This document shows positions 1 to 64,000 of a stretch of 64,000 nucleotides of DNA, piece after piece. The DNA lies in assembly GCA_964649615.1 (NCBI GenBank), contig CAZYPW010000006.1, positions 12,635 to 76,634 on the forward strand, written 5' to 3'. Position 1 is the first letter of the stretch; each line of letters starts with the position of its first letter. The stretch is from an uncultured Gammaproteobacteria bacterium. Lineage in GTDB: Bacteria > Patescibacteriota > Microgenomatia > Daviesbacterales > UBA10151. The position numbers were made by a program, and so were the translations under genes. The notes beneath the pieces were generated by a model. It did no database searches. It had not been told where the DNA came from and saw only the letters and a program-made list of their open reading frames with translations.

Positions 1-1
1 T

Positions 2-961
2 ACAGCTATTTCTGCTTCAGTTGACCAGAGATTGGAAACTTCTACCAGGGTCACTGTGACTTTGGATGATGGAAAAACTGTGGCTGATAACTGTGCTGTT
101 AATACCACCACCCTTACTTTTACAGCCAGAAACCAGTGCATCAAAGACAATAATTTTGCAGCTTCTAATGTGGATGTAAAAATCTTTGAAAATGGTTCAG
201 AACCAATCTTTAGGCAACAAATCAGGTTGGATAAAGATGGCAAGCCTCAAAGCTTTGCTCCTAAGCTGGAAAAAAATAAAAAATATACCATGCTTCTTAA
301 AGCTCCTGGAGCTTTAGCTAAAAAAGTAGAATTTAATACAGGATCAAATAATACCACCATTATTGATCCATTTACTTTGGCTGTAGGAGACATCTATCCC
401 AGGAATAATCCTGATGGATCAGTGAATAACTTTGATATTTCTGAGTTAAAAAGGCAGTGGGCTCCCACTAAAGATACCCAAACTAATGCAGATTTAAATA
501 ATGATGGCAGGGTGAATAATGTAGATTGGTCCTGTTTAAGGCTTAATGTGGGTAAATCAGATGAGGAATTCACTCCTTCTCAAACTTCCCCTCAAACTGT
601 CAAAATAGGCAATAAAGGCAAAGTATTTATGGATACTAATTTGGATAAGGCTCTAAGTTCAGGAGAGCAAACAATTGCTGGAGCAGTAGTTAAGTTTTTG
701 AAAGTGCCAGACAGCCATGTGGTTGGTGAGAAGTTAACTGCCACAGAGCTTGCTGCCTCCTTAGTTTTAGCCCAGGCTACCTCAGATGCTTCTGGTTCTG
801 TTGATATTCAAGTTTCCAGGACAGCTCCGGTAGTGGGGAATTTTAGCTTTGTAGTGGATCCTGGAGCAAATACTGGAAAAGGCGGTGAATTAGATTGGAA
901 AATACTGGAACCTCTTAATGCAGATTCAATCCAGTCTTTTAATATAGCTGTTGAGCCATAA
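2..961 (+). CDS. Secreted dockerin-containing protein, probably 5'-partial. The frame is open back to the window start and the first in-frame start is TTG at 32
   Basis: Two tandem Ca-binding dockerin repeats, NPDGSVNNFDISEL and NNDGRVNNVDWSCL, at about nt 404-557. Ser/Thr-rich, no TM. Confidence 0.55.
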   Translation, partial: TAISASVDQRLETSTRVTVTLDDGKTVADNCAVNTTTLTFTARNQCIKDNNFAASNVDVKIFENGSEPIFRQQIRLDKDGKPQSFAPKLEKNKKYTMLLKAPGALAKKVEFNTGSNNTTIIDPFTLAVGDIYPRNNPDGSVNNFDISELKRQWAPTKDTQTNADLNNDGRVNNVDWSCLRLNVGKSDEEFTPSQTSPQTVKIGNKGKVFMDTNLDKALSSGEQTIAGAVVKFLKVPDSHVVGEKLTATELAASLVLAQATSDASGSVDIQVSRTAPVVGNFSFVVDPGANTGKGGELDWKILEPLNADSIQSFNIAVEP

Positions 962-1004
962 ATAATATGTTGCAAACAAAGCATAAATAGCTTAGTCTAA
1001 AATT

Positions 1005-1595
1005 ATGGATAATATAAAAAAATTATTAACCAAAAAAGTAATCTTGGGAATATTTGCGGTCGTTATTGGGATAGAGTTAATTTGGGCAGCTACTGTTTTA
1101 TTTAAACCCACTTCTCAACCATCTTTGGTAACAAATCAAACAGTTAACAAACAATCAACCACTATTAAATTAGAAACTCAAACACCCCAAGTTAAAGTAG
1201 GCAGCAAGTTTACTGTTTCCATTCAAATGGTTTCAGATAAATTTACAGATGGTGCAGATATATTACTTAGTTATGATCCTAATGTTTTATCTTTAGATCC
1301 AGCGGGAAAAGAGGCTGTGCCGGTGATTTTGGGCGGGCTTTATAATGAATATCCTCTTAACACTGTGGACGCCAAGTTAGGCAAGGTGGCTGTCTCAGGG
1401 ATTGCCACAGAAGATAGTGGAATTTTAGCTAATGGGTTATTTGGTTCGATGGTATTTACTGCAAAAGTAGCAGGCAACAGCCAAATTAGTGTAGATTTCA
1501 CAGAGGGTTCTACCAAGGATTCAAATGTAATAGAAACAGGTACAGGAGAAGATATTTTAAGTAAAGTTGAGAATTTGGAGGTAAATATAGAATGA
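1005..1595 (+). CDS. Cohesin-domain protein with N-terminal TM anchor
   Basis: N-terminal hydrophobic helix. The central domain matches type-I cohesin sequence features (LSYDPNVLSL; ATEDSGILANGLFGSMVFTAKV), as in CipA-type cohesins. Confidence 0.6.
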   Translation: MDNIKKLLTKKVILGIFAVVIGIELIWAATVLFKPTSQPSLVTNQTVNKQSTTIKLETQTPQVKVGSKFTVSIQMVSDKFTDGADILLSYDPNVLSLDPAGKEAVPVILGGLYNEYPLNTVDAKLGKVAVSGIATEDSGILANGLFGSMVFTAKVAGNSQISVDFTEGSTKDSNVIETGTGEDILSKVENLEVNIE

Positions 1596-2398
1596 AACTC
1601 AAAGCTCAAAACTCAAAGCTCAAAACTATAACAACACACCTAATTAAACTAAAGTTTAATTGCAAAAAGTTAAAACTTTTTAGTCTTACACTGTTGCTTT
1701 GCACTTTAACTTTTACACTTTCAGCTTTTCCAGCTTATGCCCAGTCTGCTACCCTGTCCCTCTCCCCTTCCACTGGGACTTATAACAAAGGCTGCAACTT
1801 TCCTTTGGAAGTTAAATTAAATACCGGGGGTGCCCAAACTGATGGAACTGATGCCATTATTTTGTATGATACCTCCAGAGTTTCTGCTACCTCAATAAGC
1901 CCCAATCTGTCTGTTTACCCAGACTTTCCAGGCAACAGCATTGATGAGGGGTCTGGCAAAATTATTATCTCCGGGGTTGCTTCTATCTCTGGATCATTTT
2001 CTGGAAATGCTACTTTAGCCACTATTCAATTTAGCGTTAAAGAAAATGCTTCAACTGGTGCTACTCAGATCAGGTTTGATTTTGATCCTAATGATAAAGC
2101 TAAAACCACAGATTCAAATGTAGTAGAAAGAGGCACTGTAGCTGATATTTTATCTTCAGTTGTGAATGGGAACTATACCATTGGAACTGGAGCTTGTGAA
2201 GCAACAGGTACTGGCACAGGAACTGGAACTGGTACCGGGACTGGATCAAAAGGAGGAGTAGAAGATTCAACTCCCTCTGCTGAGTTTATTCCCCTTAAGC
2301 AGCTTCCTCCTGCAGGATCTGAGCAGCTAACTTTTACGCTAGCCATAGTGGGGATGGTTTTAACTATCTTAGGTGTCTTGGGATTGGCTCTACTGTGA
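1592..2398 (+). CDS. Cohesin-domain surface protein with signal peptide, (Thr-Gly)n linker and C-terminal TM anchor
   Basis: Signal peptide ending AYAQS. Cohesin-like core (ILYDTS; IQFSVKENASTGATQI). GTGTGTGTGTGTG linker. C-terminal LPPAG plus a hydrophobic helix. Confidence 0.55.
   Translation: MKLKAQNSKLKTITTHLIKLKFNCKKLKLFSLTLLLCTLTFTLSAFPAYAQSATLSLSPSTGTYNKGCNFPLEVKLNTGGAQTDGTDAIILYDTSRVSATSISPNLSVYPDFPGNSIDEGSGKIIISGVASISGSFSGNATLATIQFSVKENASTGATQIRFDFDPNDKAKTTDSNVVERGTVADILSSVVNGNYTIGTGACEATGTGTGTGTGTGTGSKGGVEDSTPSAEFIPLKQLPPAGSEQLTFTLAIVGMVLTILGVLGLALL
2205..2246. repeat. ACNGGN hexamer repeat encoding (Thr-Gly)7
   Basis: Linker in the cohesin surface protein. Confidence 0.85.
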
Positions 2399-4296
2399 AG
2401 ATACTAATATTCTTATTTATATTTTTCTTGCTTCCCTCAAATGTTTTTGCCCAAAATGCACCTTGTGCAGCAGAAACTACCAAATGCGGGCAGCCTTCAT
2501 ATGCTAATTGTTCTTCTGTCCAATATGAAACTGATGGCAGGGCTTTTTATACCTGCACCCAATCAAATAACCCAAACTGTGCAGGGACTATATATTGTGC
2601 TTCTGAAAATAAATCAACTTACCAGCCTCCTGTAGCTGTTCCTGCTTCTGCTGTTTGTACACCCAACGCTTTTGATGCTTCCTTATGCAGAAGGTGTGCC
2701 TCAGATGGAAGCAGATGGGGTACCAACGGTTCTGATTTTGGCACTAATTATGGTTCAAAAGCGTGGTGCAGTTGTGCCAAGCAATATGATCCTTCTGTCT
2801 ATGGGCAATCATGTAATCAGCCACCAACTGGGGTAGGAACGACCAATCCGCCTTCAGAGCCAGTGGGAGTAGGAAAAACCACGCCTGTATCTGTCCCACC
2901 AATTACTGTTACCAAAATACAAATTAATGGGCAGGATTTAGATCTAAATGGCAGTTTAAAACTCACTCTGCCAGAAACAATAAAAGAATCTGATGTACAA
3001 AATAAAATTGATGTGACTTACTCAGACAATTCAACAAAATCCTTCTTTATTACCTTTCATTACACACCAAAAATTGATCCAGTTATAGAAGCAGAAAATC
3101 AAACAAAAGATGTAGGTGTATTAGTTTTAAAATATTTCCCATTGGATAGTAGCGGTGCAAATCTTAATTCAAATATTACCGGCATGAGCACCAGTTTGGC
3201 GGCTATTAAGCAATATGTTAATACCCTAACTTTGAAGTCCTTGAATGTCCTAACGGAGGCGAGTATCTACCATGGTTTCAAAAGCAAGTCAACCCCTGCA
3301 TTGAAATATAAACTGGTAGATACAAAGGAGTATCAATTACCCCTGCCTGTTTCGTCAGATAGAGTTCCCTGGAATACTGATAGCTTTAGGCCAGATTACA
3401 AAAAAATGTTAAATGATATAAATATCTGTGATTATGTTGAAAATAGAAATGTTAAACAAGTTTGGGTGTGGGGTTATCATACAAAGGTTATAGAACCAGC
3501 AGAGTCAAATATGTCTATGGGCAGAGATTCAAGCTCATTTTGGCCACAACAAACTTATGGAGATATTAGTAATAGTGAAAGAAGTGATGATTTACCGATT
3601 TGCCAAAAAACCTATGTACTTTATAACTATAATTATGAACGTGGGCTTGGCGAGGTTTTAGAAGACCACGGCCATCATATAGAAGCTGTTTTAAGTTATG
3701 TTAATTACGATCTTTTTTGGAATTACTTCGTTAGGCCTCATGGAACTCAAGACGGGGTGAATAATTGTGGATGGATGCATGCTCCTCCTAATGTAACAGA
3801 TGAAGATCAATATAACTGGACAAGTAAGTTTAGGGTTCAGTCTGCTTGCTCAGACTGGAAGCCGGACGGATCTGTATCAACCAAAAGCATCGACTGTACT
3901 ACTTGGGCGGGAGCAGACTGTACTAATGATATGGGGGCTAGTTTTAAGGTTTGGTGGATGCAGAATTTACCTGGAATGGATAATGGTTTAACTTATCAGG
4001 GAAGAAAGTTAAGGAACTGGTGGGTTTTTATTGGTGATTTTGATAATGCCATAGCTTCTGGAAAAGCCTTAACTGCTAAAACTCCAACTGAAGCAAGGAC
4101 ACTTTTTAGAACTCAATCAGCGCATACAGAAACCCAATATATCCCTCCTGCTTCCCTGCCGCATCCTCACGAACCGGTTGAGATACCTGAAGTACCCAGT
4201 GCACCTGAACCTTTAGAATTAATAGATTTTAACAGTGATGGGCAGATCAATGTTTTTGACCGGATTATATATGTTAGAAAACAGTTAGGGTTATGA
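2395..4296 (+). CDS. Large Cys-rich secreted protein with C-terminal dockerin-like repeat
   Basis: GTG start overlapping the upstream stop. Signal peptide, many Cys in the N-terminal 150 aa, C-terminal DFNSDGQINVFD Ca-loop motif. The passenger domain is unassigned. Confidence 0.5.
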   Translation: MKILIFLFIFFLLPSNVFAQNAPCAAETTKCGQPSYANCSSVQYETDGRAFYTCTQSNNPNCAGTIYCASENKSTYQPPVAVPASAVCTPNAFDASLCRRCASDGSRWGTNGSDFGTNYGSKAWCSCAKQYDPSVYGQSCNQPPTGVGTTNPPSEPVGVGKTTPVSVPPITVTKIQINGQDLDLNGSLKLTLPETIKESDVQNKIDVTYSDNSTKSFFITFHYTPKIDPVIEAENQTKDVGVLVLKYFPLDSSGANLNSNITGMSTSLAAIKQYVNTLTLKSLNVLTEASIYHGFKSKSTPALKYKLVDTKEYQLPLPVSSDRVPWNTDSFRPDYKKMLNDINICDYVENRNVKQVWVWGYHTKVIEPAESNMSMGRDSSSFWPQQTYGDISNSERSDDLPICQKTYVLYNYNYERGLGEVLEDHGHHIEAVLSYVNYDLFWNYFVRPHGTQDGVNNCGWMHAPPNVTDEDQYNWTSKFRVQSACSDWKPDGSVSTKSIDCTTWAGADCTNDMGASFKVWWMQNLPGMDNGLTYQGRKLRNWWVFIGDFDNAIASGKALTAKTPTEARTLFRTQSAHTETQYIPPASLPHPHEPVEIPEVPSAPEPLELIDFNSDGQINVFDRIIYVRKQLGL

Positions 4297-4297
4297 T

Positions 4298-4558
4298 ATG
4301 AACCAAAAAGGGTTAGCACATATTATTTTAATAATTATCCTGGTAATAGGTTTAATTGCTGTCCTGTATTTAGTGCAGCATCCTCAAATCTTCAAACCAA
4401 AAGCATCTTCAAATCCTGTTTTGGATGCTTTTGAGATCAAAGATGCTGAAGGTAATTTGCTCACCTGTGATAGTAATGCTAGTCCTCCAGTCTGTACTAC
4501 TTCTACAGAAGAGGTAACTATTACAGTCAAAGATTTAGAGGCTTTAATACCAGAGTAA
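4298..4558 (+). CDS. Small membrane/secreted protein, hypothetical
   Basis: N-terminal TM helix. Tightly coupled downstream of the dockerin protein. Confidence 0.4.
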   Translation: MNQKGLAHIILIIILVIGLIAVLYLVQHPQIFKPKASSNPVLDAFEIKDAEGNLLTCDSNASPPVCTTSTEEVTITVKDLEALIPE

Positions 4559-4580
4559 TTTGTCGTACAATATTTTTTAG

Positions 4581-5504
4581 ATGGCTGCCCAACTATCCTC
4601 CTTAATTACTGATTTTTTAGAATACTTAGAATTAGAACGCAATGCTTCTCAACTGACTATTAAAAACTATAGCCATTATTTAAAGAGATTTTTACTCTTT
4701 GCAGGAGATATTACACCTTCAGAAATTGATTTAAGTTTGGTCAGAAAATATAGGCTGTATCTGGCCCGTTTTACTGATCCTCAAACACACAAAGGCTTAA
4801 AAAGAATTACCCAAAATTATTTTATGATTGCTCTAAGGGCATTTTTAAGGTATTTAGCCAGAGTTGATATTGATACCATATCTCCAGAGAAAGTAGAGCT
4901 TGGCGGGTCAGATCCCAGGCCGCTAAAAGTGTTAGATGAGGCTCATTTAAAATCTTTGCTAGAGGCTTCAGATACCACTAAAAAAGATGGAATCAGGGAT
5001 AGATGCATACTGGAGATGCTATTTTCCACAGGTTTGAGGGTTTCAGAGCTAGCTTCTTTAAATAGGGATACTATTAATTTAAATAGAAGAGAGTTTGGGA
5101 TAGTTGGTAAAGGTGGCAAAGAAAGAGTGGTTTTTATCTCTGGCTCCGCTGCAGGTTGGTTAGAAAAATATTTAAATGTCAGGAAAGACAGCTTTAAACC
5201 TTTATTTATCAGATTTCAAGGAAAGGTAGATCCTTCTAATAATGGTGAAGCTATGAGGCTAACACCAAGGTCTATAGAAAGAATTGTAGAAAAATATGTG
5301 AAAAAGTTAGGGCTTCCTATTAAAGCTACTCCCCATACCTTAAGGCACTCTTTTGCTACAGATTTATTAATCAATGGAGCAGATATCCGCTCTGTCCAGG
5401 AAATGCTGGGCCACTCCTCTATCCAAACCACCCAAATTTATACCCATGTCACCAATCAACACTTAAAAGACGTCCACAAAGCATTTCATTCAGGAAATAA
5501 ATGA
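4581..5504 (+). CDS. xerC: Tyrosine recombinase XerC/XerD family
   Basis: Phage-integrase catalytic motifs: HTLRHSFAT, LLINGADIRSVQEMLGHSSIQTTQIYTHV. Confidence 0.85.
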   Translation: MAAQLSSLITDFLEYLELERNASQLTIKNYSHYLKRFLLFAGDITPSEIDLSLVRKYRLYLARFTDPQTHKGLKRITQNYFMIALRAFLRYLARVDIDTISPEKVELGGSDPRPLKVLDEAHLKSLLEASDTTKKDGIRDRCILEMLFSTGLRVSELASLNRDTINLNRREFGIVGKGGKERVVFISGSAAGWLEKYLNVRKDSFKPLFIRFQGKVDPSNNGEAMRLTPRSIERIVEKYVKKLGLPIKATPHTLRHSFATDLLINGADIRSVQEMLGHSSIQTTQIYTHVTNQHLKDVHKAFHSGNK

Positions 5505-5525
5505 CTTTCTGCAATGAACTACCCC

Positions 5526-5903
5526 TCATTTACCTAGCCTAACTTTTTGTAAATCTATAAGCACTGAATTTAAGACTGTTGAAACAACAGCCAAAACTAT
5601 GCTGGCTAAAATGGCTGGGACCCATCCAGCTATCATTACTCCTGGCACCACTGCTGAGACAATAAACAGCATGACTGCATTTACCACAAAGGTAAAAAGC
5701 CCTAAAGTAACTACAGTTAAAGGTGCTGTCAAAAATGCCAAAACAGGCCTAATGAAAGTATTAACAACACCCAAGACTATCGCAGCAAGCACTGCTGTGG
5801 TGAAGTTGTCAACGCTAAATCCAGGAACTACATAAGTAGTAGCCATTAAAGCTAGCGCATTTAAAACTAAAGCAATAACAATTTGCAATTTAATCACCTC
5901 CAC
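5526..5903 (-). CDS. DUF360 / phage holin family 4-like membrane protein
   Basis: Four TM segments with a VVPGF...NTFIRP pattern typical of the YvlD/DUF360 family. Confidence 0.6.
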   Translation of the reverse strand: MEVIKLQIVIALVLNALALMATTYVVPGFSVDNFTTAVLAAIVLGVVNTFIRPVLAFLTAPLTVVTLGLFTFVVNAVMLFIVSAVVPGVMIAGWVPAILASIVLAVVSTVLNSVLIDLQKVRLGK

Positions 5904-5964
5904 TTCTTACCTTAATCATTACTTAAATAAGAAGAAATTGTCAAATCTCTGATACAATATATTT

Positions 5965-6519
5965 ATGGACAAAAAAGCCAGAAGCATTCTTTTAAAAACC
6001 TTAGTTTTTATATTTAGTATAAGTTTAGCATGGTTTTTAGTTAAAAGCGGTTATTTGCACAGCTGGGTGGAGACAGTTCTTCCCCACCAGTTTATAGGAG
6101 AGTTTATAGCTGGCGCCCTTTATACTTCATTTCTTACCTCACCAATTGCAGTTGCTATGTTTTTAGTGATTGCTCAAGAGAGTAACCCGATCATAATAGC
6201 TCTAGTAGGAGGTTTAGGGGCAGCTTGTGGAGATATTTTAATTATAAAATTGTTTAGGGATAATTATAAAAATGATGTTGATAATGTTTCTAAACAATTG
6301 CACTTAAAAAGAATAAGTATATTTTTAAGGCTGTTTCATTTTGAATTTATCATTCCTGTGATCGGGGCAATAATTATTGCCTCCCCTTTCCCAGATGAGA
6401 TTGGACTATTAATGCTGGGAGTCTCCAGGCTTAAATATGGAGAGATTGCCAAGATAAGTTTTGTACTAAACTCCGCAGGAATTTTGTTGATTGCAGCACC
6501 GATTAATTTACTTACATGA
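5965..6519 (+). CDS. Integral membrane protein, hypothetical
   Basis: Multiple TM helices. No recognisable catalytic motif. Confidence 0.4.
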   Translation: MDKKARSILLKTLVFIFSISLAWFLVKSGYLHSWVETVLPHQFIGEFIAGALYTSFLTSPIAVAMFLVIAQESNPIIIALVGGLGAACGDILIIKLFRDNYKNDVDNVSKQLHLKRISIFLRLFHFEFIIPVIGAIIIASPFPDEIGLLMLGVSRLKYGEIAKISFVLNSAGILLIAAPINLLT

Positions 6520-8888
6520 CAGGATTAACAAGCGCTGAAGCAAAACAAGCTTTGGAAAAATTTGGGCCCAATCTTCTCCCTCAAAAAGGCGGTATCTCTA
6601 TCCTAAATATTTTTATCAACCAAATCAAAAACCCTTTTACTATTGTTTTAACTACAGCTATTGTACTTTCCTTCATTGTGGGAGACAAAATTGATGGCAT
6701 CCTGATTGGAGCCATACTGGTTTTAAATACCTTTTTGGGGTTTTGGCAGGAATACAAAGCTTCAAAAGAGCTTGAGGCTTTGAGAAGCCTTGAGGTTTTA
6801 ACCTCCAGAATAATAAGGGATGGCCGTGAAGTGGAAATATCAGCTTCAGAGATAGTACCTCAAGATGTGGTTATTTTAGAAGCTGGAGATAAAGTTCCAG
6901 CAGATGGAAAATTATTAGAAAGTTATTCTTTGCAGGTTAATGAATCTATTTTAACCGGGGAATCCTTGCCTGTTATTAAGAGCCGAACACATCCCTCCTT
7001 CGGAGGTAAAAATGATGAGGACCAGCTTTTTTTTGGAACCACTGTGATTTCAGGAAGAGGAAAGTTTCTTTGTTTACAAACAGGCCTAAATACCCGTTTT
7101 GGCAAAATTGCCCAAACTTTGGCGGAGGTTAAAAGCGAGCAAACACCCCTGGAGATTTCTTTATCTAAGTTAATAAAAGGTGTCAGTTTAGTGGTAATAA
7201 TTGTGACCATCCTAGTGTTTTTGGTGAGATTTTTCCAAGGGTTTGAATTAGCTGAGGTGTTGCTGTCAAGTATTGCCTTAATGGTAGCAGCTGTGCCAGA
7301 AGGGTTGCCTGCAGTGGTGACTATAGTTTTAGCTTTGGGGGTGAGAAAAATGTATCAAAGAAAGGCTTTGGTTAGGAAGATGATTGCGGTGGAGTCTTTA
7401 GGTGCTGCCACAGTTATTTTATCTGATAAAACAGGCACTTTAACTAAAAATGAGATGAGGGTGCAAGTTACAAAGGTAAACAAAGGTTCAGAGGGTGATT
7501 TACTTAAATGTGCAGTGCTTTGTAATAGTGCTAATTTGGTGCTCAAAGAGGACCCGCTTCGCCCGCGACTTGCGTCGACGCAGGTGCGAAGCGAGGCGAG
7601 TGGTTTTGATATTTTAGGAGATACCACTGAGGGGGCTTTACTTCTATGGGCAAAAGACAAAGGTGAGGAGATAGAAGCTTTAAGGTCTGAGGGAAAGCTG
7701 CTTGAGGAAATCCCCTTTTCACTGCAGACTAGAAAGATGACTGTGATCTGGGAACATTCTGGGAAAAAAGCAGCATATACCAAAGGGGCTCCTGAAGTCA
7801 TTTTAAAAGAAGTTAAGCTGCCTGAAAAAGAATTTCTGGTTTGGGAAAAAGAATACCAGAAAATGGCCTCAAAGGGCTTAAGGGTTTTAGGTTTCTCTAA
7901 AGATGAAAAATTCTTAGGGTTAATTGGTATTGCTGATCAGATAAGGGAGGAGGCTAAGGAGGCCATCAGGCTAGCCAAAGGGGCTGGAATTAAAGTCTGT
8001 ATGGTTACAGGAGATAATGAGCTGACAGCTAAAGCAGTCTCTGAACAGTTAGGCTTGCTTGAGGAAGGAGATGAGGTTTTAACAGGGGCTCAACTTAATT
8101 TACTATCTGATGAACAGCTGAAGGAAAGAATAGATAAAATTAAAGTTTATGCCAGGATTGAGCCTTTGGATAAATTAAGAATAGTAAAGATATACCAAAG
8201 CATGGGAGAAGTGGTGGCAGTAACTGGAGATGGGGTTAATGATGCTCTGGCTTTAAAACAGGCCCAGATTGGGGTTTCTATGGGCAAAATTGGCTCTGAT
8301 GTTTCCAAAGAAGCTTCAGACATCATTTTATTAGATGATAACTTTGCTACTCTTGTTTCTGCTGTGGAACAAGGCAGGGTTATTTATGCAAATATCTTAA
8401 AAGTAATTAAATTTTTATTAACTGGGAATTTATCAGAAATTTTACTGATAAGTGTGGCCTCATTTTTAGCTCTTCCCACTCCCCTTCTGCCTACCCAGAT
8501 CCTTTGGATAAACTTTGTTTCAGATGGGCTGCCTGCGCTGTCTTTAGGATTTGATAACCCTTCCTCACATATCATGAGAAATTCTCCTAGAAAGGGCAAT
8601 AATATTTTGGGGGTATCTATGGTAAGATATGTGCTTTTAGGTGGGATATCAATTGGGGCAATTTGTCTATTAACTTTCTATTATATTTATCAAAACTTTG
8701 GGGTAGAGTTAGCCAGGACTATAACTTTTACTCTACTGGTACTGCTGCAGATGATTTTACCTTTTATTATCAGAAGGCATCACTCTATTACTTCCAACAA
8801 AGTGCTTTTATTGTCTGTAATTTTAGTATTAATTATGCAAGCATTAATTCTAACTGTGCCTCAGTTAAGATCTATTTTTAAGATCTAA
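6516..8888 (+). CDS. P-type cation-transporting ATPase (Ca2+/P2-type)
   Basis: DKTGTLT phosphorylation motif, TGDGVNDALAL hinge motif, N-terminal Cation_ATPase_N-like region. Carries a GC-rich in-frame insert at 7553-7603. Confidence 0.9.
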   Translation: MTGLTSAEAKQALEKFGPNLLPQKGGISILNIFINQIKNPFTIVLTTAIVLSFIVGDKIDGILIGAILVLNTFLGFWQEYKASKELEALRSLEVLTSRIIRDGREVEISASEIVPQDVVILEAGDKVPADGKLLESYSLQVNESILTGESLPVIKSRTHPSFGGKNDEDQLFFGTTVISGRGKFLCLQTGLNTRFGKIAQTLAEVKSEQTPLEISLSKLIKGVSLVVIIVTILVFLVRFFQGFELAEVLLSSIALMVAAVPEGLPAVVTIVLALGVRKMYQRKALVRKMIAVESLGAATVILSDKTGTLTKNEMRVQVTKVNKGSEGDLLKCAVLCNSANLVLKEDPLRPRLASTQVRSEASGFDILGDTTEGALLLWAKDKGEEIEALRSEGKLLEEIPFSLQTRKMTVIWEHSGKKAAYTKGAPEVILKEVKLPEKEFLVWEKEYQKMASKGLRVLGFSKDEKFLGLIGIADQIREEAKEAIRLAKGAGIKVCMVTGDNELTAKAVSEQLGLLEEGDEVLTGAQLNLLSDEQLKERIDKIKVYARIEPLDKLRIVKIYQSMGEVVAVTGDGVNDALALKQAQIGVSMGKIGSDVSKEASDIILLDDNFATLVSAVEQGRVIYANILKVIKFLLTGNLSEILLISVASFLALPTPLLPTQILWINFVSDGLPALSLGFDNPSSHIMRNSPRKGNNILGVSMVRYVLLGGISIGAICLLTFYYIYQNFGVELARTITFTLLVLLQMILPFIIRRHHSITSNKVLLLSVILVLIMQALILTVPQLRSIFKI
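7553..7603. repeat. Family-5 GC-rich nested palindrome CGCTTCGC..TGCGTCGACGCA..GCGAAGCG
   Basis: In-frame in the P-type ATPase (DPLRPRLASTQVRSEAS). About 70% GC in a 35% GC gene. Confidence 0.75.
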
Positions 8889-9270
8889 ATATGCCCTATA
8901 GTTTGACATAAAATATCCTCCAGGAGTATAATTCCTAATATGTCAGAAAGAATTAATCCTTCAGAAGATCCTAGTCTATTAGATCTATGAAAGATAGTGT
9001 TATGGAGATTTGGGGCTTTATTCATCAGCCAGATTTTAGCGATTGGTTAGTTAATCATAAAGGCCAGGTGGCAAGAAAATTATTACTTCTAGGAGGATTA
9101 GGAATAGTCACCCTATTTGGTTTTAAGACACTAAAAGATACTTATAATCACTAGCAGAAAACCCCGCTTTCTTAAAACGGGGATGAATGCTAAAGTGATT
9201 ACAGTCTTCCGCGGGATAGGTGGTATATAATCCAACTAGTCCCACCTCCGAGGTAGGAGTGATCGGACAC

Positions 9271-9768
9271 CTAGGGTTTTCTCAGTGATTTTAAGATATC
9301 TACATTTTCTTTGTCTGGACCATTATCTGCAAAACCTGGGACTTCTAAAATAAATGGTAGCTCTTTTAAGGAAGGATTATTTAATAAATTCTCAAAGCCC
9401 TCTCTGCCTATCATTCCCTCCCCTATATTAGCATGCCTGTCTCTTTTAGAACCTAACTCAAATTTAGAATCATTAGCATGCACTACTGCTAAATTTTCTA
9501 GCCCTATCTCTTCCTAAAATTCTTCCAAAGTAGATTTTAAGCCAATTGGAGTTTTTATATCATAGCTTGAGGTGAAAGCATGGCAGGTATCTAAGCAAAC
9601 CTTAACCGTATTCCCACTTCCGATGTGGGAACGCACTCCTTTGCCTGCGATCGCATATGATTTTGTCAACACTTCTGCAGCTGCTAAATTCATGGCATAA
9701 ACTAACCATTCTATAGATTTTTGTAGGTGAGCAGGATTAGTAGAAACATGAGCTCCTACCTTTGTCAT
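9271..9768 (-). pseudogene. nfo: Endonuclease IV (nfo) remnant with internal deletion and frameshift
   Basis: The N-terminal ORF (9514-9768) has MTKVGAHVS and VCLDTCHAF but lacks about 130 core residues. The C-terminal motifs HANDSKFELGSKRDRHANIGEG are in another frame (9271-9483). The palindromic element at 9611-9631 lies inside. Confidence 0.55.
9611..9631. repeat. Family-1 palindrome TTCCCACTTCCGATGTGGGAA
   Basis: Inside the nfo remnant. Read as SHIGSGN on the minus strand. Confidence 0.9.
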
Positions 9769-9925
9769 AGAGCTAGATTATATCGAACACCGTATTTTTC
9801 TGGGTTAGTCTTTAAATTATCCATAGAAGTTTCCCAGCCTGCAAATTGGGGATTATTATTGATTACTTGGGCAAATCTTTTTTGTAGTTTTCAGATCAAA
9901 TTGCATTGACAACTAAAATTACCTA

Positions 9926-10978
9926 ATGTACTATGGGCAATACTGCTCTTCTGATATGGCCAAAATTGACTTAACTATTCCTTCCCTAGGATCTAGATTT
10001 GTTGATATTAGAGAAACAATTTCAGGTGATTCTTTTAATTGGAGTTGGACTAGGCCGCTGTCTCAGGTGGTTTTTTTGGCAATTCACCACACAGCTGGCC
10101 CAGACAGCCAAACCCCAGAACAAATTGCTAACTTTCATATTAGCTCTAATGGTTGGGGTGGAATTGGTTATCATTTTCTGGTTGACAAAAATGGGATTGT
10201 TTATTATGTGGGTGATATTTCAACAGCCAGGGCTAATGTAGCTAATTTAAATGACCAGGTTATTGGGATTTGTTTGATTGGCAGTTTTATGTCTGGAAAA
10301 GAGCCTACTGATGCCCAGATTAATTCTGCTAAAATCCTGTGTGATTTTTTTATTAATAATTATCCTGATTTAGCTAATTTAAATTCCTATGATCAGGTTA
10401 AAGGTCATAAAGAGCTTCCAGGCCAATCAACTGCTTGCCCAGGGGAAACATGGCCTTTATGGAAAACTAAGATTACCTCAGCCCCGATTGAATCGGGGTC
10501 AGGCAGCCCTACTCCACTTCCTACCTCAACTCCAGTAAGCGATAGAGGTGCCAAAATTACAGAAAGCTATAGAAAAGTATTAGGCAGGGATCCAGATATG
10601 GGTGGGCTGCAAACTTATACCAACGGGCTGTTGAGCATTGATCAGATAGTTTGGTCTATGGTGGCCTCAGAGGAGCATCAAAATTTAATAATGCTGGCTA
10701 AAGAAGCAGAAGATTTGAAAAACCAGGTGGATAACATGCAGACCTCTTTAACTTCTGTAAATCAACAATTGCTGATTTTGCAAGAAAGCCTAAGAGACAA
10801 AGATGAAGAAATTAACCGCTTGAGAGCTCAAAGCAGCCACGCTCCCAGCAATGGCAGCCCCCAACCTCCTAAGAGTGTGGATAATACCTTGACTATCGCT
10901 GATCTTTTTATTAATTTATACAAGTTCATATTTCCGTCCAGAAAGGAAGCCCCGATTAAATCGGGGTTGATTAAATAG
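9926..10978 (+). CDS. N-acetylmuramoyl-L-alanine amidase (Amidase_2/PGRP) with DUF4214-like region and coiled-coil tail
   Basis: VFLAIHHTAG and GHKELPGQSTACPG Zn-amidase motifs. KVLGRDPDMGGLQTYTNGL matches DUF4214. C-terminal heptad-rich region. Confidence 0.75.
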   Translation: MYYGQYCSSDMAKIDLTIPSLGSRFVDIRETISGDSFNWSWTRPLSQVVFLAIHHTAGPDSQTPEQIANFHISSNGWGGIGYHFLVDKNGIVYYVGDISTARANVANLNDQVIGICLIGSFMSGKEPTDAQINSAKILCDFFINNYPDLANLNSYDQVKGHKELPGQSTACPGETWPLWKTKITSAPIESGSGSPTPLPTSTPVSDRGAKITESYRKVLGRDPDMGGLQTYTNGLLSIDQIVWSMVASEEHQNLIMLAKEAEDLKNQVDNMQTSLTSVNQQLLILQESLRDKDEEINRLRAQSSHAPSNGSPQPPKSVDNTLTIADLFINLYKFIFPSRKEAPIKSGLIK

Positions 10979-10979
10979 G

Positions 10980-11273
10980 TTGGAAGGATTTAATTTGTCT
11001 CCAGTGGTAGCTATTTTTGCTTTTACAACTTTAAATGAATCTATCATTGAATATCTATTTGGTAGTGTTAAGCAGTTGCACCCTTATCTGCCATTGCTTT
11101 CACTCTCATCTGGGATTTTATTGGCTTTTTTGTATCAAATAAATATATTCAGTAGTGTATTAGGAGTAGAAAGTGGCAGCCCATTTTTAGATTTTCTGCT
11201 TTCTGGTTTTGTCATATCCCGCGGTTCTAATTTTGTTAATGATTTTGTCAGAAAAATTTTAGGAAGCAAATAA
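10980..11273 (+). CDS. Small 2-3 TM membrane protein (holin-like position)
   Basis: Hydrophobic 97-aa ORF immediately downstream of the amidase. Confidence 0.35.
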   Translation: MEGFNLSPVVAIFAFTTLNESIIEYLFGSVKQLHPYLPLLSLSSGILLAFLYQINIFSSVLGVESGSPFLDFLLSGFVISRGSNFVNDFVRKILGSK

Positions 11274-11275
11274 TT

Positions 11276-11515
11276 TTATACAGGTTTGCCGGCCAGGCCA
11301 TAGATTAATAAATCCTGCACAAACCCTATTGCCTGAAATGGCCAAGTTATAATTACTGAGTAAAATCCTGGGGAAAGAAAAGAAAGAACAGGCCATCTGT
11401 AGTAAGCTGCAAAAATGATGGCAAAGACAAAACCAATCATAAAATATCCTATGGCAATTGTGGACAAGAGTTTTTCTTTAGACATGAGATTTTTCTGCTT
11501 GCTCAGCTTTTTCAT
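11276..11515 (-). CDS. Small membrane protein, hypothetical
   Basis: Two predicted TM helices. Overlaps the gyrA stop by about 38 nt, so it may be spurious. Confidence 0.25.
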
Positions 11516-13946
11516 TGGATGAAACAGTTGTAGCTGCAGCTACTTTCTCTCCTGGCCTGGTTCTCATTAAAATAACTCCTTGGGTTTGTCTTTGCAGTGT
11601 AGGCACCTGTTTTAGCTCCATTTTAATAAGCTGTCCTTTAGTAGAGGTTAAAACTAAAGTATCCAAACTTTTATCTAAAACCTGGGCTGTCACAATATTG
11701 CCAGTTTTAGCAGTAATTTGGGCTGCTTTTACTCCCTGCCCGCCTCTTCCTTGTCTGCTCCAAGCAGAGGTGGCAGTCTTTTTGCCCAAACCATTTTCCA
11801 TAATTACCAAAAGTGTTCCTTCCTCCTTGCCCACTATGTTTAAAGACACAACCTGGTCATCGCTACCCAGCCTAATCCCTCTGACTCCTGAGGTATCTCT
11901 GTGGGTGGGTTTTACTCCCTTTTCAGAAAATCTAATGCTTTTGCCCTTTTTGGAAACAATGATTACATCACTCTCCCCGTCAGTAGGGCTTACCCAACCC
12001 AGTTCATCTCCACTATCTAATTTAATAGCTACTAATCCATTTTTTCTAATATTGGCATATTCTTCTATAGCTGTTTTTTTAACCGTGCCACGGGAGGTGC
12101 ACATAAAGAAATACTTGGCTTTTTCCCCTTTGCCTCTGGTGGTTAAAACAGCAGTCACCTTTTCTCCCTGTTCTACATTAATTAGGTTAACAATAGCTTG
12201 GCCTTTGGCTGCCCTTTGAGTTTCTGGGATGTCCCAAACCTTAATTTGAAAAACCCTGCCTTTGTCTGTAAAAAATAAAATACTATCATGGGTTTGGGTA
12301 TAGAAAATATGGGAAACAGCATCTGTTTCTTTGGTAGAGATGCCCATTACTCCTTTGCCGCCTCTGGCTTGAGTCCTAAAAGAGTGTGGTGATTGCCTTT
12401 TAACATAGCCTCCTTCTGTAATGGTAACTATGGTGATTTCATTTGGCACCAAATCTTCTTCTGAAAACTCTCCCACTTTTTGCTGGTAAACTCTGGTTTT
12501 TCTAGGATCAGAGTATTTTTCTTTAATTTTGGAAATCTCATCTTTAATTACTTTTAAGATCTTTTCTGGATGGGCTAATAAATCCTCCAAGTAAGCAATT
12601 AATTCTTTAACCATTTTTAACTCTTCTTCAATCTTTAATCTTTCCAAAGCAGCTAAGCGCCTTAATTGCATATCCAAAATAGCTACCGCTTGAATTTCTG
12701 ATAATTTAAACTTTGCCATTAAATTTTTCCTGGCTTCTTCTGCATCTTTAGATTTTTTGATAGTTTCAATCACTGCATCAATATTTGCTACAGCAATCAT
12801 TAGGCCTTCTAAAATATGCTCACGGGCTTTAGCTTCTTTTAATTCAAACTCAGTCCTTCTTTTGATAATTGTTTGCCTGTGTTTAATAAATTCTTCCAAA
12901 ATATGCTTTAAGGTTAAAAGGTGCGGCACTCCATCCACTAAAGCCACCAAATTTACATTAAAAACAGACTGCATGGCTGTGGATTTATATAAATTATTTA
13001 AAAGGGCTTGGGGTTTGGCGTCTCTTTTTAGATCAAAAACAATCCTGACCATCTGTTTTCTATCTGATTCATCCCTTAAATCTGCTATTCCTTCTAATTT
13101 TTTGTCTTTTACTAAATCTGCAATTCTAGCAATCAGGGTGGCTTTATTAACTTGGTAAGGCAGTTCTGAGACAATAATTTGCATTTTGCCTTGTGGGGTT
13201 TCATCAATCTCTACTTTGGCTCTCATCACAATCCTGCCTTTGCCTGTCCCGTAAGCTGCTGTTATTTCTGTCTGGTCATAAATTGAAGCTCCAGTGGGAA
13301 AGTCAGGGCCTTTGACAAATTTCATCAAATCTTCAACAGTAGCCTCTTTATGCTCTATCATGTAAATCAATGCCTCACAAACTTCTCCCAAATTATGGGG
13401 AGGGATTTGAGTAGCCATCCCAACAGCAATGCCTGAGGCTCCATTAAGCAGCAGGTTGGGAATAACTGAAGGAAGCAAAGTGGGCTCCTTAACAGTTCCA
13501 GAATAATTATCTACAAAATCAACTGTATTTTTAGAAATATCCCTTAATAGCTCATCAGCTATGGCAGATAACCTGGCCTCTGTATACCTCATGGCTGCAG
13601 GAGAATCCCCATCTATTGAGCCATAATTTCCTTGGCCATCTATCAACATATATCTAAGAGAGAAATTTTGGGCCATTCTAACCATAGCCTCATAAACTGG
13701 GGCATCACCATGGGGATGCAAATTTTTCAAAACTTCACCCACCACAGCAGCACTTTTTTGGTATCTTGAGGTATGGTGCAAATTTTGCTCATGCATAGCA
13801 AAAACAATTCTTCTCTGGACTGGTTTTAGCCCATCTCTCACATCAGGCAGGGCACGGGAAACAATTACAGACATGGCATAATCCAAATAGGATTTCTGCA
13901 TCTCATCAATTATTGGGGCTGGCTGGATTTTACCAATGTTACTCAT
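11478..13946 (-). CDS. gyrA: DNA gyrase subunit A
   Basis: [10 protein letters not shown] and [10 protein letters not shown] active-site region. C-terminal beta-pinwheel repeats. Confidence 0.95.
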
Positions 13947-14028
13947 CTAGAAAATTTAAAAAAGAGCTTAAAAGCTCTTGGATTATTATGCCTTATGATA
14001 GGAAAAAGTGCAAGGTTGATTAGGAGAA

Positions 14029-14487
14029 TTATCTACCTCTAGGCCTATTAATTCTGGCTGCAACAGCTTCATTTTTGAAATACTCATTTAAAGCGCCTGA
14101 AGGGTTTATAACTCTAGGAGACAATGGTTGTCCTTGATCATTTGTCTCAAAAATTATATGGCTACCGTTCAATATATAACCTCTAGTGGAGACAAATTGG
14201 AATCTTTCAGTAACAATTTGGGATTTTTTAGCAGCAAGCTCTAAATCAGGTATTTCATCTTCGGTGGCAGTAGGTACCATTTTAACTTCCCAGTATGGCG
14301 TCTCTTTGTTCGGAGTTAAAAGTGGGCTTTTACATTCGATAACATAATATATGCCTGTTCTAGGTTCCCCTTCCATATCTGGCGTATCATAACCTAAATG
14401 GAGTATTTTTGCTATGAATTCTTTGTTTATTGCTTGAGCAGCAGCATCTGCAGTGTCTTTACCATCAGCTTCATTAAATTTGCCCAT
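14029..14487 (-). CDS. Hypothetical protein
   Basis: 152-aa ORF with no recognisable motif. Paired with the next gene. Confidence 0.4.
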   Translation of the reverse strand: MGKFNEADGKDTADAAAQAINKEFIAKILHLGYDTPDMEGEPRTGIYYVIECKSPLLTPNKETPYWEVKMVPTATEDEIPDLELAAKKSQIVTERFQFVSTRGYILNGSHIIFETNDQGQPLSPRVINPSGALNEYFKNEAVAARINRPRGR

Positions 14488-14663
14488 GGCTTATATCTAT
14501 AATTAAATATATTGTTTAACATTTCAAGTGGCAGAATTCTTATTTAAACATTCGGCTAATAATGTTTTGAATCTTTTTGGAGTTAATTTGTGAAGGAGAA
14601 ATTTTCTTAGATTTTTTTGTTTCTAGAAAAATCTTTGCGCCTGTTCTACTTCAGCTGGATTAC

Positions 14664-15434
14664 TCATATTCCAAAAGTCAGACCTTGCTTAGGATGTCTA
14701 TCTCCTCCTAAAATAATTGTTTGCTGAATCTCAGCTAAAGTAGGCATATCTTGTTCCAAACCCTTAGGTTTATATCTTAGATATATATCATTGAAAACTA
14801 GAGTTTTAAAATCTGGATAACTTAATGGTAAGGGTAAAAAACGCCATTCTCCAAAGTTACGTCTATTTCCATCTTCTGGTTTTTGGAAACCTACAAAAAG
14901 GAGACGAGTATGTTCATCAAAAAGATCAGGATGCCCTGATCTATCAAGTCTGAGTCGACCCTGGACGCTGGCTAAGTCTGTACCCATCCCTAAAACAGTA
15001 CAAAGTCCTGCAATACGGTTACCATTTTCTCCATGTTGAATGATAAGAGCGTATGGAAAAGAAACAGGATTACCATCTGGATGAAGATTTTGATAAACAG
15101 CAGAAGTAGGAACAGGCGGAAGAACTGTTGCATTAGGATCCAGTTGTCCCTGCACCCAAGTTAAAGCTAAATCAGAATATACAGATCTTAGTAATTGTCG
15201 TACAAGTTGAACAGGATTTAAAGCGGGATTAAGGCTTTCTCGCATGCTTTGCCTATATACTCCTCTAAAGCCTCTGGTTCTTTTGTAGGCAGCAATCATA
15301 TCCCCTGCAGTTTCTTGTGTAGCAACAGCTCGTGCAAAAGCTCGAGTTTTCGGCGAGATTTCACCAGCCGAAATTATAGGTTGCACCATTCGGTAGGTTT
15401 GCTCTCTATGCTCTGGAGTTGTCGTTATTATCAT
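14664..15434 (-). CDS. Hypothetical protein (higher-GC, possibly acquired)
   Basis: 256-aa ORF. GC content is visibly above neighbours. No recognisable motif. Confidence 0.4.
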   Translation of the reverse strand: MIITTTPEHREQTYRMVQPIISAGEISPKTRAFARAVATQETAGDMIAAYKRTRGFRGVYRQSMRESLNPALNPVQLVRQLLRSVYSDLALTWVQGQLDPNATVLPPVPTSAVYQNLHPDGNPVSFPYALIIQHGENGNRIAGLCTVLGMGTDLASVQGRLRLDRSGHPDLFDEHTRLLFVGFQKPEDGNRRNFGEWRFLPLPLSYPDFKTLVFNDIYLRYKPKGLEQDMPTLAEIQQTIILGGDRHPKQGLTFGI

Positions 15435-15470
15435 TCCAATAATATACCCTAAATTCAGGAGAATTGCAAA

Positions 15471-16403
15471 CTATGGGGTTATTTTTAAGGCTGATTTGAT
15501 AATTTTATCTAAGAGTTGGGGAAATTCTAAGCCAAAAGCTTGAGCTGCTTTGGGCATTAAGCTTTGAGAGGTCATCCCTACCCCACAAGGAGGATTAACT
15601 TCTAACACAAATGGAGTGTTATTTAAAACAATCATATCTGTTCTGGAATATGGGTTAAGAGATAAAGTTTGGTGAAGTTTTAAAGCAATTTGCTGGGCTC
15701 TATTTTTAGTCTTTTCATCCAAAGATGGAGCTCCTACTATTTCTTTGCTTTCTCCACTATATTTATTTTTATAATCAAACCAGCCTTTATCTGGTGGAAT
15801 TATTTCTATAACAGGCAAAGCTTGATTGGAAAATACCCCTACAGTAATTTCTATTCCTTTAACATATCTTTCCACTAAAAAATAATCATCTAAGGAAAAA
15901 ATCTTTTTCACCAAAGGATTTTTTAAATCTTTTTCAGAAAGTAAAATCACTACTTCTTTAGATGAACCACCTCTGGCTGCTTTTAGCACACAAGGAAATC
16001 CAAACTTTTTAATATCCAGAGTATTTTTTACAACTTTCCACTCTGGCTTGGGGATTTCATTTTGGTCACAAAACTGATTAAACAGGATCTTATCAAAAGC
16101 TATTTCAGTAGATTTTGGGCCACAACCCACAAAAGGTTTATTTAATTTTTTCAGGAAAGTATAAAGAGTGCCATCCTCCCCTTCTTTACCATGAATCACA
16201 GGAAAGATTAGATCAAAATCTTGTGAGATTTTTTTAAGCTCAGAAAAGCCTTTTTTTAAATCAAAAAGCTTAACTTTATAAGCGGAGCTTACAGCTTGCT
16301 GATATCCCACCTCTTCCAGGCCCTTTTTAACATTTTCAGCAGAGATTAAAGAAATCTTTCTTTCAGAAGATGTTCCCCCAGTTATAACTAATATTTTTTT
16401 CAT
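15471..16403 (-). CDS. ddl: D-alanine--D-alanine ligase
   Basis: N-terminal MKKILVITGGTSSERKISL and an ATP-grasp C-terminal half. Confidence 0.85.
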   Translation of the reverse strand: MKKILVITGGTSSERKISLISAENVKKGLEEVGYQQAVSSAYKVKLFDLKKGFSELKKISQDFDLIFPVIHGKEGEDGTLYTFLKKLNKPFVGCGPKSTEIAFDKILFNQFCDQNEIPKPEWKVVKNTLDIKKFGFPCVLKAARGGSSKEVVILLSEKDLKNPLVKKIFSLDDYFLVERYVKGIEITVGVFSNQALPVIEIIPPDKGWFDYKNKYSGESKEIVGAPSLDEKTKNRAQQIALKLHQTLSLNPYSRTDMIVLNNTPFVLEVNPPCGVGMTSQSLMPKAAQAFGLEFPQLLDKIIKSALKITP

Positions 16404-17563
16404 ATAACTATTCTCTTTGTAGATTCTGCTAAATTAACTAGCAGTTCATAAGGAATGGTTTGGCAGATTTTAGCACAGTTTAAAATAGAATTTTTGCCCC
16501 TTGGATTATCGGAATAAACTATTACTTCTTGTCCAATATATGGTTTAGATACTTTGGTAATATCTATGGTGGTAATATTCATGCTGACTCTGCCTATGAT
16601 TGGACATTCAATACCATCAACAAAAACTATCCCTTTGTTAGATAACCTCAAATCAACTCCCTCATAGTAACCTAGTGGCAATATACCTACTGTCAGATTT
16701 CTTTTGGCAGTATAAAGACTCTCGTACCCTACCTTATCCCCTTTTTTTAGTTCTTTAATTTGAATAATCTTAGTTTTTAATTTTAAAACAGGTTTTAAAT
16801 CTACATTCCCACTTCGGATGTGGGAATTCGATATGCCATAGAGAGCAAGACCTACTCGGGCTATATTTACGTTGCAACCTCGAAGGTGGAATCGTAATAA
16901 TCCATCTGAGTTTTGGATATGAATATACTTTGGATTAAAACCAGCCTTCCTAACAATTTGTTGTACGTGCTTCAAATTGTTAATTTGCTTAAGATTCAAT
17001 CCATTCTTGGGATCATCTGCACAAGCAAAATGTGATATCAAACCTTCCACTTTTAAGTATTTTAGCCCTTTTAGTTCTTCTAAAAATAGTGGTAAATCTT
17101 TCATTTGAATGCCTTCTCTGCTCATACCAGTATCTACAAAAATATGAACACTACATTCTGGTTGATATTTACTTAAAACTTTAGCTGTTTTCAAATCATA
17201 TAAAGCAAAAGAAAAAGGCAGTTTTTTAACTTTAAAATTTTCAGGATTTGTATATCCCATTATTAAAATTTTAGTTTTAATCCTTGCTTTTAGTAATTCA
17301 TATGCTTCATATAAAGAATCAACACAAAAAAATGGTGCATTAACTTGGTCTAAAATTTTTGCTATCTCAACTATTCCATGCCCATATCCATTACTTTTTA
17401 TGACAGGGGCAACTTTAATTTTTTTAGTGCGCGAAGCGCGCGAGCTTTGCTCATTTAAAGAAGATAAATATTTGTAGTTATGAATTAAATTTGCTTTCGA
17501 CACCTCAATTAGATTTAAGGTTTGGTAATCTTTTTTAAATATTTTTAGAATTTTGCTTAACAT
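16400..17563 (-). CDS. alr: Alanine racemase
   Basis: PLP-lysine motif VIKSNGYGHG. Carries in-frame element insertions at 16806-16826, 16871-16890 and 17427-17447. Confidence 0.85.
   Translation of the reverse strand: MLSKILKIFKKDYQTLNLIEVSKANLIHNYKYLSSLNEQSSRASRTKKIKVAPVIKSNGYGHGIVEIAKILDQVNAPFFCVDSLYEAYELLKARIKTKILIMGYTNPENFKVKKLPFSFALYDLKTAKVLSKYQPECSVHIFVDTGMSREGIQMKDLPLFLEELKGLKYLKVEGLISHFACADDPKNGLNLKQINNLKHVQQIVRKAGFNPKYIHIQNSDGLLRFHLRGCNVNIARVGLALYGISNSHIRSGNVDLKPVLKLKTKIIQIKELKKGDKVGYESLYTAKRNLTVGILPLGYYEGVDLRLSNKGIVFVDGIECPIIGRVSMNITTIDITKVSKPYIGQEVIVYSDNPRGKNSILNCAKICQTIPYELLVNLAESTKRIVI
16806..16826. repeat. Family-1 palindrome
   Basis: In alr. Read as SHIRSGN. Confidence 0.9.
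16871..16890. repeat. Family-2 palindrome CAACCTCGAAGGTGG
   Basis: In alr. Read as FHLRGCN. Confidence 0.6.
17427..17447. repeat. Family-5-like GC hairpin GTGCGCGAAGCGCGCGAG
   Basis: In-frame in alr (SSRASRTKK). Confidence 0.6.
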
Positions 17564-17960
17564 TTTAGGAAAACTAATTATACATTATCCAATTTCTGAT
17601 TATTTCATTGGTTTTTATGGTACAGACATGTTTTATGTTTATGGAAGCTTTGGTTTAGTTGGGTTGATTGGTTTATGGCTGCGGTCACACAAAAGGCCTC
17701 TTTTTGTGATTAGCGGAGCTCTCTCCTCTTCCGTATTATTTTTTATCATCACTAATTTTGGAGTTTGGGCACCGCCAAATAATTGGTATCCCCATAATTT
17801 AAATGGCTTAATTAAAAGCTATACAATGGCATTGCCCTTTTTCAAAAATAGTCTAATTGGAGATGTTGGCTACACTATTATTTTATTTGGAGGATATGAA
17901 CTAACTAAAATATTTTCCAAGAAATACACCCCCCAAAAACTTTTTCAATTGCTCTACTGA
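17553..17960 (+). CDS. Membrane protein, hypothetical
   Basis: Four hydrophobic segments. Confidence 0.35.
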   Translation: MLNILGKLIIHYPISDYFIGFYGTDMFYVYGSFGLVGLIGLWLRSHKRPLFVISGALSSSVLFFIITNFGVWAPPNNWYPHNLNGLIKSYTMALPFFKNSLIGDVGYTIILFGGYELTKIFSKKYTPQKLFQLLY

Positions 17961-17997
17961 TTGGATTTCCCCATATTGCACAGGTATAATTTAGCAT

Positions 17998-20352
17998 ATG
18001 ACTTTTGAGGATTTAAGAAAAAAACATCCTGAGTTTATATATCATGGGTTTGAAAAAAAATTTGAAGATCAAACATTAAAAATCTATTTTGATTTTGAGA
18101 TATCTCCAAACATTAAATTCAGACCGGAAATTATTCTCCCAAACGTGTTCCCACATCGGATGTGGGAAGGCAAATTGGATAATTTGGTTTTTAATTTAGG
18201 AATGGTTGAGCTGATAAGTTACTGGAAAGCAACTTGTTCTCCAAAAATTACTATCAAAGCAGGTTTTTTAGATCAGGAACAAATTAAATTTTGGAAAAAA
18301 CTTTTAATAAAAGGCCTGGGAGAATTTTTTTATACAAACAGAATAGATTTTACCCAGGATGGGCTAGTTAATTTTGAAGTACGTTCCCACATGTCAAGTG
18401 GGAAGCCATTTGAGGGGATTTTGAAAGATAGAGATTTAATACTTGTTGGTGGAGGTAAGGATTCTGTTGTTACTTTGGATTCTATTTCCAAATCAGGTAA
18501 AGAATTTAACTGTCTGCTTTTAAATCCAACAGATGCAGCTATTAAAATTGCAGAAATCGGTGGGTGTAAAAATCCAATAATAGTGAAAAGAACAATAGAT
18601 CCTAAACTTTTGGAATTAAATGAGCAGGGTTATTTAAACGGCCATACTCCTTTTTCTGCATATCTTGCGTTTTTATCAATGCTATCTTCTGTAATTTATG
18701 ATTATAAAAATGTTGTTGTTTCTAATGAGTCCTCATCTAATGAAGGAAATGTGATTTGGATGGGTAAAGAAATAAATCATCAGTATTCTAAATCAGAGGA
18801 ATTTGAAAAAGACTTTAAAGAATATAGTCAAAAATATCTAGCTCCTGTTAATTACTATAGTTATTTAAGAGAATTAAATGAATTGGAAATTGCCAGAATT
18901 TTTTCCAACTTAGAAAAATACCACAAGGTTTTTAGAAGTTGTAACAAGGGTTCAAAACAAGGGAGTTGGTGTGGCAAGTGCTCAAAATGCCTATTCACTA
19001 ATTTAATTCTTTATCCGTTTTTAGGAAAAAAAATAGAAAGAATTTTTGGCAAAGATTTACTTGATGATGAAACTTTATCTCCAGTTATGGAAGAGCTTTT
19101 GCATTTGCCGGGTAAATTTAAGCCGTTTGAATGTGTTGGCACAAAAGAGGAAATTGAATATGCAATGTTGCTGGGCATTTTAAGAAGCAAGAGAAAATTA
19201 TTAGAAAGATATAAAGATCAGATATCAATCCTAATTTTGGGAATGGGCAGAGAAGGAATAGCAACAAGTAATTTTTTGCAAAAAAATAACATAAATTTCT
19301 CAACCTCTGATCAAAAAGAGGGGAAAAATTATCTTGATAAGTTAAAAGATTATGACGTGATTATTAAATCTCCCGGCATCCCCTATTTGATAGAAATTAA
19401 AAAAGCCAAAGAAAATGGAAAAATCATTTCATCTAGCACGCAAATTTTTTTTGATCTTTGCCTTGGGAAAATAATCGGCGTCACCGGTACCAAGGGCAAA
19501 AGCACCACCACATCCATGATTTATGAAGTCTTAAAATCAGGAGGCTTAGATGTTTACCTGGTGGGGAATATTGGTCAGCCAGCGCTGGATTTATTAGATA
19601 ATCTTAAGAAAGATTCTATAGTAGTTTATGAATTATCTTCATTCCAGCTAGCTGATCTTAAGAAAAGTCCTCAGATTGCAGTGATAACCAATATTTATCC
19701 GGATCATTTGGACTGGCATGGCAGTTTTGAAGATTATAAAAAAGCCAAAGAAAATATCAGTAGGTTTCAGACAAAAAATGATATTCTTATCTCCAATAAA
19801 AGAGGTGCTGAAGCTGCAAAAATTATTGGAAAATTATTTAAAATAAGTGAAGAAAAAATAAACAAAGCAATTAAGAATTTTAAGCCACTCCCACATCGGT
19901 TAGAATTTGTTGCAGAAAAAAATGGAATTAAATTTTATAATGATTCCCTGGCAACTAATCCCCATGCCACCATTTTTGGGTTAAAGACTTTAGGAGAAAA
20001 AGTAGAGACTTTAATAGCCGGAGGGCTTGACCGCGGGGTTGATTATTCCATTTTAGGACCGGTAATTGCCAATTCAAAAATAAAAAATCTAATTTTATTT
20101 CCTGATACAGGTAAAAAAATAGGAGAGGTCGTCAGTTATCAGCCCGCTTCGCTGCGAGGCGAGTCATCAGCTATCAGACAATTTCATGTTAATAATATGG
20201 AAGAGGCTGTTAAAATTGCTTATGAAAATACTTCCCCTGGAAAAATTTGCCTGATGTCCCCTGCCTCAGCCAGTTTTAATATGTTCAAAGACTATGAAGA
20301 TAGAGGAAATCAGTTTAGGAGTTGGGTTGCCAGATTAGGAAGAAGACACTAG
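17998..20352 (+). CDS. murD: Fusion protein: N-terminal PP-loop-like ATP-pyrophosphatase-type domain plus C-terminal MurD-type Mur ligase
   Basis: The C-terminal 400 aa have GVTGTKGKSTTTSMI (P-loop), NIGQPALDLL, DHLDWHGSFEDY. The N-terminal 400 aa have LVGGGKDSVVTLD (SGGxDS-like) and WCGKCSKC. Two in-frame palindromic elements at 18148-18168 and 18384-18404. Confidence 0.7.
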   Translation: MTFEDLRKKHPEFIYHGFEKKFEDQTLKIYFDFEISPNIKFRPEIILPNVFPHRMWEGKLDNLVFNLGMVELISYWKATCSPKITIKAGFLDQEQIKFWKKLLIKGLGEFFYTNRIDFTQDGLVNFEVRSHMSSGKPFEGILKDRDLILVGGGKDSVVTLDSISKSGKEFNCLLLNPTDAAIKIAEIGGCKNPIIVKRTIDPKLLELNEQGYLNGHTPFSAYLAFLSMLSSVIYDYKNVVVSNESSSNEGNVIWMGKEINHQYSKSEEFEKDFKEYSQKYLAPVNYYSYLRELNELEIARIFSNLEKYHKVFRSCNKGSKQGSWCGKCSKCLFTNLILYPFLGKKIERIFGKDLLDDETLSPVMEELLHLPGKFKPFECVGTKEEIEYAMLLGILRSKRKLLERYKDQISILILGMGREGIATSNFLQKNNINFSTSDQKEGKNYLDKLKDYDVIIKSPGIPYLIEIKKAKENGKIISSSTQIFFDLCLGKIIGVTGTKGKSTTTSMIYEVLKSGGLDVYLVGNIGQPALDLLDNLKKDSIVVYELSSFQLADLKKSPQIAVITNIYPDHLDWHGSFEDYKKAKENISRFQTKNDILISNKRGAEAAKIIGKLFKISEEKINKAIKNFKPLPHRLEFVAEKNGIKFYNDSLATNPHATIFGLKTLGEKVETLIAGGLDRGVDYSILGPVIANSKIKNLILFPDTGKKIGEVVSYQPASLRGESSAIRQFHVNNMEEAVKIAYENTSPGKICLMSPASASFNMFKDYEDRGNQFRSWVARLGRRH
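18148..18168. repeat. Family-1 palindrome TTCCCACATCGGATGTGGGAA
   Basis: In the PP-loop::MurD fusion. Read as FPHRMWE. Confidence 0.9.
18384..18404. repeat. Family-1 palindrome, variant B TTCCCACATGTCAAGTGGGAA
   Basis: Same gene. Read as SHMSSGK. Confidence 0.9.
20143..20166. repeat. Family-5-like CCCGCTTCGCTGCGAGGCGAG
   Basis: In-frame in the MurD part (PASLRGES). Shares CCGCTTCGC and GAGGCGAG with the 7553 copy. Confidence 0.6.
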
Positions 20353-21684
20353 CTTTCTGGGAAGCTTATCTATATCTCCTGCTCCCATAAAAAATACCAC
20401 ATCTCCATTTTTAACTTCTGCTTTTACCTCATTTAAGATTTGATTAATTGGTACCATTTTTACGCTATTGCGCACTTTTGGTACCACTTCACTATTTATA
20501 CTTTCCACAAGCTGTTGGCTGTTTACCAAACCTGTATCTACTTCTCTGCTGGGATAAATATCTGTAATTATGATTTTATCTACAGGAAGTTCCTTAAATA
20601 CTTTGACAAAGTCATCAAAAAGGGCTTTAGTTCTTGAAAACATGTGAGGTTCATAAATAAGAATTATTCTGTTATTAGGAAATTTTTGTCTGGCAGCTTC
20701 CATGGTAACTTTTATTTCTGTTGGGTGATGACCAAAATCAGAATATACTTTTGCATTATTATAATCCCCTAAATATTCAAACCTCCTGCCAACTCCAGAG
20801 TAGTTTTGCAGGCTTTGTCTAATAGTTTGTGGATCAATTTCTAGAAGTAGACCAACCTGCATAGCTGCTTGAGCATTTAACTTATTAAATTCTCCAGGGA
20901 TTTGCATTGGAAAATGCAGCTCATTCCTAGAATAATCTAAATATTGGACAAAATCATCATGATCGGAATGTTTTTGTCTAGGAGTTTTCATTACATGTTT
21001 AACTACTTCAGCTACATTTGAGTCAGATAAATTTGCCACAATGGTTTGTTTGCTTTGCAAAAGAAATTTTTCAAAGCTTTCTTTATAAGATTCAAAATCC
21101 TTAAAATATTCCGGATGGTCCATCTCTATATTTGTAACAACTGTAATATCCGGTTTAAGATGCAAAAAATTATCATTAAACTCATCTGCTTCAATGGCAA
21201 AGTACCCACGGCCGTTAGTAGTTTGTCGCTGGATTCTATAGTTTGTGCCCCACTTTGGGTGTATTGCTCCAAGTAAAACCGTTGGGTCTAAATTAGCATC
21301 TTCCAGCATTTGGGCAATCATGGCTGTAGTAGTTGTTTTGCCATGTGTTCCGCAAACAGCAATTACAAACTTATCATTAGTTAAATATTCACCTACAAAC
21401 TGTTGCCAAGTTATTACAGGAATTTTTTTTTCTTTGGCTGCTAGAAGTTCTGAATTATTTGGATCCAGTGAAAAAATTGCCGGTGTAACTGCCAATATAT
21501 CTACCTTCCCACTTCCGATGTGGGAAGCTGAATGGCCTTTTTCTAACTTTACACTTCCGATGTGTAACGTAAACTTGTTATTGGGTTCTAAATCACAACC
21601 AGTTATTTCATAACCTTGAGCTTGAGCGATAGCAGCAGCAGCAGACGCTCCAGACCCACCAATTCCTAAAAAATGAATTTTCAT
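20335..21684 (-). CDS. murC: UDP-N-acetylmuramate--L-alanine ligase
   Basis: Start MKIHFLGIGGSGASAAA at 21684 (the 78-aa upstream extension in the ORF track is rejected). Mur ligase GTHGKTTTTAM. In-frame element at 21506-21526 plus a degenerate copy at 21551-21569. Confidence 0.85.
   Translation of the reverse strand: MKIHFLGIGGSGASAAAAIAQAQGYEITGCDLEPNNKFTLHIGSVKLEKGHSASHIGSGKVDILAVTPAIFSLDPNNSELLAAKEKKIPVITWQQFVGEYLTNDKFVIAVCGTHGKTTTTAMIAQMLEDANLDPTVLLGAIHPKWGTNYRIQRQTTNGRGYFAIEADEFNDNFLHLKPDITVVTNIEMDHPEYFKDFESYKESFEKFLLQSKQTIVANLSDSNVAEVVKHVMKTPRQKHSDHDDFVQYLDYSRNELHFPMQIPGEFNKLNAQAAMQVGLLLEIDPQTIRQSLQNYSGVGRRFEYLGDYNNAKVYSDFGHHPTEIKVTMEAARQKFPNNRIILIYEPHMFSRTKALFDDFVKVFKELPVDKIIITDIYPSREVDTGLVNSQQLVESINSEVVPKVRNSVKMVPINQILNEVKAEVKNGDVVFFMGAGDIDKLPRKLVSSS
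21506..21526. repeat. Family-1 palindrome (with degenerate second copy at 21551-21569)
   Basis: In murC. Read as SHIGSGK, and the degenerate copy as LHIGSVK. Confidence 0.85.
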
Positions 21685-21748
21685 TGCTAAATTATATGAT
21701 TTTTGATCTTTTAATGCCAGAAAATTAGCAAAAAGGACAGGTGCCAAG

Positions 21749-21792
21749 TCTTCGACTCTGAGGTCTGAGACCTCATCACTCAGACTCGAAGA
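21749..21792 (-). terminator. Rho-independent terminator-like hairpin downstream of the regulator gene
   Basis: TCTTCGACTCTGAG...CTCAGACTCGAAGA inverted repeat with an inner GAGGTCTGAGACCTC palindrome, followed on the minus strand by CTTTTTGCTAATTTT. Confidence 0.5.
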
Positions 21793-21805
21793 GCTATTCC
21801 ACCTT

Positions 21806-22360
21806 TCAGGTGGTCTGAGTTGAATTGTCAGATATAGGGGGACTGAATGAGTAACCAATGTTCGTGTGTCCAATAATAATAGAATGTTGTTGTTTGTCTC
21901 TAGAGTTTCCATCTCCAAGCTTTCGTCTTAAGTGGGATACGCTACTTCTAAGATATGCTAAATCATCTGTAATGTCGCTATCAGGGTTTATACACCGTAA
22001 TAGAACTGAGTAAGGAATCCTCTTTGTTGGGTTTGCAATTAAAGGATGGAATAAAGCCCCTTCTACTTTGGATAGTATTACGGTTGATTGATCAGGTTTT
22101 GTAACCTCTTTTATTTCAGGATCATAACTCCAACCACCATATTTATAAATAGGGAGGGAAAGACCCAAAATCATCTCTCTATGTGCGCTTGTAGCGCCCC
22201 AAAATCTTAGAAAATGACCATCTTCTAGAATTTTACTTAAAAGTTCCTCAGGTGTTAATAAGCCGAATGTTTGGGCGACTGCTCTGTAGGCTTCGAGTAT
22301 CTGTCTTCTTGCGTGAGATAATGGATCTTCCTGTGGAGTTTTTTCTCCTTCAATGCGCAT
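21806..22360 (-). CDS. Winged-helix (OmpR/PhoB trans_reg_C-like) DNA-binding protein without receiver domain
   Basis: C-terminal LAYLRSSVSHLRRKLGDG...HSIIIGHTNIGYSF resembles the OmpR C-terminal wHTH. The N-terminus has no receiver-domain Asp pocket. Confidence 0.5.
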   Translation of the reverse strand: MRIEGEKTPQEDPLSHARRQILEAYRAVAQTFGLLTPEELLSKILEDGHFLRFWGATSAHREMILGLSLPIYKYGGWSYDPEIKEVTKPDQSTVILSKVEGALFHPLIANPTKRIPYSVLLRCINPDSDITDDLAYLRSSVSHLRRKLGDGNSRDKQQHSIIIGHTNIGYSFSPPISDNSTQTT

Positions 22361-22416
22361 ATTTGTAAATTATACCAAAGTAATTGTTAAAAGTAAACTA
22401 TAGGTTAGCAGTTGGA

Positions 22417-24381
<1,965 letters not shown>

Positions 24382-24430
24382 TTATTTTAGGGCCAAGCTA
24401 TGCTTAGCCATTTAAAGTATTATCTTACCA

Positions 24431-25105
24431 TTATTTTTGAGGCATGACCAGCATTAAATATTCTAAAATTGCCCTAATATTAACATTCTGATTTTGCCAC
24501 TGTTCAGCCTGCATAAGCTCTTTTAAAAGGTTTACGTTCCCACTTGACATGTGGGAAGCTAGATTTTTATGGAAATATGTAACCAGGGCAGGTAATAATT
24601 CTGCTCTATCTTTTAATTTTTCTATATATTCAAACCTTTGCTCAATACTGAAATCTAATAATTTTTCTATATCTTCTAAGTAGTTGGTAGTTGGCTTGCC
24701 TCGCTGAGTTGGCGAAGCGGGTAGTTGGTAGTTGGTAGTAGAAAGATGCTCAATATGGCAGCGTGACAGGACTGTTGGTAAAAATTTAGCATCAGAATCT
24801 GCGCCTAAAATAAATAAACCATTCTCAGGTAATTCCTCCAGAGTTTTAAGTAAAGCATTTTGGCCCTCAGGAGTTAAATCTGACCCATTTTCTAAAACCA
24901 CTACCCTGCCTTTGGCTGAGTATGGTTTTAAAGAAAAATGTTCTTTGATTTTTCTGGCTTGTTCTATGCCTAATTTGGAATCAACTGGATAGTATAAAAC
25001 ATCTGGATGGTTCGTGTTCCCACTTCCGATGTGGGAAGCTATAGTTTGTTGAATTTCCTGTTTCCTATCTTCTAAATTAGGTGAAATTAAAAGCCTTGCA
25101 ATCAT
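24431..25105 (-). CDS. holB: DNA polymerase III delta-prime-like subunit
   Basis: VVVLENGSDLTPEGQNALLKTLEE and the LSRC sensor motif. Three in-frame repeat insertions (24537-24557, 24681-24740, 25017-25037). Confidence 0.7.
   Translation of the reverse strand: MIARLLISPNLEDRKQEIQQTIASHIGSGNTNHPDVLYYPVDSKLGIEQARKIKEHFSLKPYSAKGRVVVLENGSDLTPEGQNALLKTLEELPENGLFILGADSDAKFLPTVLSRCHIEHLSTTNYQLPASPTQRGKPTTNYLEDIEKLLDFSIEQRFEYIEKLKDRAELLPALVTYFHKNLASHMSSGNVNLLKELMQAEQWQNQNVNIRAILEYLMLVMPQK
24537..24557. repeat. Family-1 palindrome variant B
   Basis: In holB. Read as SHMSSGN. Confidence 0.9.
24681..24740. repeat. GTAGTTG tandem heptamers flanking GC hairpin CTTGCCTCGCTGAGTTGGCGAAGCGG
   Basis: In-frame in holB (TTNYQLPASPTQRGKPTTNY). 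Confidence 0.7.
25017..25037. repeat. Family-1 palindrome
   Basis: In holB. Read as SHIGSGN. Confidence 0.9.
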
Positions 25106-25142
25106 GGGCCAATTCTAACATAATGGATTATATACAAATAAT

Positions 25143-26849
25143 ATGTTTCAAGCTCCTGCCCAAAATACAATTGAGGACATCCTTTTTAAAGAAGGCCTGC
25201 TGTCTAAAGAACAACTGGCAGCTATCAAATTAGAAAGTATTAACTTGGGTCAACCTATTGATAAGTTAATCCTGCAGCACAATTTAGCTCCCATAGACAG
25301 AATTATCCAGGCTAAAGCCCAGTTGTTGAATGTCCCTTTTATGAAGCTGGAAGGAAAAGCTATCTCTGCTGAGGTTTTAAACCTGATTCCTGAGGCTGCA
25401 GCCAGGCGTTATACCATCATCCCTTTTGAGAAACAGGGTGATGAGCTTTGGGTAGCCATGGCAGATCCCTTAGATATTCAAATAATCCAGTTTATAGAAA
25501 AAAGATCTGGCAAAAGAGTTAAACCCTATTTAGCTTTGCCTGAAGATATTTTAAAAGCCATCTCTGACCAATATGCCCAAAATTTAACCTCTGAAGTTAC
25601 TTCTGCTTTAAAGGAAGTTCAATCAGTAAAACCTGAGGAAGAAATCTCAACTGGCCCTCAAATAATCAGAGAAGCTCCAGTTACTAACATTGTTAACCAA
25701 CTTTTGGAATATGCTATTAAAACCCGCTCATCTGATATTCACATCGAGCCCCAGGAAGATAGGACCAGGGTTAGATATAGGATTGATGGGATTTTGCAGG
25801 AAAAAATCCTTCTTCCCAGGGGAGTTCATGATGCTTTAGTTTCTAGAATAAAAATCTTGTCTGTTTTAAAGATAGATGAAAGAAGATTGCCCCAGGATGG
25901 AAGGTTTACTTTTACCTTGGGTGAAAATGAGGTAGATCTGAGGATTTCCACAGTTCCTACTGTTTTTGGAGAAAAAGTAGTGATGAGGCTATTGCCTAAA
26001 TCCACCAATGCCCCTACTCTTTTAGAATTAGGCTTAAGAGGCAGTTCTTTAAAAGCTTTGGAGACTCAACTCTTGCGCCCTCATGGCATCATTTTAGTTT
26101 GTGGTCCTACAGGTTCTGGAAAAACTACTACTTTGTATTCAGTTTTAACTAAAATTTCCACCACCAAAGTTAATGTAGTGACTGTGGAGGACCCTGTTGA
26201 GTACCAGATTCCAGGTGTTAATCAGGTTCAAGTGAATCCTACAGTTGGCCTGACTTTTGCCTCAGCCCTGCGTTCATTTTTAAGGCAGGATCCAAATATT
26301 ATTATGGTAGGAGAAATCAGAGATACAGAAACAGCTGATTTGGCAATACAAGCTGCCTTAACTGGCCACCAGGTTTTTTCTACTGTTCATACTAATTCTG
26401 CCTCAGGTGCTCCTCCTAGGCTTTTGGATATGGGGGTGGAGCCATTTTTATTAACCTCCTCTTTAAATGCAGTGGTTGGGCAAAGAGTAGTCAGAAAAAT
26501 TTGCCCCCACTGTAAAATGGAATTTCCAGCCCCACCTGAGGTGGTGGAAAATATTAAATCAGTTTTGGGGAATTTTTTGCCAAAATCATTAGGCCTAAAT
26601 TTGAAGCTTTTTAAAGGGCAAGGTTGTGCCCAATGTGTTAAAACAGGTTATTTGGGCAGGGTGGGGATTTTTGAAGTGTTGGTGGTGACAGATTCTTTGG
26701 CCAAATTGATTTTAGAACATGCTTCCAGCACTGCCATTGAGCAGCTGTCAGTTTCCCAAGGCATGGTGACTATGAAACAGGATGGCTATTTGAAGGCATT
26801 GGAAGGTGTGACTACTATGGAGGAGGTGTTGCGCGTAGCGCAAGATTAA
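25143..26849 (+). CDS. pilB: Type IV pilus assembly ATPase PilB/GspE
   Basis: N-terminal T2SSE_N-like domain, Walker A VCGPTGSGKTTT, and a CxxC...CxxC tetracysteine. Confidence 0.9.
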   Translation: MFQAPAQNTIEDILFKEGLLSKEQLAAIKLESINLGQPIDKLILQHNLAPIDRIIQAKAQLLNVPFMKLEGKAISAEVLNLIPEAAARRYTIIPFEKQGDELWVAMADPLDIQIIQFIEKRSGKRVKPYLALPEDILKAISDQYAQNLTSEVTSALKEVQSVKPEEEISTGPQIIREAPVTNIVNQLLEYAIKTRSSDIHIEPQEDRTRVRYRIDGILQEKILLPRGVHDALVSRIKILSVLKIDERRLPQDGRFTFTLGENEVDLRISTVPTVFGEKVVMRLLPKSTNAPTLLELGLRGSSLKALETQLLRPHGIILVCGPTGSGKTTTLYSVLTKISTTKVNVVTVEDPVEYQIPGVNQVQVNPTVGLTFASALRSFLRQDPNIIMVGEIRDTETADLAIQAALTGHQVFSTVHTNSASGAPPRLLDMGVEPFLLTSSLNAVVGQRVVRKICPHCKMEFPAPPEVVENIKSVLGNFLPKSLGLNLKLFKGQGCAQCVKTGYLGRVGIFEVLVVTDSLAKLILEHASSTAIEQLSVSQGMVTMKQDGYLKALEGVTTMEEVLRVAQD

Positions 26850-26947
26850 ATATTAAAAATCAAAATGCAAAATGACAATGTAGAATTTAAAATTTTAAAT
26901 TTTAATCTGTCATTTTTATTTTTTAGTTCTAATCTTTACATTTAATA

Positions 26948-28000
26948 ATGAACATACAACAATTATTAGATCTGACAATTTCGCGGAATGCTTCTGATTT
27001 ACATTTATCTGTAGGTTTTCCTCCCCTGTTGCGCATTCATGGTGAGTTAATACCTGTGGCTGGAGAAAGTGAGGTTACTCTTGAGGGAATCAGCAGTTTA
27101 ATCTTCCCTATGCTCAACCAAGTCCAAAAAAATATTTTTGACCAATCATATGAGCTGGATTTTTCCTTTGAATTTGAGGGAAAAGGCAGATTTAGGGTAA
27201 ATATTTATAAGCAAAAAAATTACCCTGCAGCATCTTTGCGGTTAATTCCTCTTTCAATTCCTCCTTTAGAAGCATCAGGATTGCCTCAAAACTTATTTAA
27301 AATAGCTGAGTTAAAACAAGGATTAATTTTAGTAACAGGCCCCACAGGGCATGGAAAATCCACCACCCTGGCTTCATTTATCAATAAAATAAACCAGACC
27401 AGAGCAGTGCATATAATTACCATTGAGGATCCTATTGAGTATGTCTATCCTAAGGCCAAGTCTTTAATTGACCAAAGGGAGATGTATAGAGATACCAAAT
27501 CCTGGAATAATGCGCTAAGAGCTGCTCTAAGGGAGGATCCAGATGTAGTTTTAGTAGGTGAGATGAGAGATTTTGAAACTATTGCCTCAGCCATGACTAT
27601 TGCAGAAACTGGGCATTTGGTTTTTGCCACCCTCCATACTAATTCTACAGCCCAATCCATTGATAGGATTGTGGATGTTTTTCCTGATATTCAACAAGCC
27701 CAGATAAAATTGCAGCTGGCAGCCACCCTGGAGGCCATTATTTCCATAAGGCTGATCCCAACTATTGAGCCAGGCAGGACTTTAACCTCAGAAGTGCTCC
27801 TAGCCACTCCTGCTGTGAGAAATATTATTAGGGAAGGCAAATCTCATTTAATTGATAACATCATAGAAACTTCAGCAGAATACGGCATGCAGATTTTGGA
27901 AAAATCTTTAGCAGATTTGGTAAAAAATGGCAAAATCACCTCGGATGTAGCTTTAAGCTATGCTCTAAGGCCAGAATTTTTGAATAAACTTCTAAAATAA
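26948..28000 (+). CDS. pilT: Twitching motility ATPase PilT
   Basis: VTGPTGHGKSTTLAS Walker A and the AIRNLIREGK PilT motif. Confidence 0.9.
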   Translation: MNIQQLLDLTISRNASDLHLSVGFPPLLRIHGELIPVAGESEVTLEGISSLIFPMLNQVQKNIFDQSYELDFSFEFEGKGRFRVNIYKQKNYPAASLRLIPLSIPPLEASGLPQNLFKIAELKQGLILVTGPTGHGKSTTLASFINKINQTRAVHIITIEDPIEYVYPKAKSLIDQREMYRDTKSWNNALRAALREDPDVVLVGEMRDFETIASAMTIAETGHLVFATLHTNSTAQSIDRIVDVFPDIQQAQIKLQLAATLEAIISIRLIPTIEPGRTLTSEVLLATPAVRNIIREGKSHLIDNIIETSAEYGMQILEKSLADLVKNGKITSDVALSYALRPEFLNKLLK

Positions 28001-28022
28001 ATGGCAGAAAGGATATATAAAA

Positions 28023-29225
28023 ATGGCGGATTTTGTCTATAAAGCAAAAGATAGGCAAGGCACATATTCAGAAGGTGTTATCCAATCTCCAGATAGCCAT
28101 TCTGCTGCTTCAATTTTACGGAAAAAGGGATTAATTGTCATATCACTTATTAATAAGGGTGATTCTTCCTTTAAATTTTTAGAAATCTTATTAAATAGAG
28201 TTTCTGCCAACACCATAGTGATTATGACCAGGCAGCTGGCTACTATGGTTTCATCTGGTTTGGTTTTATCTGAAGCCATAGATATTTTGCAGGAACAGCA
28301 AACTAATAAAACGCTGCAAAAAGCCCTGGAGGAAATATCAGAGGATATTAAAGGCGGGTTAACACTAGCCCAGGCTTTATCTAAATATCCCCATATCTTC
28401 CCCAAATTATATGTTAATTTAGTTAAGTCAGGCGAGGCTTCTGGAAAGTTAGACCAGGTTTTGGTGCAGATGGCTGATTCTTTGGAAAAGGATAGGGAAT
28501 TTAGAGCCCGCGTCCGCGGGGCCATGATATATCCCATGGTGGTTATAGCCATGATGCTGGGAGTAATTGTGATTATGATGGTTTTTGTCATCCCCCGTTT
28601 GGTGGGTTTATATGAACAATCCACAATTGAGCTCCCTCTTCCTACCAAAATTCTGATTCTTACTTCTAATCTTTTTATCAACTTTTGGTGGTTGGGGATC
28701 ATAATTTTGATAGGTTCGGCTATTGCTTTAAACCGTTGGAACAAAACTCCTCAAGGGGCTTATTTTATAGGTAAATTCCTCTTAAAGACGCCCTTAGTTG
28801 GTGTTATTATTTCTAATGTGACTTTAACTAATTTCTGCAGAACTTTTGGGCTTTTAACTTCTGCTGGAATACCTCTGCTGGAATCTATTGCTATTGTGTC
28901 AGATTTAACAGATAATCCAGTTTATAGGAAGGCGCTAAAAGATGCATATTCCGGAGTGGAGCGGGGCCTGCCTTTTTCTTCACTTTTAACTCCTACTGTA
29001 TTTCCCAAAATTGTCCCCCAAATGATTAGAGTGGGTGAAGAAACAGGAAAAGTAGATGAGATTTTTTTCAAACTAGCAGAATACTTTGAATCAGAATCTG
29101 ACCATTTAGTCAAAAACCTAACAGTGGCCATAGAACCGATTATTTTAATTATTTTAGGTATTGGAGTAGCTTTTTTGGTGCTATCCATAATTCTGCCAAT
29201 CTATAAGCTCACTACGTCATTCTGA
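28023..29225 (+). CDS. pilC: Type IV pilus platform protein PilC/GspF
   Basis: Two T2SSF repeats and three TM segments. Confidence 0.85.
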   Translation: MADFVYKAKDRQGTYSEGVIQSPDSHSAASILRKKGLIVISLINKGDSSFKFLEILLNRVSANTIVIMTRQLATMVSSGLVLSEAIDILQEQQTNKTLQKALEEISEDIKGGLTLAQALSKYPHIFPKLYVNLVKSGEASGKLDQVLVQMADSLEKDREFRARVRGAMIYPMVVIAMMLGVIVIMMVFVIPRLVGLYEQSTIELPLPTKILILTSNLFINFWWLGIIILIGSAIALNRWNKTPQGAYFIGKFLLKTPLVGVIISNVTLTNFCRTFGLLTSAGIPLLESIAIVSDLTDNPVYRKALKDAYSGVERGLPFSSLLTPTVFPKIVPQMIRVGEETGKVDEIFFKLAEYFESESDHLVKNLTVAIEPIILIILGIGVAFLVLSIILPIYKLTTSF

Positions 29226-29252
29226 CTTCGTGAGCTTGCGAGTACTGCGTTT

Positions 29253-29277
29253 GCTCTTTTGATCGTTGTCAAAGAGC
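29253..29277 (+). terminator. Hairpin after pilC
   Basis: GCTCTTTTGATCGTTGTCAAAGAGC stem-loop 28 nt after the pilC stop. Confidence 0.35.
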
Positions 29278-29396
29278 AACTTCGTACTTTTAAATTAACT
29301 ACCTCTTTCTAAGAGGTACTTGACTTACTATCTGCCTTTATGAATAGAATAGATTAGATCGGAAAATAGATAAATCCTGAAGGGGGGTGAATAATT

Positions 29397-29936
29397 TTGA
29401 TAAAATCTGCTCACAGAGGGTTCACCTTGGTGGAACTTTTGGTTGTTATTGCAATTATTGCCATTTTGGCAGCTGTGGTGGTTTTAATTATTAACCCGCT
29501 TGAATTAACAAGAAGAGGCAGGGATGCAGCAAGGCTGACAGATCTTGCTAATCTTCAAAATGCTATTAATGTAGCAGTTCAAGAATCCACAGGTTCATCT
29601 GCTGTAGCTGTTTTGTGTGTAGGATCTATTGACTATCCATGTAATGGGTCATCTCACACAGGCACAAGAGCTGCTGATGGAACAGGATGGGCTAAGGTTA
29701 ATTTGTCTTCATCACAAAGCGTTTCAGTGCCTACCTTACCACAAGATTCAACTAACTCAACTACTCTTCATTACACATACTGTGCTGATGATGATGCTTG
29801 GGAAATTGATACTGTGTTGGAGTCTGACCAACAAAAAGGTAAGATGTTGACTGATGGCGGGAATGAGGATGATAAATTTGAAGTAGGTTCCAACTTGCAG
29901 CTGATAGCTGCTTCAGGTGGAAGCTGCACATACTAA
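29397..29936 (+). CDS. pilA: Type IV pilin (probable major pilin)
   Basis: Prepilin leader and GFTLVELLVVIAIIAILAA N-methylation/cleavage motif. C-terminal Cys pair. Confidence 0.8.
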   Translation: MIKSAHRGFTLVELLVVIAIIAILAAVVVLIINPLELTRRGRDAARLTDLANLQNAINVAVQESTGSSAVAVLCVGSIDYPCNGSSHTGTRAADGTGWAKVNLSSSQSVSVPTLPQDSTNSTTLHYTYCADDDAWEIDTVLESDQQKGKMLTDGGNEDDKFEVGSNLQLIAASGGSCTY

Positions 29937-29949
29937 AGGCCAGGTTTGA

Positions 29950-30882
29950 ATGATTGTACTTTTAGGTTTTAGTTTGGGAATAGTTTTAGGTAGCTTTGTT
30001 AAGGCGCTAGCTGATAGAAGCCTATCTAATAAATCTTTTTGGGGAAGGTCGTACTGTTTAAATTGTAAGAAGAAATTACAATGGTACGACCTTTTTCCAA
30101 TACTTTCTTATCTAACTCTACAAGGCAGATGCAGATATTGTGGCAAAAAAATTGGGTTAGAGTATTTAGTGGTAGAAATTAGCATGGGAATATTAGTAGG
30201 ATTTCTGTTTTGGCAAAATCTGATTAATTTTCAATTTCTAATTTCTGCCTCCGAAGGAGGGGTGAATTATTTTCATTCAATTATCAATTATCAATTATCA
30301 ATATTTATCATTGATCTTCTGATTAAAATCTTTTTTATAAGTGTTTTAGTTGCTTTGGTATTGACAGATTTAAAGAAAATGTTAATCCCTGATCGGATAA
30401 TACTTCCAGCAATTACCCTAGGCTTTATCATGGCTGGATTGTTAGCCGCTTATAAGATTGGGTATTTATATTATCATCTATTAAATCATCCAGTAGGCAA
30501 ATATTTGCTTTTCCCCCATTCTGATTATTTTGGGCAACATGCCTTAGAATTATTGCATCCGTTTTTAACCGGTGTTTTTTCAGCTTTATTAATAGGTGGA
30601 TTTTTCTATCTTCTTATTATTATTACTAAAGGCAAAGGAATGGGTGGAGGGGATGTTAAACTGGGAGCATTCATAGGGCTAATGTTAGGTTTCCCCAACT
30701 CTTTGGTGGCTCTGATTTTGGCCTTTTTTTCTGGGGCAATAGTTTCTATACTACTGCTTGCATCAGGCAGGAAAAAAATTGGCCAGGTTATTCCCTTTGG
30801 GCCATTCTTAGTAATAGGGGCTTTAATTGCCCTTTTTTGGGGAGATAAAATATTTAACTGGTATATAAAGCTTGGGTCTTGA
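29950..30882 (+). CDS. pilD: Prepilin peptidase (A24 family)
   Basis: N-terminal CLNC...CRYC zinc motif. Eight TM segments. GGGDVKL catalytic Asp region. Confidence 0.85.
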   Translation: MIVLLGFSLGIVLGSFVKALADRSLSNKSFWGRSYCLNCKKKLQWYDLFPILSYLTLQGRCRYCGKKIGLEYLVVEISMGILVGFLFWQNLINFQFLISASEGGVNYFHSIINYQLSIFIIDLLIKIFFISVLVALVLTDLKKMLIPDRIILPAITLGFIMAGLLAAYKIGYLYYHLLNHPVGKYLLFPHSDYFGQHALELLHPFLTGVFSALLIGGFFYLLIIITKGKGMGGGDVKLGAFIGLMLGFPNSLVALILAFFSGAIVSILLLASGRKKIGQVIPFGPFLVIGALIALFWGDKIFNWYIKLGS

Positions 30883-30927
30883 CAAGAGATTTTGTTTATG
30901 ACAATGATTAGTATGTTAGTTAAATAA

Positions 30928-31377
30928 ATGAAAAGATTGCTGCCCAAATCAATTAATAATCCTGCTGGTTTTACTCTGGTTGAACTGCTGGTGGTAATAA
31001 CCATTATTGCTATTTTGTCTGTGATTGGCATGGCAGTATTTACAAATGTCCAGAAAAATGCCAGAGATGCAAGAAGAAGATCAGATATAGATGCTATTGC
31101 TAATGCTTTGGAAGTGAATAAAACAGCAACTGCTTATGTAGCTTTAGCTACTACCCACTTTTCTGATGGAGTCATACCGCAAGATCCGTTAAATGTTGCC
31201 TACTGTGCTAACACTACAGTAGATGGGCAACCAGGTAATATAACTGCCAGGGATTGCAGTGCTCCTACAGGGTGGGGTGAAGCTGGAACAACGAACCCTC
31301 CAACAGGAACTGCCTGGAAAATCTGTGCTTACCTGGAGAATCCAGTATCAGCCTATTGTAGAGTTAATGCCCAGTAA
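30928..31377 (+). CDS. Type IV pilin
   Basis: AGFTLVELLVVITIIAILS prepilin N-terminus. Confidence 0.8.
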   Translation: MKRLLPKSINNPAGFTLVELLVVITIIAILSVIGMAVFTNVQKNARDARRRSDIDAIANALEVNKTATAYVALATTHFSDGVIPQDPLNVAYCANTTVDGQPGNITARDCSAPTGWGEAGTTNPPTGTAWKICAYLENPVSAYCRVNAQ

Positions 31378-31380
31378 AAA

Positions 31381-31459
31381 CATTCCTATTTTACGAAGTG
31401 CTGGTTTTACCCTGGTTGAACTTTTGATAGTTATAACTATCATTGCTGTTTTATCTTAA
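31381..31459 (+). pseudogene. Orphan 5' fragment of a pilin gene (prepilin leader plus N-terminal helix only)
   Basis: Encodes ...SAGFTLVELLIVITIIAVLS then a stop. The last 25 nt are identical to 32522-32547 of the intact pilin gene at 32473. Confidence 0.55.
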
Positions 31460-31460
31460 A

Positions 31461-31489
31461 TTTGTAGTTTTAGGCACTTTGTCGTATAC
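31461..31489 (+). promoter_or_regulatory. Candidate sigma70-like promoter for the inserted two-gene cassette
   Basis: TTGTAG-N17-TATACT located 8 nt upstream of the ATG at 31497. Confidence 0.25.
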
Positions 31490-31496
31490 TTAAATC

Positions 31497-31790
31497 ATGC
31501 AACAAGCATCCATGAACAAGTTCGCGCCTTCGGCACTAAAACAAGCATTTTGGGATTATAACTTTAGCGAACGTCAGCTCCTGCAAAAGCTGGAAAAAGG
31601 TACAAAAGAGGAAAAGATATGGATTATAAGAAGAATTCTGGAAAATCTCCCCTTTAAATCTATATGGAGATATACAACACCTGCACAAGTAAAAGATCTC
31701 TTCCCTTATCTTCATCTCCGTCCCAAATTTAAACAAATTTGGAGTTATACTTTGTCTTTGTGGGGAAAATATGAAAAAACCTCTCACTAA
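31497..31790 (+). CDS. Small hypothetical protein, candidate antitoxin partner of the AbiEii-like gene
   Basis: 97-aa ORF that overlaps the downstream nucleotidyltransferase gene by 20 nt. Confidence 0.4.
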   Translation: MQQASMNKFAPSALKQAFWDYNFSERQLLQKLEKGTKEEKIWIIRRILENLPFKSIWRYTTPAQVKDLFPYLHLRPKFKQIWSYTLSLWGKYEKTSH

Positions 31791-32427
31791 GCTTCAAGAA
31801 GAGGTTCTTAAAAACTTTTTTGCCCAACCAATCGGAAAATCCTACTTCCTTACTGGTGGGACTGCGCTTTCTGGATTTTACTTTTACCATCGTGAGAGTA
31901 TTGATCTTGACCTTTTCACCTTTGAAACTATTGAAATTGAGCCTGTAAGACAGATATTTCAGGCTATTGCCACAAAAGCCCGTTTACTTCTTGATCACCG
32001 TGTTGCAACAGATGGATACCATAAATTTTTCCTGACAGGCAAAAATGAGGGGCTTAAAATAGACCTAGTCCAAGATCAAAAAGTGCATTTCGGTCATATT
32101 AAGACTTTTGGAAATATAAGGGTAGATTCAATAGAAAACATTGGCAGCAATAAAATTACCGCAATTTTTGGCAGAACCGAAGCGAAAGACTTTATTGATC
32201 TTTATTTTATTCTCAAAAAAAAGCTATTTACCTTCCAAAAACTATTTCAGGATGCTAAAAAAAAGGACTTGGGTCTTTCTGAATTTTATCTAGCCCACAT
32301 GCTTCTTGAAGTAAAAAATCTAAAATATTTTCCTAAAATATTAGTTTCTTTTAACAAAGAGGACTTGGAAAACTATTTTGTCTCCATGGCCAACAAACTT
32401 CTGCTAGAAACAAAACCTAAGGAATAA
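31771..32427 (+). CDS. AbiEii/AbiGii-family nucleotidyltransferase toxin (DUF1814-like)
   Basis: N-terminal FLTGGTALSGFYFYHRESIDLDLFT is the GGTAL...RxSxDxDhF signature of this family. Confidence 0.65.
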   Translation: MKKPLTKLQEEVLKNFFAQPIGKSYFLTGGTALSGFYFYHRESIDLDLFTFETIEIEPVRQIFQAIATKARLLLDHRVATDGYHKFFLTGKNEGLKIDLVQDQKVHFGHIKTFGNIRVDSIENIGSNKITAIFGRTEAKDFIDLYFILKKKLFTFQKLFQDAKKKDLGLSEFYLAHMLLEVKNLKYFPKILVSFNKEDLENYFVSMANKLLLETKPKE

Positions 32428-32472
32428 AGTGAGTTATGGCATTAGTAAGCCATAATATGTTACTTTTAAAGT

Positions 32473-32919
32473 ATGCACTCTGCCCGTGGTTTTACCTTGG
32501 TGGAACTTCTTATTGTGATAACTATCATTGCTGTTTTATCTTCCATTGGCTTGGCTACTTATACTACATTTAATAAAAATGCCAGGGATGCCAAAAGAAA
32601 AACAGATGCCAATTTTATTCAAAGCGCCCTGGAGCAATATTTTGCAGACCAGACATTTTATCCTTTAGCAGGATCAGGTAATTGTCCAACAGATGCAGAT
32701 GGGCAGTTAAGGTTTGGCTGCTCTCTAACCAATCCTGATGGATCTAAAATTTATCTTACTACTGTGCCTTCTGATTCTGACCCCAGCTCTCCTTATATTT
32801 ATGTCCCTTCTGGTAATTCTTATTGCCTTTTTGCCCAGATGGAAATTCCAGCTAATGCCAAAATTACTTCTCCCTGTACTCCCCCTGCAGGATATAACTC
32901 CTCTGTAACTAGACCATAA
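32473..32919 (+). CDS. Type IV pilin
   Basis: RGFTLVELLIVITIIAVLSS prepilin N-terminus. Confidence 0.8.
   Translation: MHSARGFTLVELLIVITIIAVLSSIGLATYTTFNKNARDAKRKTDANFIQSALEQYFADQTFYPLAGSGNCPTDADGQLRFGCSLTNPDGSKIYLTTVPSDSDPSSPYIYVPSGNSYCLFAQMEIPANAKITSPCTPPAGYNSSVTRP
32522..32547. repeat. 25-bp direct repeat ATAACTATCATTGCTGTTTTATCTT (partner at 31431-31456)
   Basis: Identical copies bracket the AbiE-like cassette. Confidence 0.85.
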
Positions 32920-33076
32920 GCTTTGGATATGCTACGCTAATCTTATGCCCACTAAGAGTTCAAAACTCAAAACTCAAAACTCAAAATTTTGGAAGAATTT
33001 ATATAATAAGTTTTCAAAGAAAACTACCAACACTTTTAACTTTAAACTTTTAACTTTTAACTTTTGGCGCAGCCAA

Positions 33077-33589
33077 ATGGGATTTACCCTCGTTGAGATT
33101 CTGGTTGTGATTGCAATTATCGGTATCATCGGGGCATATATTTTTGTTAACTTCCAAAGCAGCAAAGAAGAACAAAAGGTCCAAAAAGAACTTCTGCAGA
33201 TACAATCTACCCTTAAATTAGCTCAATCTAATGCTTCTGCTTCTGTTGTTTGTGATGATTTAGGCGGAGGTGCCCTGTGGCAAGTGGAACTCAACCCTTC
33301 ATCAGAAACAGTTAAAATAGGTTGTTTAAAAGAGGGAGAAGATCTAAGGCCTAAAAAAACCTATGCTTTAGAAACTGGTGTAAATATGACCTTTTTTTGT
33401 CCTGGGACAGGAAGCAGTTTTAGCTCAATTGTGACCATCACTTATGCCCCCTTTTCTGGTTTGCCTGCATTTGCTGGTGGAGATACTTGTGGTGTAGCAG
33501 GGTTAGGGGTTAGATTCCAAAGCGAAAAGGATTCAGCAATTTTTAAACAATTTACCATATCCTCCGGAGGAGCAGTTCAGGCAAAATAA
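33077..33589 (+). CDS. Type IV pilin / pseudopilin
   Basis: MGFTLVEILVVIAIIGIIG. The upstream part of the ORF-track ORF (32945-33076) is low-complexity AAACTCAAA repeats and was excluded. Confidence 0.7.
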   Translation: MGFTLVEILVVIAIIGIIGAYIFVNFQSSKEEQKVQKELLQIQSTLKLAQSNASASVVCDDLGGGALWQVELNPSSETVKIGCLKEGEDLRPKKTYALETGVNMTFFCPGTGSSFSSIVTITYAPFSGLPAFAGGDTCGVAGLGVRFQSEKDSAIFKQFTISSGGAVQAK

Positions 33590-33598
33590 AAATTCAAA

Positions 33599-34141
33599 AT
33601 GCAAAAGTTAAAATTACAATTCAAAAATCAAAATGGCCAGAGCCTGGTGGAACTGATTGTGGTAGCAACTGTAGCTGTAATTGTGGTGGGTGCTCTCACT
33701 TTTGCCACCATTGCAGCTTTAAGAAATGCTGCTTTCTCTAAAAACCAAACCAAGGCTACTAAGCTGGCCCAAGATGGATTAGAGAGGGTGAGGACTTCCA
33801 GGGATAGAGGCTTGGAAGTAGATCTTTTAGGCAATCCTGATAAGAAATTTTCAGATCTTTGGGGCTTGTTTTTAACAAGAGACTCTTGTAGCGATAAGCC
33901 CTGCTTGTTTGAACTAACTGCAACTGGCAGCTTACAACAAATAAACATCCCAACAGATGTGCAAGAAGTTGAGGGCCTAAGAAGATATATTGAAATTTCA
34001 GATCAAGCAGCCTGTCCCCCTTTATCTTCAAATGAATGTTATAAATTTCAAAAACAAATATCCGCTGTCGTTACCTGGACAGATTTTTCAGGTCCACATG
34101 AATCCAGATTAACAACCATTTTAAGGAACCAAAATATATGA
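33599..34141 (+). CDS. Minor pilin-like protein
   Basis: Leader MQKLKLQFKNQNG, then QSLVELIVVATVAV. Confidence 0.55.
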   Translation: MQKLKLQFKNQNGQSLVELIVVATVAVIVVGALTFATIAALRNAAFSKNQTKATKLAQDGLERVRTSRDRGLEVDLLGNPDKKFSDLWGLFLTRDSCSDKPCLFELTATGSLQQINIPTDVQEVEGLRRYIEISDQAACPPLSSNECYKFQKQISAVVTWTDFSGPHESRLTTILRNQNI

Positions 34142-34752
34142 GCAAGAATGCTTTCACATTGGTTGAAGTTTTAGTAGTATTGGGAGTTTTGTCAATTTTG
34201 GGCTTAATTGTACTGACAATTTTTACCAGATCCTTGCGGGGAACAAATAAAACTCAAATAATCCTTTCCATCAAAGAAAACGGCCAATCTGTTTTAGAAA
34301 ATATTGATAAAAATATTAGGAATGCTGATAATTTAGTCTGTGTTTCTTCTAATACTGTAGTACTATTTAAAGAAGGCACTTATACCAGATATAGAATTAG
34401 TGAGCCTCAAGATTCTTCGACCTCTCCTACATGTTCAGAGAATGGTTGCATTGCTTTTGATTCTCCCCAACCTCTTCCAGAGGAAATTACACCGGAGGAA
34501 TTTATCAACAGATTAGGCCAAAACAGAATTTGCAGTTCAACTGACCCACTTCTATCCCCCACCATCTTAACTGATACAGATGAAGAAAAAGGAGTTTTGG
34601 TAAGTAATGGCCTATTTGAATTAGACAGAAAAGAGGGTTTTAAGGATTCACTTAATGTAAAATTTACATTGGAGGCGCCGCCCGGGGCACCTGAAGCCCT
34701 AAGAGGCCAAATAGATCCTGTTATTTTTGAAACAACCATTCAATTAAGGTAA
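34138..34752 (+). CDS. Minor pilin / pseudopilin
   Basis: NAFTLVEVLVVLGVLSIL prepilin motif. Confidence 0.7.
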   Translation: MSKNAFTLVEVLVVLGVLSILGLIVLTIFTRSLRGTNKTQIILSIKENGQSVLENIDKNIRNADNLVCVSSNTVVLFKEGTYTRYRISEPQDSSTSPTCSENGCIAFDSPQPLPEEITPEEFINRLGQNRICSSTDPLLSPTILTDTDEEKGVLVSNGLFELDRKEGFKDSLNVKFTLEAPPGAPEALRGQIDPVIFETTIQLR

Positions 34753-34761
34753 GATGATTAT

Positions 34762-35634
34762 ATGAGTAAAAAAGGGCAATTAATTCTAACGCTGATTTTG
34801 GTAATGTCTGTGGCTTTAGCAGTAGGGTTATCAATAATTCAAAAAAGCCTGGTGGATATTTCCACCTCCACCAAAGTTGAGCAGTCATCCCGGGCTTTTT
34901 CTGCAGCTGAAGCAGGCATAGAAAAAGCCTTGCAGGTGGGAACTACCAGTGTTGAGTTTGAGAATAAGTCTAAGGCTGATGTAGTGGACTCTAATTTAAT
35001 TCCTTGTGTACCAGGTTCCTCCTCAACTTGTCCTCCCGGGCAGCAAGCTCCTTTGGAGTTCCCTCCCTTATCCAAAGAAGAAATAGCTCAGGTATGGTTG
35101 GCTGATTATAACTCACCTACCAATCCCCCGGCTTATCATTATAAACAAACTAGCCTGGATGTATATTGGGGTAATTCTGATGTAGATAGGGCAGCTTTAG
35201 AGTTAACTTTAGTTTATTATGATGGCAGCAAATATGACAGCAGAAAATGGTATTTAGATCACACATCTGCAAACAGAAATCCAGCCAATGGTTTTGAGGC
35301 GCTAGCTTGCAATGGCTATGATTTAGCTGGAACAGCCTATCAGTGCAAAAAAACAATTGGAGTTTCACCTGGCCTATCATTACCTGCAAATTTGATTCTT
35401 ATTCGGGCAAGAATGTTATATAACACAAACTCCCAGCCTTTTGCAGTGCAAGCTTCCTGGCCTTGTAGTATTAACCCTGTTATTAACTGCTATCTTCCAC
35501 CTCAGGCCAGAAGTTTTACTTCAGTTGGGTCCTCAGGTGAGACTCAAAGAACTGTTAAATTATTTCAGCAAAGCAAGGTAATTCCTCCTTACTTTGATTA
35601 CGCCATCTTTTCTGCTGGTGAAATAAAAAAGTGA
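34762..35634 (+). CDS. PilX-like minor pilin
   Basis: Leader MSKKG, then QLILTLILVMSVALAV, with a Cys-containing C-terminal domain. Confidence 0.5.
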   Translation: MSKKGQLILTLILVMSVALAVGLSIIQKSLVDISTSTKVEQSSRAFSAAEAGIEKALQVGTTSVEFENKSKADVVDSNLIPCVPGSSSTCPPGQQAPLEFPPLSKEEIAQVWLADYNSPTNPPAYHYKQTSLDVYWGNSDVDRAALELTLVYYDGSKYDSRKWYLDHTSANRNPANGFEALACNGYDLAGTAYQCKKTIGVSPGLSLPANLILIRARMLYNTNSQPFAVQASWPCSINPVINCYLPPQARSFTSVGSSGETQRTVKLFQQSKVIPPYFDYAIFSAGEIKK

Positions 35635-35638
35635 CAGT

Positions 35639-36037
35639 ATGAATGAACGAGGTTTTTCTTTGCTTGAAGCAATTTTAGTTATCTTTGTATCAGGAGTACT
35701 GATACTTCTAGTTGCCAACCTACCCAATGCTTTTAATTTAGTGGGAAAAAGTAAAAATGCCTCTATTGCCAGGGAAATTGCTGTTAAGCAAATTGAGGAT
35801 TTAAGGTCTATCAGTTATGACAATTTAGCCCTAGGTTCAGATGATATTACAGATAACAGAATAGCTTTATTACCCCAAGGGAACGGATCTTTTACTATTG
35901 AAGACTGCAACATCGAATTATGTGCCAATGGAGAGGAGATAAAGATGATTAAAGTTTCAATTAGTTGGAAAGAGAATACAAAAGACCAAAAAGTAGATTT
36001 AACTACTTTAATATCGCAGGGAGGCCTAAACCAATGA
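35639..36037 (+). CDS. Pseudopilin (PilV/GspH-like)
   Basis: RGFSLLEAILVIFVSGVL. Confidence 0.65.
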   Translation: MNERGFSLLEAILVIFVSGVLILLVANLPNAFNLVGKSKNASIAREIAVKQIEDLRSISYDNLALGSDDITDNRIALLPQGNGSFTIEDCNIELCANGEEIKMIKVSISWKENTKDQKVDLTTLISQGGLNQ

Positions 36038-36609
36038 AAAGTGTGGGTTTTACCCTTGCTGAAACATTAGTAGTGGTCAGTATTATTATAGTGGCAGGAC
36101 TTCTTTTGATGGGAGTGGTGGTTAATTTTACAGGGATAAGTGTTACTCAATCATCTAAAGTTTCTCAGGGAGTAAATGTTAATGATAGCTTTATGAAAAT
36201 TAGGGAAGCTGTTAAATCAGCCTCAGCCATTGCTTCCTCCTACCCTGAGAGTGGGAGTCCCATCTACACTAGTTCTTCCACCCAGTTAGTTTTAAAGCTT
36301 CCAGCAATTGATTCATCAGGCAATATTATAGAGGCAAGTTTTGATTATTTTGTTTTTGTGGTGGAAAGCAGCAGCCTGCTTTTTAAGATCTTCCCAAATG
36401 CTTTTAGCTCAAGAACTGCTCAAAATCAGGTTTTAACCACTGCTTTAGATAGTTTGCTTTTTCAGTATTTTGATAATTCCATTCCTCCACAAGAGGTTGT
36501 TCCTAATCTCTCATCTAAAATCAGGACCACTATCAACTTAAGGCAAAAAATAGGCATAGATTATCAAACATCAATTGCAACATCTGAGGCAAATTTAAGA
36601 AATGATTAG
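36034..36609 (+). CDS. Pseudopilin
   Basis: MKSVGFTLAETLVVVSIIIVAG. The ATG at 36034 is preferred over the ORF-track start at 35965. Confidence 0.65.
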   Translation: MKSVGFTLAETLVVVSIIIVAGLLLMGVVVNFTGISVTQSSKVSQGVNVNDSFMKIREAVKSASAIASSYPESGSPIYTSSSTQLVLKLPAIDSSGNIIEASFDYFVFVVESSSLLFKIFPNAFSSRTAQNQVLTTALDSLLFQYFDNSIPPQEVVPNLSSKIRTTINLRQKIGIDYQTSIATSEANLRND

Positions 36610-38452
36610 ATTAGTTCGTAGTTTTGAGTTCGTAGTTCGTAGATTTTTTACTATGAACTATGAACTAATAACTCATAACCAAAAAGGCCAGATATTGCTG
36701 ATTATTTTTGTGGTTTTAGCTGTGGTTTTATTTAGCATACTATTTATAGTTACTGGTTCTCAAATTTATTATACAAATAGTACTTACTCTAACAATGTTG
36801 AGGCAGCTAATAATTTAGCTGAGGCAGGAGTAGATAAAGCCTTAGAATCATTGAATAAAACTGGAGGTACTTATAGTGGTGAAGATGAAACTAATCTAGG
36901 AGATGGTTCTTTTTCTGTCCAAATTACCTCTAAAGATGCAGGAATAAAAATTATAGAATCAACAGGTTATATCCCTAACAAAACCAATCCAAAGGTCAAA
37001 AGAACAATCAAAATAGAAACTTCAAAAGGAGTAGGAGCGTCTTTTATCTATGGAATTCAGGTTGGAGAGGGAGGATTGGAGCTTGGCAATAATAATACAG
37101 TTTCGGGTTCAATTTATTCCAATGGAAGCATAATCATGGGTAATAATAATGACATCACCGGAGATGCTTGGGTGGCAGCCGGTATCCCTCCCACCTCTGA
37201 TCAACAAACAGATTGCCTAACATGTGTTGACTACCTTTTTGGTAAAACAATAGATGGCCAAACTAGGCTTGATGTTGCACAAAGCTTTAAACCTTCTATT
37301 ACAGATAAAATCAGGAAGGTAACTCTTAAGATTAAAAAAATAGGTAACCCTCCTGATGCCACAGTTAGAATTATGGGTGATGATAATGGAAAGCCTAAAA
37401 AGCAGGATGTATTTGCAACAGGAACTCTTTCAGGCAGTTTGGTGACAAGCGAATACGGGTGGATAGACGTAACGTTTTTCACAAATCCTACGTTATCTGC
37501 TGATACTACTTATTGGATTATGATTGATACATCATCTGATATTAATAACTTTTGGTCCTGGCAAAATGACCTTGCTCAAAGTTATAACGGTGGTGTGCCC
37601 AAATGGTCACCTAACTGGAGTGCAGGTAATCCTACCTGGAACTCTTTTTCCGGAGATTTAAGCTTTAAAACATATATGGGCGGAACAACTAATTTTATCC
37701 TATCCGGGAATGGCACCACGGTAGTAGGTGATGTTCACGCAAATACCATCGACAGGTTAATAATTGGTAAAGACGCATATTATCAAACCATCACCAATTC
37801 AACTGTCAGCGGTAGTTCTTGCCCCAATGTGAATTGTCATCCAGGATCCGAGGATCCGCCTCCCAAAACCTTTCCTATTTCAGAAGCAAACATATTAGGG
37901 TGGAAAAATGAGGCAGCCATATCAGGTTCTTTAACACAACCAACTTGTGGATCCCAAACTGCCTGGGGGCCGGGTAAATTTACCGGTAGCTTAACTTTGG
38001 GCAATCAGTGCATTATTAAGGTAAAAACCCCCATCTGGATAACTGGAGATATCACCATGGGAAATGAAAATAGGTTTATTCTTGATTCCTCTTACGGGAC
38101 AAGTTCAGGAATAATTATTACTGACGGACAAGTAGATATGGGGAATCAGAATAAGCTTTTAGGTACGGGGGAGGGAAACAGCATTTTGGTGCTTCTTTCC
38201 ACTTATGATTCAAGAACCAATAACAACAGCACCATCACAATTGGCAATATAGGCAATACAGGAGTATTTTATGCAGATAAAGGGATTATTGATCCGGGTA
38301 ATAACAACCAATTTAAGGAGATAACAGCTTGGAAAATAAAAATAACCAATGATTCAATAATAGATTATGAAACAGGTTTAGCTTCTATTCTTTTCTCATC
38401 AGGCCCTTCTGGGTCTTATTCTTTGATCAAAGGAACTTATCAGGTAAAATAA
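36602..38452 (+). CDS. Large pilin-like tip adhesin with N-terminal prepilin-type helix (possible true start at 36653)
   Basis: Leader ...NYELITHNQKG, then QILLIIFVVLAV. About 560-aa Gly/Asn/Thr-rich domain with beta-helix-like repeats (GNNN, ITGD). The first 17 codons derive from a TTCGTAG tandem repeat. Confidence 0.55.
   Translation: MIRLVRSFEFVVRRFFTMNYELITHNQKGQILLIIFVVLAVVLFSILFIVTGSQIYYTNSTYSNNVEAANNLAEAGVDKALESLNKTGGTYSGEDETNLGDGSFSVQITSKDAGIKIIESTGYIPNKTNPKVKRTIKIETSKGVGASFIYGIQVGEGGLELGNNNTVSGSIYSNGSIIMGNNNDITGDAWVAAGIPPTSDQQTDCLTCVDYLFGKTIDGQTRLDVAQSFKPSITDKIRKVTLKIKKIGNPPDATVRIMGDDNGKPKKQDVFATGTLSGSLVTSEYGWIDVTFFTNPTLSADTTYWIMIDTSSDINNFWSWQNDLAQSYNGGVPKWSPNWSAGNPTWNSFSGDLSFKTYMGGTTNFILSGNGTTVVGDVHANTIDRLIIGKDAYYQTITNSTVSGSSCPNVNCHPGSEDPPPKTFPISEANILGWKNEAAISGSLTQPTCGSQTAWGPGKFTGSLTLGNQCIIKVKTPIWITGDITMGNENRFILDSSYGTSSGIIITDGQVDMGNQNKLLGTGEGNSILVLLSTYDSRTNNNSTITIGNIGNTGVFYADKGIIDPGNNNQFKEITAWKIKITNDSIIDYETGLASILFSSGPSGSYSLIKGTYQVK
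36613..36642. repeat. TTCGTAG tandem heptamer array
   Basis: TTCGTAGTTTTGAGTTCGTAGTTCGTAG at the 5' end of the adhesin ORF. Confidence 0.7.
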
Positions 38453-38603
38453 TCTCAAAACTCAAATCGCAAAACATCAATACTGCCTTCGGCAGAACAA
38501 AACTACAACTAAAAGCTTAAATCTTTAAAGTTTTAATATTTAAGATTTAGATTTGCCATTTGACATTTAACATTTGAGATCTGACAATGAATATACTGTC
38601 CAT

Positions 38604-39638
38604 ATGGGAAAAATAACGGTTGGTTTAGATATTGGTTTTTCTTCAATAAAAGTAGTTGCCTTGTCTAAGGATAAGCAGTTTAAATTAGTTTCCTTGGGTT
38701 CAATCCCCGCACCCTCACCTGGTATGATATCAGATAGTGACCCGGATTTAGAGGCAGTGGCTGTAGCCATTAAAAGATTGCTTGATGATACCAAAATAGA
38801 AGATAAAGAGGTTGTTGTGGCACTTCCTGAATCAAAGGTTTTTACCAGAGTGATTGATGATTTGCCATACTTAACAGATGCAGAGCTATCTTCTGCTATC
38901 AAATATGCCTCTGAAGAGTTTATACCTATGCCCTTAACTGAGGTAAATTTAAACTGGCAAGTTTTGCTTAAGTCCAAAGACCGTAGTAAAGATACCAAAA
39001 CAGTAGTTTTGGTGATTGCCTCACCTAAAAATGTAGTTTCCAAATATGTCAAGGTTTTATCTATGGCAGCTTTGCATCCTAAGGCACTAGAAACAGAAAC
39101 AATCGCTGTCACCCGCTCTCTGGTAGGAAATAATCCTTTCTCCCCCAGCAGTTTAATAATTCAACTTGGGGCCACTACCACTGATTTTGCCGTAGTTTCC
39201 AAGGGCTTGATTTGGTTAACCAGGTCAATTTCAACAGGAGGATCTGCTCTAACTCGCTCTCTGGCCCAAAATTTCAATTTTGAATTCCCTCAGGCAGAAG
39301 AATATAAAAAAGTATATGGGCTAATGGAAGACCAGCTTGAAGGAAAAGTGCTTGAGGCTTTGCGCCCTATTGTAGAAATTATCGCCACAGAAGCTAAAAG
39401 AGTCATTCAGTCTTATGAAACAAAATATCCAAATGATCCAATCAAAAGAGCAGTTTTATCCGGAGGCGGTGCCAAGATGCCTAGGTTTGTGATCTATTTG
39501 GCAAACAGGATGGCTTTAGAAGTTCAGGAAGCAGATCCCTGGTACTCTATAGAAAAAGATAAGGGATTAATTTCTAAATTATCACAAGATGCCCCTTCAT
39601 ATTCAGTTGCAGTAGGGCTTGCACTTAGGGAGGAGTAA
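38604..39638 (+). CDS. pilM: Type IV pilus assembly protein PilM
   Basis: Actin-like ATPase fold motifs ITVGLDIGFSSIKVV and LSGGGAKMP. Confidence 0.8.
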   Translation: MGKITVGLDIGFSSIKVVALSKDKQFKLVSLGSIPAPSPGMISDSDPDLEAVAVAIKRLLDDTKIEDKEVVVALPESKVFTRVIDDLPYLTDAELSSAIKYASEEFIPMPLTEVNLNWQVLLKSKDRSKDTKTVVLVIASPKNVVSKYVKVLSMAALHPKALETETIAVTRSLVGNNPFSPSSLIIQLGATTTDFAVVSKGLIWLTRSISTGGSALTRSLAQNFNFEFPQAEEYKKVYGLMEDQLEGKVLEALRPIVEIIATEAKRVIQSYETKYPNDPIKRAVLSGGGAKMPRFVIYLANRMALEVQEADPWYSIEKDKGLISKLSQDAPSYSVAVGLALREE

Positions 39639-39640
39639 TT

Positions 39641-40183
39641 ATGGCTTATATTTCTATCAACCTTTTGCCAATAGAATTTAGAGAAGAGCAGTTAAAGGCA
39701 AGCAGATTCTATAGAATTCAGGCTATAGGAATATCCATAATTTTACTGACAGTTTTCTTTGCTTCCTTGACTGTGGCTTTAAAAATTCTGCAAAGCCAAG
39801 CTGTAGCTTCTGCCCAAAGCCTGGTTTCTCAAAGGCAAAGAGCAGTGGAAGATTTTAAGACTATCCAGGCTTCCCTCTTGCTTTTGGAAAATAGGCTCAA
39901 AACTGTTAGCCAATTTGCTGGTGTACCCTCAAAACAAAATTCCACCTATCAGGATTTAACTAAGGTGATCCCTCCCGCTGCCTCAATTAGCTCCTTGAGT
40001 ATTGATAAGGAAGGAAATGCTTTAATTGTGGCTGCAGTTTCAGATCTAAACACTCTAGATATCATGTTTACAAACATGATTGATGAAGAGATGGGCCGTT
40101 TTTCAGAGGTTTCAATTGAGAGCTTATCTCGGGCCAGAGATGGCGTATTCAAGGTCAGTTTGAAACTTAAACCTAAAGAATGA
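39641..40183 (+). CDS. pilN: PilN-like inner membrane protein
   Basis: INLLP motif near the N-terminus, a single TM, and a coiled coil. Follows pilM. Confidence 0.7.
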   Translation: MAYISINLLPIEFREEQLKASRFYRIQAIGISIILLTVFFASLTVALKILQSQAVASAQSLVSQRQRAVEDFKTIQASLLLLENRLKTVSQFAGVPSKQNSTYQDLTKVIPPAASISSLSIDKEGNALIVAAVSDLNTLDIMFTNMIDEEMGRFSEVSIESLSRARDGVFKVSLKLKPKE

Positions 40184-40887
40184 AAAACAGCCAGGTTTTA
40201 TCAATTATTTACTCAAAATATAAACTAATAATTTTTCCTATGGTGGTGGCAATTTCTTGCTTGATCTTAATTTTTTTTGTTATATTCCCCCAATTTTTAA
40301 GCCTTATATCTGCTCATACAGCTGCTGGTGAATTAAGCAGTAAAGCCAAGTTTTTAGAGGTAAAAGCTCAAGCGCTGCAAAATTATAATGAAGAAGATTT
40401 GAGCTCAAAAGTAAGTTATGCTTTAAGCGCCTATCCAGAGGACAAAGATTATGCAAATGCCCTGTCTGCACTGCAAGGCATTGCTTCAAAGTGGGGTTTT
40501 GTGATAACTGCTTTTGCTCTTTCTGGTGGTGAAGTCAAAATAAAAGGAGCTCAAAGTTATGTGATAAAGCTGGATATAACTGGGAGCAGGGCACTCCTTC
40601 CTTCTTTTTTGAATGAAATTGAGATTTCTAATAGGCTGATGAGAGTAAATGGGTTAGAAGTTTCATCAGGCAGGGATACTGCTGCAGTTGAAAGCTCACT
40701 TACTATTTTAGCTTTTTATGCCCCTGTTCCTACTACCTTTGGCAGTGTTGATTCTCCTTTGCCTACCTTATCTTCAGAAGAAGAAGAAATTATTACCAAA
40801 TTATCCTCAAATGCTCCAGTTCAACTCCCTAGTGAGGAGCCTCAAGAGGTAATTATTCCTACAGGAAAAGCTAATCCTTTTGAATGA
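40180..40887 (+). CDS. pilO: PilO-like protein
   Basis: Single N-terminal TM and coiled coil. Third gene of the pilMNO arrangement. Confidence 0.55.
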   Translation: MKNSQVLSIIYSKYKLIIFPMVVAISCLILIFFVIFPQFLSLISAHTAAGELSSKAKFLEVKAQALQNYNEEDLSSKVSYALSAYPEDKDYANALSALQGIASKWGFVITAFALSGGEVKIKGAQSYVIKLDITGSRALLPSFLNEIEISNRLMRVNGLEVSSGRDTAAVESSLTILAFYAPVPTTFGSVDSPLPTLSSEEEEIITKLSSNAPVQLPSEEPQEVIIPTGKANPFE

Positions 40888-41551
40888 GATTAGGCCTTAT
40901 GGCTTGTGTCTTTTCTATAGATTTTTCTTTTCGCCATTTAGCTATTTCAGCGTGGTTTCCAGAAAGCAAAACTTTGGGAACTTTATCTCCTTCAAAAATA
41001 TCTGGCCTTGTATACTGGGGATGTTCTAGCAGATGTGGATCAGAGAAAGATTCATCTAAAGTTGCCTGATCTTTTAAAACCCCATTAATAAGCCTGACTA
41101 CACTATCAACTATCACCATGGCAGGGATCTCTCCTCCTGTTAAAACATAATCACCTATGGAGATTTCCTCATCCACATATTTATCAATAAATCTTTGGTC
41201 CACCCCCTCATAGTGCCCACAAATAATGATGAGGTGATCTAGTTTAGATAATCTCCGGGCATCTTTTTGCTTATAGGGAGTTCCTGAGGCTGAAGTTAAA
41301 ATGACTTTTGACTTTTGACTTTTGACTTTTGACTTTTTCAGCGCAGCTGAAAGTATGTCTGCCCGAAGTAACATCCCTACTCCTCCTCCATAAACTCTTC
41401 CATCTACTACTTTGTGTTTCCCTTCCCCAAAATCTCTTAAATTTATAAGCTCAAATGAGACTTTTTTTTTAATTTGGGCAGCTTTTATGATACTGGAATT
41501 AAAGATTGGTTCAAAAACTTCTGGGAAGAGGGTGATAATTGATATTTTCAT
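40871..41551 (-). CDS. trmD: tRNA (guanine37-N1)-methyltransferase
   Basis: ISIITLFPE N-terminus and the SPOUT knot GGEIPAMVIVDSVVRLI. Contains an in-frame AAAAGTC heptamer x4 (41303-41337). Confidence 0.85.
   Translation of the reverse strand: MKISIITLFPEVFEPIFNSSIIKAAQIKKKVSFELINLRDFGEGKHKVVDGRVYGGGVGMLLRADILSAALKKSKVKSQKSKVILTSASGTPYKQKDARRLSKLDHLIIICGHYEGVDQRFIDKYVDEEISIGDYVLTGGEIPAMVIVDSVVRLINGVLKDQATLDESFSDPHLLEHPQYTRPDIFEGDKVPKVLLSGNHAEIAKWRKEKSIEKTQAIRPNLIQKD
41303..41337. repeat. GACTTTT x4 heptamer SSR
   Basis: In-frame in trmD (KKSKVKSQKSKV). Confidence 0.85.
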
Positions 41552-41796
41552 TGCCCACTTTGTTGTGGATCATTTAGCTGTAGATTAACCCTGATATTTT
41601 CAGCAATAGCTCTAACTGTTAATAGTTTTCTAATAGCTCTGATTGTTTTCCCCATCTTTCCAATCACCAGTCCCATATCCTTGGGATCAACAGTTAAGAT
41701 CAGGTTTATTTCACCATCATTTTTATCCTCAGTAATAGAAACTGCATCAGGATTTGAGACTAAACTGGTAACAATATAATTAAGCAGGTCTTTCAT
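41548..41796 (-). CDS. KH-domain RNA-binding protein (YlqC/UPF0109-like)
   Basis: MKDLLNYIVTSLVSNPDAVSI...VIGKMGKTIRAIR GxxG KH motif. The start was trimmed to the ATG at 41796. Confidence 0.65.
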   Translation of the reverse strand: MKDLLNYIVTSLVSNPDAVSITEDKNDGEINLILTVDPKDMGLVIGKMGKTIRAIRKLLTVRAIAENIRVNLQLNDPQQSGQ

Positions 41797-42157
41797 CAGT
41801 ATTTTCCTTTGTAGCTTTCTCTTCTTTGGAAGCTTCTGCTGGAGTTTGTTCTTCTGCAGGCTGTTGGTTGGCAGCTGGTGGCTGCTCAACTTTTTTCTCC
41901 TTTTTTGGTTTTCTAGGTGGCCTTTGCTTGGCCTTACCAATCATCCTTAAAAATCCATCAGACATTTGAGCTCCCTGTTTTATCCAATAGTCAACCCGAT
42001 CTTGTTTTAATTTAATATCTTTGGGTTCTGTTAAGGGATTGTAGCTTCCTAAAAGCTCAATATAAGCTCCAGATCTTTTGCTTCTTTCATCAATTACCAC
42101 TACCCTATAAAAGGGCTTTTGTTTAGTTCCAAGTCTGGTTAAACGAATTTTTAACAT
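41780..42157 (-). CDS. rpsP: 30S ribosomal protein S16 with Lys/Glu-rich C-terminal extension
   Basis: MLKIRLTRLGTKQKPFYRVVV. Confidence 0.9.
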   Translation of the reverse strand: MLKIRLTRLGTKQKPFYRVVVIDERSKRSGAYIELLGSYNPLTEPKDIKLKQDRVDYWIKQGAQMSDGFLRMIGKAKQRPPRKPKKEKKVEQPPAANQQPAEEQTPAEASKEEKATKENTDERPA

Positions 42158-42198
42158 AGTTTAAGCGAAGCTAAGTATATAGAATTAAGATATGCTCG

Positions 42199-42888
42199 TC
42201 AAGGAAGCAACATTTTAAGGGCTTTTTGGGCTGCTATTTCTTCTGCTTCCTGTTTAGAAGATCCTACCCCTTCCCCATGTTGTTTCCCACCTATATATAC
42301 TCCCACCACAAATTCCTTAGCATGGTCTGGGCCGCGGGTATTCAAAATTCTATATTTGGGAGATTCTTTAAATTTTTCCTGGACTATTTCTTGCAGGTTT
42401 GACTTAGCATCTTTAGGCGGGCCTGATTTTATTTCCTTCTCAAATAAGGGGAAAAGAGTTTTAGAGATGACTTTTTTTACTCCCTCTAGGCCTTGGTCTA
42501 AATAGATTGCTCCCAGCAGTGCCTCATAAGTATTAGCTAGCAGCTGAGGATTATTTTGCCCGCCTGAGAGTGACTCACCTTTAGAAAGTTTTAAGAAATC
42601 TCCTAAGCCTAAATCAGAAGCTGCCTGGGCTAAAGATTTGGTTTTAACAATGTAGGCCCTTAAATTAGTTAAATCTCCTTCTGCATCTTCCCTTCTTTGG
42701 TCATAAAGATAATTTGAAACCACTAAGGACAAAACAGAATCACCCAAAAATTCCAATCTTTCATTGGAGGCAAAATTGCCCCTAGTTTCATTTAAATAAG
42801 ACCTATGGGTAAAAGCTTGTTGCAATAAATTAAGATTTTTAAAATTTAACTGCAGCTTTTTAAGTAAGGAACTAAAATTTTCTGTCAT
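42199..42888 (-). CDS. rnc: Ribonuclease III
   Basis: ERLEFLGDSVL catalytic signature and a C-terminal dsRBD. Confidence 0.9.
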   Translation of the reverse strand: MTENFSSLLKKLQLNFKNLNLLQQAFTHRSYLNETRGNFASNERLEFLGDSVLSLVVSNYLYDQRREDAEGDLTNLRAYIVKTKSLAQAASDLGLGDFLKLSKGESLSGGQNNPQLLANTYEALLGAIYLDQGLEGVKKVISKTLFPLFEKEIKSGPPKDAKSNLQEIVQEKFKESPKYRILNTRGPDHAKEFVVGVYIGGKQHGEGVGSSKQEAEEIAAQKALKMLLP

Positions 42889-43124
42889 TAACCAATCAAG
42901 TTATCCTCAATTAAACTCACTAAATCATCAACTGTTTCTATTTTATCTATCTCTTCGGGAGCTAAAGTCACATCAAATTTTTCAGATAGTGTATTTAACA
43001 AATCATTTAGCTCAATTGGGCCTAGATTTAAATCTTCTCTCAGGAGTGCCTGCCTGTCTAAATCTTCAGGATTTAAGGTAAGATGCTCTGCTACTACTTT
43101 AGTAATATCTGAAACTGCAACCAT
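42888..43124 (-). CDS. Acyl carrier protein-like protein lacking the phosphopantetheine-attachment serine
   Basis: ACP fold-like 78-aa acidic protein. The motif reads DLNLGPIELNDL where canonical ACP has DLGADSLD, with Pro replacing the conserved Ser. Confidence 0.55.
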   Translation of the reverse strand: MVAVSDITKVVAEHLTLNPEDLDRQALLREDLNLGPIELNDLLNTLSEKFDVTLAPEEIDKIETVDDLVSLIEDNLIG

Positions 43125-43162
43125 AGAGTATAGCGTATAGTTAATAGCTTAAAAAAGCAATA

Positions 43163-43528
43163 TCAAATTTTAATTTCTTTTAGCTTTACTGCTTGGCCTA
43201 AGACTCCATTGATAAAAGAAAATGAAGAGTCAGAACCAAATTCCTTGCCCAGTTCCACAGCTTCATCTATCACTACTTTGGGAGGGGTACCATGTTGGAA
43301 GATTAGCTCAAAGATGGAAAGGCGCAATATAGCCAGGTCTATTCTATTAATTTCTCCAATGGGCCTATCTGGAGCGCACTGGGAAATTATTCCATCAATT
43401 TGTTGCAAATTCTTCACAATTTCTGGAATATTTTTAGGGATCCTGCGTTTAGGGCTAAATTGAAAGGAAAATAAATCTTTCATCAGCTTGATGCGTTTTA
43501 AGTGCCTGGGGTCTTTAGATGTTTTCAT
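43163..43528 (-). CDS. nusB: Transcription antitermination factor NusB
   Basis: AILRLSIFEL...KVVIDEAVELGKEFGSDSSFSFINGVLG. Confidence 0.75.
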   Translation of the reverse strand: MKTSKDPRHLKRIKLMKDLFSFQFSPKRRIPKNIPEIVKNLQQIDGIISQCAPDRPIGEINRIDLAILRLSIFELIFQHGTPPKVVIDEAVELGKEFGSDSSFSFINGVLGQAVKLKEIKI

Positions 43529-43566
43529 TGGATGAGATCCTTCGGCTCGCTTCGCTCGCTCAGGAT

Positions 43567-43588
43567 GACTAAGGCCTAGGCCTTAGTC
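43567..43588 (-). terminator. Perfect 22-nt palindrome downstream of rpmF
   Basis: GACTAAGGCC TAGGCCTTAGTC, preceded by GC-rich GGCTCGCTTCGCTCGCTCAGG. Confidence 0.4.
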
Positions 43589-43773
43589 ACTTTAACTTGC
43601 TCTTTTCCTACAGATTTAGAAGCGTAGTAGCCACATTCTTTGCAAACAATATGTGACAGCGTGGGTTTGCCACAGTTTTTACAAGCTATCAGATGAGGAA
43701 CAACTTGAGAAATTGCAGCTCTTCTGGTTCTTTTTCTTGATTTGCTATGTTTTCTTTTAGGTTCACCAGCCAA
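43576..43773 (-). CDS. rpmF: 50S ribosomal protein L32
   Basis: MAGEPKRKHSKSRKRTRR and a CxxC...CxxC zinc ribbon. Confidence 0.85.
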   Translation of the reverse strand: MAGEPKRKHSKSRKRTRRAAISQVVPHLIACKNCGKPTLSHIVCKECGYYASKSVGKEQVKVTKA

Positions 43774-43860
43774 TCGGAACGCCCCTTTCTATGGCGCGGG
43801 ATCCACTTGCAAAAATGCGAATAAGCATTTTTGACAAGGGTACAAAGCTCATGATTTATC

Positions 43861-45897
43861 CTAATCTGGATTTACTTCACGAGTAATATTTTGTAATCTT
43901 GCCTTAAGTAAGGGATATTTGTCAAGAGAAGGATCCAAATTTAGCAAATCTGCAGCTGCTTTTTTAGTTTTTTCAACCATTTGTATATCAGAAAAAGAAG
44001 CTATCTTAAATTCAAATCTGCCGGATTGCCTGACCCCAAAAATTTCTCCCCCTCCCCTGATTTTTAAATCAAGCTCTGCTAATTTTAATCCATCAAAGGT
44101 GTTTTCCATATATTTTAACCTGCGCCTATCACTTGACACATCCGATGTGTAAAGTAAACAGTAGGACTCTTTGGTACCCCTGCCTACTCTGCCTCTAAGC
44201 TGATGCAGTTGGGCAAGCCCAAACCTTTCTGCTCCCTCAATTACTATAATAGTGGCATTGGGAATATCCATGCCTACCTCAACAACAGAGGTGGAGACTA
44301 AAATTTGCACTTTACCTTCTTTAAATTCTGTTAAAACCTGCTCTTTTTCTTTACTCTTCAATCTGCCATGCAGCAAGCCTAATTTAAGGTTGGGGAAAAT
44401 TTTACCTAATCTTTCGTACTCCACCTTAACAGCCTTGACTGTAGTTAATGTTTCAGAGGCTTCTATAAAAGGTGTGATAATATATGCCTGATCCCCCTCC
44501 TTTACCCTTTTTTCTATAAATTTGTAAGAATCAGCCCTCTTTTTTTCTGGAACCAAATAAGTTTTTACCACAGGCCTGTTTTTAGGCATTTCATTGATCA
44601 CAGATAAGTCCAAATCACCATACAAAGTTAGAGCTACAGTTCTGGGGATGGGGGTAGCAGTGGTTGTTAAAAAGTGAGGTGGTTTGGCTTTTGCTCTCAA
44701 GATAGTTCTCTGTTCCACCCCAAACCTTTGCTGTTCATCAACTACTACCAGTCCCACATCGGCAGCGATTAGTTTTTCAGAAAGAAGAGCGTGAGTACCG
44801 ACAATTACCTCACTATCTTTGGCTTCTTTTTTAGATCCTGTATATATCCCCACTTTTATTTCAAAAGGTTCTAAAAGATTGGAAAGGGTAGAAAAATGCT
44901 GGAAAGCTAAAATTTCTGTAGGAGCCATAAAAAGAGTTCTTAATTTATTTAAGTGAATAAGGTAGGCAATGATTGCTACCACCACTGTTTTTCCTGATCC
45001 TACCTCACCCTGGATCAGCCTATTCATTGGTTGGCCCTTTTTCAAATCCTCAATTATTTCTGCAATCACTTTTTTTTGAGCGGAGGTCAGTTTAAATGGT
45101 AAGGATTTTAGAAAATAATTTAGATCATTTTTATTAATATCTAGTGGTGCTATGGGAGGTTTTTTCTTCCATTCCATCCTTGCTTTTTGGGTGGCTAAAG
45201 AAATGTAAAACAATTCATCAAAACCTAATCTTTCCCTGCTCTTTTCTATATCATCCCAACTTTCTGGGTAGTGAATCTTCCTGATAGCATCTTTTAAACT
45301 CAGCATTTCTCCTCTAATAAAACCAGGCATAGGATCTGTTAGTTGATTTTCTACTTGCGGCAGTAGTTGATCGATTTTAGTTCTTACCCATTTTGAGCTT
45401 AGCCCTTCAGTTTCCGGATAAACAGGGATTAATCCTCCTGTATGTAACCCTTTTTGATCCGTGTTCCCACTTGACGAGTGGGAACGTAGATTGATGTCAA
45501 GTTTTTCCCATTTCGGTACGATAATGGAAAGTCTACTTTTGTATTTGGTTAATTTTCCAGAAATTTGTAGCCTGTCACCTGTTGCTATTTGCTTAGTCAG
45601 CCAGCTCTGATTGAACCAGGTCAGATTTATCGGTGAGGTGCCATCATTAAATATTGCCTGGGTTAATATTTTTCTGGACCTGGTGTAAATATTTTTAATA
45701 GACCAGATTTCGCCTTGCAAGGTGACTACTTGCCCAATTTGAGTCTCTTTAGCAGTGGAGATTTGGGAAAAGTCATCATACCTGAAAGGAAAATGGTAAA
45801 TTAAATCCTCCACAGTATTTAGATTTAATCTGCCCAGTTTATATAAGAGGCCTGGGCCGGTACCAGCCAGTTTGGATAAAGGAGTGTTAAGTTCCAT
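43861..45897 (-). CDS. recG: ATP-dependent DNA helicase RecG
   Basis: Wedge domain, helicase motifs GEVGSGKT, DEQQRFG, QLRGRVGRG. In-frame elements at 45464-45484 and a degenerate copy at 44130-44154. Confidence 0.9.
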   Translation of the reverse strand: MELNTPLSKLAGTGPGLLYKLGRLNLNTVEDLIYHFPFRYDDFSQISTAKETQIGQVVTLQGEIWSIKNIYTRSRKILTQAIFNDGTSPINLTWFNQSWLTKQIATGDRLQISGKLTKYKSRLSIIVPKWEKLDINLRSHSSSGNTDQKGLHTGGLIPVYPETEGLSSKWVRTKIDQLLPQVENQLTDPMPGFIRGEMLSLKDAIRKIHYPESWDDIEKSRERLGFDELFYISLATQKARMEWKKKPPIAPLDINKNDLNYFLKSLPFKLTSAQKKVIAEIIEDLKKGQPMNRLIQGEVGSGKTVVVAIIAYLIHLNKLRTLFMAPTEILAFQHFSTLSNLLEPFEIKVGIYTGSKKEAKDSEVIVGTHALLSEKLIAADVGLVVVDEQQRFGVEQRTILRAKAKPPHFLTTTATPIPRTVALTLYGDLDLSVINEMPKNRPVVKTYLVPEKKRADSYKFIEKRVKEGDQAYIITPFIEASETLTTVKAVKVEYERLGKIFPNLKLGLLHGRLKSKEKEQVLTEFKEGKVQILVSTSVVEVGMDIPNATIIVIEGAERFGLAQLHQLRGRVGRGTKESYCLLYTSDVSSDRRRLKYMENTFDGLKLAELDLKIRGGGEIFGVRQSGRFEFKIASFSDIQMVEKTKKAAADLLNLDPSLDKYPLLKARLQNITREVNPD
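44130..44154. repeat. Degenerate family-1-like palindrome ACTTGACACATCCGATGTGTAA
   Basis: In recG. Read as YTSDVSSD. Confidence 0.6.
45464..45484. repeat. Family-1 palindrome TTCCCACTTGACGAGTGGGAA
   Basis: In recG. Read as SHSSSGN. Confidence 0.85.
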
Positions 45898-45909
45898 GAA
45901 GGGATTATA

Positions 45910-45955
45910 TCGCGAAGCGGTACAGGAAGTGTAGTGGCGAAGCCACGAAACGATT
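45910..45955. repeat. Family-5-like GC-rich segment TCGCGAAGCGG...GTGGCGAAGCCAC
   Basis: Intergenic, upstream of the recG start. Confidence 0.45.
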
Positions 45956-46119
45956 ATACAAATTAATTAGAAAGCTGATAGCAGTGGAAGGAAGGAAAAG
46001 ATAATTATAGAAATTCCAGCAATTACAGAAAGGATGATCCAAACAATTTTGAACTTTTTAGAATACATCATACTTAATATGTATCACAAAACTTGAAAAA
46101 CTAAAAGTATAAAGTATAA

Positions 46120-47253
46120 TTATTTATTAGTTAATTTTTCAATCTCTTTCAAAGCAGAATTTCTTTTTGGATTTTCAAAATACTTTCTGGCCGGTTCCAG
46201 CTTTTTAATTAACCAATCAGCCACTGCATTTTTTAAATCCTGAGGGTGTAAATTTTTAGCCATATAATCTTTTTCTAAATCTTCATAATTTGTGTAACTT
46301 AAATCCCCTCCCCATTTTGGTTCTCGTTTTATGTTGAGGTGCGACCTTTGTTGAGGTGCGACCTTTGTTGAGGAAGGACCTGAACGGGCGTAGAAAATAA
46401 GGTGTTTTACCCAGTCTAAGATGGGATTAAACTCTACTATTCCTTCAGGTGCATAAGCATTATTTACTTTCCTATTAATCTCATCTGGACTATCATGAAT
46501 AAAAACAGCAGAATCTGGTTTTGACTTGCTCATTTTTAAAGCCAGTTTTACTGCTTCCTCATCCTCCCCTCCTGAAATCTCAGGTTTTAAAAGTCCTTGC
46601 AGCAGGTGATGATGAATTGCTACTGGTTTTTTATGTTGCAAGTCCCCTGATGCATCTCTTGCCACCACATGTACATTTCTTTGGTCAGTTCCTGCATGAG
46701 TAATTGTAATACCCATAGCAAAAATATCTGCAGACTGCATAGCAGGATAAATTAACATAGCAGAGTCTGAAATCTCAGACTCTTTTCTGCCCATGATGGT
46801 GGTTGATCTTAACATTCTGGCTAAAGTTGTAGCTTTGGAAACTTTAATAACTGTTGCCCAATATTCATTACTTTGCTTGCCGTATAGTTCTGATCCCAAA
46901 ACAAACTCAATTTTGTCTGGGTCTGCTCCTACGCACAAAGCTGCAGCTTTTAAACCCTCTTCAAAGTACTCACGAGCCATTCTTCTGGCTGTTTGGAGTG
47001 TGCCATCTAATTTTTTATTAAGCCAGGTATGCCAGTCAGCCAGAAAAATAGTAGTTTGTACCCCAGCCTCTTGAAGATCTTTAATCTTTAACATGCTAGC
47101 TAAACCAGTTCCTAAATGGACTTTTCCAGAAATCTCAAAACCAATGTAGTGTTTTAAAGGAGTATCACTATCAATTAAATGTTTTAATTCATCAATAGTT
47201 AAAACTTCTTCTAAATTTCTGGTGATTAATTTAAGTTTTTCCTCAGTTGCCAT
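46120..47253 (-). CDS. tyrS: Class I aminoacyl-tRNA synthetase, archaeal/eukaryotic-type TyrRS (or TrpRS)
   Basis: YIGFEISGKVHLGTG (HIGH) and KMSKSKPDS (KMSKS). 377 aa. An in-frame 17-mer tandem lies at 46333-46385. Confidence 0.65.
   Translation of the reverse strand: MATEEKLKLITRNLEEVLTIDELKHLIDSDTPLKHYIGFEISGKVHLGTGLASMLKIKDLQEAGVQTTIFLADWHTWLNKKLDGTLQTARRMAREYFEEGLKAAALCVGADPDKIEFVLGSELYGKQSNEYWATVIKVSKATTLARMLRSTTIMGRKESEISDSAMLIYPAMQSADIFAMGITITHAGTDQRNVHVVARDASGDLQHKKPVAIHHHLLQGLLKPEISGGEDEEAVKLALKMSKSKPDSAVFIHDSPDEINRKVNNAYAPEGIVEFNPILDWVKHLIFYARSGPSSTKVAPQQRSHLNIKREPKWGGDLSYTNYEDLEKDYMAKNLHPQDLKNAVADWLIKKLEPARKYFENPKRNSALKEIEKLTNK
46333..46385. repeat. TTGAGGTGCGACCTTTG 17-mer, about 2.5 tandem copies
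   Basis: In-frame in the aaRS gene (STKVAPQQRSHLNIK). Confidence 0.8.
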
Positions 47254-47294
47254 AGTTCGTCTACTTCTGTGATAATATTACCATAGGTAAATAA

Positions 47295-48866
47295 ATGAGC
47301 AAACAACTAACAAAATTATCTCAAGCTTTAATTGCAGCTTATGATAAAGATTATAAGCACAGCTTGGATAACACCATTTCTGTAAATCCTGTGGTGGCAG
47401 AACTGGCTGCCTGGTATGAAAAATTCAGGACTGCCATGGATTATCGGGATGATGAAGTTATCTTGCGCTCAGCCATTGAACGAATTTTAAAAAGAAGATT
47501 GATGATGTCAAATACTGGTGTAGCTATTGCTGCACCCTTAATTCGTGAACTTGTTTGGGCCAGATACTTTCCTGATGCATCAGTTTCTGAGTCTTCTGTT
47601 AACAAAGTAGCCCAAGCTATAGATTTATATGTCAAGCTTGAAGAAGAAATAAATAAAAAACACCGGATTAATAAGATGATAGTTTCTGAATGGATTATTC
47701 ACTTGCTTTCATCAGAGATAGAGGATATTTTAAAGCCTTCTCCAGAAAAAAATATGATGTGCAATTTTATTTTTAATATTTTTAAAAGCAGAGTTACTAT
47801 TTTGGATGATACAGATGAAATAAGGGATATTCAAGTTTTTATTGCAGTGAGGCGGGCCTTTGCTTATGATGACTTAGCTCTTTTAAGATTTCATTTATTC
47901 AGGCAATACTTTGGCCATTTAAATGCCCATAATTTAGACAAAATATCTACTGATTTTATGGATGGGTATAAAAAGATTGAAGAACAATTTAATTATCCAT
48001 CCAAAGATAAAATTCATAGCTATATTAAGGATCAGATGATCCCCTTTTTAATCTTGGATGATGTTTTAAGAAAATACAAAGGAAAGCTTCACTCTTTAAT
48101 TTCAGATGAAGAGCAGTTAAATTTAGCAATTTTAGAAGCATGCTCCTCAAGATATAAAACTATTGTGGGTAAAGTGAGAAGGGCTATTGTTAGAAGTGTC
48201 ATTTTTATCTTTTTTACCAAAGCAATTTTTGCCCTTTTTGTAGAAGGAGCTTTTGAGAGACTTTTATATGGAAGAATCGTTTGGCCCTCTATTGCCTTAA
48301 ATACTTTAACTCCACCAGCCTTAATGGTTTTAGTTGGGGTTTTTGTTAAAACTCCCGCAAAAGATAATTCTTTTAAAATTTCCCACAAAATAAGTACTAT
48401 TCTTTTTGATGAAAATCCTAATTTAGAAGTTCCTTTGCAAGTTAAAAAAAGGCCTTCCAAGATAGACCCCATAATTTGGATTTTGTTTATGAGTTTGTGG
48501 TTTACTACTTTTGTGTTAAGTTTTGGAGCTATTATTTTTCTTCTGACCAAGTTGGAGGTAAATCCTCTGTCTCAAGCTGTGTTTATATTTTTCTTAGCTA
48601 TAGTTTCTTTTGTAGGTTTTAGGGTAAACAGAACTGCCCATATGTATATTTTAAAAGATAAAAGAGAATATTTAGGATCCATACTTTTTGACTTTTTCTT
48701 TATGCCTTTTATCCAAGTAGGGAGAAGGTTAACGGCCTATGTTTCCCAAATAAATATCATTTTATTTGTCTTTGATTTTATTATTGAAGCTCCCTTTAAA
48801 GGAATAGTAGCCTTTTTAGAACAGTGGCTGCTCTTTTTAAGGACTCAAAGGGAAAAATTAGATTAA
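47295..48866 (+). CDS. Membrane protein, hypothetical (C-terminal multi-TM)
   Basis: 523 aa, with a soluble N-terminal half and 5-6 TM helices in the C-terminal half. Confidence 0.45.
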   Translation: MSKQLTKLSQALIAAYDKDYKHSLDNTISVNPVVAELAAWYEKFRTAMDYRDDEVILRSAIERILKRRLMMSNTGVAIAAPLIRELVWARYFPDASVSESSVNKVAQAIDLYVKLEEEINKKHRINKMIVSEWIIHLLSSEIEDILKPSPEKNMMCNFIFNIFKSRVTILDDTDEIRDIQVFIAVRRAFAYDDLALLRFHLFRQYFGHLNAHNLDKISTDFMDGYKKIEEQFNYPSKDKIHSYIKDQMIPFLILDDVLRKYKGKLHSLISDEEQLNLAILEACSSRYKTIVGKVRRAIVRSVIFIFFTKAIFALFVEGAFERLLYGRIVWPSIALNTLTPPALMVLVGVFVKTPAKDNSFKISHKISTILFDENPNLEVPLQVKKRPSKIDPIIWILFMSLWFTTFVLSFGAIIFLLTKLEVNPLSQAVFIFFLAIVSFVGFRVNRTAHMYILKDKREYLGSILFDFFFMPFIQVGRRLTAYVSQINIILFVFDFIIEAPFKGIVAFLEQWLLFLRTQREKLD

Positions 48867-48872
48867 TCCGTA

Positions 48873-48893
48873 TTCCCACTTGACATGTGGGAA
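48873..48893. repeat. Family-1 palindrome variant B immediately 5' of the RAYT gene
   Basis: Lies between the stop at 48866 and the RAYT ATG at 48915. Confidence 0.9.
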
Positions 48894-49352
48894 CGTAGTT
48901 GGGACTATGGAATTATGGCAAATCCTCCTTTTGCTTCTGGCGAGTTTTATCATATTTATAACCGTGGTGTAGAAAAAAGAAAAATTTTTCTTGATAAGTG
49001 GGATTATTTAAGATTCTTAGAGACCCTAGATTTTTACCGCAAATCCCCCAACCCAATGAAACTATCGGATTTTAGAAGAGGTGTAATTAAACTTAAAAAG
49101 AATGAAGATCAGAAGGAAATAGTCAGAATTTATTGTTATTCTCTAATGCCGAATCACTTTCATCTGTTAGTTCAACAACTGGAAGAATCTGGAATTACTC
49201 AATTTATGAGAAAATTATCTGATAGTTATACCAGGTTTTTTAATACCAAGTATGAGAGGGTGGGTTCTCTTTTTCAGGGAAGCTTTAAGGCAAAATTAAT
49301 TGAAACTGATGAATATTTACTTCAGCTTTCAAAATATATTCATCGAAACGCG

Positions 49353-49373
49353 TTCCCACTTAAGATGTGGGAA
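49353..49373. repeat. Family-1 palindrome TTCCCACTTAAGATGTGGGAA inside the RAYT ORF
   Basis: Read as FPLKMWE. Confidence 0.85.
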
Positions 49374-49566
49374 GGTAAAGTTTATCCATATTCCTCCTAC
49401 GGGTATTATCTAAACGGGGAGAAACATCTATTCTGTGACACAGAATTTATAGGGGCATTTTTTTCTAAAACAAATCCTAAACTAAGCTATAAATCTTTTG
49501 TAGAGGAAACAGAGTTTGGGGATCCAATAGCAGTTTATAATCTCTCCATAGATAATGATGAATGCG

Positions 49567-49587
49567 TTCCCACATCGGATGTGGGAA
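49567..49587. repeat. Family-1 palindrome at the RAYT 3' end
   Basis: Encodes the C-terminal VPTSDVGS plus the stop. Confidence 0.9.
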
Positions 49588-49599
49588 GCTAAATAATAG

Positions 49600-50448
49600 T
49601 TAGGTTTTGTAGGGGTAAGGTCTGTTTCCAACAACTGGTGGATTTGCTATAAATCTGTAATAAACCATTGCTCTTATTTCTTGAGTTGGATATTCTGGAA
49701 ACCCATTATCTGGAGTTGGTAAAGAAAACATCCATGCCATAACTCCGGCTGGAAAAGCTCCTGATCCTTCTAAGGCATATAAAACTCTGACTGCTTGTGA
49801 GGCATGAGCTACAACACCTATCTCATCTCCTGATTGGATTTGAAGATTCAAAGGTAAGCTAAATGTTTGTATTTGATCCAAAAGATTATATTTTTCAGTG
49901 TTAAATCTGGGATGATCCACAGGATTAATAATAGAGACTCTATCAGGAGGGTATCCTAAGCCTTCAGGAATTCTAAACCAGGGAACCTTTGCTGCTTCTA
50001 TCAAATGAGCATTTTCATCTGATCTTCCATTATAAATTATTATTGGGCCATATTTTCTAATTAAATCTAATTCAGATGGAATATTTCCTGTAATTTCTCT
50101 TCCAGCTCTAATCTCAGCTAATCTTCTGGCCACTTTAAACCCATAATTTATCCTTCTCCTATCCGCCCAATGGGCCCACTCCTTATTTGCATATCTATCT
50201 TTTTTGTTTCTTTTAAAATATGTGCCTGGTGCAGATATTACCCAAATTGCTTTTATTCTGTCTGCATCTTCTTGGTTGAGGTTAAGTTGGGATCCTTGAG
50301 CAGCTTCTTCCAGTTGTTGATAAGTTCTGACAGCTTCATCTAAGAATGAACTTACTTCATGCAAGTCTTTTTCTTTCAGGGCTTCAGCCCACAATTCAAC
50401 TTGTTTAATGCTTTGTAAAACTGCTTGAGGGGTAATTACTTCTTTCAT
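49600..50448 (-). CDS. Hypothetical protein (possibly DUF218/YdcF-like)
   Basis: 282-aa ORF. Weak resemblance (VVAHASQAVRV) only. Confidence 0.35.
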   Translation of the reverse strand: MKEVITPQAVLQSIKQVELWAEALKEKDLHEVSSFLDEAVRTYQQLEEAAQGSQLNLNQEDADRIKAIWVISAPGTYFKRNKKDRYANKEWAHWADRRRINYGFKVARRLAEIRAGREITGNIPSELDLIRKYGPIIIYNGRSDENAHLIEAAKVPWFRIPEGLGYPPDRVSIINPVDHPRFNTEKYNLLDQIQTFSLPLNLQIQSGDEIGVVAHASQAVRVLYALEGSGAFPAGVMAWMFSLPTPDNGFPEYPTQEIRAMVYYRFIANPPVVGNRPYPYKT

Positions 50449-50548
50449 AAACTTAAATTATACTATAATTTAGGCTCATAGCAAATTTAGTGTTGACTGA
50501 TTTTGAAATCCTCTTGTAAAATAATCTATTAAACTTGATAATTAATAT

Positions 50549-51286
50549 ATGGAACATGAAATTGTTTTAGCTCCGGAAGTATTGGGTTTTTATAATACCT
50601 TTCCTATTACTAATACCCTGCTTGTTTCCTGGATAGTAATGGTTGTTTTAATTGTAATAAGTTTACTCACCACCTGGAAGATCAGAGCAGTGCCTTACAT
50701 TTTGCAAAACTTTTTTGAAGCTATAATTGAAACAGGATATAAAACAGTAGAAGATTTAGCAGGATCACAAAAAGCTAAAGTCTTTTTCCCAATTTGTTTT
50801 ACCTTCTTTTTATATATTATTACTGCCAACTGGTTAGGATTATTCCCAGGTTTTGCCACTATTACTTATAAACACCAACCTCTTTTAAGGTCTATTAACT
50901 CAGATTTAAACATGACCTTGGCTTTAGCTTTAATCTCTGCCTTTTTAACCCATGCTTTTGCAGTAAGATACTTAGGTCCCGTAGGTTATTTAAAAAGATG
51001 GTTCTCACTGCAGCTTTTTCCTGTTTTCTTGTTTGTAGGATTTTTAGAAATTATCTCTGAGTTTACAAAAGTGGTCTCGCTTTCTTTTAGGCTTTTTGGT
51101 AATATTTTTGCCGGTGAGGTGGTTTTGACAACTGTGTCTGGAATATCTAAATTTAGCGCCTTTTTAGTACCGCTTCCTTTTTATTTGTTGGAAATTGTTG
51201 TAGGATTTGTACAGGCTGCTGTTTTTATGATGTTAACACTGGTATTTATGGTGTTACTAAGTGAGAAACATGAAGCTTCTCATTAG
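50549..51286 (+). CDS. atpB: F0F1 ATP synthase subunit a
   Basis: Five TM helices and the LSFRLFGNIFAGE motif with the essential Arg. Confidence 0.85.
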   Translation: MEHEIVLAPEVLGFYNTFPITNTLLVSWIVMVVLIVISLLTTWKIRAVPYILQNFFEAIIETGYKTVEDLAGSQKAKVFFPICFTFFLYIITANWLGLFPGFATITYKHQPLLRSINSDLNMTLALALISAFLTHAFAVRYLGPVGYLKRWFSLQLFPVFLFVGFLEIISEFTKVVSLSFRLFGNIFAGEVVLTTVSGISKFSAFLVPLPFYLLEIVVGFVQAAVFMMLTLVFMVLLSEKHEASH

Positions 51287-51317
51287 GTAACTAGTAACTA
51301 ATTACTAGTGCCTTTGA

Positions 51318-51539
<222 letters not shown>

Positions 51540-51618
51540 AGTCAAGTCGTTAGAGTCGAGAGTCAAGTGAAATTCTTATTGATTCTTCCTAGACTCTAGA
51601 ATCTAGACTCTAGTCACT

Positions 51619-52113
51619 ATGGATATACTTAATCAGTTTGGTATAAATCCAGTGCTTTTGGCAGCACAAACAATTAATTTTTTAATACTTCTGTTTTTAC
51701 TGAGGAAATTTTTATATGGCCCAATTTTAAGGGTTTTAGAAACCAGAAAGAAAAAAATTGAAGAGAGTTTAAAAAATGCAGAGGAGATTGAAAGAAAGCT
51801 ACTTTTAACTGAGGAGGAAAAAGAGAAGATTTTGGCTAAAACAGCAATTGAAGCAGGTAAACTCATAGATGATACCAAAAAAGAGATAGAGTTAATGAAG
51901 CAGGAAGGTAGAGTACAGGCAGAAGCATTGGCTGCACAAATAATCAAAAAAGGTGAAGCGAGTGCTAAAGCTGAAATGGAAAGGATGCAATCGGAGGTAA
52001 TGTCGCATTTATCAGAGATTATTGCTTTGGGTATGCAAAAAATTACTGGAAAGGCCTTAAATAAAAAAGAAGAGAGAGAATTGATTGAAAAGGAGGTTAG
52101 AAATTTGTCATGA
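51619..52113 (+). CDS. atpF: F0F1 ATP synthase subunit b
   Basis: N-terminal TM followed by a long charged helix. Confidence 0.8.
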   Translation: MDILNQFGINPVLLAAQTINFLILLFLLRKFLYGPILRVLETRKKKIEESLKNAEEIERKLLLTEEEKEKILAKTAIEAGKLIDDTKKEIELMKQEGRVQAEALAAQIIKKGEASAKAEMERMQSEVMSHLSEIIALGMQKITGKALNKKEERELIEKEVRNLS

Positions 52114-52505
52114 AAAAAAGCAATGACCTAAAAAAGTTAGTTGAAAAATGCTGCATATATTGTTGTTCTGATGGAAGGATTAACGAAAAAAAGGTTACCA
52201 GCGTTATTAAAAATCTTAAATCCCTTCCCAGATCTCAGGCTATTTTTGCTATATCAGAGTTCTTGAAGACTTTAAAAAAACAAATGAGTAAAACAACTTT
52301 AATTGTGGAATCCTCGTTGCCTTTATCAAAACTGCAACTTAACAGTATAGCTAAAAAGCTAAAAAGTGATTATATTATCAGCGATGTAAAAAATACTCTT
52401 AACCCTAAACTACTGGGAGGTTTTAGGGTGAAAATCGGTGATATGGTTTCTGATTTTTCTCTGCAGAATAGAATTTTACAGTTGAAGGAAGCTATAATAG
52501 CTTAA
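52110..52505 (+). CDS. atpH: F0F1 ATP synthase subunit delta (short OSCP-like)
   Basis: Position between atpF and atpA. 131 aa. Confidence 0.6.
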   Translation: MKKSNDLKKLVEKCCIYCCSDGRINEKKVTSVIKNLKSLPRSQAIFAISEFLKTLKKQMSKTTLIVESSLPLSKLQLNSIAKKLKSDYIISDVKNTLNPKLLGGFRVKIGDMVSDFSLQNRILQLKEAIIA

Positions 52506-52508
52506 AAT

Positions 52509-54104
52509 ATGAATATGGATATTATTTCCAAGATTGAGAGGGATATTAAGGAGCTAAAATTTAAAGCGCAAAAACAAAATGTAGGTTATGTGAGTGAGAT
52601 TGGTGATGGGGTGGCAAAAATAGACGGGCTTTCTGATGTGCAATATTCTGAGCTTTTGGATTTTGGCTCCGGGGTTAGAGGACTGGCTCTTAATTTGGAA
52701 CAATACTCTGTTGGAGCTGTTATTTTTGGAGATTATACCAAAATTAAAGAAGGGGCTGAAGTTAAAACAACAGGCAAAATTTTGGAGGTGCCGGTTGGTG
52801 AAGCACTTGTTGGAAGAGTGGTTAACGGCTTAGGAGAACCAATTGATGGAAAAGGAGCTATTAAAGCTTCTGCCAAATATCCGGTTGAGAAAATTGCCAC
52901 GGGTGTAATTAGCAGGCAGTCTGTTAATACCCCGCTCCAGACAGGCATTAAAGCCATAGACAGCATGATTCCAATTGGCCGTGGGCAGAGGCAGTTAATT
53001 ATTGGGGATAGAAATACGGGTAAAACAACTATTGCGATTGATACGATTGTAAACCAAGGGAGAGTTAATAGTTCACAGTTAGTTAGTTCATCGCCAAAAG
53101 CAAATCGAACTAACGAATTAACCAATCACGATAAACAAGTTATATGTATCTATGTGGCTATTGGCCAGAAAACTTCTAAAATTGCTCAATTGGTGGCTAA
53201 GTTAGAAGAACACGATGCCATGAAACACACTATCATTGTGGCTGCTTCTGCATCTGACAGCGCTACTATGCAATATATTGCCCCATATGCAGGAGTAGCT
53301 ATGGGTGAGTATTTTATGGACTTGGGCAAAGATGCTTTGATTATTTATGATGATTTGAGCAAACATGCCTGGGCTTACAGACAGGTGTCTTTGCTTCTGC
53401 GAAGGCCATCTGGCCGTGAGGCTTATCCCGGGGATGTGTTTTATTTGCATTCCAGGTTGCTTGAGCGGGCAGCCAGATTAAACAAAGATTACGGTGGCGG
53501 ATCGCTGACAGCTTTGCCTATTATAGAAACTCAGGCCGGAGATGTGTCTGCTTATATTCCAACTAATGTTATTTCTATCACAGACGGGCAGATTTATCTG
53601 GAATCTGATTTATTTAACTCCGGATTCAGGCCTGCTTTAAACGTTGGAATCTCTGTATCCAGAGTTGGAGGAGCAGCGCAAACAAAAGCTATGAAGTCGG
53701 TTGCAGGACAATTAAGGTTAGATTTAGCCCAGTTTAGAGCCTTACAGGCTTTTGCCCAATTTTCCTCTGATTTGGATCCGGAAACCAGATCCAGGATTGA
53801 AAGAGGCAGAAGAATTCAGGAGATACTAAAACAACCTCCTTACTCCCCTGTTAGCTTAGAAGAGCAGGTTGTTTCTTTATGGGCAGTTATAAACGGGCAT
53901 CTGGACGAGATTCCGGTTGAAAATATCCGTGATTTTGAACAAAAGTATCTAGAATACCTTAAATTAAGAGAGAAAAAGCTGCTTTCTGAGATAGCTTCTA
54001 AAAAAGAGTTGGACGAGAAGATGGTAAAAGAGCTAGAAAAGGTTACTAAGAGTTTTGTGAGTACTTTCGCAAAATCAAATATCAAAAATAAAAATGAAAA
54101 ATGA
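52509..54104 (+). CDS. atpA: F0F1 ATP synthase subunit alpha
   Basis: [16 protein letters not shown]-loop and a [42 protein letters not shown] block. Contains a roughly 26-aa in-frame insertion at 53061-53138. Confidence 0.95.
53078..53123. repeat. Family-4 inverted repeat GTTAGTTAGTTCATC...CGAACTAAC
   Basis: Inside atpA. The insert encodes [17 protein letters not shown]. Confidence 0.75.
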
Positions 54105-54141
54105 CAGATTAAAATGTAAAATGTTTACTTAAATTAAAACT

Positions 54142-56372
<2,231 letters not shown>

Positions 56373-56374
56373 AG

Positions 56375-57319
56375 CTATTTAGTAACTGTGCTTGTTACTG
56401 CCCTTGCAGAATCTTTTAGCATATTCCAATATTTTCTTGCCATATGGTCTGCAGATCTTTCAGCTTGGAAAGAGTAATAAACTTTTTCTGCTTCAATATT
56501 AGTTCTTACAAGATTCGTTGCATCCACAGGAGTTCTTATAGAATGCAACATTTCTCTAATTCTCCTGATTGGAGTAATCATACTGTCATAATCCACAACT
56601 TGTAGGATCTGTCTTACCGATGAATCTAATTCCCTTTCAGCATTAGGGCTATTTGGGTGAAATGAATTATAAGCAAGATATGGAAAGTTTCCAGAGATCC
56701 AAAGTCTGGAACTAGTATTAGGAGACATATAACTTAACCAAGCCTTCATCTTATCTGCTTTCCTTCGAATTAAGCGGTCTCCAAAACCCTTTCCTGCAGT
56801 TATGTGATCGGTAGGCACGCTTACTACAGTGTCATATACGGCGAATCCAAAGACGGTTCTAGCCTCCAAAATTCTCTGCGCAGGATGAACTCCAGATAGC
56901 AACATTTGTTGCTGGGATTGATTGGCTTGTGCTTCTATCCTAGCCTTATAATTTTGAGATAATTCTACCTGGTATCTGTCGGCTCTTTCTTGATACTGTT
57001 TCAGTTGGTCGCCCCATCTCCTCCAAACTTCGTAATTAGAGAACTCGTGGGTTAACTCGTCTCTATATAAGCTGGGATCAAAAGAGGGTAAATGTATTCC
57101 AATATGACTTTGGTTATCTACTGTATTTACTGCTGGCATAAAAAACATGCCAGTAAAATCATCTGGAAGGTCCTTTCCTTGAAGAAGCTCTGGTTTAGCC
57201 GTGGCAAATTTAAGCCTAGTGTATTCTTCCCTATCGGATGTTGCACTGACAGTTAAATCAGTTGTTTTATAAGTAGCCTTTAACTCATCTATGATTGTTT
57301 GAATATCTCTTTCAGGCAT
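56375..57319 (-). CDS. Hypothetical protein
   Basis: 314-aa ORF on the opposite strand immediately after the atpD stop. No recognisable motif. Confidence 0.45.
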   Translation of the reverse strand: MPERDIQTIIDELKATYKTTDLTVSATSDREEYTRLKFATAKPELLQGKDLPDDFTGMFFMPAVNTVDNQSHIGIHLPSFDPSLYRDELTHEFSNYEVWRRWGDQLKQYQERADRYQVELSQNYKARIEAQANQSQQQMLLSGVHPAQRILEARTVFGFAVYDTVVSVPTDHITAGKGFGDRLIRRKADKMKAWLSYMSPNTSSRLWISGNFPYLAYNSFHPNSPNAERELDSSVRQILQVVDYDSMITPIRRIREMLHSIRTPVDATNLVRTNIEAEKVYYSFQAERSADHMARKYWNMLKDSARAVTSTVTK

Positions 57320-57407
57320 AAATTTATTACAAAGTATACCATAATTCTTTCCTTAAACTACCTTCCCACGCTTCATATCTTCTTAAAGTTAAACAAGATC
57401 CTTCTTT

Positions 57408-57432
57408 GTGCCTCAACCTTCGAGGTTGCAAC
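57408..57432. repeat. Family-2 element TTCTTTGTGCCTCAACCTTCGAGGTTGCAACC
   Basis: Palindrome CAACCT-TCG-AGGTTG. Left flank of the atpD-fragment copy. Confidence 0.8.
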
Positions 57433-57486
57433 CTATTTTTCCGGCAGAAAAGGAAAATACGTGCCGATTAAAGAAACAATGAAAAT

Positions 57487-57514
57487 GTGCCTCAACCTTC
57501 GAGGTTGCAGGCTA
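57487..57514. repeat. Family-2 element TGCCTCAACCTTCGAGGTTGCAGGCTAAA
   Basis: Right flank of the atpD-fragment copy. Confidence 0.8.
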
Positions 57515-57520
57515 AACATT

Positions 57521-57880
57521 CTACGGAATATCTGACATTAAAGGCATTCCCAGATGAGTTTTAATTTCATCAATTTCTCTTTTGTTTCTGGAATGGAACA
57601 GTCCCTCTTTGTCTCTAATTCCTTTAACATCCATATGAAGATTTTCTATATCTCCTCTGGCTGCATCAACATTTTCACTCATTTCCTTTACATCTTTTTT
57701 AAGACCATCGACATCTTCCCTAAGAGCATTCACATCTCCCCTTGCTTCCTTAATCTCCTTTTTAACTGTATCAAGTCCTTCTTCAACATTCCCAAGTCTT
57801 TTATCTATCGGTTTTAATTCCTCTTTGACTATAGTGGTAACTTCTTCTTTAATTATTTGACGAAATTGTTTTGGATCCAT
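57521..57880 (-). CDS. Coiled-coil protein with repeated DV..L..DV motifs
   Basis: 119 aa, with periodic EARGDVNALREDVDGLKKDVKEMSENVDAARGDIENLHMDVKGI repeats. Confidence 0.45.
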   Translation of the reverse strand: MDPKQFRQIIKEEVTTIVKEELKPIDKRLGNVEEGLDTVKKEIKEARGDVNALREDVDGLKKDVKEMSENVDAARGDIENLHMDVKGIRDKEGLFHSRNKREIDEIKTHLGMPLMSDIP

Positions 57881-57980
57881 GAATTAATTTTAATACTGAC
57901 CTATATGGAAAACAATATAGCTTTTGTACTCCAGTTAAGCAATATGTTCAAAGACGCTATCAAGATGAAATGAAACCACG

Positions 57981-58001
57981 TTCCCACATCGGATGTGGGA
58001 A
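57981..58001. repeat. Family-1 palindrome, intergenic copy
   Basis: Lies within the atpD/atpC island. Confidence 0.9.
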
Positions 58002-58463
58002 TATGGATGAAGTAAGTTATTCTTCAATATAAACAAATTGGCCTTTTTCATCAAATTTTATGGATTTAAACAGATTAAAGAACCCGTCTCTTCCTAAAAT
58101 TGGAATATTTTGTTTAACACTGAAGTCTGCATCTGTTTCATAACTTTTATTTCCCAACCAAATCTGATCCAGAATCCAGTAAAGCATCAAATTTGGGGAA
58201 ATCGGAGGAACATATGAATATCAAGTTATTTTAGACATTACATTGATAAATGACCATCAAAAGGTGGAACATAATGAAGAATAACCTCATCCTTCTTTTT
58301 TCCAGTTAATCTTTTGAGTAAAGAATCCAATGATTGTGTTGAATTAACTACCCTTGTTCTTTTTTTGTCAAGAGCAACCCATTTATTCTCATAGTTTAAA
58401 AGGAAGCATGACTCCAATCTTTCTACATGATTGGGACCATTGATGAGGTAAAGGAATAACTAT

Positions 58464-58943
58464 TTACCCTCTTTTAGGCGGGTTAAAAGATGGATTGTCT
58501 GGCAAAACACCCGCTTCCAAGTATCGAACATTGATAGATAAGCCATTAGCTATTAAAATTTTTTGTAAGTCATGTATTCCTCTTTTAATCTTGCCATTTT
58601 CTAAAGCTGATAAGTAAGCTTTAGTTATAGGGGGACCAGACCTTTTTGCTAACTCTGTAAGTGAAAGAGCTCTCTCATTTCTCCATGCTCTTACAACTAG
58701 GCCTGGAGAGTAATGTGAGCCATGGATTTGTAAACTTCTATTCATAAAGTCTTCGTCTTGAGGAAAAAGTCTAGCATTCTCAATAAATCTTCCTAATAGG
58801 ATGATTTCTTCTTCTAAATTGCTATGATATCGCTCTGGATAACGTTGGATAATATATGATACTCCCTCTAGAAAATACCTGGTTTGACCTGGAGATAACT
58901 GATCTAGTTCCCTTGTTATAGCATGTTCTAATTCGTTAAACAT
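58464..58943 (-). CDS. XRE-family HTH domain protein
   Basis: C-terminal LSLTELAKRSGPPITKAYLSALENGK helix-turn-helix. Confidence 0.55.
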   Translation of the reverse strand: MFNELEHAITRELDQLSPGQTRYFLEGVSYIIQRYPERYHSNLEEEIILLGRFIENARLFPQDEDFMNRSLQIHGSHYSPGLVVRAWRNERALSLTELAKRSGPPITKAYLSALENGKIKRGIHDLQKILIANGLSINVRYLEAGVLPDNPSFNPPKRG

Positions 58944-59012
58944 AGGAATAATTTTAACAGAAAATTAGGAATAAATCAAACTATGGGACTTTTGGAGTTT
59001 GTGCTTTTTGAA

Positions 59013-59318
59013 TTAAAATTTCAACCCCGCCTTGGTTTTAATTCTATTTCCTTTTTGTCCCACTACACCATATGATGTATTAGACATCTCCATAAACCCC
59101 ACATCAATTTTATAATTTTTGCTACCAATTTTAATACGCAGTGTATGGATATAAATATTTTCAGGGAAACCTACAATTCCACTAACTTGTAATTTTATGC
59201 CTTTTAATAAATTAATCCCTAAAACTTCAGTTACTTGTGCATTAAAGATACAGATATCTGCACCTGAGTCAATTAGTACTTCATATGGGGATAACGGGAC
59301 GTAAAGTATCAGTACCAA
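59013..59318 (-). CDS. Retropepsin-like aspartic protease (clan AA)
   Basis: VLIDSGADICIF contains the D-S-G-A catalytic signature of retroviral-type aspartyl proteases. 101 aa. Confidence 0.6.
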   Translation of the reverse strand: MVLILYVPLSPYEVLIDSGADICIFNAQVTEVLGINLLKGIKLQVSGIVGFPENIYIHTLRIKIGSKNYKIDVGFMEMSNTSYGVVGQKGNRIKTKAGLKF

Positions 59319-59340
59319 ATTCCTTATATTTAAACTTCAT

Positions 59341-59392
59341 TTCTTTGTGCTTCAACCTTCGAGGTTGCAGGCTAGAGGTTGCAGGCTAAAAT
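59341..59392. repeat. Family-2 element with duplicated GAGGTTGCAGGCTA arm
   Basis: TTCTTTGTGCTTCAACCTTCGAGGTTGCAGGCTAGAGGTTGCAGGCTAAA, between the retropepsin gene and the Cys-rich gene. Confidence 0.8.
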
Positions 59393-59446
59393 TTCATCAC
59401 TATATTCTCGGTCTCGAATATAATTTTTACTAACAAATGGTGCAGA

Positions 59447-59692
59447 TTAAGCTGCCGGTAAAACTGGTTCTCCTCCTCCTGTACTAACTGTTACTGGTGG
59501 ACAGCTACATTTGCTTTCAGCCTCATTACAGGGGACGCATTTTTTAACACAATGCTCTCCTCCACAAGCATGTTGTTCATCATGCATATCTGACTCTGCC
59601 CCGCACATATCACATTTATACCCTGTGGTACCTTGGCCACACCTGGTACACATAGCAGCTGTAGGATTATTATTTCGATCCATTTTTATCAC
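59447..59692 (-). CDS. Cys/His-rich metallothionein-like small protein
   Basis: 81 aa with 14 Cys in CxxC/CxC arrangements plus His (CTRCGQ, KCDMCGAES, HACGGEHCVKKCVPC, CSCPP). GC content above local background. Confidence 0.5.
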   Translation of the reverse strand: MIKMDRNNNPTAAMCTRCGQGTTGYKCDMCGAESDMHDEQHACGGEHCVKKCVPCNEAESKCSCPPVTVSTGGGEPVLPAA

Positions 59693-59744
59693 CTCCTTGT
59701 TTCTATGGTAACTAATAGGGTCTGTATGGTCAATATCTCAATTA

Positions 59745-60107
59745 CTAGACAAGATGGGTAAAGGCACCATCTAGGTGAAGATAATAAGCTTCAACTTCTA
59801 AATTTGGATACTTTCCCAAAACCTTAGCTCTGGCATTTTTTAAATCCTCTGCATGTTTTTGGGGAGAAGACTCTTTCCCATAAGCCCCACAATCTTCGTG
59901 GTTTATCAGGATTACTTTTTTAATGTGATGCAGCTTTACCGCAATATCAATTTGCCCCAAGATGACCTCTAAATTTTTCACTCCACCTGCCAAAGCCACC
60001 CGATCAAAAATTTTAGGCCTGATATGTTGAGAGATCCATTTATTTATGGTCTTTTGAAACCGAAAGTCGATACAAGTAACAATTATGCCTTCTGTTTGGT
60101 GATTCAT
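59745..60107 (-). CDS. Beta-carbonic-anhydrase-like protein (CxDxR ... HxxC zinc-site spacing), truncated fold
   Basis: VTCIDFR and INHEDCGAY lie 58 residues apart, matching the beta-CA Cys/Asp/Arg and His/Cys ligand spacing. Only 120 aa. Confidence 0.35.
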   Translation of the reverse strand: MNHQTEGIIVTCIDFRFQKTINKWISQHIRPKIFDRVALAGGVKNLEVILGQIDIAVKLHHIKKVILINHEDCGAYGKESSPQKHAEDLKNARAKVLGKYPNLEVEAYYLHLDGAFTHLV

Positions 60108-60132
60108 AATATGATATTATACAATATGTTTT

Positions 60133-60543
60133 ATGGCTCAGTTGCATTTAAAAGTTGTTACTCCGGAAAAACTTTTGCTGGATGAAGAGGTTTCTCAAGT
60201 TAATGTGTCCACTGAACAAGGCCAAATAGGGATTTTGCCAAATCATGCAAACTTAATGGCCAAGTTAGAGCCAGGTGAGCTGGTTATAAAAAAGGGTGGG
60301 AAAGTGGATACTTTGGCTGTGGGAGATGGATTTTTGCAGGTTGCAAATAATACCCTGACAGTGATGACTGATCTGGCTACATATGCTGTGGATATAGATG
60401 AAAAGACTGTTGAGGAGGCTAAAAAAAGAGCTGAGCAGGCTTTAGAACAAACTTTATCGGATGAAGAATATGCAGAAACATTTGCCAATTTACAAAAATC
60501 CCTGGCCCAGCTTCATGTTAAAAGAAGACACAGAGTAAGGTAA
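60133..60543 (+). CDS. atpC: F0F1 ATP synthase subunit epsilon, displaced from atpD
   Basis: QGQIGILPNHANLMAKLEPGELVIKKGG...GDGFLQVANNTLTVMTDLA...DIDEKTVEEAKKRAEQAL is the typical epsilon beta-sandwich plus C-terminal helix. Confidence 0.8.
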   Translation: MAQLHLKVVTPEKLLLDEEVSQVNVSTEQGQIGILPNHANLMAKLEPGELVIKKGGKVDTLAVGDGFLQVANNTLTVMTDLATYAVDIDEKTVEEAKKRAEQALEQTLSDEEYAETFANLQKSLAQLHVKRRHRVR

Positions 60544-60559
60544 TTGATACAATTACTAC

Positions 60560-61486
60560 ATGGTAAAAGCACCTGATCTTTCGATAATAATTCTTAACTA
60601 TAATGTTAAGGAACTATTACTCAATTGTTTAGAGTCTATTTTTAAAAACAAGGGTAAGGAGGATAAGTGGCAGGTAGTTGTGGTGGATAATGCTTCAATA
60701 GACGGCTCAGTAGAAGCAGTTAAACAACTACGTTCCCACATGTCAAGTGGGAACACAGTTGATATTATAGAAAACAGGGAAAATATGGGATTTGCCAATG
60801 GTAATAATGTGGCTATTCCTAAAGTTAAAGCGCCTGTAGTTTTATTTTTAAATCCAGATACCAAAATTGTGGGAGATGTGATTCAAAAATGTTTAGATAA
60901 ATTGCTTTCTAATCCAGATCTCGGGGCAATTAGCCCAAGAGTAGAATTGCCCGATGGCAGATTGGATTACTCCTGTCACAGAGGTTTCCCTACTCCCTGG
61001 AATTCTTTGATGTATTTTTCAGGAATTTCAAAGTTATTTCCTAAAATTAAATTATTCTCAGGGTACACTGCTTCATATTTAGATACTCAGACAGAACATG
61101 AAATAGATTGTATTACTGGAGCTTTTTTGATGGTTAGAAAAATTGCTGGGGATCAAATTCACTGGTGGGATAAGGATTATTTTTTTAATGGTGAAGATAT
61201 TGAATTTTGTTTTTCTTTAAAAGAAAAGGGTTGGGAAATTTATTATTACCCAAAAGTAAAAATAATCCACTACAAGGGTTCTTCTTCAGGATTGTGGTCT
61301 ACTGCTAAAATTCAAGTTTCTAAAGAATCCAGGTTGAAATCCGCAAAACATTCCACAGGAGCCATGAGAATTTTTTATATGAAGCATTATTATAAAAAAT
61401 ATCCGGTTTTTTTCAGGGACTTGGTTTTGCTGGGAATAAAGTCGCTGGAGCATTACAGAAAGGCAAAAATATGGATCTCTCGGTAA
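60560..61486 (+). CDS. Glycosyltransferase family 2
   Basis: LSIIILNYNVKELL, VVDNASIDGS, and a DxD-like region. In-frame palindromic element at 60733-60753. Confidence 0.8.
   Translation: MVKAPDLSIIILNYNVKELLLNCLESIFKNKGKEDKWQVVVVDNASIDGSVEAVKQLRSHMSSGNTVDIIENRENMGFANGNNVAIPKVKAPVVLFLNPDTKIVGDVIQKCLDKLLSNPDLGAISPRVELPDGRLDYSCHRGFPTPWNSLMYFSGISKLFPKIKLFSGYTASYLDTQTEHEIDCITGAFLMVRKIAGDQIHWWDKDYFFNGEDIEFCFSLKEKGWEIYYYPKVKIIHYKGSSSGLWSTAKIQVSKESRLKSAKHSTGAMRIFYMKHYYKKYPVFFRDLVLLGIKSLEHYRKAKIWISR
60733..60753. repeat. Family-1 palindrome variant B
   Basis: In the GT2 gene. Read as SHMSSGN. Confidence 0.9.
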
Positions 61487-62370
61487 TTATTTTAAGTTAT
61501 AATACTAAGGAAATAACGGATGAATGTTTAAATAGACTTCAGCAATCAGTCGCCAGCTGTCAGACAAAATTAAAAAATAAAATAGAAGTAATTGTTTTGG
61601 ATAATGCATCCAGTGACGGGTCTTTGGAAATAATCAAGCAGAATCACCCCTGGGTAGAATTGATAGAATCCAAAGAAAATACCGGTTTTTCTAAGGGTAA
61701 CAATTTAGCAATAAAACAGTCCATCAACCCGTATGTTTTATTTCTTAACTCTGATGCCTATGTGGAAAATGATACCCTGGAAAAGGCTATGCAGTGTTTT
61801 AAAAATCCTGATTGTGACGCTTTAGGCCCAAAATTAGTTTTTGAGAATGGGGACTTTCAGCCATCAGCCGGTAATTTACCAAATCCTTTTAATATTCCTC
61901 TTTGGATTTTGGGATTATCTTTGATTCCAGGTATAAATAAGCTAAATTCCTACCATCCAAAGCATAAAGAATTTTTTAATAAGATGAGACAGGTTGGTTG
62001 GGTGACCGGGGCTTTTTTTATGCTTAGGAAAAAGGTTTTAGATAAAGTAGGCTTATTTGATGAAAATTTATTTATGTATAGTGAAGAAATTGAGCTTTGC
62101 AAAAGGATTAAGAACGCAGGATTTAAAATTTGGTATATTCCAACGATTATCGTTACCCATCTTCACGCTGCTTCATCTAGTTTTGACACCTCCCTTGCAT
62201 TTATAAATGAACTAAAGGGCCTTAAATATTATTTTGGCAAATACTATCCTTCTTGGTATTTTTTAGTCAAATTATTTTTAATATTGGGTTTGATTTTAAG
62301 AGTTATAGCTTTTTCGCTCCTAAAACCTTCAAGAGCCAGGGCGTACATAAAAGGTTTATCAGTTATATGA
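61471..62370 (+). CDS. Glycosyltransferase family 2
   Basis: LSVIILSYNTKEIT...VLDNASSDGS. Confidence 0.8.
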   Translation: MDLSVIILSYNTKEITDECLNRLQQSVASCQTKLKNKIEVIVLDNASSDGSLEIIKQNHPWVELIESKENTGFSKGNNLAIKQSINPYVLFLNSDAYVENDTLEKAMQCFKNPDCDALGPKLVFENGDFQPSAGNLPNPFNIPLWILGLSLIPGINKLNSYHPKHKEFFNKMRQVGWVTGAFFMLRKKVLDKVGLFDENLFMYSEEIELCKRIKNAGFKIWYIPTIIVTHLHAASSSFDTSLAFINELKGLKYYFGKYYPSWYFLVKLFLILGLILRVIAFSLLKPSRARAYIKGLSVI

Positions 62371-64000
62371 AATTAGCAATTATTACTGTTAATTATAATG
62401 GAAAAGATGATAGTCTAGAGTTTTTAGGTTCCTTAAAAAAACTACGAACAACACACCGCCCCTTCGGGGCAACGAACTACGAACTACGAACTATATTAGT
62501 GGATAATGCATCAAGCGATGAATCAGTTTCTGCTATTCATAAGCAATTTCCTGAAGTGGATATTTTACAAACTGGTTCTAATTTAGGATTTTCCGGAGGG
62601 TTTAATAAAGGTATAGAATACGGTCAAATCTGGGGAGCAGATTATTTCCTACTAATAAATAATGATTGCTTAATTAAAGATTCTGGTTTATTAGATGAGT
62701 TAATTAAAACATTAAAATCAGATGAAAAAATTGGTTTAGTTTCTCCGAAGATTTATTTTGAAAAAGGATATGAATTTCACAAGAATAGATATTCTAAACA
62801 GGATTTAGGTAAAGCGATTTGGTTTGCCGGAGGAGAATTTGACTGGAATTTTGTGGGAAATAAACACAGAGGAATAGACGAAGTTGATTCTGGAAAATAT
62901 GATTTAGTAGAGCAACAGAATATTTTTTCCGGTGCTTGTGTACTTATAAAAAAAGAAGTATTTGAAAAAGTTGGCATGTTTAATGAAGATTATTTTTTAT
63001 ATTTTGAGGACTCTGAGTTTGCCAAAAGAGCAACTGATGCTGGATTTAAAACTTATTATAATGGCCAGGTTTCCATCTATCATAAAGTCTCCCAGTCAAC
63101 TGGAATTGGTTCTAAAATTACAGATTATTATCACACCAGAAACAGGTTAATTTTTGGAATGAAGTATGGAGGTTTAAGAACTAAATTCGCATTACTCAGA
63201 GAAGCCATAAAATTATTCTTATTTGGTAGGCCCGTTCAAAGGCAAGGAATATTAGATTTTTATTTAGGAATAAGAAGAGGTGCCAACGTAATCCACCTGG
63301 AGGGTGGTCTAGGTTGGCACCCTCAAGTAGAATATCCGCTTAAACTATCTATAGGTATAGTAAACTATAACACTGCTGATTTAACCAAAAAATTATTAGA
63401 CAGCATTTTTGAAACACGTTCCCACATGTCAAGTGGGAATACGGATGATGTGGAAGTAATTGTCCTAGACAATGGTGATATTGATCCCTGTAAAGACAAA
63501 ATAAAAGAATATTTGCCTAGGATAAAATATCTTAAAAATGAAGAAAATGAGGGATTTTCCAAAGGTTATAACAAAACAATTAGATACTCTTTGGGTGAGT
63601 ATTATTTAATGCTAAATTCTGATATTGAAGTATTGGAGAATGGGTTATCTGAATTAGTAAGGGTGGAAGATGAGTTTAAAGGTGAAGCAGTGTTGGGTGG
63701 GAAATTAGTTTTTCCAGATTTAAGCAAGCAAGATTCTGCATTCCATTTACCCACTTTAACTGGAGCATTTAAGGAATATTTTTTAGCAAAAAAAGGATCT
63801 TATTTTATGTATCAGCCTGAAAGTGATAAACCCTCAAAAGTGGATGGGTTGGTAATGGCTTGTTTGTTAATTCCTAAGAAAGTATTACAAAAAGTAGGGC
63901 TTTTGGATGAAGGAACTTTTATCTTTTTTGAGGATATTGAATATTGCAGGAGGTTGAAAAAATTTGGTGTACCACTATATTTTGTACCATCTGCCAAATT
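62367..64000 (+). CDS. Tandem two-domain GT2 glycosyltransferase, 3'-partial (runs off the window; absent from the ORF track for that reason)
   Basis: ATG overlaps the upstream TGA. The first GT2 domain is MKLAIITVNYNG...LVDNASSDES. The second is LSIGIVNYNTADL...VLDNGD. The frame stays open to nt 64000. Repeat insertions at 62456-62492 and 63419-63439. Confidence 0.7.
   Translation, partial: MKLAIITVNYNGKDDSLEFLGSLKKLRTTHRPFGATNYELRTILVDNASSDESVSAIHKQFPEVDILQTGSNLGFSGGFNKGIEYGQIWGADYFLLINNDCLIKDSGLLDELIKTLKSDEKIGLVSPKIYFEKGYEFHKNRYSKQDLGKAIWFAGGEFDWNFVGNKHRGIDEVDSGKYDLVEQQNIFSGACVLIKKEVFEKVGMFNEDYFLYFEDSEFAKRATDAGFKTYYNGQVSIYHKVSQSTGIGSKITDYYHTRNRLIFGMKYGGLRTKFALLREAIKLFLFGRPVQRQGILDFYLGIRRGANVIHLEGGLGWHPQVEYPLKLSIGIVNYNTADLTKKLLDSIFETRSHMSSGNTDDVEVIVLDNGDIDPCKDKIKEYLPRIKYLKNEENEGFSKGYNKTIRYSLGEYYLMLNSDIEVLENGLSELVRVEDEFKGEAVLGGKLVFPDLSKQDSAFHLPTLTGAFKEYFLAKKGSYFMYQPESDKPSKVDGLVMACLLIPKKVLQKVGLLDEGTFIFFEDIEYCRRLKKFGVPLYFVPSAK
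62456..62492. repeat. GC hairpin CGCCCCTTCGGGGCAACG plus CGAACTA x3 tandem
   Basis: In-frame in the GT2 gene (HRPFGATNYELRT). Reverse complement of the TTCGTAG array. Confidence 0.7.
63419..63439. repeat. Family-1 palindrome variant B
   Basis: In the two-domain GT2 gene. Read as SHMSSGN. Confidence 0.9.

Follow-up and report, generated by a model that had tools for sequence, protein, structure and literature searches.

At the left end of a 64-kb stretch of DNA from Candidatus Daviesbacteria (hereafter the window) lies what is, on balance, probably a surface-display operon conserved in Daviesbacteria/Microgenomates, in which two membrane-anchored cohesin proteins, encoded by ORFs B and C, hold dockerin-bearing cargo, the product of ORF A and possibly that of ORF D. 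Most likely, cellulosome-style parts serve here for mounting an adhesin-like fibre and an enzyme on the cell surface, rather than for digesting cellulose. The organism has tiny cells, comes from groundwater and belongs to the CPR bacteria, in keeping with the episymbiont supposed in an earlier note on this DNA. The five genes of the cluster are closely spaced on the + strand, and are followed by a recombinase gene:

2-961, + strand: ORF A, visible part, the last 319 aa of a secreted protein of 800 aa
392-556, + strand: dockerin module of ORF A, visible aa 131-185
1005-1595, + strand: ORF B, 196 aa; N-terminal signal-anchor TM helix aa 12-33 (nt 1038-1103), Ser/Thr/Gln linker, cohesin aa 48-191 (nt 1146-1577)
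1592-2398, + strand: ORF C, 268 aa; Sec signal aa 1-50, cohesin beta-sandwich aa 53-198 (nt 1748-2185), Gly/Thr-rich linker, LPPAG aa 238-242 (nt 2303-2317), C-terminal TM helix aa 248-268
2395-4296, + strand: ORF D, 633 aa; Sec signal aa 1-19, Cys-rich region whose module aa 85-142 (nt 2647-2820) recurs in ORF A, weak Rib/Ig-like domain aa 176-232, core, Pro-rich linker, single dockerin-like repeat
3097-4089, + strand: conserved core of ORF D, aa 235-565, ~330 aa
4210-4293, + strand: dockerin-like repeat of ORF D, aa 606-633, LELIDFNSDGQINVFDRIIYVRKQLGL
4298-4558, + strand: ORF E, 86 aa; lineage-typical N-terminal signal motif (...LYLVQHPQIFKPKA) and ~45 aa
4581-5504, + strand: XerC-like tyrosine recombinase, the conserved boundary downstream of the block

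ORFs B and C overlap by 4 nt, as do ORFs C and D, a spacing which suggests translational coupling, and no + strand terminators were found between the genes of the cluster. The left edge of the window cuts ORF A, which has no in-frame stop upstream. The cohesin-dockerin unit runs ~6.5 kb past this edge in an overlapping contig, L066 (100% identity across the 1624 nt overlap), which encodes, upstream of ORF A, 766-aa and 331-aa proteins and a second, diverged recombinase, the latter found also in 16 of 58 related loci. The gene order in the 58 loci runs from a dockerin protein through cohesin B and cohesin C to xerC. The C-like gene is immediately preceded by a B-like gene in 52/58 loci, and B by a dockerin protein in 44/48, while a Xer-like gene comes right after the C-like cohesin in 56/57; the real unit is therefore A-B-C. 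ORFs D and E are an accessory insertion between C and xerC, an order encountered in this genome only, and a D-like gene resides in a single one of the 58 loci. In related loci, small E-like ORFs accompany cargo genes, and E-like N-termini are met with again (in L014 a D-like gene is followed by an E-like ORF). Clusters of cohesin and dockerin genes reside also in Saccharibacteria and Parcubacteria (loci L060-L063). The earlier note had described a self-contained kit in positions 2-4296, next to the pilus locus. Neither statement holds, the conserved A-B-C unit continuing upstream of the window and the type IV pilus locus (PilB, PilT, PilC, pilins, PilD) beginning at 25143, 21 kb downstream of the cohesin-dockerin genes; xerC and the genes for a P-type ATPase, an amidase, gyrA, ddl, alr, Mur ligases and gyrB lie in between.

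Matches to cohesin HMMs are confined, in the whole 64-kb window, to ORFs B and C, one cohesin each. Both score below the gathering score (24.1) of the Pfam Cohesin model (PF00963), at 18.9 bits (E 1.8e-3) and 22.2 bits, respectively. All 41 aligned members of the ORF C family match the model at E<=0.01 (best 1.3e-13), and nearly all matches of one further search carry a precomputed PF00963 annotation. In hhalign, ORF B aligns with the ORF C family over 137 columns (98.6% probability, E 1.1e-15, 33% identity); by this profile comparison, B is homologous to C. PDB cohesins were not matched by sequence with the ORF C family profile. The fold is the beta-sandwich expected in the earlier note, a nine-stranded jelly-roll of ~140 aa which superposes on solved cohesins, and all close fold matches with a characterised structure are dockerin-binding cohesins. 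Two cohesin proteins are thus present, by fold as by family, and their anchors are those originally proposed, an N-terminal TM helix in B, a Sec signal and a C-terminal TM helix in C. The motif LP[PEKDQS][AG]G[ST] and the hydrophobic helix, with no basic tail, are conserved in the ORF C family, some members featuring GKGPGS instead. ORF C has no significant match to NCBIfam LPXTG models, and the sortase motif TLxTC was not found in the window, nor within 10 kb on either side in 63 related loci. B and C would both reside in the cytoplasmic membrane as single-cohesin proteins of opposite polarity, their cohesin sockets facing outside. B would be held by its N-terminal signal anchor; C, upon cleavage of the Sec signal, by the C-terminal TM helix which follows a flexible Gly/Thr linker and the LPxxG motif.

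Full-length ORF A spans 800 aa (L066:5030-7432), residue 1 in the window being residue 482, and comprises an N-terminal signal motif, a weak PKD domain, a Cys-rich module, a TIG domain, the dockerin and a 134-aa beta-rich C-terminal region. Pfam locates TIG at 434-513 and Dockerin_1 at 617-660, and finds no catalytic family in the full-length protein. The dockerin scores 35.3 bits against PF00404 (gathering score 22.9; model positions 5-52 of 57), with E values of 2e-4 against the dockerin of C. thermocellum CelS (PDB 1daq/2mte) and of 8e-13 against a custom HMM, built from the two-repeat tails of ORF D homologues and searched on the 319 ORF segments of the window. Both ~22-aa repeats are visible, as in type I dockerins. 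Repeat 2 is canonical (DLNNDGRVNNVD); the Ca-binding loop of repeat 1 is degenerate (RNNPDGSVNNFD; NPDGSVNNFD), position 1 not being acidic, a feature common to A-like proteins too. The module taken initially for a complete dockerin is a true dockerin with both repeats, but does not have two intact loops. A-like proteins combine TIG, fn3 or Ig domains with a dockerin; the Ig-repeat architecture was seen in 9/9 homologues examined, and no enzyme domain was found among them. The dockerin of A would plug into the cohesin of B or C in a Ca2+-dependent manner, and A, with its PKD and TIG domains, would be an adhesin-like fibre tethered non-covalently to the cell, perhaps with some role in host attachment or, as the earlier note also suggested, in the scavenging of nutrients. 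Anchored cohesins adjoin secreted dockerin proteins, so surface display is the reading preferred here.

ORF D is 100% identical to HYS92_02125 (NCBI, Candidatus Daviesbacteria). Of its 18 Cys residues, 12 fall within the first 140 aa. The Cys-rich module is common to ORFs A and D (BLASTP A vs D, 3e-10); the match of aa 176-232 to RibLong is weak. The C-terminal motif DFNSDGQINVFD and the helix after it form one repeat only, and Pfam Dockerin does not match ORF D even at E<=1; the protein cannot be classified as a type I dockerin (PF00404). ORFs A and D are the only matches of the custom HMM in the 64-kb window, the tail of D scoring 12 bits (E 0.0018) in alignment with the second-repeat loop. 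Half a dockerin-like module is the fitting name for this tail. Length and Cys-richness of ORF D had been rightly noted before; the dockerin repeat is half a dockerin, and falls below model significance. The family models that the earlier note had proposed as a check accordingly give a mixed outcome, A scoring above the gathering score, B and C below it, and D having no match. The tail aligns with dockerins that have two repeats in homologues P0004 and P0051, and many members of the D family carry a full two-repeat dockerin at the same C-terminal position. A single-repeat tail is kept in four separate clusters (P0001, P0002, P0092, P0225), which argues for selection.

The core of ORF D belongs to an unannotated family of at least 911 clusters from CPR bacteria and DPANN archaea. 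Residues E370, N393, Y407, H427, C458, G459, H462 and N466 are invariant in 83 members, and E430 is present in 82/83. Fold searches with ORF D, whose core is modelled with high confidence, returned proteases, not glycosidases, and the adamalysin-type matches, though weak, came from two methods alike. The passenger of 2395-4296, for which a fold search had been suggested, may thus resemble adamalysins in fold, but the HExxH motif is absent from all 83 family members, which also have no identifiable Met-turn. The core therefore does not have the HExxHxxGxxH and Met-turn by which metzincins/adamalysins (M12B) are recognised. Most likely, the core is a putative secreted metal-dependent hydrolase on a distantly adamalysin-like scaffold, with H427, E430 and H462 as candidate metal ligands and E370 as candidate base. 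Gene neighbourhoods around stand-alone core homologues were uninformative.

D may be a second cargo, kept on the same anchors by its single dockerin-type repeat. That D is instead a freely secreted enzyme which merely landed in the locus, its EF-hand-like repeat being a remnant, or serving in Ca2+ sensing or dimerisation, is a serious alternative, though one we rather doubt. Canonical dockerins require two repeats, Pfam Dockerin is silent and the custom HMM gives 12 bits only, 57/58 related cohesin loci have no D-like gene, and most core homologues carry no dockerin, featuring pilin N_methyl, CARDB or fn3 modules, or the bare core. Against this stand the conservation of the single-repeat tail in four clusters, its alignment where homologues carry full dockerins, the Cys-rich module shared with A and the translational coupling of D to C. 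A C. thermocellum dockerin without the first Ca loop is said, in work by Karpol, Demishtein, Bayer and colleagues, to bind its cohesin still, and reversibly.

It is unlikely that cohesins and dockerins are co-located here without binding each other, B and C being independent surface proteins of cohesin-type Ig-like fold (for instance adhesins or structural components of the envelope) and the dockerin of A a Ca2+-binding stabilising, or glycan-binding, module. In a mirror-tree comparison of the A dockerin with the B cohesin, the signal is gone after controlling for the neighbouring non-dockerin part of A (partial r 0.007), and hence reflects co-inheritance, not co-evolution of an interface. The A dockerin is moreover internal, as in many homologues, in which 60-290 aa follow it. 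Peer et al. reportedly noted, in 2009 (pmid 19025568, as cited in PMC6487960), that non-cellulosomal cohesins and dockerins of unknown partner are common. All this fits independent proteins; the directional clustering of dockerin genes with the cohesin pair does not, same-strand dockerin ORFs numbering 57 upstream vs 0 downstream over ~448 kb on each side. Nor do the gene order kept in 44/48 loci, the spacing suggestive of translational coupling, and the dockerin-binding nature of the close fold matches.

A genuine mini-cellulosome, with anchors that tether dockerin enzymes for polysaccharide degradation and a D core that is a carbohydrate-active enzyme not recognised as such (E370 and E430 could serve as a glycosidase acid/nucleophile pair), is very improbable: the cohesin and dockerin genes of a Microgenomates MAG have been interpreted in this way (PMC9123182), and related Daviesbacteria have dockerin proteins with Laminin_G_3 and a pectate-lyase-like beta-helix (L054) or, in L013, a TIM barrel weakly similar to GH5 (E 0.004, below gathering score), but GH, PL, CE and CBM families are absent (Pfam, NCBIfam) from full-length A, D and the upstream 766-aa and 331-aa proteins, each anchor has one cohesin, all examined homologues of the conserved partner A are Ig-repeat proteins, and the fold matches of D are proteases. 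A multi-cohesin scaffoldin, a CBM and dockerin-bearing glycoside hydrolases, by which a cellulosome is recognised, are missing at the window locus and among the upstream proteins. The cargo thus includes no recognisable glycoside hydrolase, as had been remarked; given the cargo of L054 and L013, the term non-cellulolytic fits the window, not the lineage.

The D core finds its best and most consistent structural matches, by two methods, in ADAM17/TACE, snake-venom metalloproteinases and CpaA (M12B). It shares with adamalysins the alpha/beta domain and the long helix with conserved His and Glu, in a secreted, Cys-containing protein, but features H427-x-x-E430 ... H462 and E370 in place of HExxHxxGxxH, and spans ~330 aa, compared to ~200-260 aa in known adamalysin/reprolysin domains.

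C. thermocellum OlpA and OlpC and R. flavefaciens ScaE are the nearest parallels for the anchors, each having one envelope-tethered cohesin per protein for individual dockerin-bearing secreted proteins, a capture which would apply here as well. ScaE binds ScaB and the adhesin CttA, which is non-enzymatic; its layout (signal peptide, cohesin, linker, C-terminal LPXTG-type signal) recurs in C, where LPPAG is a candidate for the last element. The cohesins of B and C are only 11-20% identical to those of OlpA, OlpC and ScaE, and anchoring differs, relying in Daviesbacteria on TM helices, with an LPPAG-like motif but no charged tail, nearby sortase gene or SLH repeats. Unlike in cellulosomal Firmicutes, the locus includes neither multi-cohesin scaffoldin nor CBM, the cargo is not a glycoside hydrolase, and the genome is the reduced one of a CPR bacterium.

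Within this superphylum, a Microgenomates MAG (Ca. Shapirobacterales) expresses cohesin and dockerin genes, which were read as a cellulosome (Bell et al. 2022, PMC9123182); epibiotic growth of a Saccharibacterium requires the essential dockerin-domain protein SEML1_0315 (Wang et al. 2023, PMC10633639). Either paper devotes one sentence to the domains, taken as cellulosome or glycan-targeting parts, and no description of an A-B-C operon with two oppositely anchored cohesins and an Ig-repeat partner was found in the searchable literature. C. perfringens NanJ/NagJ and the Archaeoglobus fulgidus cohesin likewise are modules outside cellulose degradation, assembling secreted proteins. In C. perfringens, however, the modules reside on the toxin-enzymes themselves and join enzyme to enzyme, whereas Daviesbacteria have dedicated small membrane-anchored cohesins, in an operon with their presumed ligand.

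Five plus-strand genes, A to E, are close-packed as a single operon between positions 2 and 4558, and a XerC-like recombinase gene lies directly 3' of the block:

2-961, plus strand: ORF A, cut at the left window edge
1005-1595, plus strand: ORF B, cohesin protein
1592-2398, plus strand: ORF C, cohesin protein
2395-4296, plus strand: ORF D, presumed dockerin cargo
4298-4558, plus strand: ORF E
4581-5504, plus strand: XerC-like recombinase

The truncation of ORF A is deduced from the lack of an in-frame stop codon 5' of it. There is an overlap of 4 nt between B and C and another of 4 nt between C and D, while 1 nt separates D from E. No terminator-like site was spotted by a terminator scan on the plus strand between the five genes; sites found by promoter and terminator scans were no more frequent than chance, and tRNA and Rfam scans gave no match. 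The hypothetical protein HYS92_02125, from a Candidatus Daviesbacteria MAG, and ORF D share 100% identity, which places the window in a CPR/Microgenomates genome. Genes for a small membrane protein, a P-type ATPase, an amidase, gyrA, ddl, alr, Mur ligases and gyrB are found 3' of xerC. The type IV pilus locus (PilB, PilT, PilC, pilins, PilD), next to which the cohesin-dockerin module had been placed in the earlier note, begins at 25143, 21 kb from the cohesin-dockerin genes, and shares with them the same window. A gene for an AbiEii-type nucleotidyltransferase toxin resides at 31771-32427, within the pilin gene cluster of this locus.

Analyzed as single sequences, B and C score 18.9 and 22.2 bits, respectively, with the Pfam Cohesin model, both just below the gathering score of 24.1, but the model is matched by 41/41 aligned members of the ORF C family (best 1.3e-13). 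The family is made up by proteins of about 240 aa, forms at least 656 clusters at 90% identity, nearly all from Daviesbacteria, Microgenomates and Patescibacteria, and includes members already labelled 'cohesin domain-containing protein' by NCBI. The beta-sandwich expected of a cohesin was obtained at aa 53-198 (pLDDT >90) in the AlphaFold2 model of ORF C that used the family alignment as input. Comparison of ORF B with the profile of the ORF C family gives 98.6% probability (E 1e-15, 33% identity across 137 columns), and B is a paralogous cohesin; no further cohesin was detected by the family HMM in the 64-kb window. Searched against PDB, the family profile matched 7urp alone (E 0.005) and retrieved no cohesin, and the matches of ORF C as a single sequence were discarded as GS-linker artefacts and flavivirus E noise.

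The claim that two dockerin proteins accompany the cohesins holds for A. Its dockerin is significant in Pfam (35.3 bits vs. a cutoff of 22.9), resembles the CelS dockerin in PDB (E 2e-4), and carries both repeats, the second of which, DLNNDGRVNNVD, is canonical, while the first, RNNPDGSVNNFD, misses the first acidic ligand, as in all A-like proteins. The dockerin is internal, being followed by 134 residues on its C-terminal side. The C-terminus of D features instead a single repeat, LELIDFNSDGQINVFDRIIYVRKQLGL, and finds no Pfam dockerin match even at E<=1. A custom dockerin HMM, built from the two-repeat tails of D homologues and run on the 319 ORF segments of the window, matched two of them, A (8e-13) and D (12 bits, E 0.0018). 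The single-repeat tail is conserved in three further clusters of D homologues (P0002, P0092, P0225), and most other dockerin tails of the D family have two repeats at the aligned position. The tail of D is best described as a conserved half dockerin, the plain name 'dockerin' being unsupported by model scores.

The conservation of the gene order was monitored by scanning the ORF C family over one genome per species (GTDB representatives). Sixty-three loci were retrieved, nearly all from Daviesbacteria or Microgenomates; their ORFs were called and classified with phmmer and the dockerin HMM, and counts were taken over the 58 loci with a clear C-like gene. A B-like cohesin is found directly upstream of C in 52/58 loci, a dockerin protein directly upstream of B in 44 of the 48 loci that extend further, and a XerC-like gene directly downstream of C in 56/57 loci. 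All but one of the 44 dockerin proteins (43) are A-like, with gaps mostly <100 bp. Dockerin-bearing ORFs on the same strand number 57 upstream vs. 0 downstream of C, over about 448 kb per side. These counts show that the dockerin-cohesin-cohesin cassette is a lineage-wide operon, and that the conserved unit is A-B-C rather than A-B-C-D. A D-like gene was found in 1/58 loci only (L014), where it sits upstream of B, and the self-contained kit envisaged earlier, with D as a component, has to be redrawn accordingly; D and E are an accessory pair, inserted in this genome between C and xerC. A mobile-element or phage origin of D and E was rejected, as no compositional shift and no match to phage families were seen. 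With these corrections the observation is real and well above chance, and the earlier interpretation partly supported.

A diverged gene of the Phage_integrase family is located 3-10 kb upstream in this genome (L066:1-1017, L066 being a contig that overlaps the window) and in 16/58 loci (for example L011:4897-5904 and L028:5238-6239), so placed that the cargo-plus-cohesin block is flanked by two same-strand tyrosine recombinase genes, of which the downstream, XerC-like one is highly conserved. Clusters of cohesin and dockerin genes reside also in Parcubacteria and Saccharibacteria (L060:8985-13185, L061:8660-13739, L062:6026-9297, L063:1-12266), and are thus not confined to Daviesbacteria; some of the proteins encoded there bear both cohesin and dockerin modules.

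B and C are predicted to be anchored with opposite polarity, and the topology signals observed agree with the earlier description of one cohesin protein with an N-terminal TM anchor and one with a signal peptide plus a C-terminal anchor. ORF B starts with basic residues followed by a TM helix (aa 12-33), features suggesting a signal anchor with the cohesin on the cell exterior. ORF C opens with a Sec signal (AYA|Q), which precedes the cohesin and a Gly/Thr linker; a conserved LPPAG(S/T)E motif follows, and the protein ends in a hydrophobic helix that lacks a basic tail. The C-terminus resembles a sortase signal. Yet a sortase substrate is disfavored by the missing charged tail, by the GKGPG that replaces LPPAG in some family members, and by the motif search, which covered the window and 10 kb around 63 related loci and found no TLxTC sortase gene; for these reasons the end of ORF C is treated as a predicted C-terminal membrane anchor. 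The sole array found by the tandem-repeat scan is a short, imperfect ACTGGA hexanucleotide (6 copies, 2204-2245) encoding the (GT)n linker of ORF C. The length of the linker varies among family members, and slippage at the array may therefore tune the reach of the anchor. In B-like proteins the N-terminal TM helix (window 1038-1103; loci L004-L065) carries a conserved buried Glu within the motif E(V/I)(I/L)WA, which is unusual for a simple signal anchor, and may serve helix-helix association in the membrane.

The truncated ORF A fragment gave no match in homology searches. Full-length A was recovered from L066, found among contigs encoding ORF B; this contig matches the window with 100% identity in an overlap of 1624 nt, and reaches 6471 nt further upstream. 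The complete protein is 800 aa long. A conserved signal motif at its N-terminus is followed by a weak PKD domain and a Cys-rich module, then by TIG (aa 434-513) and the dockerin (aa 617-660), and the C-terminal region is beta-rich; no catalytic family was detected in the protein. In nine A-like proteins of other loci (625-1248 aa), the dockerin is accompanied by no domains other than TIG, fn3 or Ig-like ones. The association of Ig-like domains and a dockerin, with no catalytic family, makes A look like a fibrillar, adhesin-type protein.

The N-terminal motif of A recurs in many secreted proteins, both in the island and in related loci. A basic stretch comes first, then a hydrophobic helix (about 20 aa) whose end reads A(I/L)P(L/V)(G/T)xxL(V/A)xx(Q)QQI(F/I/L)x(S/P)(K/R)A, and then the mature protein. 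The motif was found in ORF E (4298-4400), at four sites in L066 (1109-1230, 3718-3830, 4752-4900 and 5030-5140), and at the N-termini of about 25 A-like proteins in loci L006-L057. Its conservation is far above that of an ordinary signal peptide, and the motif may act as a signal, specific to the lineage, for export, processing or sorting. ORFs of 80-100 aa, each made up by the motif and about 45 residues, recur beside large surface-protein genes (ORF E at 4298-4558; L066:1109-1351 and 4752-5033; L014:9487-9789; L018:5117-5359; L005:3354-3611; L043:1385-1690 and 2930-3229). They are often translationally coupled to the neighbour gene. Some are similar to the very start of A-like proteins, and they may be small accessory subunits or N-terminal gene fragments.

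ORF D begins with a Sec signal and a Cys-rich region, continues with a weak Rib/Ig-like stretch and the core (aa 235-565), and ends, after a Pro-rich linker, in the half dockerin. Residues 85-142 are homologous to residues 145-205 of A (BLASTP 3e-10, Cys residues aligned). This shared Cys-rich module of about 60 aa (window 2647-2820; L066:5462-5644) follows the pattern C..C...G...GS.AWC.CAK...Y...C.Q.P, has no Pfam match, and is modelled with low confidence in D. The core (window 3097-4089) is the sole part conserved, at about 50% identity, among the 94 homologues found, which come from Woesebacteria, Roizmanbacteria, Acidimicrobiia, and the DPANN archaea Woesearchaeota and Aenigmarchaeota. 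With a cutoff of E<=1e-3, a profile search over 1.84 billion representative proteins hit 2718 clusters, and with E<=1e-30 it hit 911; by the stricter cutoff the family has no less than 911 clusters at 50% identity, with no model in Pfam, NCBIfam or PHROGs. Cores are fused to dockerins (13/94), type IV pilin N-methylation leaders (11/94), CARDB, fn3 and other surface modules, and such fusions point to an extracellular module displayed in several ways. Genes beside the stand-alone homologues P0010, P0077 and P0053 are housekeeping genes, and gave no functional hint. The archaeal origin of the DPANN copies was confirmed by their neighbours (S27e, GINS, PCNA, TFIIE). The core of this CPR genome and those of DPANN archaea are about 52% identical, the archaeal copies lying among archaeal housekeeping genes (P0009, P0010, P0053; L069, L073); identity and context together imply inter-domain transfer of a secreted module among ultra-small groundwater organisms.

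The AlphaFold2 model of the core is highly confident (pLDDT 95-99). Its best 50 Foldseek matches are all adamalysin/ADAM/snake-venom catalytic domains (E 1e-3 to 2e-2), but they are weak, with a target-normalised TM <=0.44, and the HExxH motif is found in 0/83 family members; the core is outside the metzincins as defined. Residues W357, E370, N393, P401, Y407, H427, C458, G459, H462, N466 and W488 are invariant, E430 is kept in 82/83 members, and H427-x-x-E430 sits on a long helix (418-446). We tentatively regard the core as a putative secreted metal-dependent hydrolase with a distantly zincin-like scaffold and a non-canonical HxxE...H site, an assignment about which doubt slightly outweighs confidence. 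The profile of the D family matched in PDB solely antibody light chains and cytochrome c3, and these were dismissed as noise.

The non-cellulolytic character attributed to the system fits the window: no GH, PL or CBM family was found in A, in D, or in the 766-aa Cys-rich protein and the 331-aa SdrD_B-type protein, both encoded upstream. It does not extend to the whole lineage. Additional dockerin cargo genes are located upstream in 10/58 loci. One of them, in L054, encodes a protein of 1422 aa that combines Laminin_G_3, a pectate-lyase-like beta-helix and a dockerin; another, in L013, encodes a dockerin protein of 491 aa whose GH5 match is below threshold. It seems from such genes that the anchors take varied cargo, in part possibly glycan-active.

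In the model with the best support, drawn by analogy with the single-cohesin anchors OlpA/OlpC and ScaE, B and C would be membrane-tethered sockets, to which A would dock via its dockerin, with Ig-like repeats and N-terminal modules projecting from the cell; D may be held likewise through its half dockerin. The analysis establishes the domain identities, the topology signals, the structure of the operon and its synteny; binding, pairing specificity, Ca2+ dependence and biological role are presumed in this scheme. In a mirror-tree comparison over 43 loci, the distances among A dockerins correlate with those of B (r 0.50) and C (r 0.38) cohesins, and not with Xer. The 120 aa N-terminal to the dockerin correlate with B more strongly (r 0.71), and when these are controlled for the partial r drops to 0.007 for dockerin-B, and is 0.16 for dockerin-C. 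The loss of the dockerin-B signal shows joint divergence of A and B as a fast-evolving cassette, and co-evolution of the interface was rejected as its reading. C is the more conserved partner.

All this may be joined in a single, speculative picture, which as a whole we hold to be unlikely. Paired membrane-anchored cohesins would be a general non-covalent surface-anchoring platform of Microgenomates, replacing sortase/LPXTG or SLH, on which fast-evolving adhesin fibres and enzymes are swapped as cassettes in an island between two tyrosine recombinases. The half dockerin of D would contact cohesin through a novel binding mode, e.g. as a dimer rebuilding the two-repeat fold, and the D core would represent a new family of metallohydrolases whose HxxE...H site sits on a zincin-like scaffold; CPR bacteria and DPANN archaea would have exchanged this family, and would use it to attack host envelopes.

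Host attachment and feeding of CPR/Patescibacteria are largely unexplained, and most of their surface proteins unannotated. Two cohesin anchors and a dockerin Ig-repeat fibre, present lineage-wide, would provide, for an uncultivated lineage, a concrete mechanism of attachment and surface display, easily tested, as recombinant cohesin-dockerin binding assays are routine. The operon would also correct the habit of taking CPR cohesin and dockerin matches as proof of cellulose degradation. The D core, a large family with a confident fold model and no annotation, shared by CPR and DPANN, is a candidate new class of secreted enzymes of episymbionts, and the conserved single-repeat tail could inform cohesin-dockerin engineering.

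Full-text searches found no description of this conserved operon, and the mentions of cohesins and dockerins that they found within CPR are only passing. Expressed cohesin and dockerin genes of a Microgenomates MAG have been read as a cellulosome (PMC9123182), and a dockerin-domain protein is reported to be essential in a cultivated Saccharibacterium (PMC10633639). Cohesin and dockerin modules outside cellulosomes have been catalogued in all three domains of life (Peer et al. 2009, pmid 19025568, as reported in PMC6487960). The structural matches include examples from C. perfringens and Archaeoglobus. With its parts already known, the system does not count as categorically new; not previously known are the conserved order of three genes, in which two single cohesins are anchored oppositely, the partner with Ig repeats, the half dockerin, and the uncharacterised zincin-like cargo family.

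Follow-up and report, generated by a model that had tools for sequence, protein, structure and literature searches.

Short GC-rich palindromes, probably REP/RPE-like insertion elements, lying in frame in genes of a Candidatus Daviesbacteria contig

Introduction

Precise insertion of hairpin DNA without target-site duplication is a hallmark of HUH single-strand transposition, insertion of the IS200/IS605 type predicts a common tetra- or pentanucleotide target, and RAYT-cognate REPs (repetitive extragenic palindromes) are usually lineage-specific. Short GC-rich palindromic units also make up the mobile GC clusters of yeast mitochondria, which inhabit a very AT-rich genome and have in-frame copies in a protein gene. 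DNA uptake sequences, which occur about once per kb, have been reported with a bias to genome-maintenance genes. Palindromes inside genes are known as intragenic REPs, which have been described together with REPtrons (Di Nocera et al., 2013; PMC3733652), and as the in-frame RPEs that are read through as added peptide segments in Rickettsia housekeeping genes (PMC10969869, PMC3733652). As for structure, d(GCGNAGC) mini-hairpin DNA is an extraordinarily stable motif (PMC13037366).

How REP-like hairpins move is a long-standing question, and our searches of the literature on CPR, Patescibacteria or Microgenomates turned up no relevant report of such elements. Here, we analyse a 64-kb stretch of a Candidatus Daviesbacteria contig with 37% GC (hereafter the window), in which a first-pass annotation had picked out a GC-rich nested palindrome within a P-type ATPase gene and proposed that this and several related segments might be mobile hairpins, or DNA uptake or recombination sites. 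We refer to these palindromes as family 5.

The element in the ATPase gene

The nested palindrome noted at 7553-7603 has the sequence that was claimed and lies in frame in its host ORF (6516-8888), which Pfam assigns to the P-type ATPases and which is a calcium-pump gene, the element proper being 48 nt long:

7553-7600, + strand: family-5 element, 48-nt form, with ends set by empty-site orthologues
7553-7562: left arm, CCCGCTTCGC
7571-7582: inner perfect palindrome, TGCGTCGACGCA
7591-7600: right arm, GCGAGGCGAG

The element is about 70% GC, its outer 8-nt arms (CGCTTCGC, 7555-7562; GCGAAGCG, 7586-7593) are 100% complementary, and the windowed GC profile (also drawn in 2-kb blocks) bears out the local peak, with 0.68 across 7538-7603 against 0.371 for the window as a whole. 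A scan for perfect GC-rich hairpins gave 10 clusters versus 3.5 expected, a modest excess against which the 48-mer is unusual rather than typical. It folds as single-stranded DNA with -15.3 kcal/mol (z = -2.1) and as RNA, in its mRNA context, with z = -2.6. The earlier suggestion of strong local mRNA structure therefore stands for the 48-mer and falls for the 21- and 27-nt copies described below, whose weak folds (~-5 kcal/mol) are no better than those of shuffles. At the protein level, the insert codes for PLRPRLASTQVRSEA, inside DPLRPRLASTQVRSEASG, and closely follows the DKTGT motif, within the nucleotide-binding domain. AlphaFold predicts coil at residues 345-366 (pLDDT <50), which places the insert in a modelled protein loop. 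An exact search for this ATPase in a contig index had no hit, and its best match among GTDB species representatives is 67% identical.

Alignment with orthologues, proposed earlier as a check of insertion status, revealed an insert with exact boundaries that is missing from most of the 120 ATPase sequences compared. Most read KED-GG-FD with nothing inserted in the loop, four carry family 5, and about 12 others have different insertions there, including unrelated palindromes in L008 (CACCTCGAAGGTG..CACCTTCGAGGTG) and L011 (CCCGGATCCGGG). In the DNA, every copy has GA(G/A)GA on one side and the third base of the Asp codon on the other, with a 48-nt form in the window and L001, a 30-nt form in L084 and a reversed 21-nt form in L085; since removal of each version gives a known empty-site sequence, there is no target-site duplication. 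The carriers represent four separate lineages, one of them with the reverse orientation, that are only 72-75% identical to one another, and the nearest relatives of each (79-84% identical) have an empty site. Between the window and L001 the element is identical at 46 of 48 positions, in genes that are 70% identical overall and 46% at third positions, and is the best-conserved 48-nt stretch of the ATPase gene (P ~1e-5).

Copies and related motifs in the window

Related segments had been listed in alr, the MurD part of an ORF, holB and the region upstream of recG. Those in MurD and holB are true two-arm members of the family, whereas those in alr and upstream of recG share only the GCGAAGC motif. 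A further, degenerate relative lies upstream of nusB.

17426-17452, - strand: GC-rich 27-nt insertion in alr, coding for EQSSRASRT, with a hairpin GCGCG-AAG-CGCGC at 17429-17441
20128-20142, + strand: heptamer array GTCGTCA GTTATCA G, left of the MurD copy, already in orthologues
20143-20163, + strand: family-5 element in MurD, canonical 21-nt form CCCGCTTCGC-T-GCGAGGCGAG, two-arm match
20164-20178, + strand: heptamer array TCATCAG CTATCAG A, right of the MurD copy, already in orthologues
24680-24694, + strand: heptamer array GTAGTTG x2.1, flanking the holB copy
24695-24721, - strand: family-5 element in holB, 27-nt form CCCGCTTCGC-CAACTCA-GCGAGGCAAG, two-arm match
24722-24739, + strand: heptamer array (G)GTAGTT x2.9, on the opposite flank of the holB copy
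43536-43569, + strand: degenerate intergenic relative GATCCTTCGG-CTCGCTTCGC-TCGCTC-AGGATGAC, upstream of nusB
45910-45946, + strand: two GAA-triloop mini-hairpins (TCGCGAAGCGG; GTGGCGAAGCCAC), intergenic, upstream of recG, motif only

The MurD copy keeps the frame of ORF 17998-20352, in the MurD part of which it codes for PASLRGE. In the L219 orthologue there is an exact empty site, GCTATCAG^TCGTCAGCTATCAGA, where the window has exactly the 21-mer, so that this copy too came without target-site duplication. The holB copy is in frame in a linker of DNA polymerase III delta' and codes for PASPTQRGK, which lies in the insert-plus-array stretch TTNYQLPASPTQRGKPTTNY; its loop form (CRACTCA) recurs at L136, a metagenome locus, and at L209, a viral one. 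Both copies are embedded in heptamer arrays, which are found next to 5 of 83 metagenome copies versus 1.6% of control positions (a modest enrichment). The direct repeats beside the MurD and holB copies were considered as target-site duplications and discarded, the array in L219 being pre-existing and nothing duplicated, and capture of the holB loop CAACTCA from the flanking heptamer was rejected because the same loop form occurs in the unrelated L136 and L209 copies. As for the relatives, the 27-mer in alr is an insertion relative to eight of nine orthologues that has the GCGAAGC mini-hairpin motif in common with family 5 and lacks its two arms, and the outer ..CAGGATGAC flank of the sequence upstream of nusB matches the sequences that flank L135 and L156 among the metagenome copies.

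Motif counts in the window amount to 7 for GCGAAGCG (0.08 expected), 16 for GCGNAGC (5.4 expected) and 3 for GAGGCGAG by itself (0.31 expected, a weak enrichment), while the two-arm pattern CCGCTTCGC-N0-30-GCGAGGC occurs three times (0.00 expected). The arms are almost never found singly, and the density of two-arm copies is 3 per 64 kb. An Rfam search of the whole window returned zero matches, and the element is therefore not a known RNA family.

The family beyond the window

A motif search beyond the locus had been suggested at the outset. In addition to the three two-arm copies in the window, a metagenome scan (examined loci spanning up to ~22 kb) found family 5 in at least 120 contigs, mostly AT-rich. 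The dominant loop lengths are 1, 7 and 10 nt, and total length is divisible by three in 78 of 86 copies. Forty of 87 metagenome copies (and 3/3 two-arm copies in the window) are within long ORFs, where every one of the six frames and either orientation is used, yielding peptides such as PAS.., PLR.., RFA.., SPR.., LASL.. and RLA..; there is zero orientation bias. Other affected Daviesbacteria genes are found in L019, L009 and L007, the last being GyrA with the compensatory variant GCTCCGC/GCGGAGC, and hosts that were struck repeatedly include LeuRS (L093 and L128, at the same site), LepA and GyrB. The arms are conserved over very diverse contigs of 31-71% GC, GC-rich viral ones included, in which the canonical 30-mer is present.

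Flanks of 85 copies give the consensus (C)CGG^...^C(A)GG. Left flanks vary (GAGGA, TATCAG, CAACTA, CCGG), the ATPase site is used in both orientations, and the copies show no evident tetra- or pentanucleotide target in common. Family-5 cores are also found at the apices of other hairpins, and one core, in the holB orthologue P0181, lies inside a TTCCCAC-type hairpin. The original idea of a dispersed hairpin family acting as mobile DNA is borne out by presence and absence among orthologues, precise ends, reuse of one site in two orientations and the hundreds of copies elsewhere, whose lengths are codon-phased.

A RAYT-like gene and the search for a mover

One gene in the window encodes a candidate for the type of enzyme that could move such hairpins:

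48885-49592, + strand: RAYT-like Y1/HUH transposase gene, with conserved HUH motif (NHFH) and YIHRN

Its scores are 9.9e-10 for Pfam Y1_Tnp and 1.2e-9 for NCBIfam REP_Tyr_transpos, the latter under the model's own cutoff, and judging by its sequence it represents a candidate type of mobilising enzyme. However, the hairpins that flank it and sit inside it (48873, 49353 and 49567) belong not to family 5 but to a different family, TTCCCAC-N7-GTGGGAA. That family is lineage-specific and, with 15 copies, far more abundant than family 5. RAYT-like homologues in eight other loci are likewise mostly flanked by their own lineage-specific hairpins, and RAYT-like genes with REPtron architecture exist both in this window and in related genomes. 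Family-5 arms lie beside none of the nine RAYT-like genes examined (window, L084, L008, L011, L020, L014, L055, L142 and L151), and the 140 ORFs nearest family-5 copies show no enrichment of any transposase family.

What family 5 might be

Family 5 is probably a non-autonomous, REP/RPE-like miniature palindromic insertion element that is moved as single-stranded DNA. Fixed, slightly asymmetric 10-nt arms (CCCGCTTCGC ... GCGAGGCGAG/GGG) enclose a variable core, and the whole element enters at one phosphodiester bond, without target-site duplication. The mover would be a RAYT/IS200-type single-strand transposase (HUH/Y1) that acts on the folded hairpin. The targets of the element would be stretches of DNA that probably turn single-stranded or structured for a time: heptamer arrays, the loops of other hairpins and a small number of gene sites that recur. 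In a host genome that is nearly all coding, the survivors would be multiple-of-three variants (21, 27, 30 and 48 nt) in tolerant surface loops or linkers, their in-frame state reflecting selection rather than targeting, and intact reading frames suggest that they are transcribed and translated as 7-16 added residues. Against this explanation stand the RAYT survey (0/9) and the lack of an enriched transposase near the copies, the absence of a GTAG/CGTC end tag and of an evident common tetra- or pentanucleotide target, the pan-lineage distribution of the arms and the weakness of the short forms as hairpins.

These same observations invite the thought that the element is mobile and the mover something else, such as carriage by phages, repair of structured DNA that copies and pastes from a template, or a nuclease or recombinase of another kind. 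Arms conserved far past one lineage, with the canonical 30-mer in GC-rich viral contigs, would fit such an agent, as would the use of one ATPase phosphodiester in both orientations, which is unusual for strand-specific Y1 insertion. However, precise hairpin insertion without target-site duplication is just what HUH enzymes do, these genomes commonly have RAYT-like genes arranged as REPtrons and no alternative enzyme was found, which leaves this reading a possible but doubtful one. Just as doubtful is a bolder version, in which family 5 is no RAYT client but a pan-lineage, codon-phased mobile hairpin with its own insertion machinery, homing-like precision and a place in a layered mini-insertion system. 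If this were true, a homing-like hairpin favouring hairpin apices and heptamer arrays would have struck one ATPase phosphodiester in at least four lineages, in both orientations, and family 5 would form, with the 7-nt tandem arrays and the REPtron family TTCCCAC, which is lineage-specific, nested layers of mini-insertions that keep remodelling loops of essential CPR proteins.

The remaining readings fare much worse. Selection for a hairpin or peptide function (mRNA stability, translation control or a protein linker) in an old, vertically inherited insertion could explain why conservation is far higher in the element than in the ATPase gene around it, why the 48-mer is stable as both RNA and DNA hairpin and why the stem change in the L007 copy is compensatory, but it is very unlikely given a patchy distribution with empty nearest relatives, the opposite orientation of one copy at the same site, the use of six reading frames and both strands, the weak folds of short forms and host genes that are mutually unrelated. 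Even harder to credit is a DNA uptake sequence whose arms are recognised by type IV pilus/competence machinery and accumulate through preferred uptake. The window does contain a type IV pilus cluster (25143-40887), the arms are conserved over many lineages and copies occur in genome-maintenance genes, but three two-arm copies in 64 kb are far below one per kb, the arms rarely stand alone, orientation is unbiased and the copies are discrete insertions with exact ends rather than motifs built by substitution; if any family here suited uptake, it would be the much commoner TTCCCAC one, which is, however, linked to a RAYT gene. The uptake proposal of the first-pass annotation is thus not supported, in view of the rarity of single arms, low density and origin by insertion, and neither is the recombination-site proposal, no recombinase or site-specific context having been found with family-5 copies. 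Least credible is de novo origin, in which template switching or snap-back synthesis at fragile loop-coding sites would create the palindromes and no mobile source would be involved. Although this could account for the unique, unrelated palindromes at the ATPase loop in L008 and L011, it cannot yield identical asymmetric 10-nt arms at more than 100 unrelated sites.

Significance

In-frame invasion of genes by palindromes, known from Rickettsia RPEs and rare intragenic REPs, extends to the Candidate Phyla Radiation, where it appears to be the rule and not the exception, as expected for genomes with almost no intergenic space. Owing to their codon-phased lengths, these elements steadily supply essential proteins (ATPases, gyrase, clamp loader, Mur ligases and tRNA synthetases) with loop insertions, and anyone who annotates CPR proteins, aligns them or builds trees from them faces a practical hazard. 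With exact empty and filled sites and co-resident RAYT-like genes, the movement of REP-like hairpins becomes testable with defined substrates.

Comparison with known systems

The more distant analogies are quickly delimited. MITEs have terminal inverted repeats and a target-site duplication, and of the latter the exact empty sites for the ATPase and MurD copies show no trace. The scattered, nested or arrayed short GC-rich palindromes of yeast mitochondria, some of them in frame, resemble family 5, but they belong to an organelle genome, come with reported short AT-rich target duplications and are unrelated in sequence. The core of the family-5 arm (GCGAAGC), together with window hairpins GCGCAGC and GCGTAGC, fits d(GCGNAGC), which is a structural motif and not a genetic element. 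IS200/IS605 elements are closer, in that hairpin DNA is precisely inserted without target-site duplication and a Y1 homologue is present in the window, whereas family 5 shows no evident conserved tetra- or pentanucleotide target, uses both orientations at one site, carries no transposase and has no cognate one that we could find.

The nearest parallels are REPs and RPEs. Family 5 differs from REPs in that (i) an unpaired GTAG or CGTC end tag is missing from the 85-copy flank profile, (ii) no family-5 REPtron exists among the nine RAYT-like genes, (iii) REPs are mainly extragenic, whereas about half or more of family 5 is intragenic, (iv) lengths are codon-phased (21/27/30/48 nt) and arms are shared by very diverse hosts and (v) the host is a CPR/Patescibacteria bacterium. 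It resembles them as a set of imperfect GC-rich palindromes of 20-50 nt with many dispersed copies, some of which are intragenic, notably in replication, repair and tRNA-synthetase genes, within genomes that have several such families each and RAYT-type Y1 transposases flanked by cognate hairpins. RPEs come from another phylum, and those of the RPE-1 type are ~100-150 bp long and encode a conserved peptide in one frame, whereas family 5 is 21-48 nt long and uses six. The likeness to RPEs is that of palindromes in unrelated housekeeping genes of a small AT-rich genome, which lie in frame (here in ATPase, MurD, holB, GyrA, LeuRS, LepA and GyrB) and for which empty orthologues exist.

Host region and anatomy of the palindrome family

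The window, whose GC content is 37%, carries a P-type ATPase 100% identical to a protein named by NCBI as Candidatus Daviesbacteria (CPR/Patescibacteria lineage). It is crowded with housekeeping genes (gyrA, gyrB, alr, ddl, Mur ligases, holB, recG, nusB, RNase III and trmD), to which are added ATP synthase genes and a type IV pilus cluster; Rfam detected no known RNA family, tRNA included, across the 64 kb.

Landmark genes in the window
4581-5504: XerC/D-like tyrosine recombinase gene, which adjoins the ATPase gene in related contigs too
25143-40887: type IV pilus gene cluster (PilB, PilT, PilC, several pilins, prepilin peptidase, PilM)
31771-32427: AbiEii-family toxin gene, inside the pilus cluster

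Two host neighbourhoods differ from those of relatives. The downstream neighbour of the ATPase gene in loci L001 and L002 is an AP endonuclease 2 (nfo-like) gene, which in the window (8885-9770, minus) is present only as fragments in differing frames (ORFs 9514-9768 and 9271-9483), one containing a TTCCCAC hairpin (RSHIGSGNT); this remnant probably reflects pseudogenization or a frameshift error. At 17998-20352, a single 784-residue ORF joins MurD to ~400 N-terminal residues that form a domain weakly matching DUF6395, the two parts being separate genes, adjacent or overlapping, in the close relatives L219 and L220.

The type copy of family 5, the GC-rich nested palindromes, reads CCCGCTTCGC CCGCGACT TGCGTCGACGCA GGT GCGAAGCGAGGCGAG and lies in frame in ORF 6516-8888, which has the full set of P-type ATPase domains. 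Its 8-nt arms, CGCTTCGC and GCGAAGCG, pair without a mismatch and enclose a perfect 12-nt palindrome, confirming the in-frame palindrome of the first-pass annotation. The 48-mer folds at -15.3 kcal/mol as ssDNA (z = -2.1) and is also structured in its mRNA context (z = -2.6), as had been proposed. Window-wide, GCGAAGCG occurs 7 times (0.08 expected) and the two-arm pattern CCGCTTCGC-N0-30-GCGAGGC 3 times (0 expected). Both arms, left CCCGCTTCGC and right GCGAGGC(G/A)AG, are common to the ATPase, MurD-like and holB copies, and form an imperfect inverted repeat with one C·A mismatch and one G·T pair in every case. The alr site and the site upstream of recG, which the first-pass annotation had placed in the same family, share only a hairpin motif.

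Family 5 and related sites in the window
7553-7600: 48-mer, P-type ATPase gene, both arms
20143-20163: 21-mer, MurD-like gene, both arms
24695-24721, minus: 27-mer, holB, both arms
17426-17452: alr, 27-nt insertion relative to 8/9 orthologues, hairpin GCGCG-AAG-CGCGC only
upstream of recG, intergenic: pair of GAA-loop mini-hairpins
43536-43569, intergenic: degenerate relative

All six sites have in common the d(GCGNAGC) mini-hairpin motif (PMC13037366), GCGNAGC being enriched in the window (16 against 5.4 expected).

Precise insertion into tolerant loops

Most of 120 aligned ATPase orthologues read LVLKED-GG-FDILGD where the window protein has an inserted DPLRPRLASTQVRSEAS. Family 5 occupies the same loop in three further orthologues (P0004, P0017 and P0009), and about a dozen others have unrelated insertions there, which makes this loop an insertion hot spot. 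At the DNA level, the position is invariant (after GA(G/A)GA and before the third base of an Asp codon) for an element that is 48 nt long in the window and L001, 30 nt in L084, and, in L085, an inverted canonical 21-mer. Deleting it gives sequences known from empty orthologues (KEDGFD, KEDSGSFD and KEDSGGFD); the target site was therefore not duplicated. Carriers are mutually just 72-75% identical, and the nearest relatives of every one of them (79-84% identical) have empty sites, so that several independent insertions, or precise losses, are needed. The 48-mers of the window and L001 agree at 46/48 positions, their genes at 70% of all positions and 46% of third positions (P about 1e-5); no other 48-nt stretch of the gene is as well conserved, and the flanks of the element are not co-conserved. 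Conservation of this kind argues against an inherited or transferred gene segment and for a recent insertion from a conserved source. The coil to which AlphaFold gives the lowest confidence in this protein (residues 345-366, pLDDT <50) contains the insert; it lies between helix 326-335 and helix 371-381, in the nucleotide-binding domain and shortly after the DKTGT phosphorylation motif.

At MurD, close orthologues read VVSYQ-SSAIR and the window VVSYQ-PASLRGE-SSAIR. The corresponding L219 DNA is GCTATCAG^TCGTCAGCTATCAGA, and what the window adds at the caret is exactly CCCGCTTCGCTGCGAGGCGAG. Since this empty site already shows the direct repeats that surround the MurD copy, these belong to an older heptamer array, which rules out a target-site duplication there. 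The holB copy is located in a hypervariable linker, which in other species is made of heptamer arrays (peptides such as TTNYELRTTNY); one holB orthologue has the family-5 core within the loop of a TTCCCAC-type hairpin.

Other repeats and hairpins

Period-7 tandem repeats form 23 arrays of at least two units in the window (2 in a shuffle), and periods 5, 6, 8 and 9 yielded no array there at ≥2.5 units. Many lie at ORF N-termini or gene boundaries, and they often flank small GC hairpins. The heptamer CGAACTA recurs at unrelated loci: 36612 (minus), 62472 (plus) and the holB linkers of other species.

Period-7 arrays and small GC hairpins
period-7 arrays: 1595-1627, 24680-24739, 30225-30302, 32960-32986, 33032-33065, 36612-36667
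period-7 arrays: 38454-38580, 41302-41337, 51287-51309, 51589-51613, 54071-54123, 62440-62493
10482-10498 and 10950-10966: CCCCGATT(G/A)AATCGGGG, twice in an amidase ORF
prepilin peptidase gene: CCTCC-GAA-GGAGG
33063-33077: TTGGC-GCA-GCCAA
41336-41352: TCAGC-GCA-GCTGA
intergenic: CTGCC-TTCG-GCAG
glycosyltransferase gene, in frame between ACGAACT arrays: GCCCC-TTCG-GGGC
30248-30260, 38484-38496, 62455-62474: coordinates of the prepilin peptidase, intergenic and glycosyltransferase hairpins

The loops of the amidase, prepilin peptidase, GCA- and TTCG-type hairpins are extra-stable, and these are probably further hairpin families. Many Daviesbacteria GyrA proteins (L004, L005, L007, L009, L011, L012, L015-L019, L050 and L055) carry 17-39 hypervariable residues inserted between MIEHP and ATVEDL; the insertion is made of heptamer arrays, the two halves of which are mutually inverted in some species, (AAGAGTC)n ... 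(GACTCTN)n; the window gyrA (11478-13946) is without it. The same inserted DNA, AGACTCTCGACTCTAGC.ACTAGCGACTC (peptide RLSTLATSDS), sits in the ATPase loop of L083, and a second element type therefore moves between genes too.

Family 5 beyond the window

Additional copies occur in other Daviesbacteria genes (L019, L009 and GyrA of L007, the last with a compensatory stem, GCTCCGC/GCGGAGC). A two-arm metagenome scan gave at least 120 contigs. Among the matches listed, some 85 copies are in AT-rich contigs and fall into canonical forms: a 21-mer (CCCGCTTCGC[A/C]GCGAGGCGAG), a 27-mer and a 30-mer (loop C-RRAGC-NNN-A). Again among the matches listed, loops measure 10 nt (n=43), 1 nt (n=20) or 7 nt (n=8), length is divisible by three in 78/86 copies, and 40/87 lie within long ORFs, where all six frames are used and orientation is unbiased; what is conserved is therefore not the peptide. 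Recurrent hosts in this same set are LeuRS (two orthologues ~50% identical, same site), LepA and GyrB. Many copies occupy the apex of a second hairpin, e.g. CCTGCCTGCCGG..CAGGCAGG or ATTCCCGC..GCGGGAAT, and L178 has two occurrences of a 55-nt extended unit. The canonical 30-mer CCCGCTTCGCCGG(A/C)GCTTCAGCGAGGCGAG is also found, embedded in CTCGCCTCGGCG / GGCGAAGCC-type repeats, in a few GC-rich viral and metagenome contigs (L207, L208, L210, L212 and L217, which are IMG/VR contigs of 67-69% GC, and L104), so that family 5, or its source, extends past AT-rich CPR genomes.

A candidate mover

L084 contains a Y1_Tnp gene, whose homologue was located in the window by tblastn at 48885-49592 (+). Its product is above the Pfam Y1_Tnp threshold, matches the NCBI REP-associated tyrosine transposase (RAYT) model below that model's cutoff, and conserves the HUH motif and the YIH.N tyrosine motif. 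TTCCCAC hairpins, which differ from family 5, accompany the gene at three places: immediately upstream (48873), within the CDS directly behind the catalytic YIHRN motif (49353), and where the gene ends (49567). Together, the gene and these hairpins are a REPtron in a CPR genome.

Copies of TTCCCAC-N7-GTGGGAA, the dominant hairpin family, in the window, 21 nt each (n=15, 0 expected)
9611, 16806, 18148, 18384, 21506, 24537, 25017, 45464
48873, 49353, 49567, 54441, 57981, 60733, 63419

Eleven of the 15 are in frame inside ORFs, mostly reading (A/R)SH(I/M)(G/S)SGN, with alr, MurD, a Mur ligase, holB (twice), recG and ATP synthase gamma among the hosts; ..ACG and CGTAG are frequent flanks. This family is nearly missing from the other fetched Daviesbacteria loci and essentially restricted to this genome, whereas family 5 crosses many lineages. 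In many species, holB orthologues have SHxxSGN-type inserts at the two sites that are used in the window. RAYT homologues in other loci mostly have their own distinct flanking hairpins, several with GTAG, which is the REPtron arrangement known from REPs (PMC3733652).

Origin of family 5 and comparison with known elements

Taken together, orthologue presence/absence, exact empty sites and repeated site use bear out the mobile hairpin family of the first-pass annotation: family 5 is a non-autonomous hairpin element that inserts precisely, without target duplication, at sites some of which are used repeatedly, and only codon-phased copies in tolerant loops survive. The DNA-uptake sequence that had been offered as an alternative is unlikely, considering the low density of copies, which are discrete insertions, and arms that are not found singly. 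Nor does a hairpin retained vertically for its function fit, since the distribution is patchy, one copy is reversed and six frames are used. De novo formation, which may account for the unique palindromes that L008 and L011 have in their ATPase loop, cannot account for family 5, because identical asymmetric arms at >100 sites are impossible to obtain that way.

A precisely inserted hairpin at an unduplicated target is what marks HUH/Y1 single-strand transposition, as is established for IS200/IS605 and has been proposed for REP/RAYT, and the mover of family 5 would thus be an enzyme of this kind. HUH/Y1-type enzymes do occur in the window, yet a specific tie to family 5 was looked for and not found: its arms flank 0/9 RAYT genes examined, and the 140 ORFs nearest family-5 copies include no enriched transposase family.

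In the literature on CPR bacteria, no description of such elements was found. The nearest known relatives are intragenic REPs and RPEs (PMC3733652, PMC10969869). Compared to REPs, family 5 has neither the GTAG/CGTC tag nor REPtron association, and its location is not confined to extragenic DNA; compared to RPEs, it differs in size and has no fixed reading frame. Family 5 therefore acts like REPs and RPEs but belongs to no described family.

Follow-up and report, generated by a model that had tools for sequence, protein, structure and literature searches.

A probable REP-type hairpin family with a partner RAYT-type transposase lies in frame in housekeeping genes of a Candidatus Daviesbacteria genome

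How does one short palindrome come to lie in frame in a series of unrelated housekeeping genes? The question is raised by the stretch of DNA analysed here (the window; 64 kb), which comes from Candidatus Daviesbacteria, a member of the CPR with a tiny genome. The sequence TTCCCAC-N7-GTGGGAA occurs 15 times in the window with no stem mismatches, against a chance expectation of 0.17 (Table 1), and a search of the window for copies with 1 stem mismatch gave none. A 16th copy included in the preliminary description, at position 23487 in gyrB (2 mismatches), was rejected, as it encodes a PTTEGGTH motif that is invariant across all gyrB orthologues and is thus ancestral sequence. The hosts named in that description are borne out (alr, murC, a Mur-ligase fusion with two copies, holB with two copies, atpG, two GT2 genes, an nfo remnant and the transposase gene itself), except that recG has a single copy instead of two. 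We consider it probable that the element is a REP-type hairpin family with a partner RAYT-type Y1/HUH tyrosine transposase, and that its copies are tolerated in genes as selfish DNA.

The core of the element is 21 nt long and consists of an invariant 7-bp stem (TTCCCAC/GTGGGAA) around a variable 3-nt loop, which is closed by a T-A pair together with either A·A or A-T. Conservation is weaker in the flanks (5'-YTA-SS-core-SS-TAR-3'), with TAG or TAA 2 nt past the arm at 115 of 236 element ends. Counting these flanks, the conserved unit is ~31 nt, while the net gain relative to empty sites is just 15-18 nt. As single-stranded DNA, the hairpin folds with -5.6 to -9.3 kcal/mol (z -2.8 to -5.4). Loop statistics from the scan of genome contigs are biased, since AT…A[AT] was held fixed in the search pattern.

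Table 1. Element copies and the transposase gene in the window.
Feature	Position	Strand	Host, reading and remarks
nfo remnant copy	9611..9631	-	Loop ATCGGAA (- strand); RSHIGSGNT; host is an 88-codon fragment, 9514-9777 (-)
alr copy	16806..16826	-	Host 16400-17563 (-); NSHIRSGNV; net +18 nt between AAT and AAT relative to closest orthologues
Mur-ligase fusion copy 1	18148..18168	.	Fully palindromic form ATCGGAT; host 17998-20352 (+); FPHRMWE
Mur-ligase fusion copy 2	18384..18404	+	Loop ATGTCAA; RSHMSSGKP; within a linker of variable length
murC copy	21506..21526	-	Host 20335-21918 (-); ASHIGSGKV
holB copy 1	24537..24557	-	Host 24431-25105 (-); ASHMSSGNV
holB copy 2	25017..25037	-	ASHIGSGNT; directly upstream of conserved HPD motif
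recG copy	45464..45484	-	Host 43861-45897 (-); RSHSSSGNT
Transposase 5'-edge copy	48873..48893	-	First ATG of the ORF (48885) falls inside the copy
Y1/HUH (IS200-like, RAYT-type) transposase gene	48885-49592	+	235 aa; HUH motif NHFHLL, Tyr in SKYIHRN
Transposase internal copy	49353..49373	-	FPLKMWE, right after the catalytic-Tyr motif
Transposase 3'-end copy	49567..49587	.	Palindromic form; last ORF codons VPTSDVGS-stop; the stop is the flanking TAA
atpG copy	54441..54461	+	Host 54142-55002 (+); ASHIGSGNV
Intergenic copy	57981..58001	.	Palindromic form
GT2 copy 1	60733..60753	+	Host GT2 glycosyltransferase gene 60560-61486 (+); RSHMSSGNT
GT2 copy 2	63419..63439	+	Second GT2 gene, ORF open from 62226 to window end; RSHMSSGNT

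Comparison with orthologues shows lineage-specific insertions in loops, as the preliminary description had proposed. Clean length gains relative to close orthologues are seen in alr (AAT^AAT, +18 nt) and holB (GCT^AAT, +18 nt). Empty holB orthologues read LPA-----N at the 24537 site, with 5 residues fewer, and the 25017 site is common to many orthologues and decayed in others. At the 18148 site of the Mur-ligase fusion, orthologues are 6 residues shorter or have FPHVKWE. The murC site is filled in many orthologues (+6 residues), filled and then shortened in some (+2), empty in others (GHxPxHLEG-VDIL) and occupied by different hairpins in still others; in L142, the copy at this site is half deleted. 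The sister contig L111 has I-----YGN at the 60733 GT2 site, 5 residues fewer and possibly a scar. In recG, the same contig has a copy at the identical site with a different loop (RSHIVSGNT). Relative to the closest orthologues with an empty site, the copies add a net 5-6 residues, and 2 in the window forms of murC and atpG, which is less than the 7-8 residues per copy given originally.

These gains bear on the idea that the motif is akin to a DNA uptake signal, built in place by mutation, biased uptake and homologous recombination and not by insertion. CPR bacteria are presumed to rely on DNA uptake, and the alr and atpG sites show no added length in PDB homologues. In most atpG orthologues, the loop is about as long and is related in sequence (in the predicted structure, the atpG peptide lies at a helix end and in the loop after it), and one filled/empty difference, at the atpG site, is carried on an imported tract of ~105 nt, a single case. 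However, construction in place does not account for the clean 18-nt gains, and solitary half-sites are not in excess in the window (11 versus 7.6 expected). The unit is a free-loop hairpin that stands on both sides of a Y1 transposase in many genomes, and sister RAYTs come with their own hairpins. We regard an origin by uptake as extremely improbable.

Of the 15 window copies, 12-14 are located in ORFs; the copy at 48873 overlaps the transposase start codon and the one at 57981 is intergenic. The sense reading (A/R)SHxxSG(N/K), one of six, is found for 10 of the ~13 genic copies and FPxxMWE for two (18148 and 49353), in line with the two readings described before, while the copy at 49567 conforms to neither. 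The frame had been thought to be chosen so as to avoid stop codons. Within the 21-mer, 5-6 of the 6 readings are free of stops, so the bias cannot be put down to stop avoidance there. Nor does it hold that the third frame contains TGA and is never used: TGA occurs in the GTC-loop form alone, and there in a single orientation, and the third frame is in use at 49567 and within long ORFs of related genomes. The orientation of the element switches with the strand of the host gene several times in 64 kb, indicating that the bias is set at the translated product or the mRNA and not by the replication strand, with selection as its likely cause. A Ser-versus-Cys test gave no significant sign of selection on the peptide (p = 0.08). 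Among 119 unique CPR copies, 75 are coding, with the SH frame in 57 (sense in 40 of these), and 44 are noncoding even though ORFs cover 88% of the DNA, which amounts to a 4-fold per-base enrichment in noncoding DNA. It is hardly credible that SHxxSGN is a convergent motif at the protein level, e.g., a modification or binding site, with the DNA palindrome being incidental. The same peptide does occur in ten unrelated window proteins, always in loops, but the codons are identical at all sites, including synonymous positions. Moreover, the 21-mer is also found outside coding sequence and occurs in either orientation and in each of the two remaining frames, and many functional orthologues do without the peptide.

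As the preliminary description had noted, the same repeat flanks the transposase gene, with copies at both ends and one more inside. The protein matches Pfam Y1_Tnp with 39 bits (cut-off 23); in NCBIfam, a RAYT model is the sole match, at 38 bits and under the cut-off of 80. The arrangement of three copies (one at the 5' edge, one internal after YIHRN, one at the 3' end) recurs within the same transposase clade (64-88% identity) at 8 other loci, which belong to Davies-, Levy- and Shapirobacteria and to CPR MAGs that are mislabelled, and the position of the internal copy is kept in every member of the clade. A RAYT from a Planctomycetia MAG (36% identical) has doublets of the same hairpin at its flanks, and 7 more distant RAYT paralogues each have a flanking hairpin of their own. 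The gene and the adjacent 282-aa ORF are missing from L111, a contig that is syntenic here, which makes the locus an indel. This, together with the Y1_Tnp domain and the hairpins at both gene ends, could suggest an ordinary autonomous IS200/IS605-type insertion sequence, the dispersed hairpins being solo ends. By contrast, there is 1 transposase copy versus 15 hairpins in 64 kb, the ends share one symmetric hairpin in place of distinct left and right ends, no TnpB is present, and the layout matches that of REP-flanked RAYT genes as described in PMC3733652. An ordinary insertion sequence is very unlikely in our view, and what sets it apart from the REP/RAYT explanation is more a matter of name than of mechanism.

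At orthologous sites, 14 of 14 stem bases are kept while the flanks are only 65-80% identical, and loops jump among few master types. Perfect stems over deep divergence are not predicted for neutral selfish insertion and would need homogenisation or selection. The hairpins might be functional cis elements under selection in essential genes, serving as binding sites for gyrase or a protein that organises the chromosome, or as mRNA structures affecting stability or translation pausing, with the transposase as a domesticated maintenance enzyme and the copies as more than tolerated selfish DNA. The absence of 1-mismatch copies from the window is consistent with this, as are the hairpins of other families found in the same protein loops of other lineages and the internal copy present across the whole transposase clade. 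However, for every site examined there are many orthologues in which it is empty or decayed, and no site is therefore indispensable; for murC, the tree requires at least 11 state changes. The density of copies is 1 per 4.3 kb in the window and 1 per 29 kb at related loci, a ~7-fold difference (counts from related loci include orthologous copies and hence not independent events), nested insertions interrupt some copies, and the enrichment in noncoding DNA also argues against this view. We consider a cis-acting function unlikely.

For a selfish hairpin family with a RAYT-type transposase, we envisage, from the way IS200/IS605 and RAYT enzymes act, that the enzyme would recognise the hairpin in its folded single-stranded form and would cut and rejoin at the hairpin foot, so that copies spread or replace residents. 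Most landings would hit genes because ~88-90% of the genome is coding. Survival of a copy would require a tolerant surface loop and a small polar peptide, presumably translated, of the form (L)(A/R)-S-H-x-x-S-G-(N/K). The P-T-x-x-V-G reading may be disfavoured as it usually meets TAR or TAG of the flanks, and the F-P-x-x-W-E reading as it is bulky. After insertion, sites are long-lived and act as hot spots, with stems staying perfect; in some lineages, copies decay or are partly deleted, and in others, different RAYT/REP families are found in the same loops. Short homologous-recombination tracts can swap filled and empty alleles between lineages.

In IS200/IS605 elements, the Y1 transposase TnpA acts on single-stranded hairpin ends. 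The system described here shares the enzyme family and probably the chemistry, i.e., recognition of a folded ssDNA hairpin, as well as insertion beside a short specific sequence with no target duplication. Unlike IS200/IS605, it has neither distinct left and right ends nor TnpB, and many hairpins go with a single transposase, the hairpin alone being the mobile unit. Haemophilus USS and Neisseria DUS are likewise short motifs that are common in genes, with preferred frames, a location in weakly constrained protein parts, shared orthologous sites and associated recombination tracts. However, they arise by substitution without length change, have no transposase and form no free-loop hairpins, whereas clean 18-nt insertions are observed here. 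Rickettsia palindromic elements (RPEs) reportedly lie in frame in many housekeeping genes of a small-genome bacterium, as Ogata and colleagues are said to have found in 2000, and in both cases a palindromic repeat contributes a stretch of peptide with which the protein can still function. Elements of the RPE-1 type measure about 100-150 bp and contribute 30-50 residues, and we know of no dedicated transposase for RPEs. Their sequence is unrelated to the Daviesbacteria element; the short RPE-4/6 carry a CGTC tag according to PMC3733652.

The likeness to RPE- and REP-type short palindromes in frame in housekeeping genes, proposed at the outset, is supported. As in REP/RAYT systems ('REPtrons'), a short imperfect palindrome is present in many copies, a single gene for an IS200/IS605 TnpA-related Y1/HUH transposase is bracketed by repeats, and sub-families are genome-specific, with several RAYT clades each having a cognate hairpin. 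Unlike those systems, the Daviesbacteria copies are mostly within coding sequence and are singlets and not REPIN doublets, the polarity of the flanking tetranucleotide is reversed (stem-N-GTAG versus GTAG-stem), and the transposase gene, in a CPR host, has a conserved internal copy and matches the curated RAYT model only weakly. The combination was initially not known to have been described for a small-genome, CPR-like bacterium; the CPR host is new, but intragenic in-frame REPs with RAYTs are already known from other phyla. In the work of Di Nocera, De Gregorio and Rocco 2013 (PMC3733652), GTAG- or CGTC-tagged REP hairpins lie in frame in genes for known proteins, replication and repair included; some genes have two REPs, tolerant loops are suspected and RAYT genes are repeat-flanked. 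Intragenic REP units are a minority there, more than half of them dimers or groups encoding 20-30 residues, whereas the units here are single, 21 nt long and add 5-6 residues, and their flanking tag is not a canonical GTAG/CGTC end. We found no report there of site sharing over deep divergence or of site reuse by other families, and the literature searched contained no paper linking RAYTs or REPINs to CPR. What the Daviesbacteria element adds to the known REP/RAYT systems is a host lineage (CPR/Microgenomates) and some properties, notably the persistence and reuse of sites.

A pattern search of the 64-kb window returned 15 copies of the hairpin TTCCCAC-N7-GTGGGAA with perfect stems, against 0.17 expected. 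The mismatch spectrum is bimodal, with 15 sites at zero mismatches, none at one and a single site at two. The heptamer on its own occurs 41 times, 30 of these within the 15 elements and 11 solitary (7.6 expected). The preliminary description had counted 16 copies; the sixteenth is the two-mismatch site in gyrB, which we ruled out as a decayed copy. It is a conserved PTTEGGTH motif, invariant in all 25 gyrB orthologues inspected, and judged by these is ancestral sequence rather than a copy of the element. Aligned in the direction given by their asymmetry, the 15 copies have the form TTCCCAC-AT-NNN-A(A/T)-GTGGGAA. Their loop is ATGTCAA in 5 copies, ATCGGAA in 4 and the fully palindromic ATCGGAT in 3, while the other three loops each occur once. 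The unit is predicted to fold, as single-stranded DNA, at -5.6 to -9.3 kcal/mol. All window copies are singlets (smallest spacing 214 nt); doublets were seen only in a Planctomycetia locus (L011; L numbers denote related loci). In a consensus pooled over 118 copies, SS-TAR follows both arms, and TAG or TAA stands 2 nt beyond the arm at 115 of the 236 ends. At 46 ends GTAG is placed 1 nt 3' of the arm, and at 7 it has its canonical polarity, at the 5' foot of the hairpin; a canonical GTAG or CGTC tag was not found as a consensus at these ends. No Rfam family was matched in the window at gathering thresholds, and ARAGORN found no tRNA there.

Element copies, host genes and other features in the window (single numbers are start positions)
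Feature	Position	Remarks
GTCCCACCTCCGAGGTAGGAG hairpin	9239-9259	gap between P-type ATPase gene and nfo remnant
nfo remnant	9514-9777 (-)	88-codon frame
Amidase gene	9926-10978	
CCCCGAT-N3-ATCGGGG	10482-10498	in frame in amidase gene
CCCCGAT-N3-ATCGGGG	10950-10966	in frame in amidase gene
Element copy	18148	read F-P-x-x-M-W-E
murC	20335-21918	
CCACCTTTCAGGTGG	21799-21813	N-terminal part of murC, read LRPPERWNS
gyrB site	23487	two mismatches; rejected as a copy
holB	24431-25105	224 aa
Segment with transposase and 282-aa ORF	48867-50448	absent from syntenic L111 (6646-6698)
Element copy	48873	5' edge of transposase gene; overlaps transposase start
Transposase ORF	48885-49592	235 aa
Element copy	49353	directly after Tyr motif; read F-P-x-x-M-W-E
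Element copy	49567	last codons of transposase; read V-P-T-S-D-V-G-S-stop
Element copy	57981	intergenic

Between 12 and 14 of the 15 copies are genic. According to Pfam and NCBIfam, the hosts are alr, a 784-aa Mur-ligase fusion (two copies), murC, holB (two), recG (one), atpG, two GT2 genes, the nfo remnant and the Y1 transposase gene, so that the hosts are as previously named, with the correction that recG has one copy and not two. Ten copies lie in the sense orientation and read x-S-H-x-x-S-G-(N/K), here called the SH frame; one of six reading classes thus holds 10 of approximately 13 copies, which is far from random. The choice of frame had been put down to stop avoidance, but this is unable to produce the bias, because of the six ways to read the 21-mer, five or six are free of stops. 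Nor is it the case that a third frame is never used: the P-T-x-x-V-G reading occurs (for example in copy 49567), chiefly where a protein ends or where a Tyr codon precedes it. This is because the flanking sequence is TAR, and TAC/TAG on the other side, which also explains why the transposase ORF ends in an element copy. Orientation tracks the strand of the host gene, flipping repeatedly along the 64 kb, which speaks against a replication-strand cause, an explanation we rejected, and in favour of a constraint on the product. Selection at element position 14 in favour of Ser rather than Cys was dropped as proof of translation: the effect does not reach significance (p = 0.08), and most noncoding copies have the A·A form too. 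The AlphaFold model of AtpG (mean pLDDT 69) places A99-V107 at the C terminus of helix 90-103 and in the loop that leads to strand 109-114.

The 88-codon frame, apparently a remnant of nfo, matches only residues 163-203 (approximately) of endonuclease IV and still has its element copy. For the first 70 or so residues of the murC ORF, none of 80 orthologous loci offers a counterpart, their matches starting at residues 67-81, and holB begins shortly before the HPD motif, without the N-terminal region of E. coli delta-prime.

The transposase matches Pfam Y1_Tnp with 39 bits (cut-off 23), and its HUH motif (NHFHLL) and Tyr motif (SKYIHRN) align with those of homologues. Its sole NCBIfam match is the model for REP-associated tyrosine transposases (RAYTs; REP, repetitive extragenic palindrome), the equivalog NF047646, at 38.2 bits and below the cut-off of 80; a PDB search returned no sequence relative. 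There is no TnpB, and neither Pfam nor NCBIfam gives a match for the 282-aa ORF next to the gene. There is one transposase in the window for 15 hairpins. The layout of its locus, with three element copies, recurs in eight other loci of the transposase clade (64-88% identity), while more distant homologues have an internal segment NPVSSYLIEF… in place of NAFPLKMWE. In the syntenic sister contig L111, a 523-aa gene is followed directly by atpB, and relative to this contig the transposase and 282-aa ORF together are an indel. The Planctomycetia MAG carries a 36%-identical RAYT with doublets of the same hairpin on both sides. Each of seven further Microgenomates paralogues (35-46% identity) has a distinct hairpin on its flanks (CCGATCC-C-GGATCGG; CCACCT-GGA-AGGTGG; TCAACCCC-A-GGGGTTGA; ACACCC-TCC-GGGTGT; CAACACC-G-GGTGTTG; CTACCTC-G-GAGGTAG; ACACCC-C-GGGTGT), beginning 26-53 nt before the open frame upstream (five of six at 44-53 nt) and within approximately 35 nt past the stop codon downstream. 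A private hairpin beside each paralogue is the signature of REP/RAYT pairs.

Other repeats are present in the window as well. The GTCCCACCTCCGAGGTAGGAG hairpin is related to the CTACCTC-G-GAGGTAG family, which adjoins a RAYT paralogue in L009. The family to which CCACCTTTCAGGTGG belongs flanks a RAYT paralogue in L116, and in other places several orthologous genes contain it in frame, read xSHLxGG. The two CCCCGAT-N3-ATCGGGG copies in the amidase gene, which belong to a second palindromic family, read APIESG and APIKSG, and eight more copies, mostly intragenic, lie in related loci. Further repeat-like peptide inserts (SRSELDSRLRGND, VIPANAGIQ, PRND, AHLRGE..PGSHLGG and LANARPTS…SLVAQNDK) occupy variable loops in AtpG orthologues (P0037, P0050, P0095, P0110, P0004, P0032 and others) and in MurC of L120/L121 and L153. 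These sequences suggest that read-through of repeats in Microgenomates proteins extends to several additional families.

Whether the segments are insertions or ancestral sequence was settled by 80 loci with murC orthologues and neighbouring genes. PDB homologues at the alr and atpG sites are of equal or greater length than the window proteins, and these, with the first atpG alignment, spoke for overwriting at unchanged length. Comparison with closer orthologues removed this idea for alr, holB and murC by revealing clean gains of 15 to 18 nt; for the window forms of murC and atpG, which are 2 aa longer, it still holds in part. In alr, the closest orthologues have ISN------NSNLKP, where the window has TCC CAC ATC CGA AGT GGG between AAT and AAT (+18 nt). 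The second holB site is L-P-A-N when empty and L-A-[SHMSSG]-N when filled, the corresponding 18 nt lying between GCT and AAT; at the first holB site, as at the first site in the Mur fusion, a filled allele exceeds an empty one by 5-6 residues, and L142 has kept just the left half of a copy. For murC, the empty state GHxPxHLEG-VDIL stands against a filled GHxPxHLxSHxxSGNVDIL (+6), and in the window form GHSASHIGSGKVDIL (+2) the His of the element takes the place of the ancestral His. On these alignments the segments are lineage-specific insertions of 5-6 residues, some later trimmed; the preliminary description was therefore right to regard them as insertions, but its figure of 7-8 added residues is too high for the net gain over empty orthologues and for the +2 of window murC and atpG. 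The conserved unit measures 21-31 nt, compared to a net gain of 15-18 nt, and provisionally we take 18 nt (TCCCAC-N7-GTGGG) to enter between T and AA, with …T^AA… as the target. DNA uptake sequences (USS/DUS) would be expected to arise by in-place substitution without a change in length, whereas the element adds 18 nt in alr and holB, and murC has both empty and filled alleles.

The recG, atpG, murC and holB sites are filled in L111/L132 and in many other lineages, with differing loops. In orthologous copy pairs with flanks 65-80% identical, 14 of 14 stem bases are kept, and the loops are either identical or differ at several bases at once, switching between master types (ATCGGAA, ATGTCAA, ATCGTAA). 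Among 120 AtpG orthologues, 22 have a perfect site; the others range from recognisably decayed (ASDLTSGNVV, SSGLISGNSV…) to short (5-6 residues). A rough neighbour-joining tree of 75 MurC orthologues, computed with the element site masked out, implies no fewer than 11 changes for the perfect state and no fewer than 15 for the empty one. Some copies contain nested insertions of other short repeats in loop or arm (L070 at approximately 3267 and at its holB site, the holB site of L159, and the recG site of L068, where the insert is 18 nt), for example TTCCCACATC-ACACGTGGGCTAATCGCCCAAG-GAAGTGGGAA. In other lineages, the same codons are occupied by hairpins whose families are found beside other RAYTs (CCACCCC-G-GGGGTGG; ACACCCC-A-GGGGTGT; CCCACCT-GGG-AGGTGGG; CACACC-TCCA-GGTGTG; GTCCACCT-TCC-AGGTGGAC); these families are often intragenic too, in an equivalent His frame (xSHLxGG or xHPxG(V/G)). 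The presence of several REP families in the same loops may reflect a shared target preference, a preference for resident hairpins, or conversion.

Two AtpG orthologues, P0004 and P0012, are 97% identical overall and 99.6% outside the element site, where ASHMSSGNI faces SQQ--TGDV. Their DNA is 98.8% identical outside a patch of approximately 105 nt centred on the site, with patch flanks of 71%. At least once, then, a filled or empty allele was carried by a short tract that came in from a diverged lineage. A more far-reaching explanation, which we consider unlikely, is that the hairpins are more than tolerated insertions: particular loops of essential proteins would be long-lived 'landing pads' in which RAYT-type enzymes repeatedly rewrite the resident hairpin, or the hairpins would have a selected function in cis in those genes. 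Such rewriting, through cassette exchange or conversion, would preserve perfect stems while changing loop types and exchanging one REP family for another; if true, this would amount to in-place, sequence-specific DNA rewriting by domesticated Y1 transposases inside coding sequence of the Candidate Phyla Radiation (CPR).

Across the CPR loci, 119 non-redundant copies were counted, of which 44 (37%) are noncoding and 63% genic; these counts take in orthologous copies and are not independent events. With coding DNA defined as ORFs of at least 150 aa (88% of CPR-locus DNA), noncoding DNA is approximately 4-fold enriched in copies per base. The SH frame accounts for 57 of the 75 genic copies, 40 of them sense. 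Element density is approximately 1 per 4.3 kb in the window versus 1 per 29 kb in the murC loci. Loops are identical in 21.7% of within-genome pairs compared to 10.0% between genomes, which is only suggestive of concerted evolution within genomes, since the scan had part of the loop fixed. The best-supported reading remains a REP family with its RAYT-type transposase in an almost all-coding genome, where selection would filter copies to tolerant loops and one reading.

The AtpG of the window is 100% identical to a protein from Candidatus Daviesbacteria, followed by relatives at 61-79% from Daviesbacteria and Microgenomates. Scanning one genome per species with TTCCCACATNNNAWGTGGGAA gave at least 110 stretches; the matches listed are mainly from Daviesbacteria, Levybacteria and Shapirobacteria, and include many MAGs labelled 'uncultured Gammaproteobacteria' and one 'Nanoarchaeota'. 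The loci so labelled (L001, L002, L012, L017, L022, L025, L032, L036, L038, L041, L064, L065, L068, L074, L081, L095, L096, L099 and L110) align to Microgenomates DNA (Daviesbacteria, Levybacteria) at 67-78% identity over kilobases, and L068 has its recG element site in common with the window. They look like CPR sequences that were mislabelled or misbinned. Transfer across phyla to Gammaproteobacteria, considered given that the transposase is up to 82% identical in such MAGs, is ruled out by the kilobase alignments and the L068 recG site. The same 9-bp-stem hairpin, TTCCCACAT-NNN-ATGTGGGAA, is also repeated in genuine Beggiatoaceae (L020, L028, L049, L051, L060, L061, L066, L093, L104, L105), Sulfurimonas (L018, L019, L088) and Methylococcaceae (L062, L103). 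In these large sulfur bacteria and other groups it stands in a different, noncoding context (…CTCG-hairpin-TGCA…, often then a second hairpin, CACCGCGCTGCGGTG), and the 8-kb loci contain no homologue of the transposase.

As a REP family with its transposase, the element takes the range of REP/RAYT pairs into the CPR; our literature search found no paper joining RAYTs or REP doublets (REPINs) with CPR. It is an extreme case, with most copies inside essential genes and read in one frame. Annotators and structure predictors of CPR proteins should be prepared for loops of 5-10 residues, of the SHxxSGN, HLxGG and HPxG types, that derive from repeats and are not functional motifs. In hundreds of metagenomic orthologues the same codons are found filled, empty, decayed, holding a nested repeat or swapped to another family; such material could serve to determine the insertion target and the rates of turnover without culturing, and it bears on how RAYTs spread and maintain REPs. 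The 21-mer is also a useful marker of Microgenomates contigs, and it exposed several CPR-like MAG records labelled Gammaproteobacteria or Nanoarchaeota.

Rickettsia palindromic elements (RPEs) are approximately 100-150 bp long (RPE-1 type) or CGTC-tagged short forms, without a dedicated transposase. Like these, the element lies in frame within many protein-coding genes; unlike them, it is 21 nt long, ends in SS-TAR rather than CGTC, has a dedicated transposase and resides in Daviesbacteria. IS200/IS605 elements are autonomous units whose left and right subterminal hairpins differ; as a rule a genome has several full copies, and many include tnpB. The present element differs in its symmetric hairpin, the same at both ends, in the ratio of transposase to hairpins and in a 282-aa neighbour without a family match. 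REP/RAYT systems combine imperfect palindromes of approximately 20-40 bp, mainly extragenic and arranged also as inverted doublets, with a transposase related to IS200/IS605 TnpA that is single-copy per genome. With them the element shares a multi-copy short hairpin and a Y1/HUH transposase flanked by it on both sides; unlike them, it is mainly genic in the window, has GTAG at the 5' foot at just 7 of 236 ends, and its RAYT model score is below cut-off.

Di Nocera et al. (2013; PMC3733652) describe, for several phyla, GTAG- and CGTC-tagged REPs inside ORFs whose function is known, with many in replication and repair genes and sometimes two per gene, as well as RAYT genes with flanking REPs and short Rickettsia RPEs related to the CGTC class. 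Since intragenic REPs and REP-flanked RAYTs have thus already been described, the present case is not of a new kind. The preliminary description, largely correct in its observations apart from errors of detail, holds in recognising an in-frame palindrome of the RPE/REP type with a RAYT-like transposase but overstated the novelty (PMC3733652). Compared to the REPs of Di Nocera et al., the element is distinguished by its CPR host, by mostly intragenic singlets, by the opposite polarity of the flanking tetranucleotide, by a conserved internal copy in the transposase gene, and by documented persistence and reuse of its sites.

Follow-up and report, generated by a model that had tools for sequence, protein, structure and literature searches.

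The gene at positions 17998..20352 on the forward strand of the 64-kb window (the whole stretch of DNA that was analysed) probably encodes a bifunctional MurD2/MurL enzyme, which would provide an alternative route to the D-Glu of peptidoglycan; the probability attached to this reading is a little over three in four. The MurD2/MurL pathway has been known since 2017 from Xanthomonas and a few other genera (reviews PMC8788868, PMC5808125), and the evidence supports the window protein as a fused, trimmed variant of this known pathway.

The fused gene and its neighbourhood

The fused gene murL-murD(2) is a single unbroken ORF of 784 aa plus stop, with its ATG at 17998 and its stop codon at 20350-20352, confirming the fusion noted in the initial annotation. 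NCBI and two independent Logan assemblies contain this same protein (P0001). Specifically, an identical 784-aa protein is encoded on JACOXE010000006.1 (GCA_016176385.1, 91.7 kb) and on contigs from two SRA runs that were assembled independently. An assembly or frameshift artefact was rejected because the fused ORF is exactly reproduced by independent read-set assemblies, and the fused architecture recurs in over 100 protein clusters of independent origin. Within the clade, conservation is equal for both halves (64-75% for MurL, 70-81% for MurD). Consequently, a pseudogene was also rejected, since both halves are conserved in the clade and the fused ORF is repeated across assemblies. The full-length AF2 model of the protein has a pLDDT of 92.9 and a pTM of 0.87. 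A promoter and terminator scan of 17400-20500 returned 15 sites, compared with 12.7 ± 3.2 in shuffled sequence; as this number is not above that in shuffled sequence, no regulatory claim is made.

The neighbouring genes also belong to cell wall synthesis. The alanine racemase gene alr (16400..17563, minus strand; Pfam Ala_racemase_N and Ala_racemase_C) is a divergent neighbour, and it overlaps by 4 nt the D-Ala-D-Ala ligase gene ddl (15471..16403, minus strand; Pfam Dala_Dala_lig_N and Dala_Dala_lig_C). On the other side, the convergent murC (20335..21684, minus strand; 449 aa as called; Pfam Mur_ligase, Mur_ligase_M and Mur_ligase_C) overlaps the fused gene by 18 nt at its 3' end and is the sole other Mur ligase within the window. 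Genes for the early ligases thus lie together with those for both steps that supply D-amino acids. Searches with E. coli MurI (phmmer --max) gave no match among all ORFs of the window or among the ORFs of 80 murL loci (1.4 Mb), a negative result that covers the window and these loci and is not evidence about the whole genome; for a D-amino-acid transaminase, too, the check for absence was confined to the 64 kb. The 2024 work of Penalver et al. reportedly concerns a glutamate racemase in a CPR bacterium.

The MurL half

Residues 1-405 (17998..19212, plus strand) are assigned as a MurL domain from the NCBIfam MurL model NF041275, Pfam, identity to Xanthomonas sacchari MurL, the AF2 model and a QueC-like fold. 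NF041275 matches aa 55-409 with E=7e-72, spanning model positions 52-412 of 447 (361/447 covered), and MurL is by far the best family for this region. In contrast, profile searches gave unrelated PP-loop families such as QueC and Dph6 no better than E=0.02-0.04. The initial annotation had guessed at a MurL-type epimerase fused to MurD and proposed profile searches against MurL and other PP-loop families; these searches support the guess, pointing to MurL and not to QueC or Dph6. Precomputed labels from the current Pfam (MurL_N and MurL_epimerase_C) cover the same residues, while a Pfam copy without the MurL families yielded nothing beyond weak matches to DUF6395 and QueC. Homology to the X. 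sacchari protein, which is annotated as murL by PGAP, extends over nearly the whole domain (36% identity, E=2e-64). Furthermore, 32 of the 37 family-invariant residues are common to X. sacchari MurL, every motif residue among them, and the window protein keeps all 81 family positions that are conserved at 93% or more. On sequence evidence, residues 1-405 are genuinely homologous to MurL. The NF041275 score of 242 bits lies under the 700-bit equivalog cutoff of a model built on Xanthomonadales, and the domain is best classed as a distant orthologue or subfamily of MurL, not as a Xanthomonadales-type equivalog. It also differs from stand-alone MurLs in lacking their 45-60-aa C-terminal tail.

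The motifs of this half suggest where its chemistry may take place. The initial annotation had pointed to a PP-loop-like motif and to CGKCSKC as signs of an adenylating enzyme, and both are present, as LVGGGKDSVVTLD at aa 148-160 and as CGKCSKC at aa 325-331. Within the former, GGGKDS (aa 151-156; 18448..18465, plus strand) is the predicted site for the alpha/beta-phosphates of ATP and is invariant in 59 aligned members and in X. sacchari MurL. Two further motifs, NGHTP (aa 214-218) and NHQYSK (aa 260-265), which together span 18637..18792 (plus strand), fall on invariant columns, are conserved in Xanthomonas MurL and are candidate active-site motifs. The four cysteines C315, C325, C328 and C331 (SCN...WCGKCSKC; 18940..18990, plus strand) are all invariant and form a QueC-like cluster that is probably a Zn site. 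This region lies inside a weak match to Pfam QueC, in which aa 284-332 align with QueC positions 152-200. Finally, KPFECVG (aa 375-381; 19120..19140, plus strand), whose K375 and C379 do not vary within the family or in X. sacchari MurL, may offer a candidate acid/base residue for catalysis. The motifs common to the window and Xanthomonas proteins can be written as GGGKDS, NGH(T/I)P, NHQ(Y/W)SK, SCN, WCxxCxKC and KPFECVG.

Searching PDB sequences with the MurL domain gave no significant match, so that no solved MurL is detectable by sequence. The AF2 model of the domain has a pLDDT of 95.7 and a pTM of 0.94, and its top PDB fold neighbours are all PP-loop adenylating enzymes: QueC (E=2e-6), QatC, Cap9, TtuA, ArgG (argininosuccinate synthetase) and MnmA. 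The predicted fold bears out the PP-loop nature that had been assigned to the N-terminal half and would place the domain among the QueC-like PP-loop ATP pyrophosphatases. The MurL reaction is AMP-forming (PMC8788868, PMC5808125), and a PP-loop, AMP-forming fold agrees with this published ATP-to-AMP chemistry. The closest solved folds, QueC (3BL5), QatC (9Y02) and Cap9 (9NTO), combine a PP-loop with a C-terminal four-Cys cluster, and by analogy the shared chemistry may be carboxylate adenylation with release of AMP. The resemblance is at the level of fold only. Unlike the QueC-like ATPases, the MurL domain scores under the Pfam threshold and carries an extra N-terminal subdomain of 140 aa, its substrate would be a UDP-muramyl dipeptide, and its reaction would be an epimerisation, not nitrile or amide formation. 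The confident PP-loop/QueC-like model offers a concrete structural frame for the mechanism of MurL, which the reviews call unclear.

The weak Pfam QueC and DUF6395 matches and the position of QueC as the top structural neighbour would also be expected if the N-terminal half were a QueC-like or tRNA-modification PP-loop enzyme with no role in the cell wall, fused by chance or through mis-assembly. However, the QueC match (PF06508) is restricted to the Cys-cluster region and remains below cutoff (13.9-16.2 bits against a gathering cutoff of 22; E=0.04), in contrast to E=7e-72 for MurL. Additionally, the fused ORF is present in three independent assemblies, and the architecture and synteny of murL-murD are conserved across phyla. 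A tRNA-modification enzyme or mis-assembly is effectively refuted by these results.

The ligase half

The MurL domain is joined with essentially no linker to a ligase domain of the MurD family that bears a MurD2-like signature (aa 406-784; 19213..20349, plus strand). This domain scores 325 bits against TIGR01087 (murD), compared with a curated cutoff of 212, matches the Pfam Mur ligase M and C domains, and has MurD as its best PDB matches by both sequence and structure comparison. The catalytic residues K501, N524, E545, H570 and K584 (E. coli K115, N138, E157, H183 and K198) are kept, as is the ATP P-loop GVTGTKGKSTT (aa 494-504; 19477..19509, plus strand), which aligns to G114-K115-S116-T117 of E. 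coli MurD. The earlier description of this half as a canonical MurD holds for the family, but not for the word canonical, since about 60 central-domain residues are lost and MurD2-type substitutions are present. Public records name the protein a D-Glu ligase because it is a MurD-family member at the sequence level. It shares with canonical MurD the fold and the Asp-His pair at 182-183, and differs from it in the loss of Lys319, the fusion to MurL, and the absence of a small beta-sheet and the GxHNxxN segment. Although the fold, the catalytic residues and a presumed functional coupling to MurL are those of MurD2, the identity of the domain to Xanthomonas MurD2 (27.2%) does not exceed its identity to E. 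coli MurD (27.4%).

The substrate pocket contains residues at several positions that separate L-Glu from D-Glu enzymes. Leu651 (19948..19950, plus strand) occupies the position of E. coli K319 (NDSKATN to NDSLATN). This position is Leu, Ile or Gln, and never Lys, in 186 MurL-linked MurDs, and it is Ile in X. sacchari MurD2, whereas Lys319 is present in 4/4 D-Glu MurDs aligned from the PDB. The substitution K319T allows E. coli MurD to accept L-Glu (PMC8788868). Loss of Lys at this position is a MurD2 signature derived in the present analysis and may provide a simple sequence marker for L-Glu-type MurDs. Arg679 (20032..20034, plus strand) corresponds to E. coli K348 and to R358 of MurD2, a published L-Glu determinant (PMC8788868), although an Arg here is not exclusive to MurD2, as S. 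agalactiae MurD has one too. In the SPASASF motif (aa 754-760; 20257..20277, plus strand), A758, S759 and F760 align with A414, S415 and L416 of E. coli MurD and with P433, Ser and F435 of MurD2. At the published L- versus D-Glu positions, the window protein consequently reads L651, R679 and F760, and X. sacchari MurD2 reads Ile, Arg and Phe.

Two pocket residues depart from MurD2. Ala replaces Pro433, and D569 of the D569-H570 pair (19702..19707, plus strand; E. coli D182-H183) lies where X. oryzae MurD2 has E197, Asp being the state of D-Glu MurDs. The pocket inspection proposed in the initial annotation thus shows mostly MurD2-like residues, at the positions of K319, K348 and L416 but not at that of Glu197. 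Glu is found here in 157/186 MurL-linked MurDs, whereas Asp is found in 26/113 fused and 3/73 adjacent MurDs, mainly in the clade of the window protein, and is best read as a derived minority state among MurL-linked MurDs. In MurD2, E197D alone altered stereospecificity and E197D/R358K switched the enzyme fully to D-Glu (PMC8788868). Therefore, with D569 in place of Glu197, this clade may accept D-Glu or both isomers.

Both this Asp and the above-cutoff TIGR01087 score would fit a plain MurD that adds D-Glu, supplied either by a glutamate racemase or through scavenging. In that case the MurL domain would be auxiliary, rescuing mis-made L-Glu product, or would perform other adenylation chemistry on the muropeptide, for example amidation. 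Amidations are known from PP-loop enzymes, among them QueC and the NAD and asparagine synthetases, and QueC is one of the fold neighbours of the domain. This arrangement is unlikely, however, given that Leu replaces Lys319 at a position that is never Lys in the MurL-linked MurDs, Xanthomonas MurD2 included, and that the MurL active-site motifs are shared with the Xanthomonas epimerase. Moreover, the coupling of murL and murD is near-universal, with murL upstream of a MurD2-like murD on the same strand in 70/72 genomic loci having both, which argues for consecutive steps. The label of plain MurD given by NCBI was rejected for the ligase on the Lys319-to-Leu change and the obligate MurL linkage. 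The public annotation as a D-glutamate ligase leaves one half of the protein unmentioned and probably gives the wrong stereochemistry.

The central domain of the ligase is about 60 aa shorter than that of MurD2 through a clade-specific deletion (19789..19815, plus strand), which removes E. coli residues from about 222 to 283, including GxHNxxN, and at which the model is still confident. The Mur_ligase_M match accordingly spans only 151/200 model positions. The GxHNxxN segment of MurD contacts the adenine of ATP, and its loss raises the question of whether the ligase has been inactivated, leaving a protein that acts as MurL only, with a separate MurD2 elsewhere in a genome of which about 64 kb was inspected. 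No second MurD is present among the ORFs of the window. Furthermore, the catalytic residues and P-loop are intact, about 25 clade members conserve the trimmed domain no less strongly than the MurL domain, and its confident AF2 model has a TM of 0.75 to closed MurD structures. A dead ligase is very unlikely in light of these observations.

Proposed route to D-glutamate and its distribution

For the bifunctional MurD2/MurL enzyme, homology suggests that the C-terminal ligase would first add L-glutamate, not D-glutamate, to UDP-MurNAc-L-Ala, converting ATP to ADP and Pi. Next, as homology and fold suggest, the MurL domain would adenylate the free alpha-carboxylate of the terminal L-Glu with conversion of ATP to AMP, invert the now-acidic C-alpha, and then hydrolyse the adenylate. 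The reaction of the MurL domain would be one-directional, from L to D. In this way D-Glu would reach the wall with no need for a pool of free D-Glu and, probably, with no glutamate racemase. The fusion would guarantee a 1:1 stoichiometry of the two activities, and the L-Glu intermediate may pass directly between the active sites.

Gene order in other genomes suggests how the fusion may have arisen. The commonest spacing from murL stop to murD start is -4 nt, often as an ATGA overlap, and the fusion most likely arose from a translationally coupled murL-murD operon that lost the stop codon. In Xanthomonas, murL and murD2 are also adjacent, and both there and in the window MurL is linked to a MurD-type ligase in the order murL then murD; unlike Xanthomonas MurL, the window MurL is covalently fused to its ligase.

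At 50% identity the MurL family forms 2,518 clusters, and at least 598 species genomes carry it. Patescibacteria, Bacteroidales and Clostridia commonly have it, gut and rumen taxa among them. In most cases murL and murD overlap in an operon, and they have merged into one gene repeatedly. In the literature searched, no fused MurL-MurD, MurL in CPR, MurL structure or PP-loop assignment was found, and the Dairi-group reviews alone were relevant; other matches to "MurL" were set aside as misprints of murI or unrelated words. The window protein comes from Patescibacteria, a group missing from the published distribution, and the MurL/MurD2 route is far wider spread than the papers searched state. 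The pathway has been proposed as a narrow-spectrum antibiotic target because it was seen as limited to Xanthomonas and a few other genera, and the breadth of the family means that this premise needs revisiting. Similarly, this route may have been overlooked where metabolic reconstructions find no D-Glu supply in CPR genomes. A broader proposal is offered tentatively, at somewhat less than even odds: in much of Patescibacteria (CPR), as well as in many Bacteroidales and Clostridia, wall D-Glu may come mainly or solely from MurL/MurD2 and not from glutamate racemase, which would explain the murI "gaps" seen when their peptidoglycan pathway is reconstructed. The Daviesbacteria protein would then be a minimal, self-contained machine with two active sites, whose Asp569/Arg679/Leu651 pocket may take D-Glu obtained by scavenging as well as L-Glu from the cell, the L-Glu then being corrected by the one-way MurL domain. 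Fusions of murL and murD recur in both orders, and the trimmed 784-aa fusion would be an attractive minimal construct for structural work.

Family assignment and fold of the MurL half

The fused gene (17998–20352, + strand) is a single unbroken ORF of 784 codons in the ORF list, and its product contains both motifs quoted in the initial annotation, LVGGGKDSVVTLD at residues 148–160 and CGKCSKC at residues 325–331. The protein (P0001) is identical to an NCBI 'Candidatus Daviesbacteria bacterium' protein (contig JACOXE010000006.1, GCA_016176385.1), and the identical ORF and its neighbours were assembled independently from two SRA runs. The fused architecture is also common to more than 100 protein clusters from the NCBI, JGI, ENA and Logan assemblies. 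Because independent assemblies reproduce the ORF and so many clusters have the same architecture, the fusion is real, and a frameshift or chimera is ruled out as its source.

The gene belongs to the known MurL/MurD2 pathway in a fused and trimmed form, with each half homologous to one of the pathway's two enzymes, which supports the initial reading of a MurL epimerase joined to MurD. The profile search proposed there for the N-terminal half returns the NCBIfam family NF041275 (UDP-N-acetyl-alpha-D-muramoyl-L-alanyl-L-glutamate epimerase MurL; E = 7e-72). The match is nearly full length (protein residues 55–409, model positions 52–412 of 447), and its score of 242 bits is well under an equivalog cutoff of 700 bits that is tuned to Xanthomonadales. 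Matches in the local Pfam copy are all sub-threshold, to DUF6395 and the Cys-rich end of QueC, and precomputed hits from a newer Pfam place MurL_N (PF26299) and MurL_epimerase_C (PF26298) on this half. A tblastn search of a plasmid collection located an annotated murL on a 509-kb Xanthomonas sacchari replicon, the product of which is 36% identical to the window MurL domain (BLASTP, E = 2e-64). An overlapping 'murD' lies downstream of this gene, an arrangement that matches other murL-murD loci in both order and overlap. Thirty-seven residues are invariant in 59 diverse relatives of the window protein; 32 of these are identical in the Xanthomonas enzyme, which keeps every motif residue (GGGKDS, NGHxP, NHQxSK, SCN, WCxxCxKC, KPFECVG). 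All 81 family positions conserved at 93% or more are kept by the window protein. The plasmid collection also holds MurL-like 'hypothetical proteins' on the Pseudonocardia plasmids NZ_CP010991.1 (70675–71691), NZ_CP052772.1 and NZ_CP011869.1 (plasmid matches H2–H4), with 28–31% identity over about 80–86% of the MurL domain. A plasmid-borne homologue of this kind might target some other peptide, such as one made in a natural-product pathway.

A PDB sequence search detected no solved structure for the MurL domain. An AlphaFold2 model of the MurL half, built from a 59-sequence alignment, is of very high confidence, with a pLDDT of 95.7 and a pTM of 0.94. The description of this half as PP-loop-like proved right, since the best PDB neighbours of the model are all PP-loop ATP pyrophosphatases, including QueC (3BL5, E = 2e-6); further fold neighbours are the QueC-like QatC and Cap9, TtuA, argininosuccinate synthetase, MnmA and NMN/NAD synthetase. 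Published work describes a MurL reaction that turns one ATP into AMP and runs from L to D only; the enzyme 'lacks known conserved domains' according to reviews, which call the mechanism unclear (PMC8788868, PMC5808125). The PP-loop fold predicted by the model fits this biochemistry; the searchable literature yielded no assignment of MurL to the QueC-like PP-loop enzymes. The MurL half would adenylate the Glu alpha-carboxylate (ATP to AMP), epimerise C-alpha and hydrolyse the adenylate, a mechanism hypothesised for MurL by the Dairi group. The invariant C315, C325, C328 and C331 form a putative QueC-like metal site, and candidate acid/base residues are the invariant C379, K375, H216, H261 and K265.

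Glutamate pocket and trimming of the ligase half

The C-terminal half is a MurD-family ligase. It scores 325 bits against TIGR01087 (cutoff 212), MurD structures top its PDB matches in sequence as well as in fold, and its fold aligns with closed E. coli MurD complexes at a TM of about 0.75. The catalytic K115, N138, E157, H183 and carbamylated K198 of E. coli MurD correspond to K501, N524, E545, H570 and K584, all of which are present. The earlier label of 'canonical MurD' holds for the family, but not for the pocket, which is MurD2-like at several positions, nor for the central domain, which has lost about 60 residues.

According to a review of MurD2 work, the stereospecificity residues D182, K348, A414 and L416 of E. 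coli MurD are equivalent to E197, R358, P433 and F435 of X. oryzae MurD2; E197D/R358K turns MurD2 into a D-Glu ligase, and K319T allows E. coli MurD to accept L-Glu. The pocket was aligned across E. coli MurD, X. sacchari MurD2, 113 fused proteins and 73 MurDs encoded adjoining murL. The alignment is valid because X. sacchari E206, R367, P443 and F445 match the published residues at a constant offset of 9–10. Four D-Glu MurDs from the PDB were also aligned (S. agalactiae, T. maritima, A. baumannii and E. coli, in that order below). At E. coli K319, all four have Lys, X. sacchari MurD2 has Ile and the MurL-linked ligases have Leu, Ile or Gln (Lys in 0 of 186), with L651 in the window protein. 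At K348, the PDB enzymes have R, K, K, K, and Arg is found in X. sacchari MurD2, in 185 of the 186 MurL-linked ligases and in the window protein (R679). At L416, the PDB enzymes have W, F, F, L; X. sacchari MurD2 has Phe, nearly all MurL-linked ligases have Phe or Tyr, and the window has F760. At D182, the PDB enzymes have T, D, D, D, X. sacchari MurD2 has Glu, and the MurL-linked ligases divide into 157 with Glu and 29 with Asp. The pocket inspection suggested in the initial annotation therefore finds a ligase that is MurD2-like at three positions and belongs to the Asp minority at the fourth (D569). With this Asp, the ligase in the window protein's clade may have a relaxed Glu specificity, which would do no harm, since MurL takes only the L-product as its substrate.

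Asp at position 182 is confined mainly to this clade, which is monophyletic in a rough neighbour-joining (NJ) tree and contains about 25 fused clusters. Its members lack about 60 central-domain residues (E. coli about 222–283), among them the GxHNxxN segment that E. coli MurD and most relatives have, as well as the 45–60-residue C-terminal tail of stand-alone MurLs. These two trimmings account for a length of 784 residues versus 880–920 for most fusions. A full-length model is confident throughout (pLDDT 92.9, pTM 0.87). The trimmed ligase shows no decay and is conserved at least as well as the MurL half: within-clade identity is 70–81% for the ligase half and 64–75% for the MurL half.

Distribution and fusion history

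The MurL domain, used as query in an exhaustive HMMER search, recovered 2,518 cluster representatives at E ≤ 1e-3 and 1,153 at ≤ 1e-30; about 70% of the best 150 matches are stand-alone proteins of roughly 450 residues. When GTDB species were scanned with one genome each, at least 598 genomes contained a relative. The best 80 of these include Patescibacteria (Microgenomates, Gottesman-, Roizman-, Curtiss-, Beckwith-, Nealson- and Kerfeldbacteria, Paceibacterota, Saccharibacteria and the cultured Minisyncoccus archaeiphilus) and, outside that group, Bacteroidales, Lachnospiraceae, Oscillospiraceae, Erysipelotrichaceae, Acidobacteria and Rokubacteria. The published distribution of MurL is thus a large underestimate. 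NCBI names the fused protein 'D-glutamate ligase' only; at JGI one relative is named as the epimerase, and the MurL half is recognisable in current Pfam. The searchable literature gave no description of the fusion, of the family's presence in CPR, Bacteroidales or Clostridia, of the PP-loop fold or of the signature at Lys319. The pathway itself is known; it reaches considerably further than published, and the fusion gives it a new architecture.

Of the best 80 murL loci, 72 have a high-scoring murD; in 70 it follows murL as its own gene on that strand and in 2 it is fused, in line with an obligate genetic coupling. From murL stop to murD start the distance is most often −4 nt (ATGA); of the 69 distances that could be measured, 57 lie within −31 to +57 nt. 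In five loci (L005, L016, L018, L027 and L034, including the complete Nealsonbacteria genome CP179889.1), murL and a MurD2-type ligase lie 0.4–3.4 kb apart with other genes between them, and the Glu / Ile-or-Leu / Arg signature of the ligase is intact.

Fusions in the reverse order, with MurD N-terminal and MurL C-terminal (791–932 residues), occur among metagenome proteins (clusters P0085, P0088, P0102, P0110, P0120, P0131 and P0144). The pockets of P0085 and P0120 have Ala or Ile at the K319 equivalent, Arg at K348 and Phe or Tyr at L416. Since both orders exist, MurL and MurD fused independently in both orientations. Parsimony on a rough NJ tree built from 329 MurL domains requires 53 fused-to-unfused changes; the count is inflated by tree and gene-calling errors, but one fusion event alone cannot explain it. 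Fusion most probably arose by stop-codon loss in the overlapping operon, and would give a fixed stoichiometry and possibly channelling.

Gene neighbourhood and the rest of the window

The fused gene is flanked by alr-ddl (divergent) and murC (convergent), and it and murC are the only Mur ligase genes in the window. No MurI-like ORF was found in the 64-kb window or in 1.4 Mb of related loci, which carries little weight for a genome of about 1 Mb. In work on a CPR glutamate racemase, Penalver et al. (2024) reportedly found CPR genomes to carry no more than one racemase for Ala or Glu. If so, an alr-bearing genome such as this one would lack murI, a lead rather than evidence for the initial suggestion that the fusion would let the genome dispense with glutamate racemase.

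Between alr and the fused gene lies a small DUF6580 membrane-protein gene (17553–17960, +; E = 5e-32). Its start and the start region of alr share 11 nt on opposite strands, and its true start may differ because only profile positions 57–156 of 162 were matched. The fused gene and murC (−) overlap convergently at their 3′ ends by 18 nt (20335–20352); the mechanical murC ORF has 527 residues from a TTG versus 449 in the called gene. Within 17961–18000, a perfect TATAAT ends 7 nt upstream of the fused-gene ATG, with a poor hexamer further upstream and no Shine-Dalgarno-like sequence between TATAAT and ATG. The sequence hints at a leaderless or near-leaderless transcript; in a consensus scan, promoter-like sites were no commoner than chance. 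GC content falls to 0.32 over alr and the fused gene (16001–20000; flanks 0.36–0.40), a dip that is not unique to this locus because similar ones occur at 46–52 kb and 62–64 kb.

Two ORFs of 152 and 256 residues between gyrA and ddl (14029–14487 and 14664–15434, −) have no Pfam match, and keep their place beside ddl-alr in the independent assemblies L085 and L086. Type IV pilus machinery, typical of episymbiotic Patescibacteria, is encoded at 25143–30882 and 38574–39638 (two T2SSE ATPases, one with MshEN, T2SSF, an N_methyl pilin, prepilin peptidase A24 and PilM). Near the window start are genes for a Dockerin type I domain protein (32–961, +) and a tyrosine recombinase/integrase (4581–5504, +), and between them lie several ORFs without a Pfam match (1005–4296).
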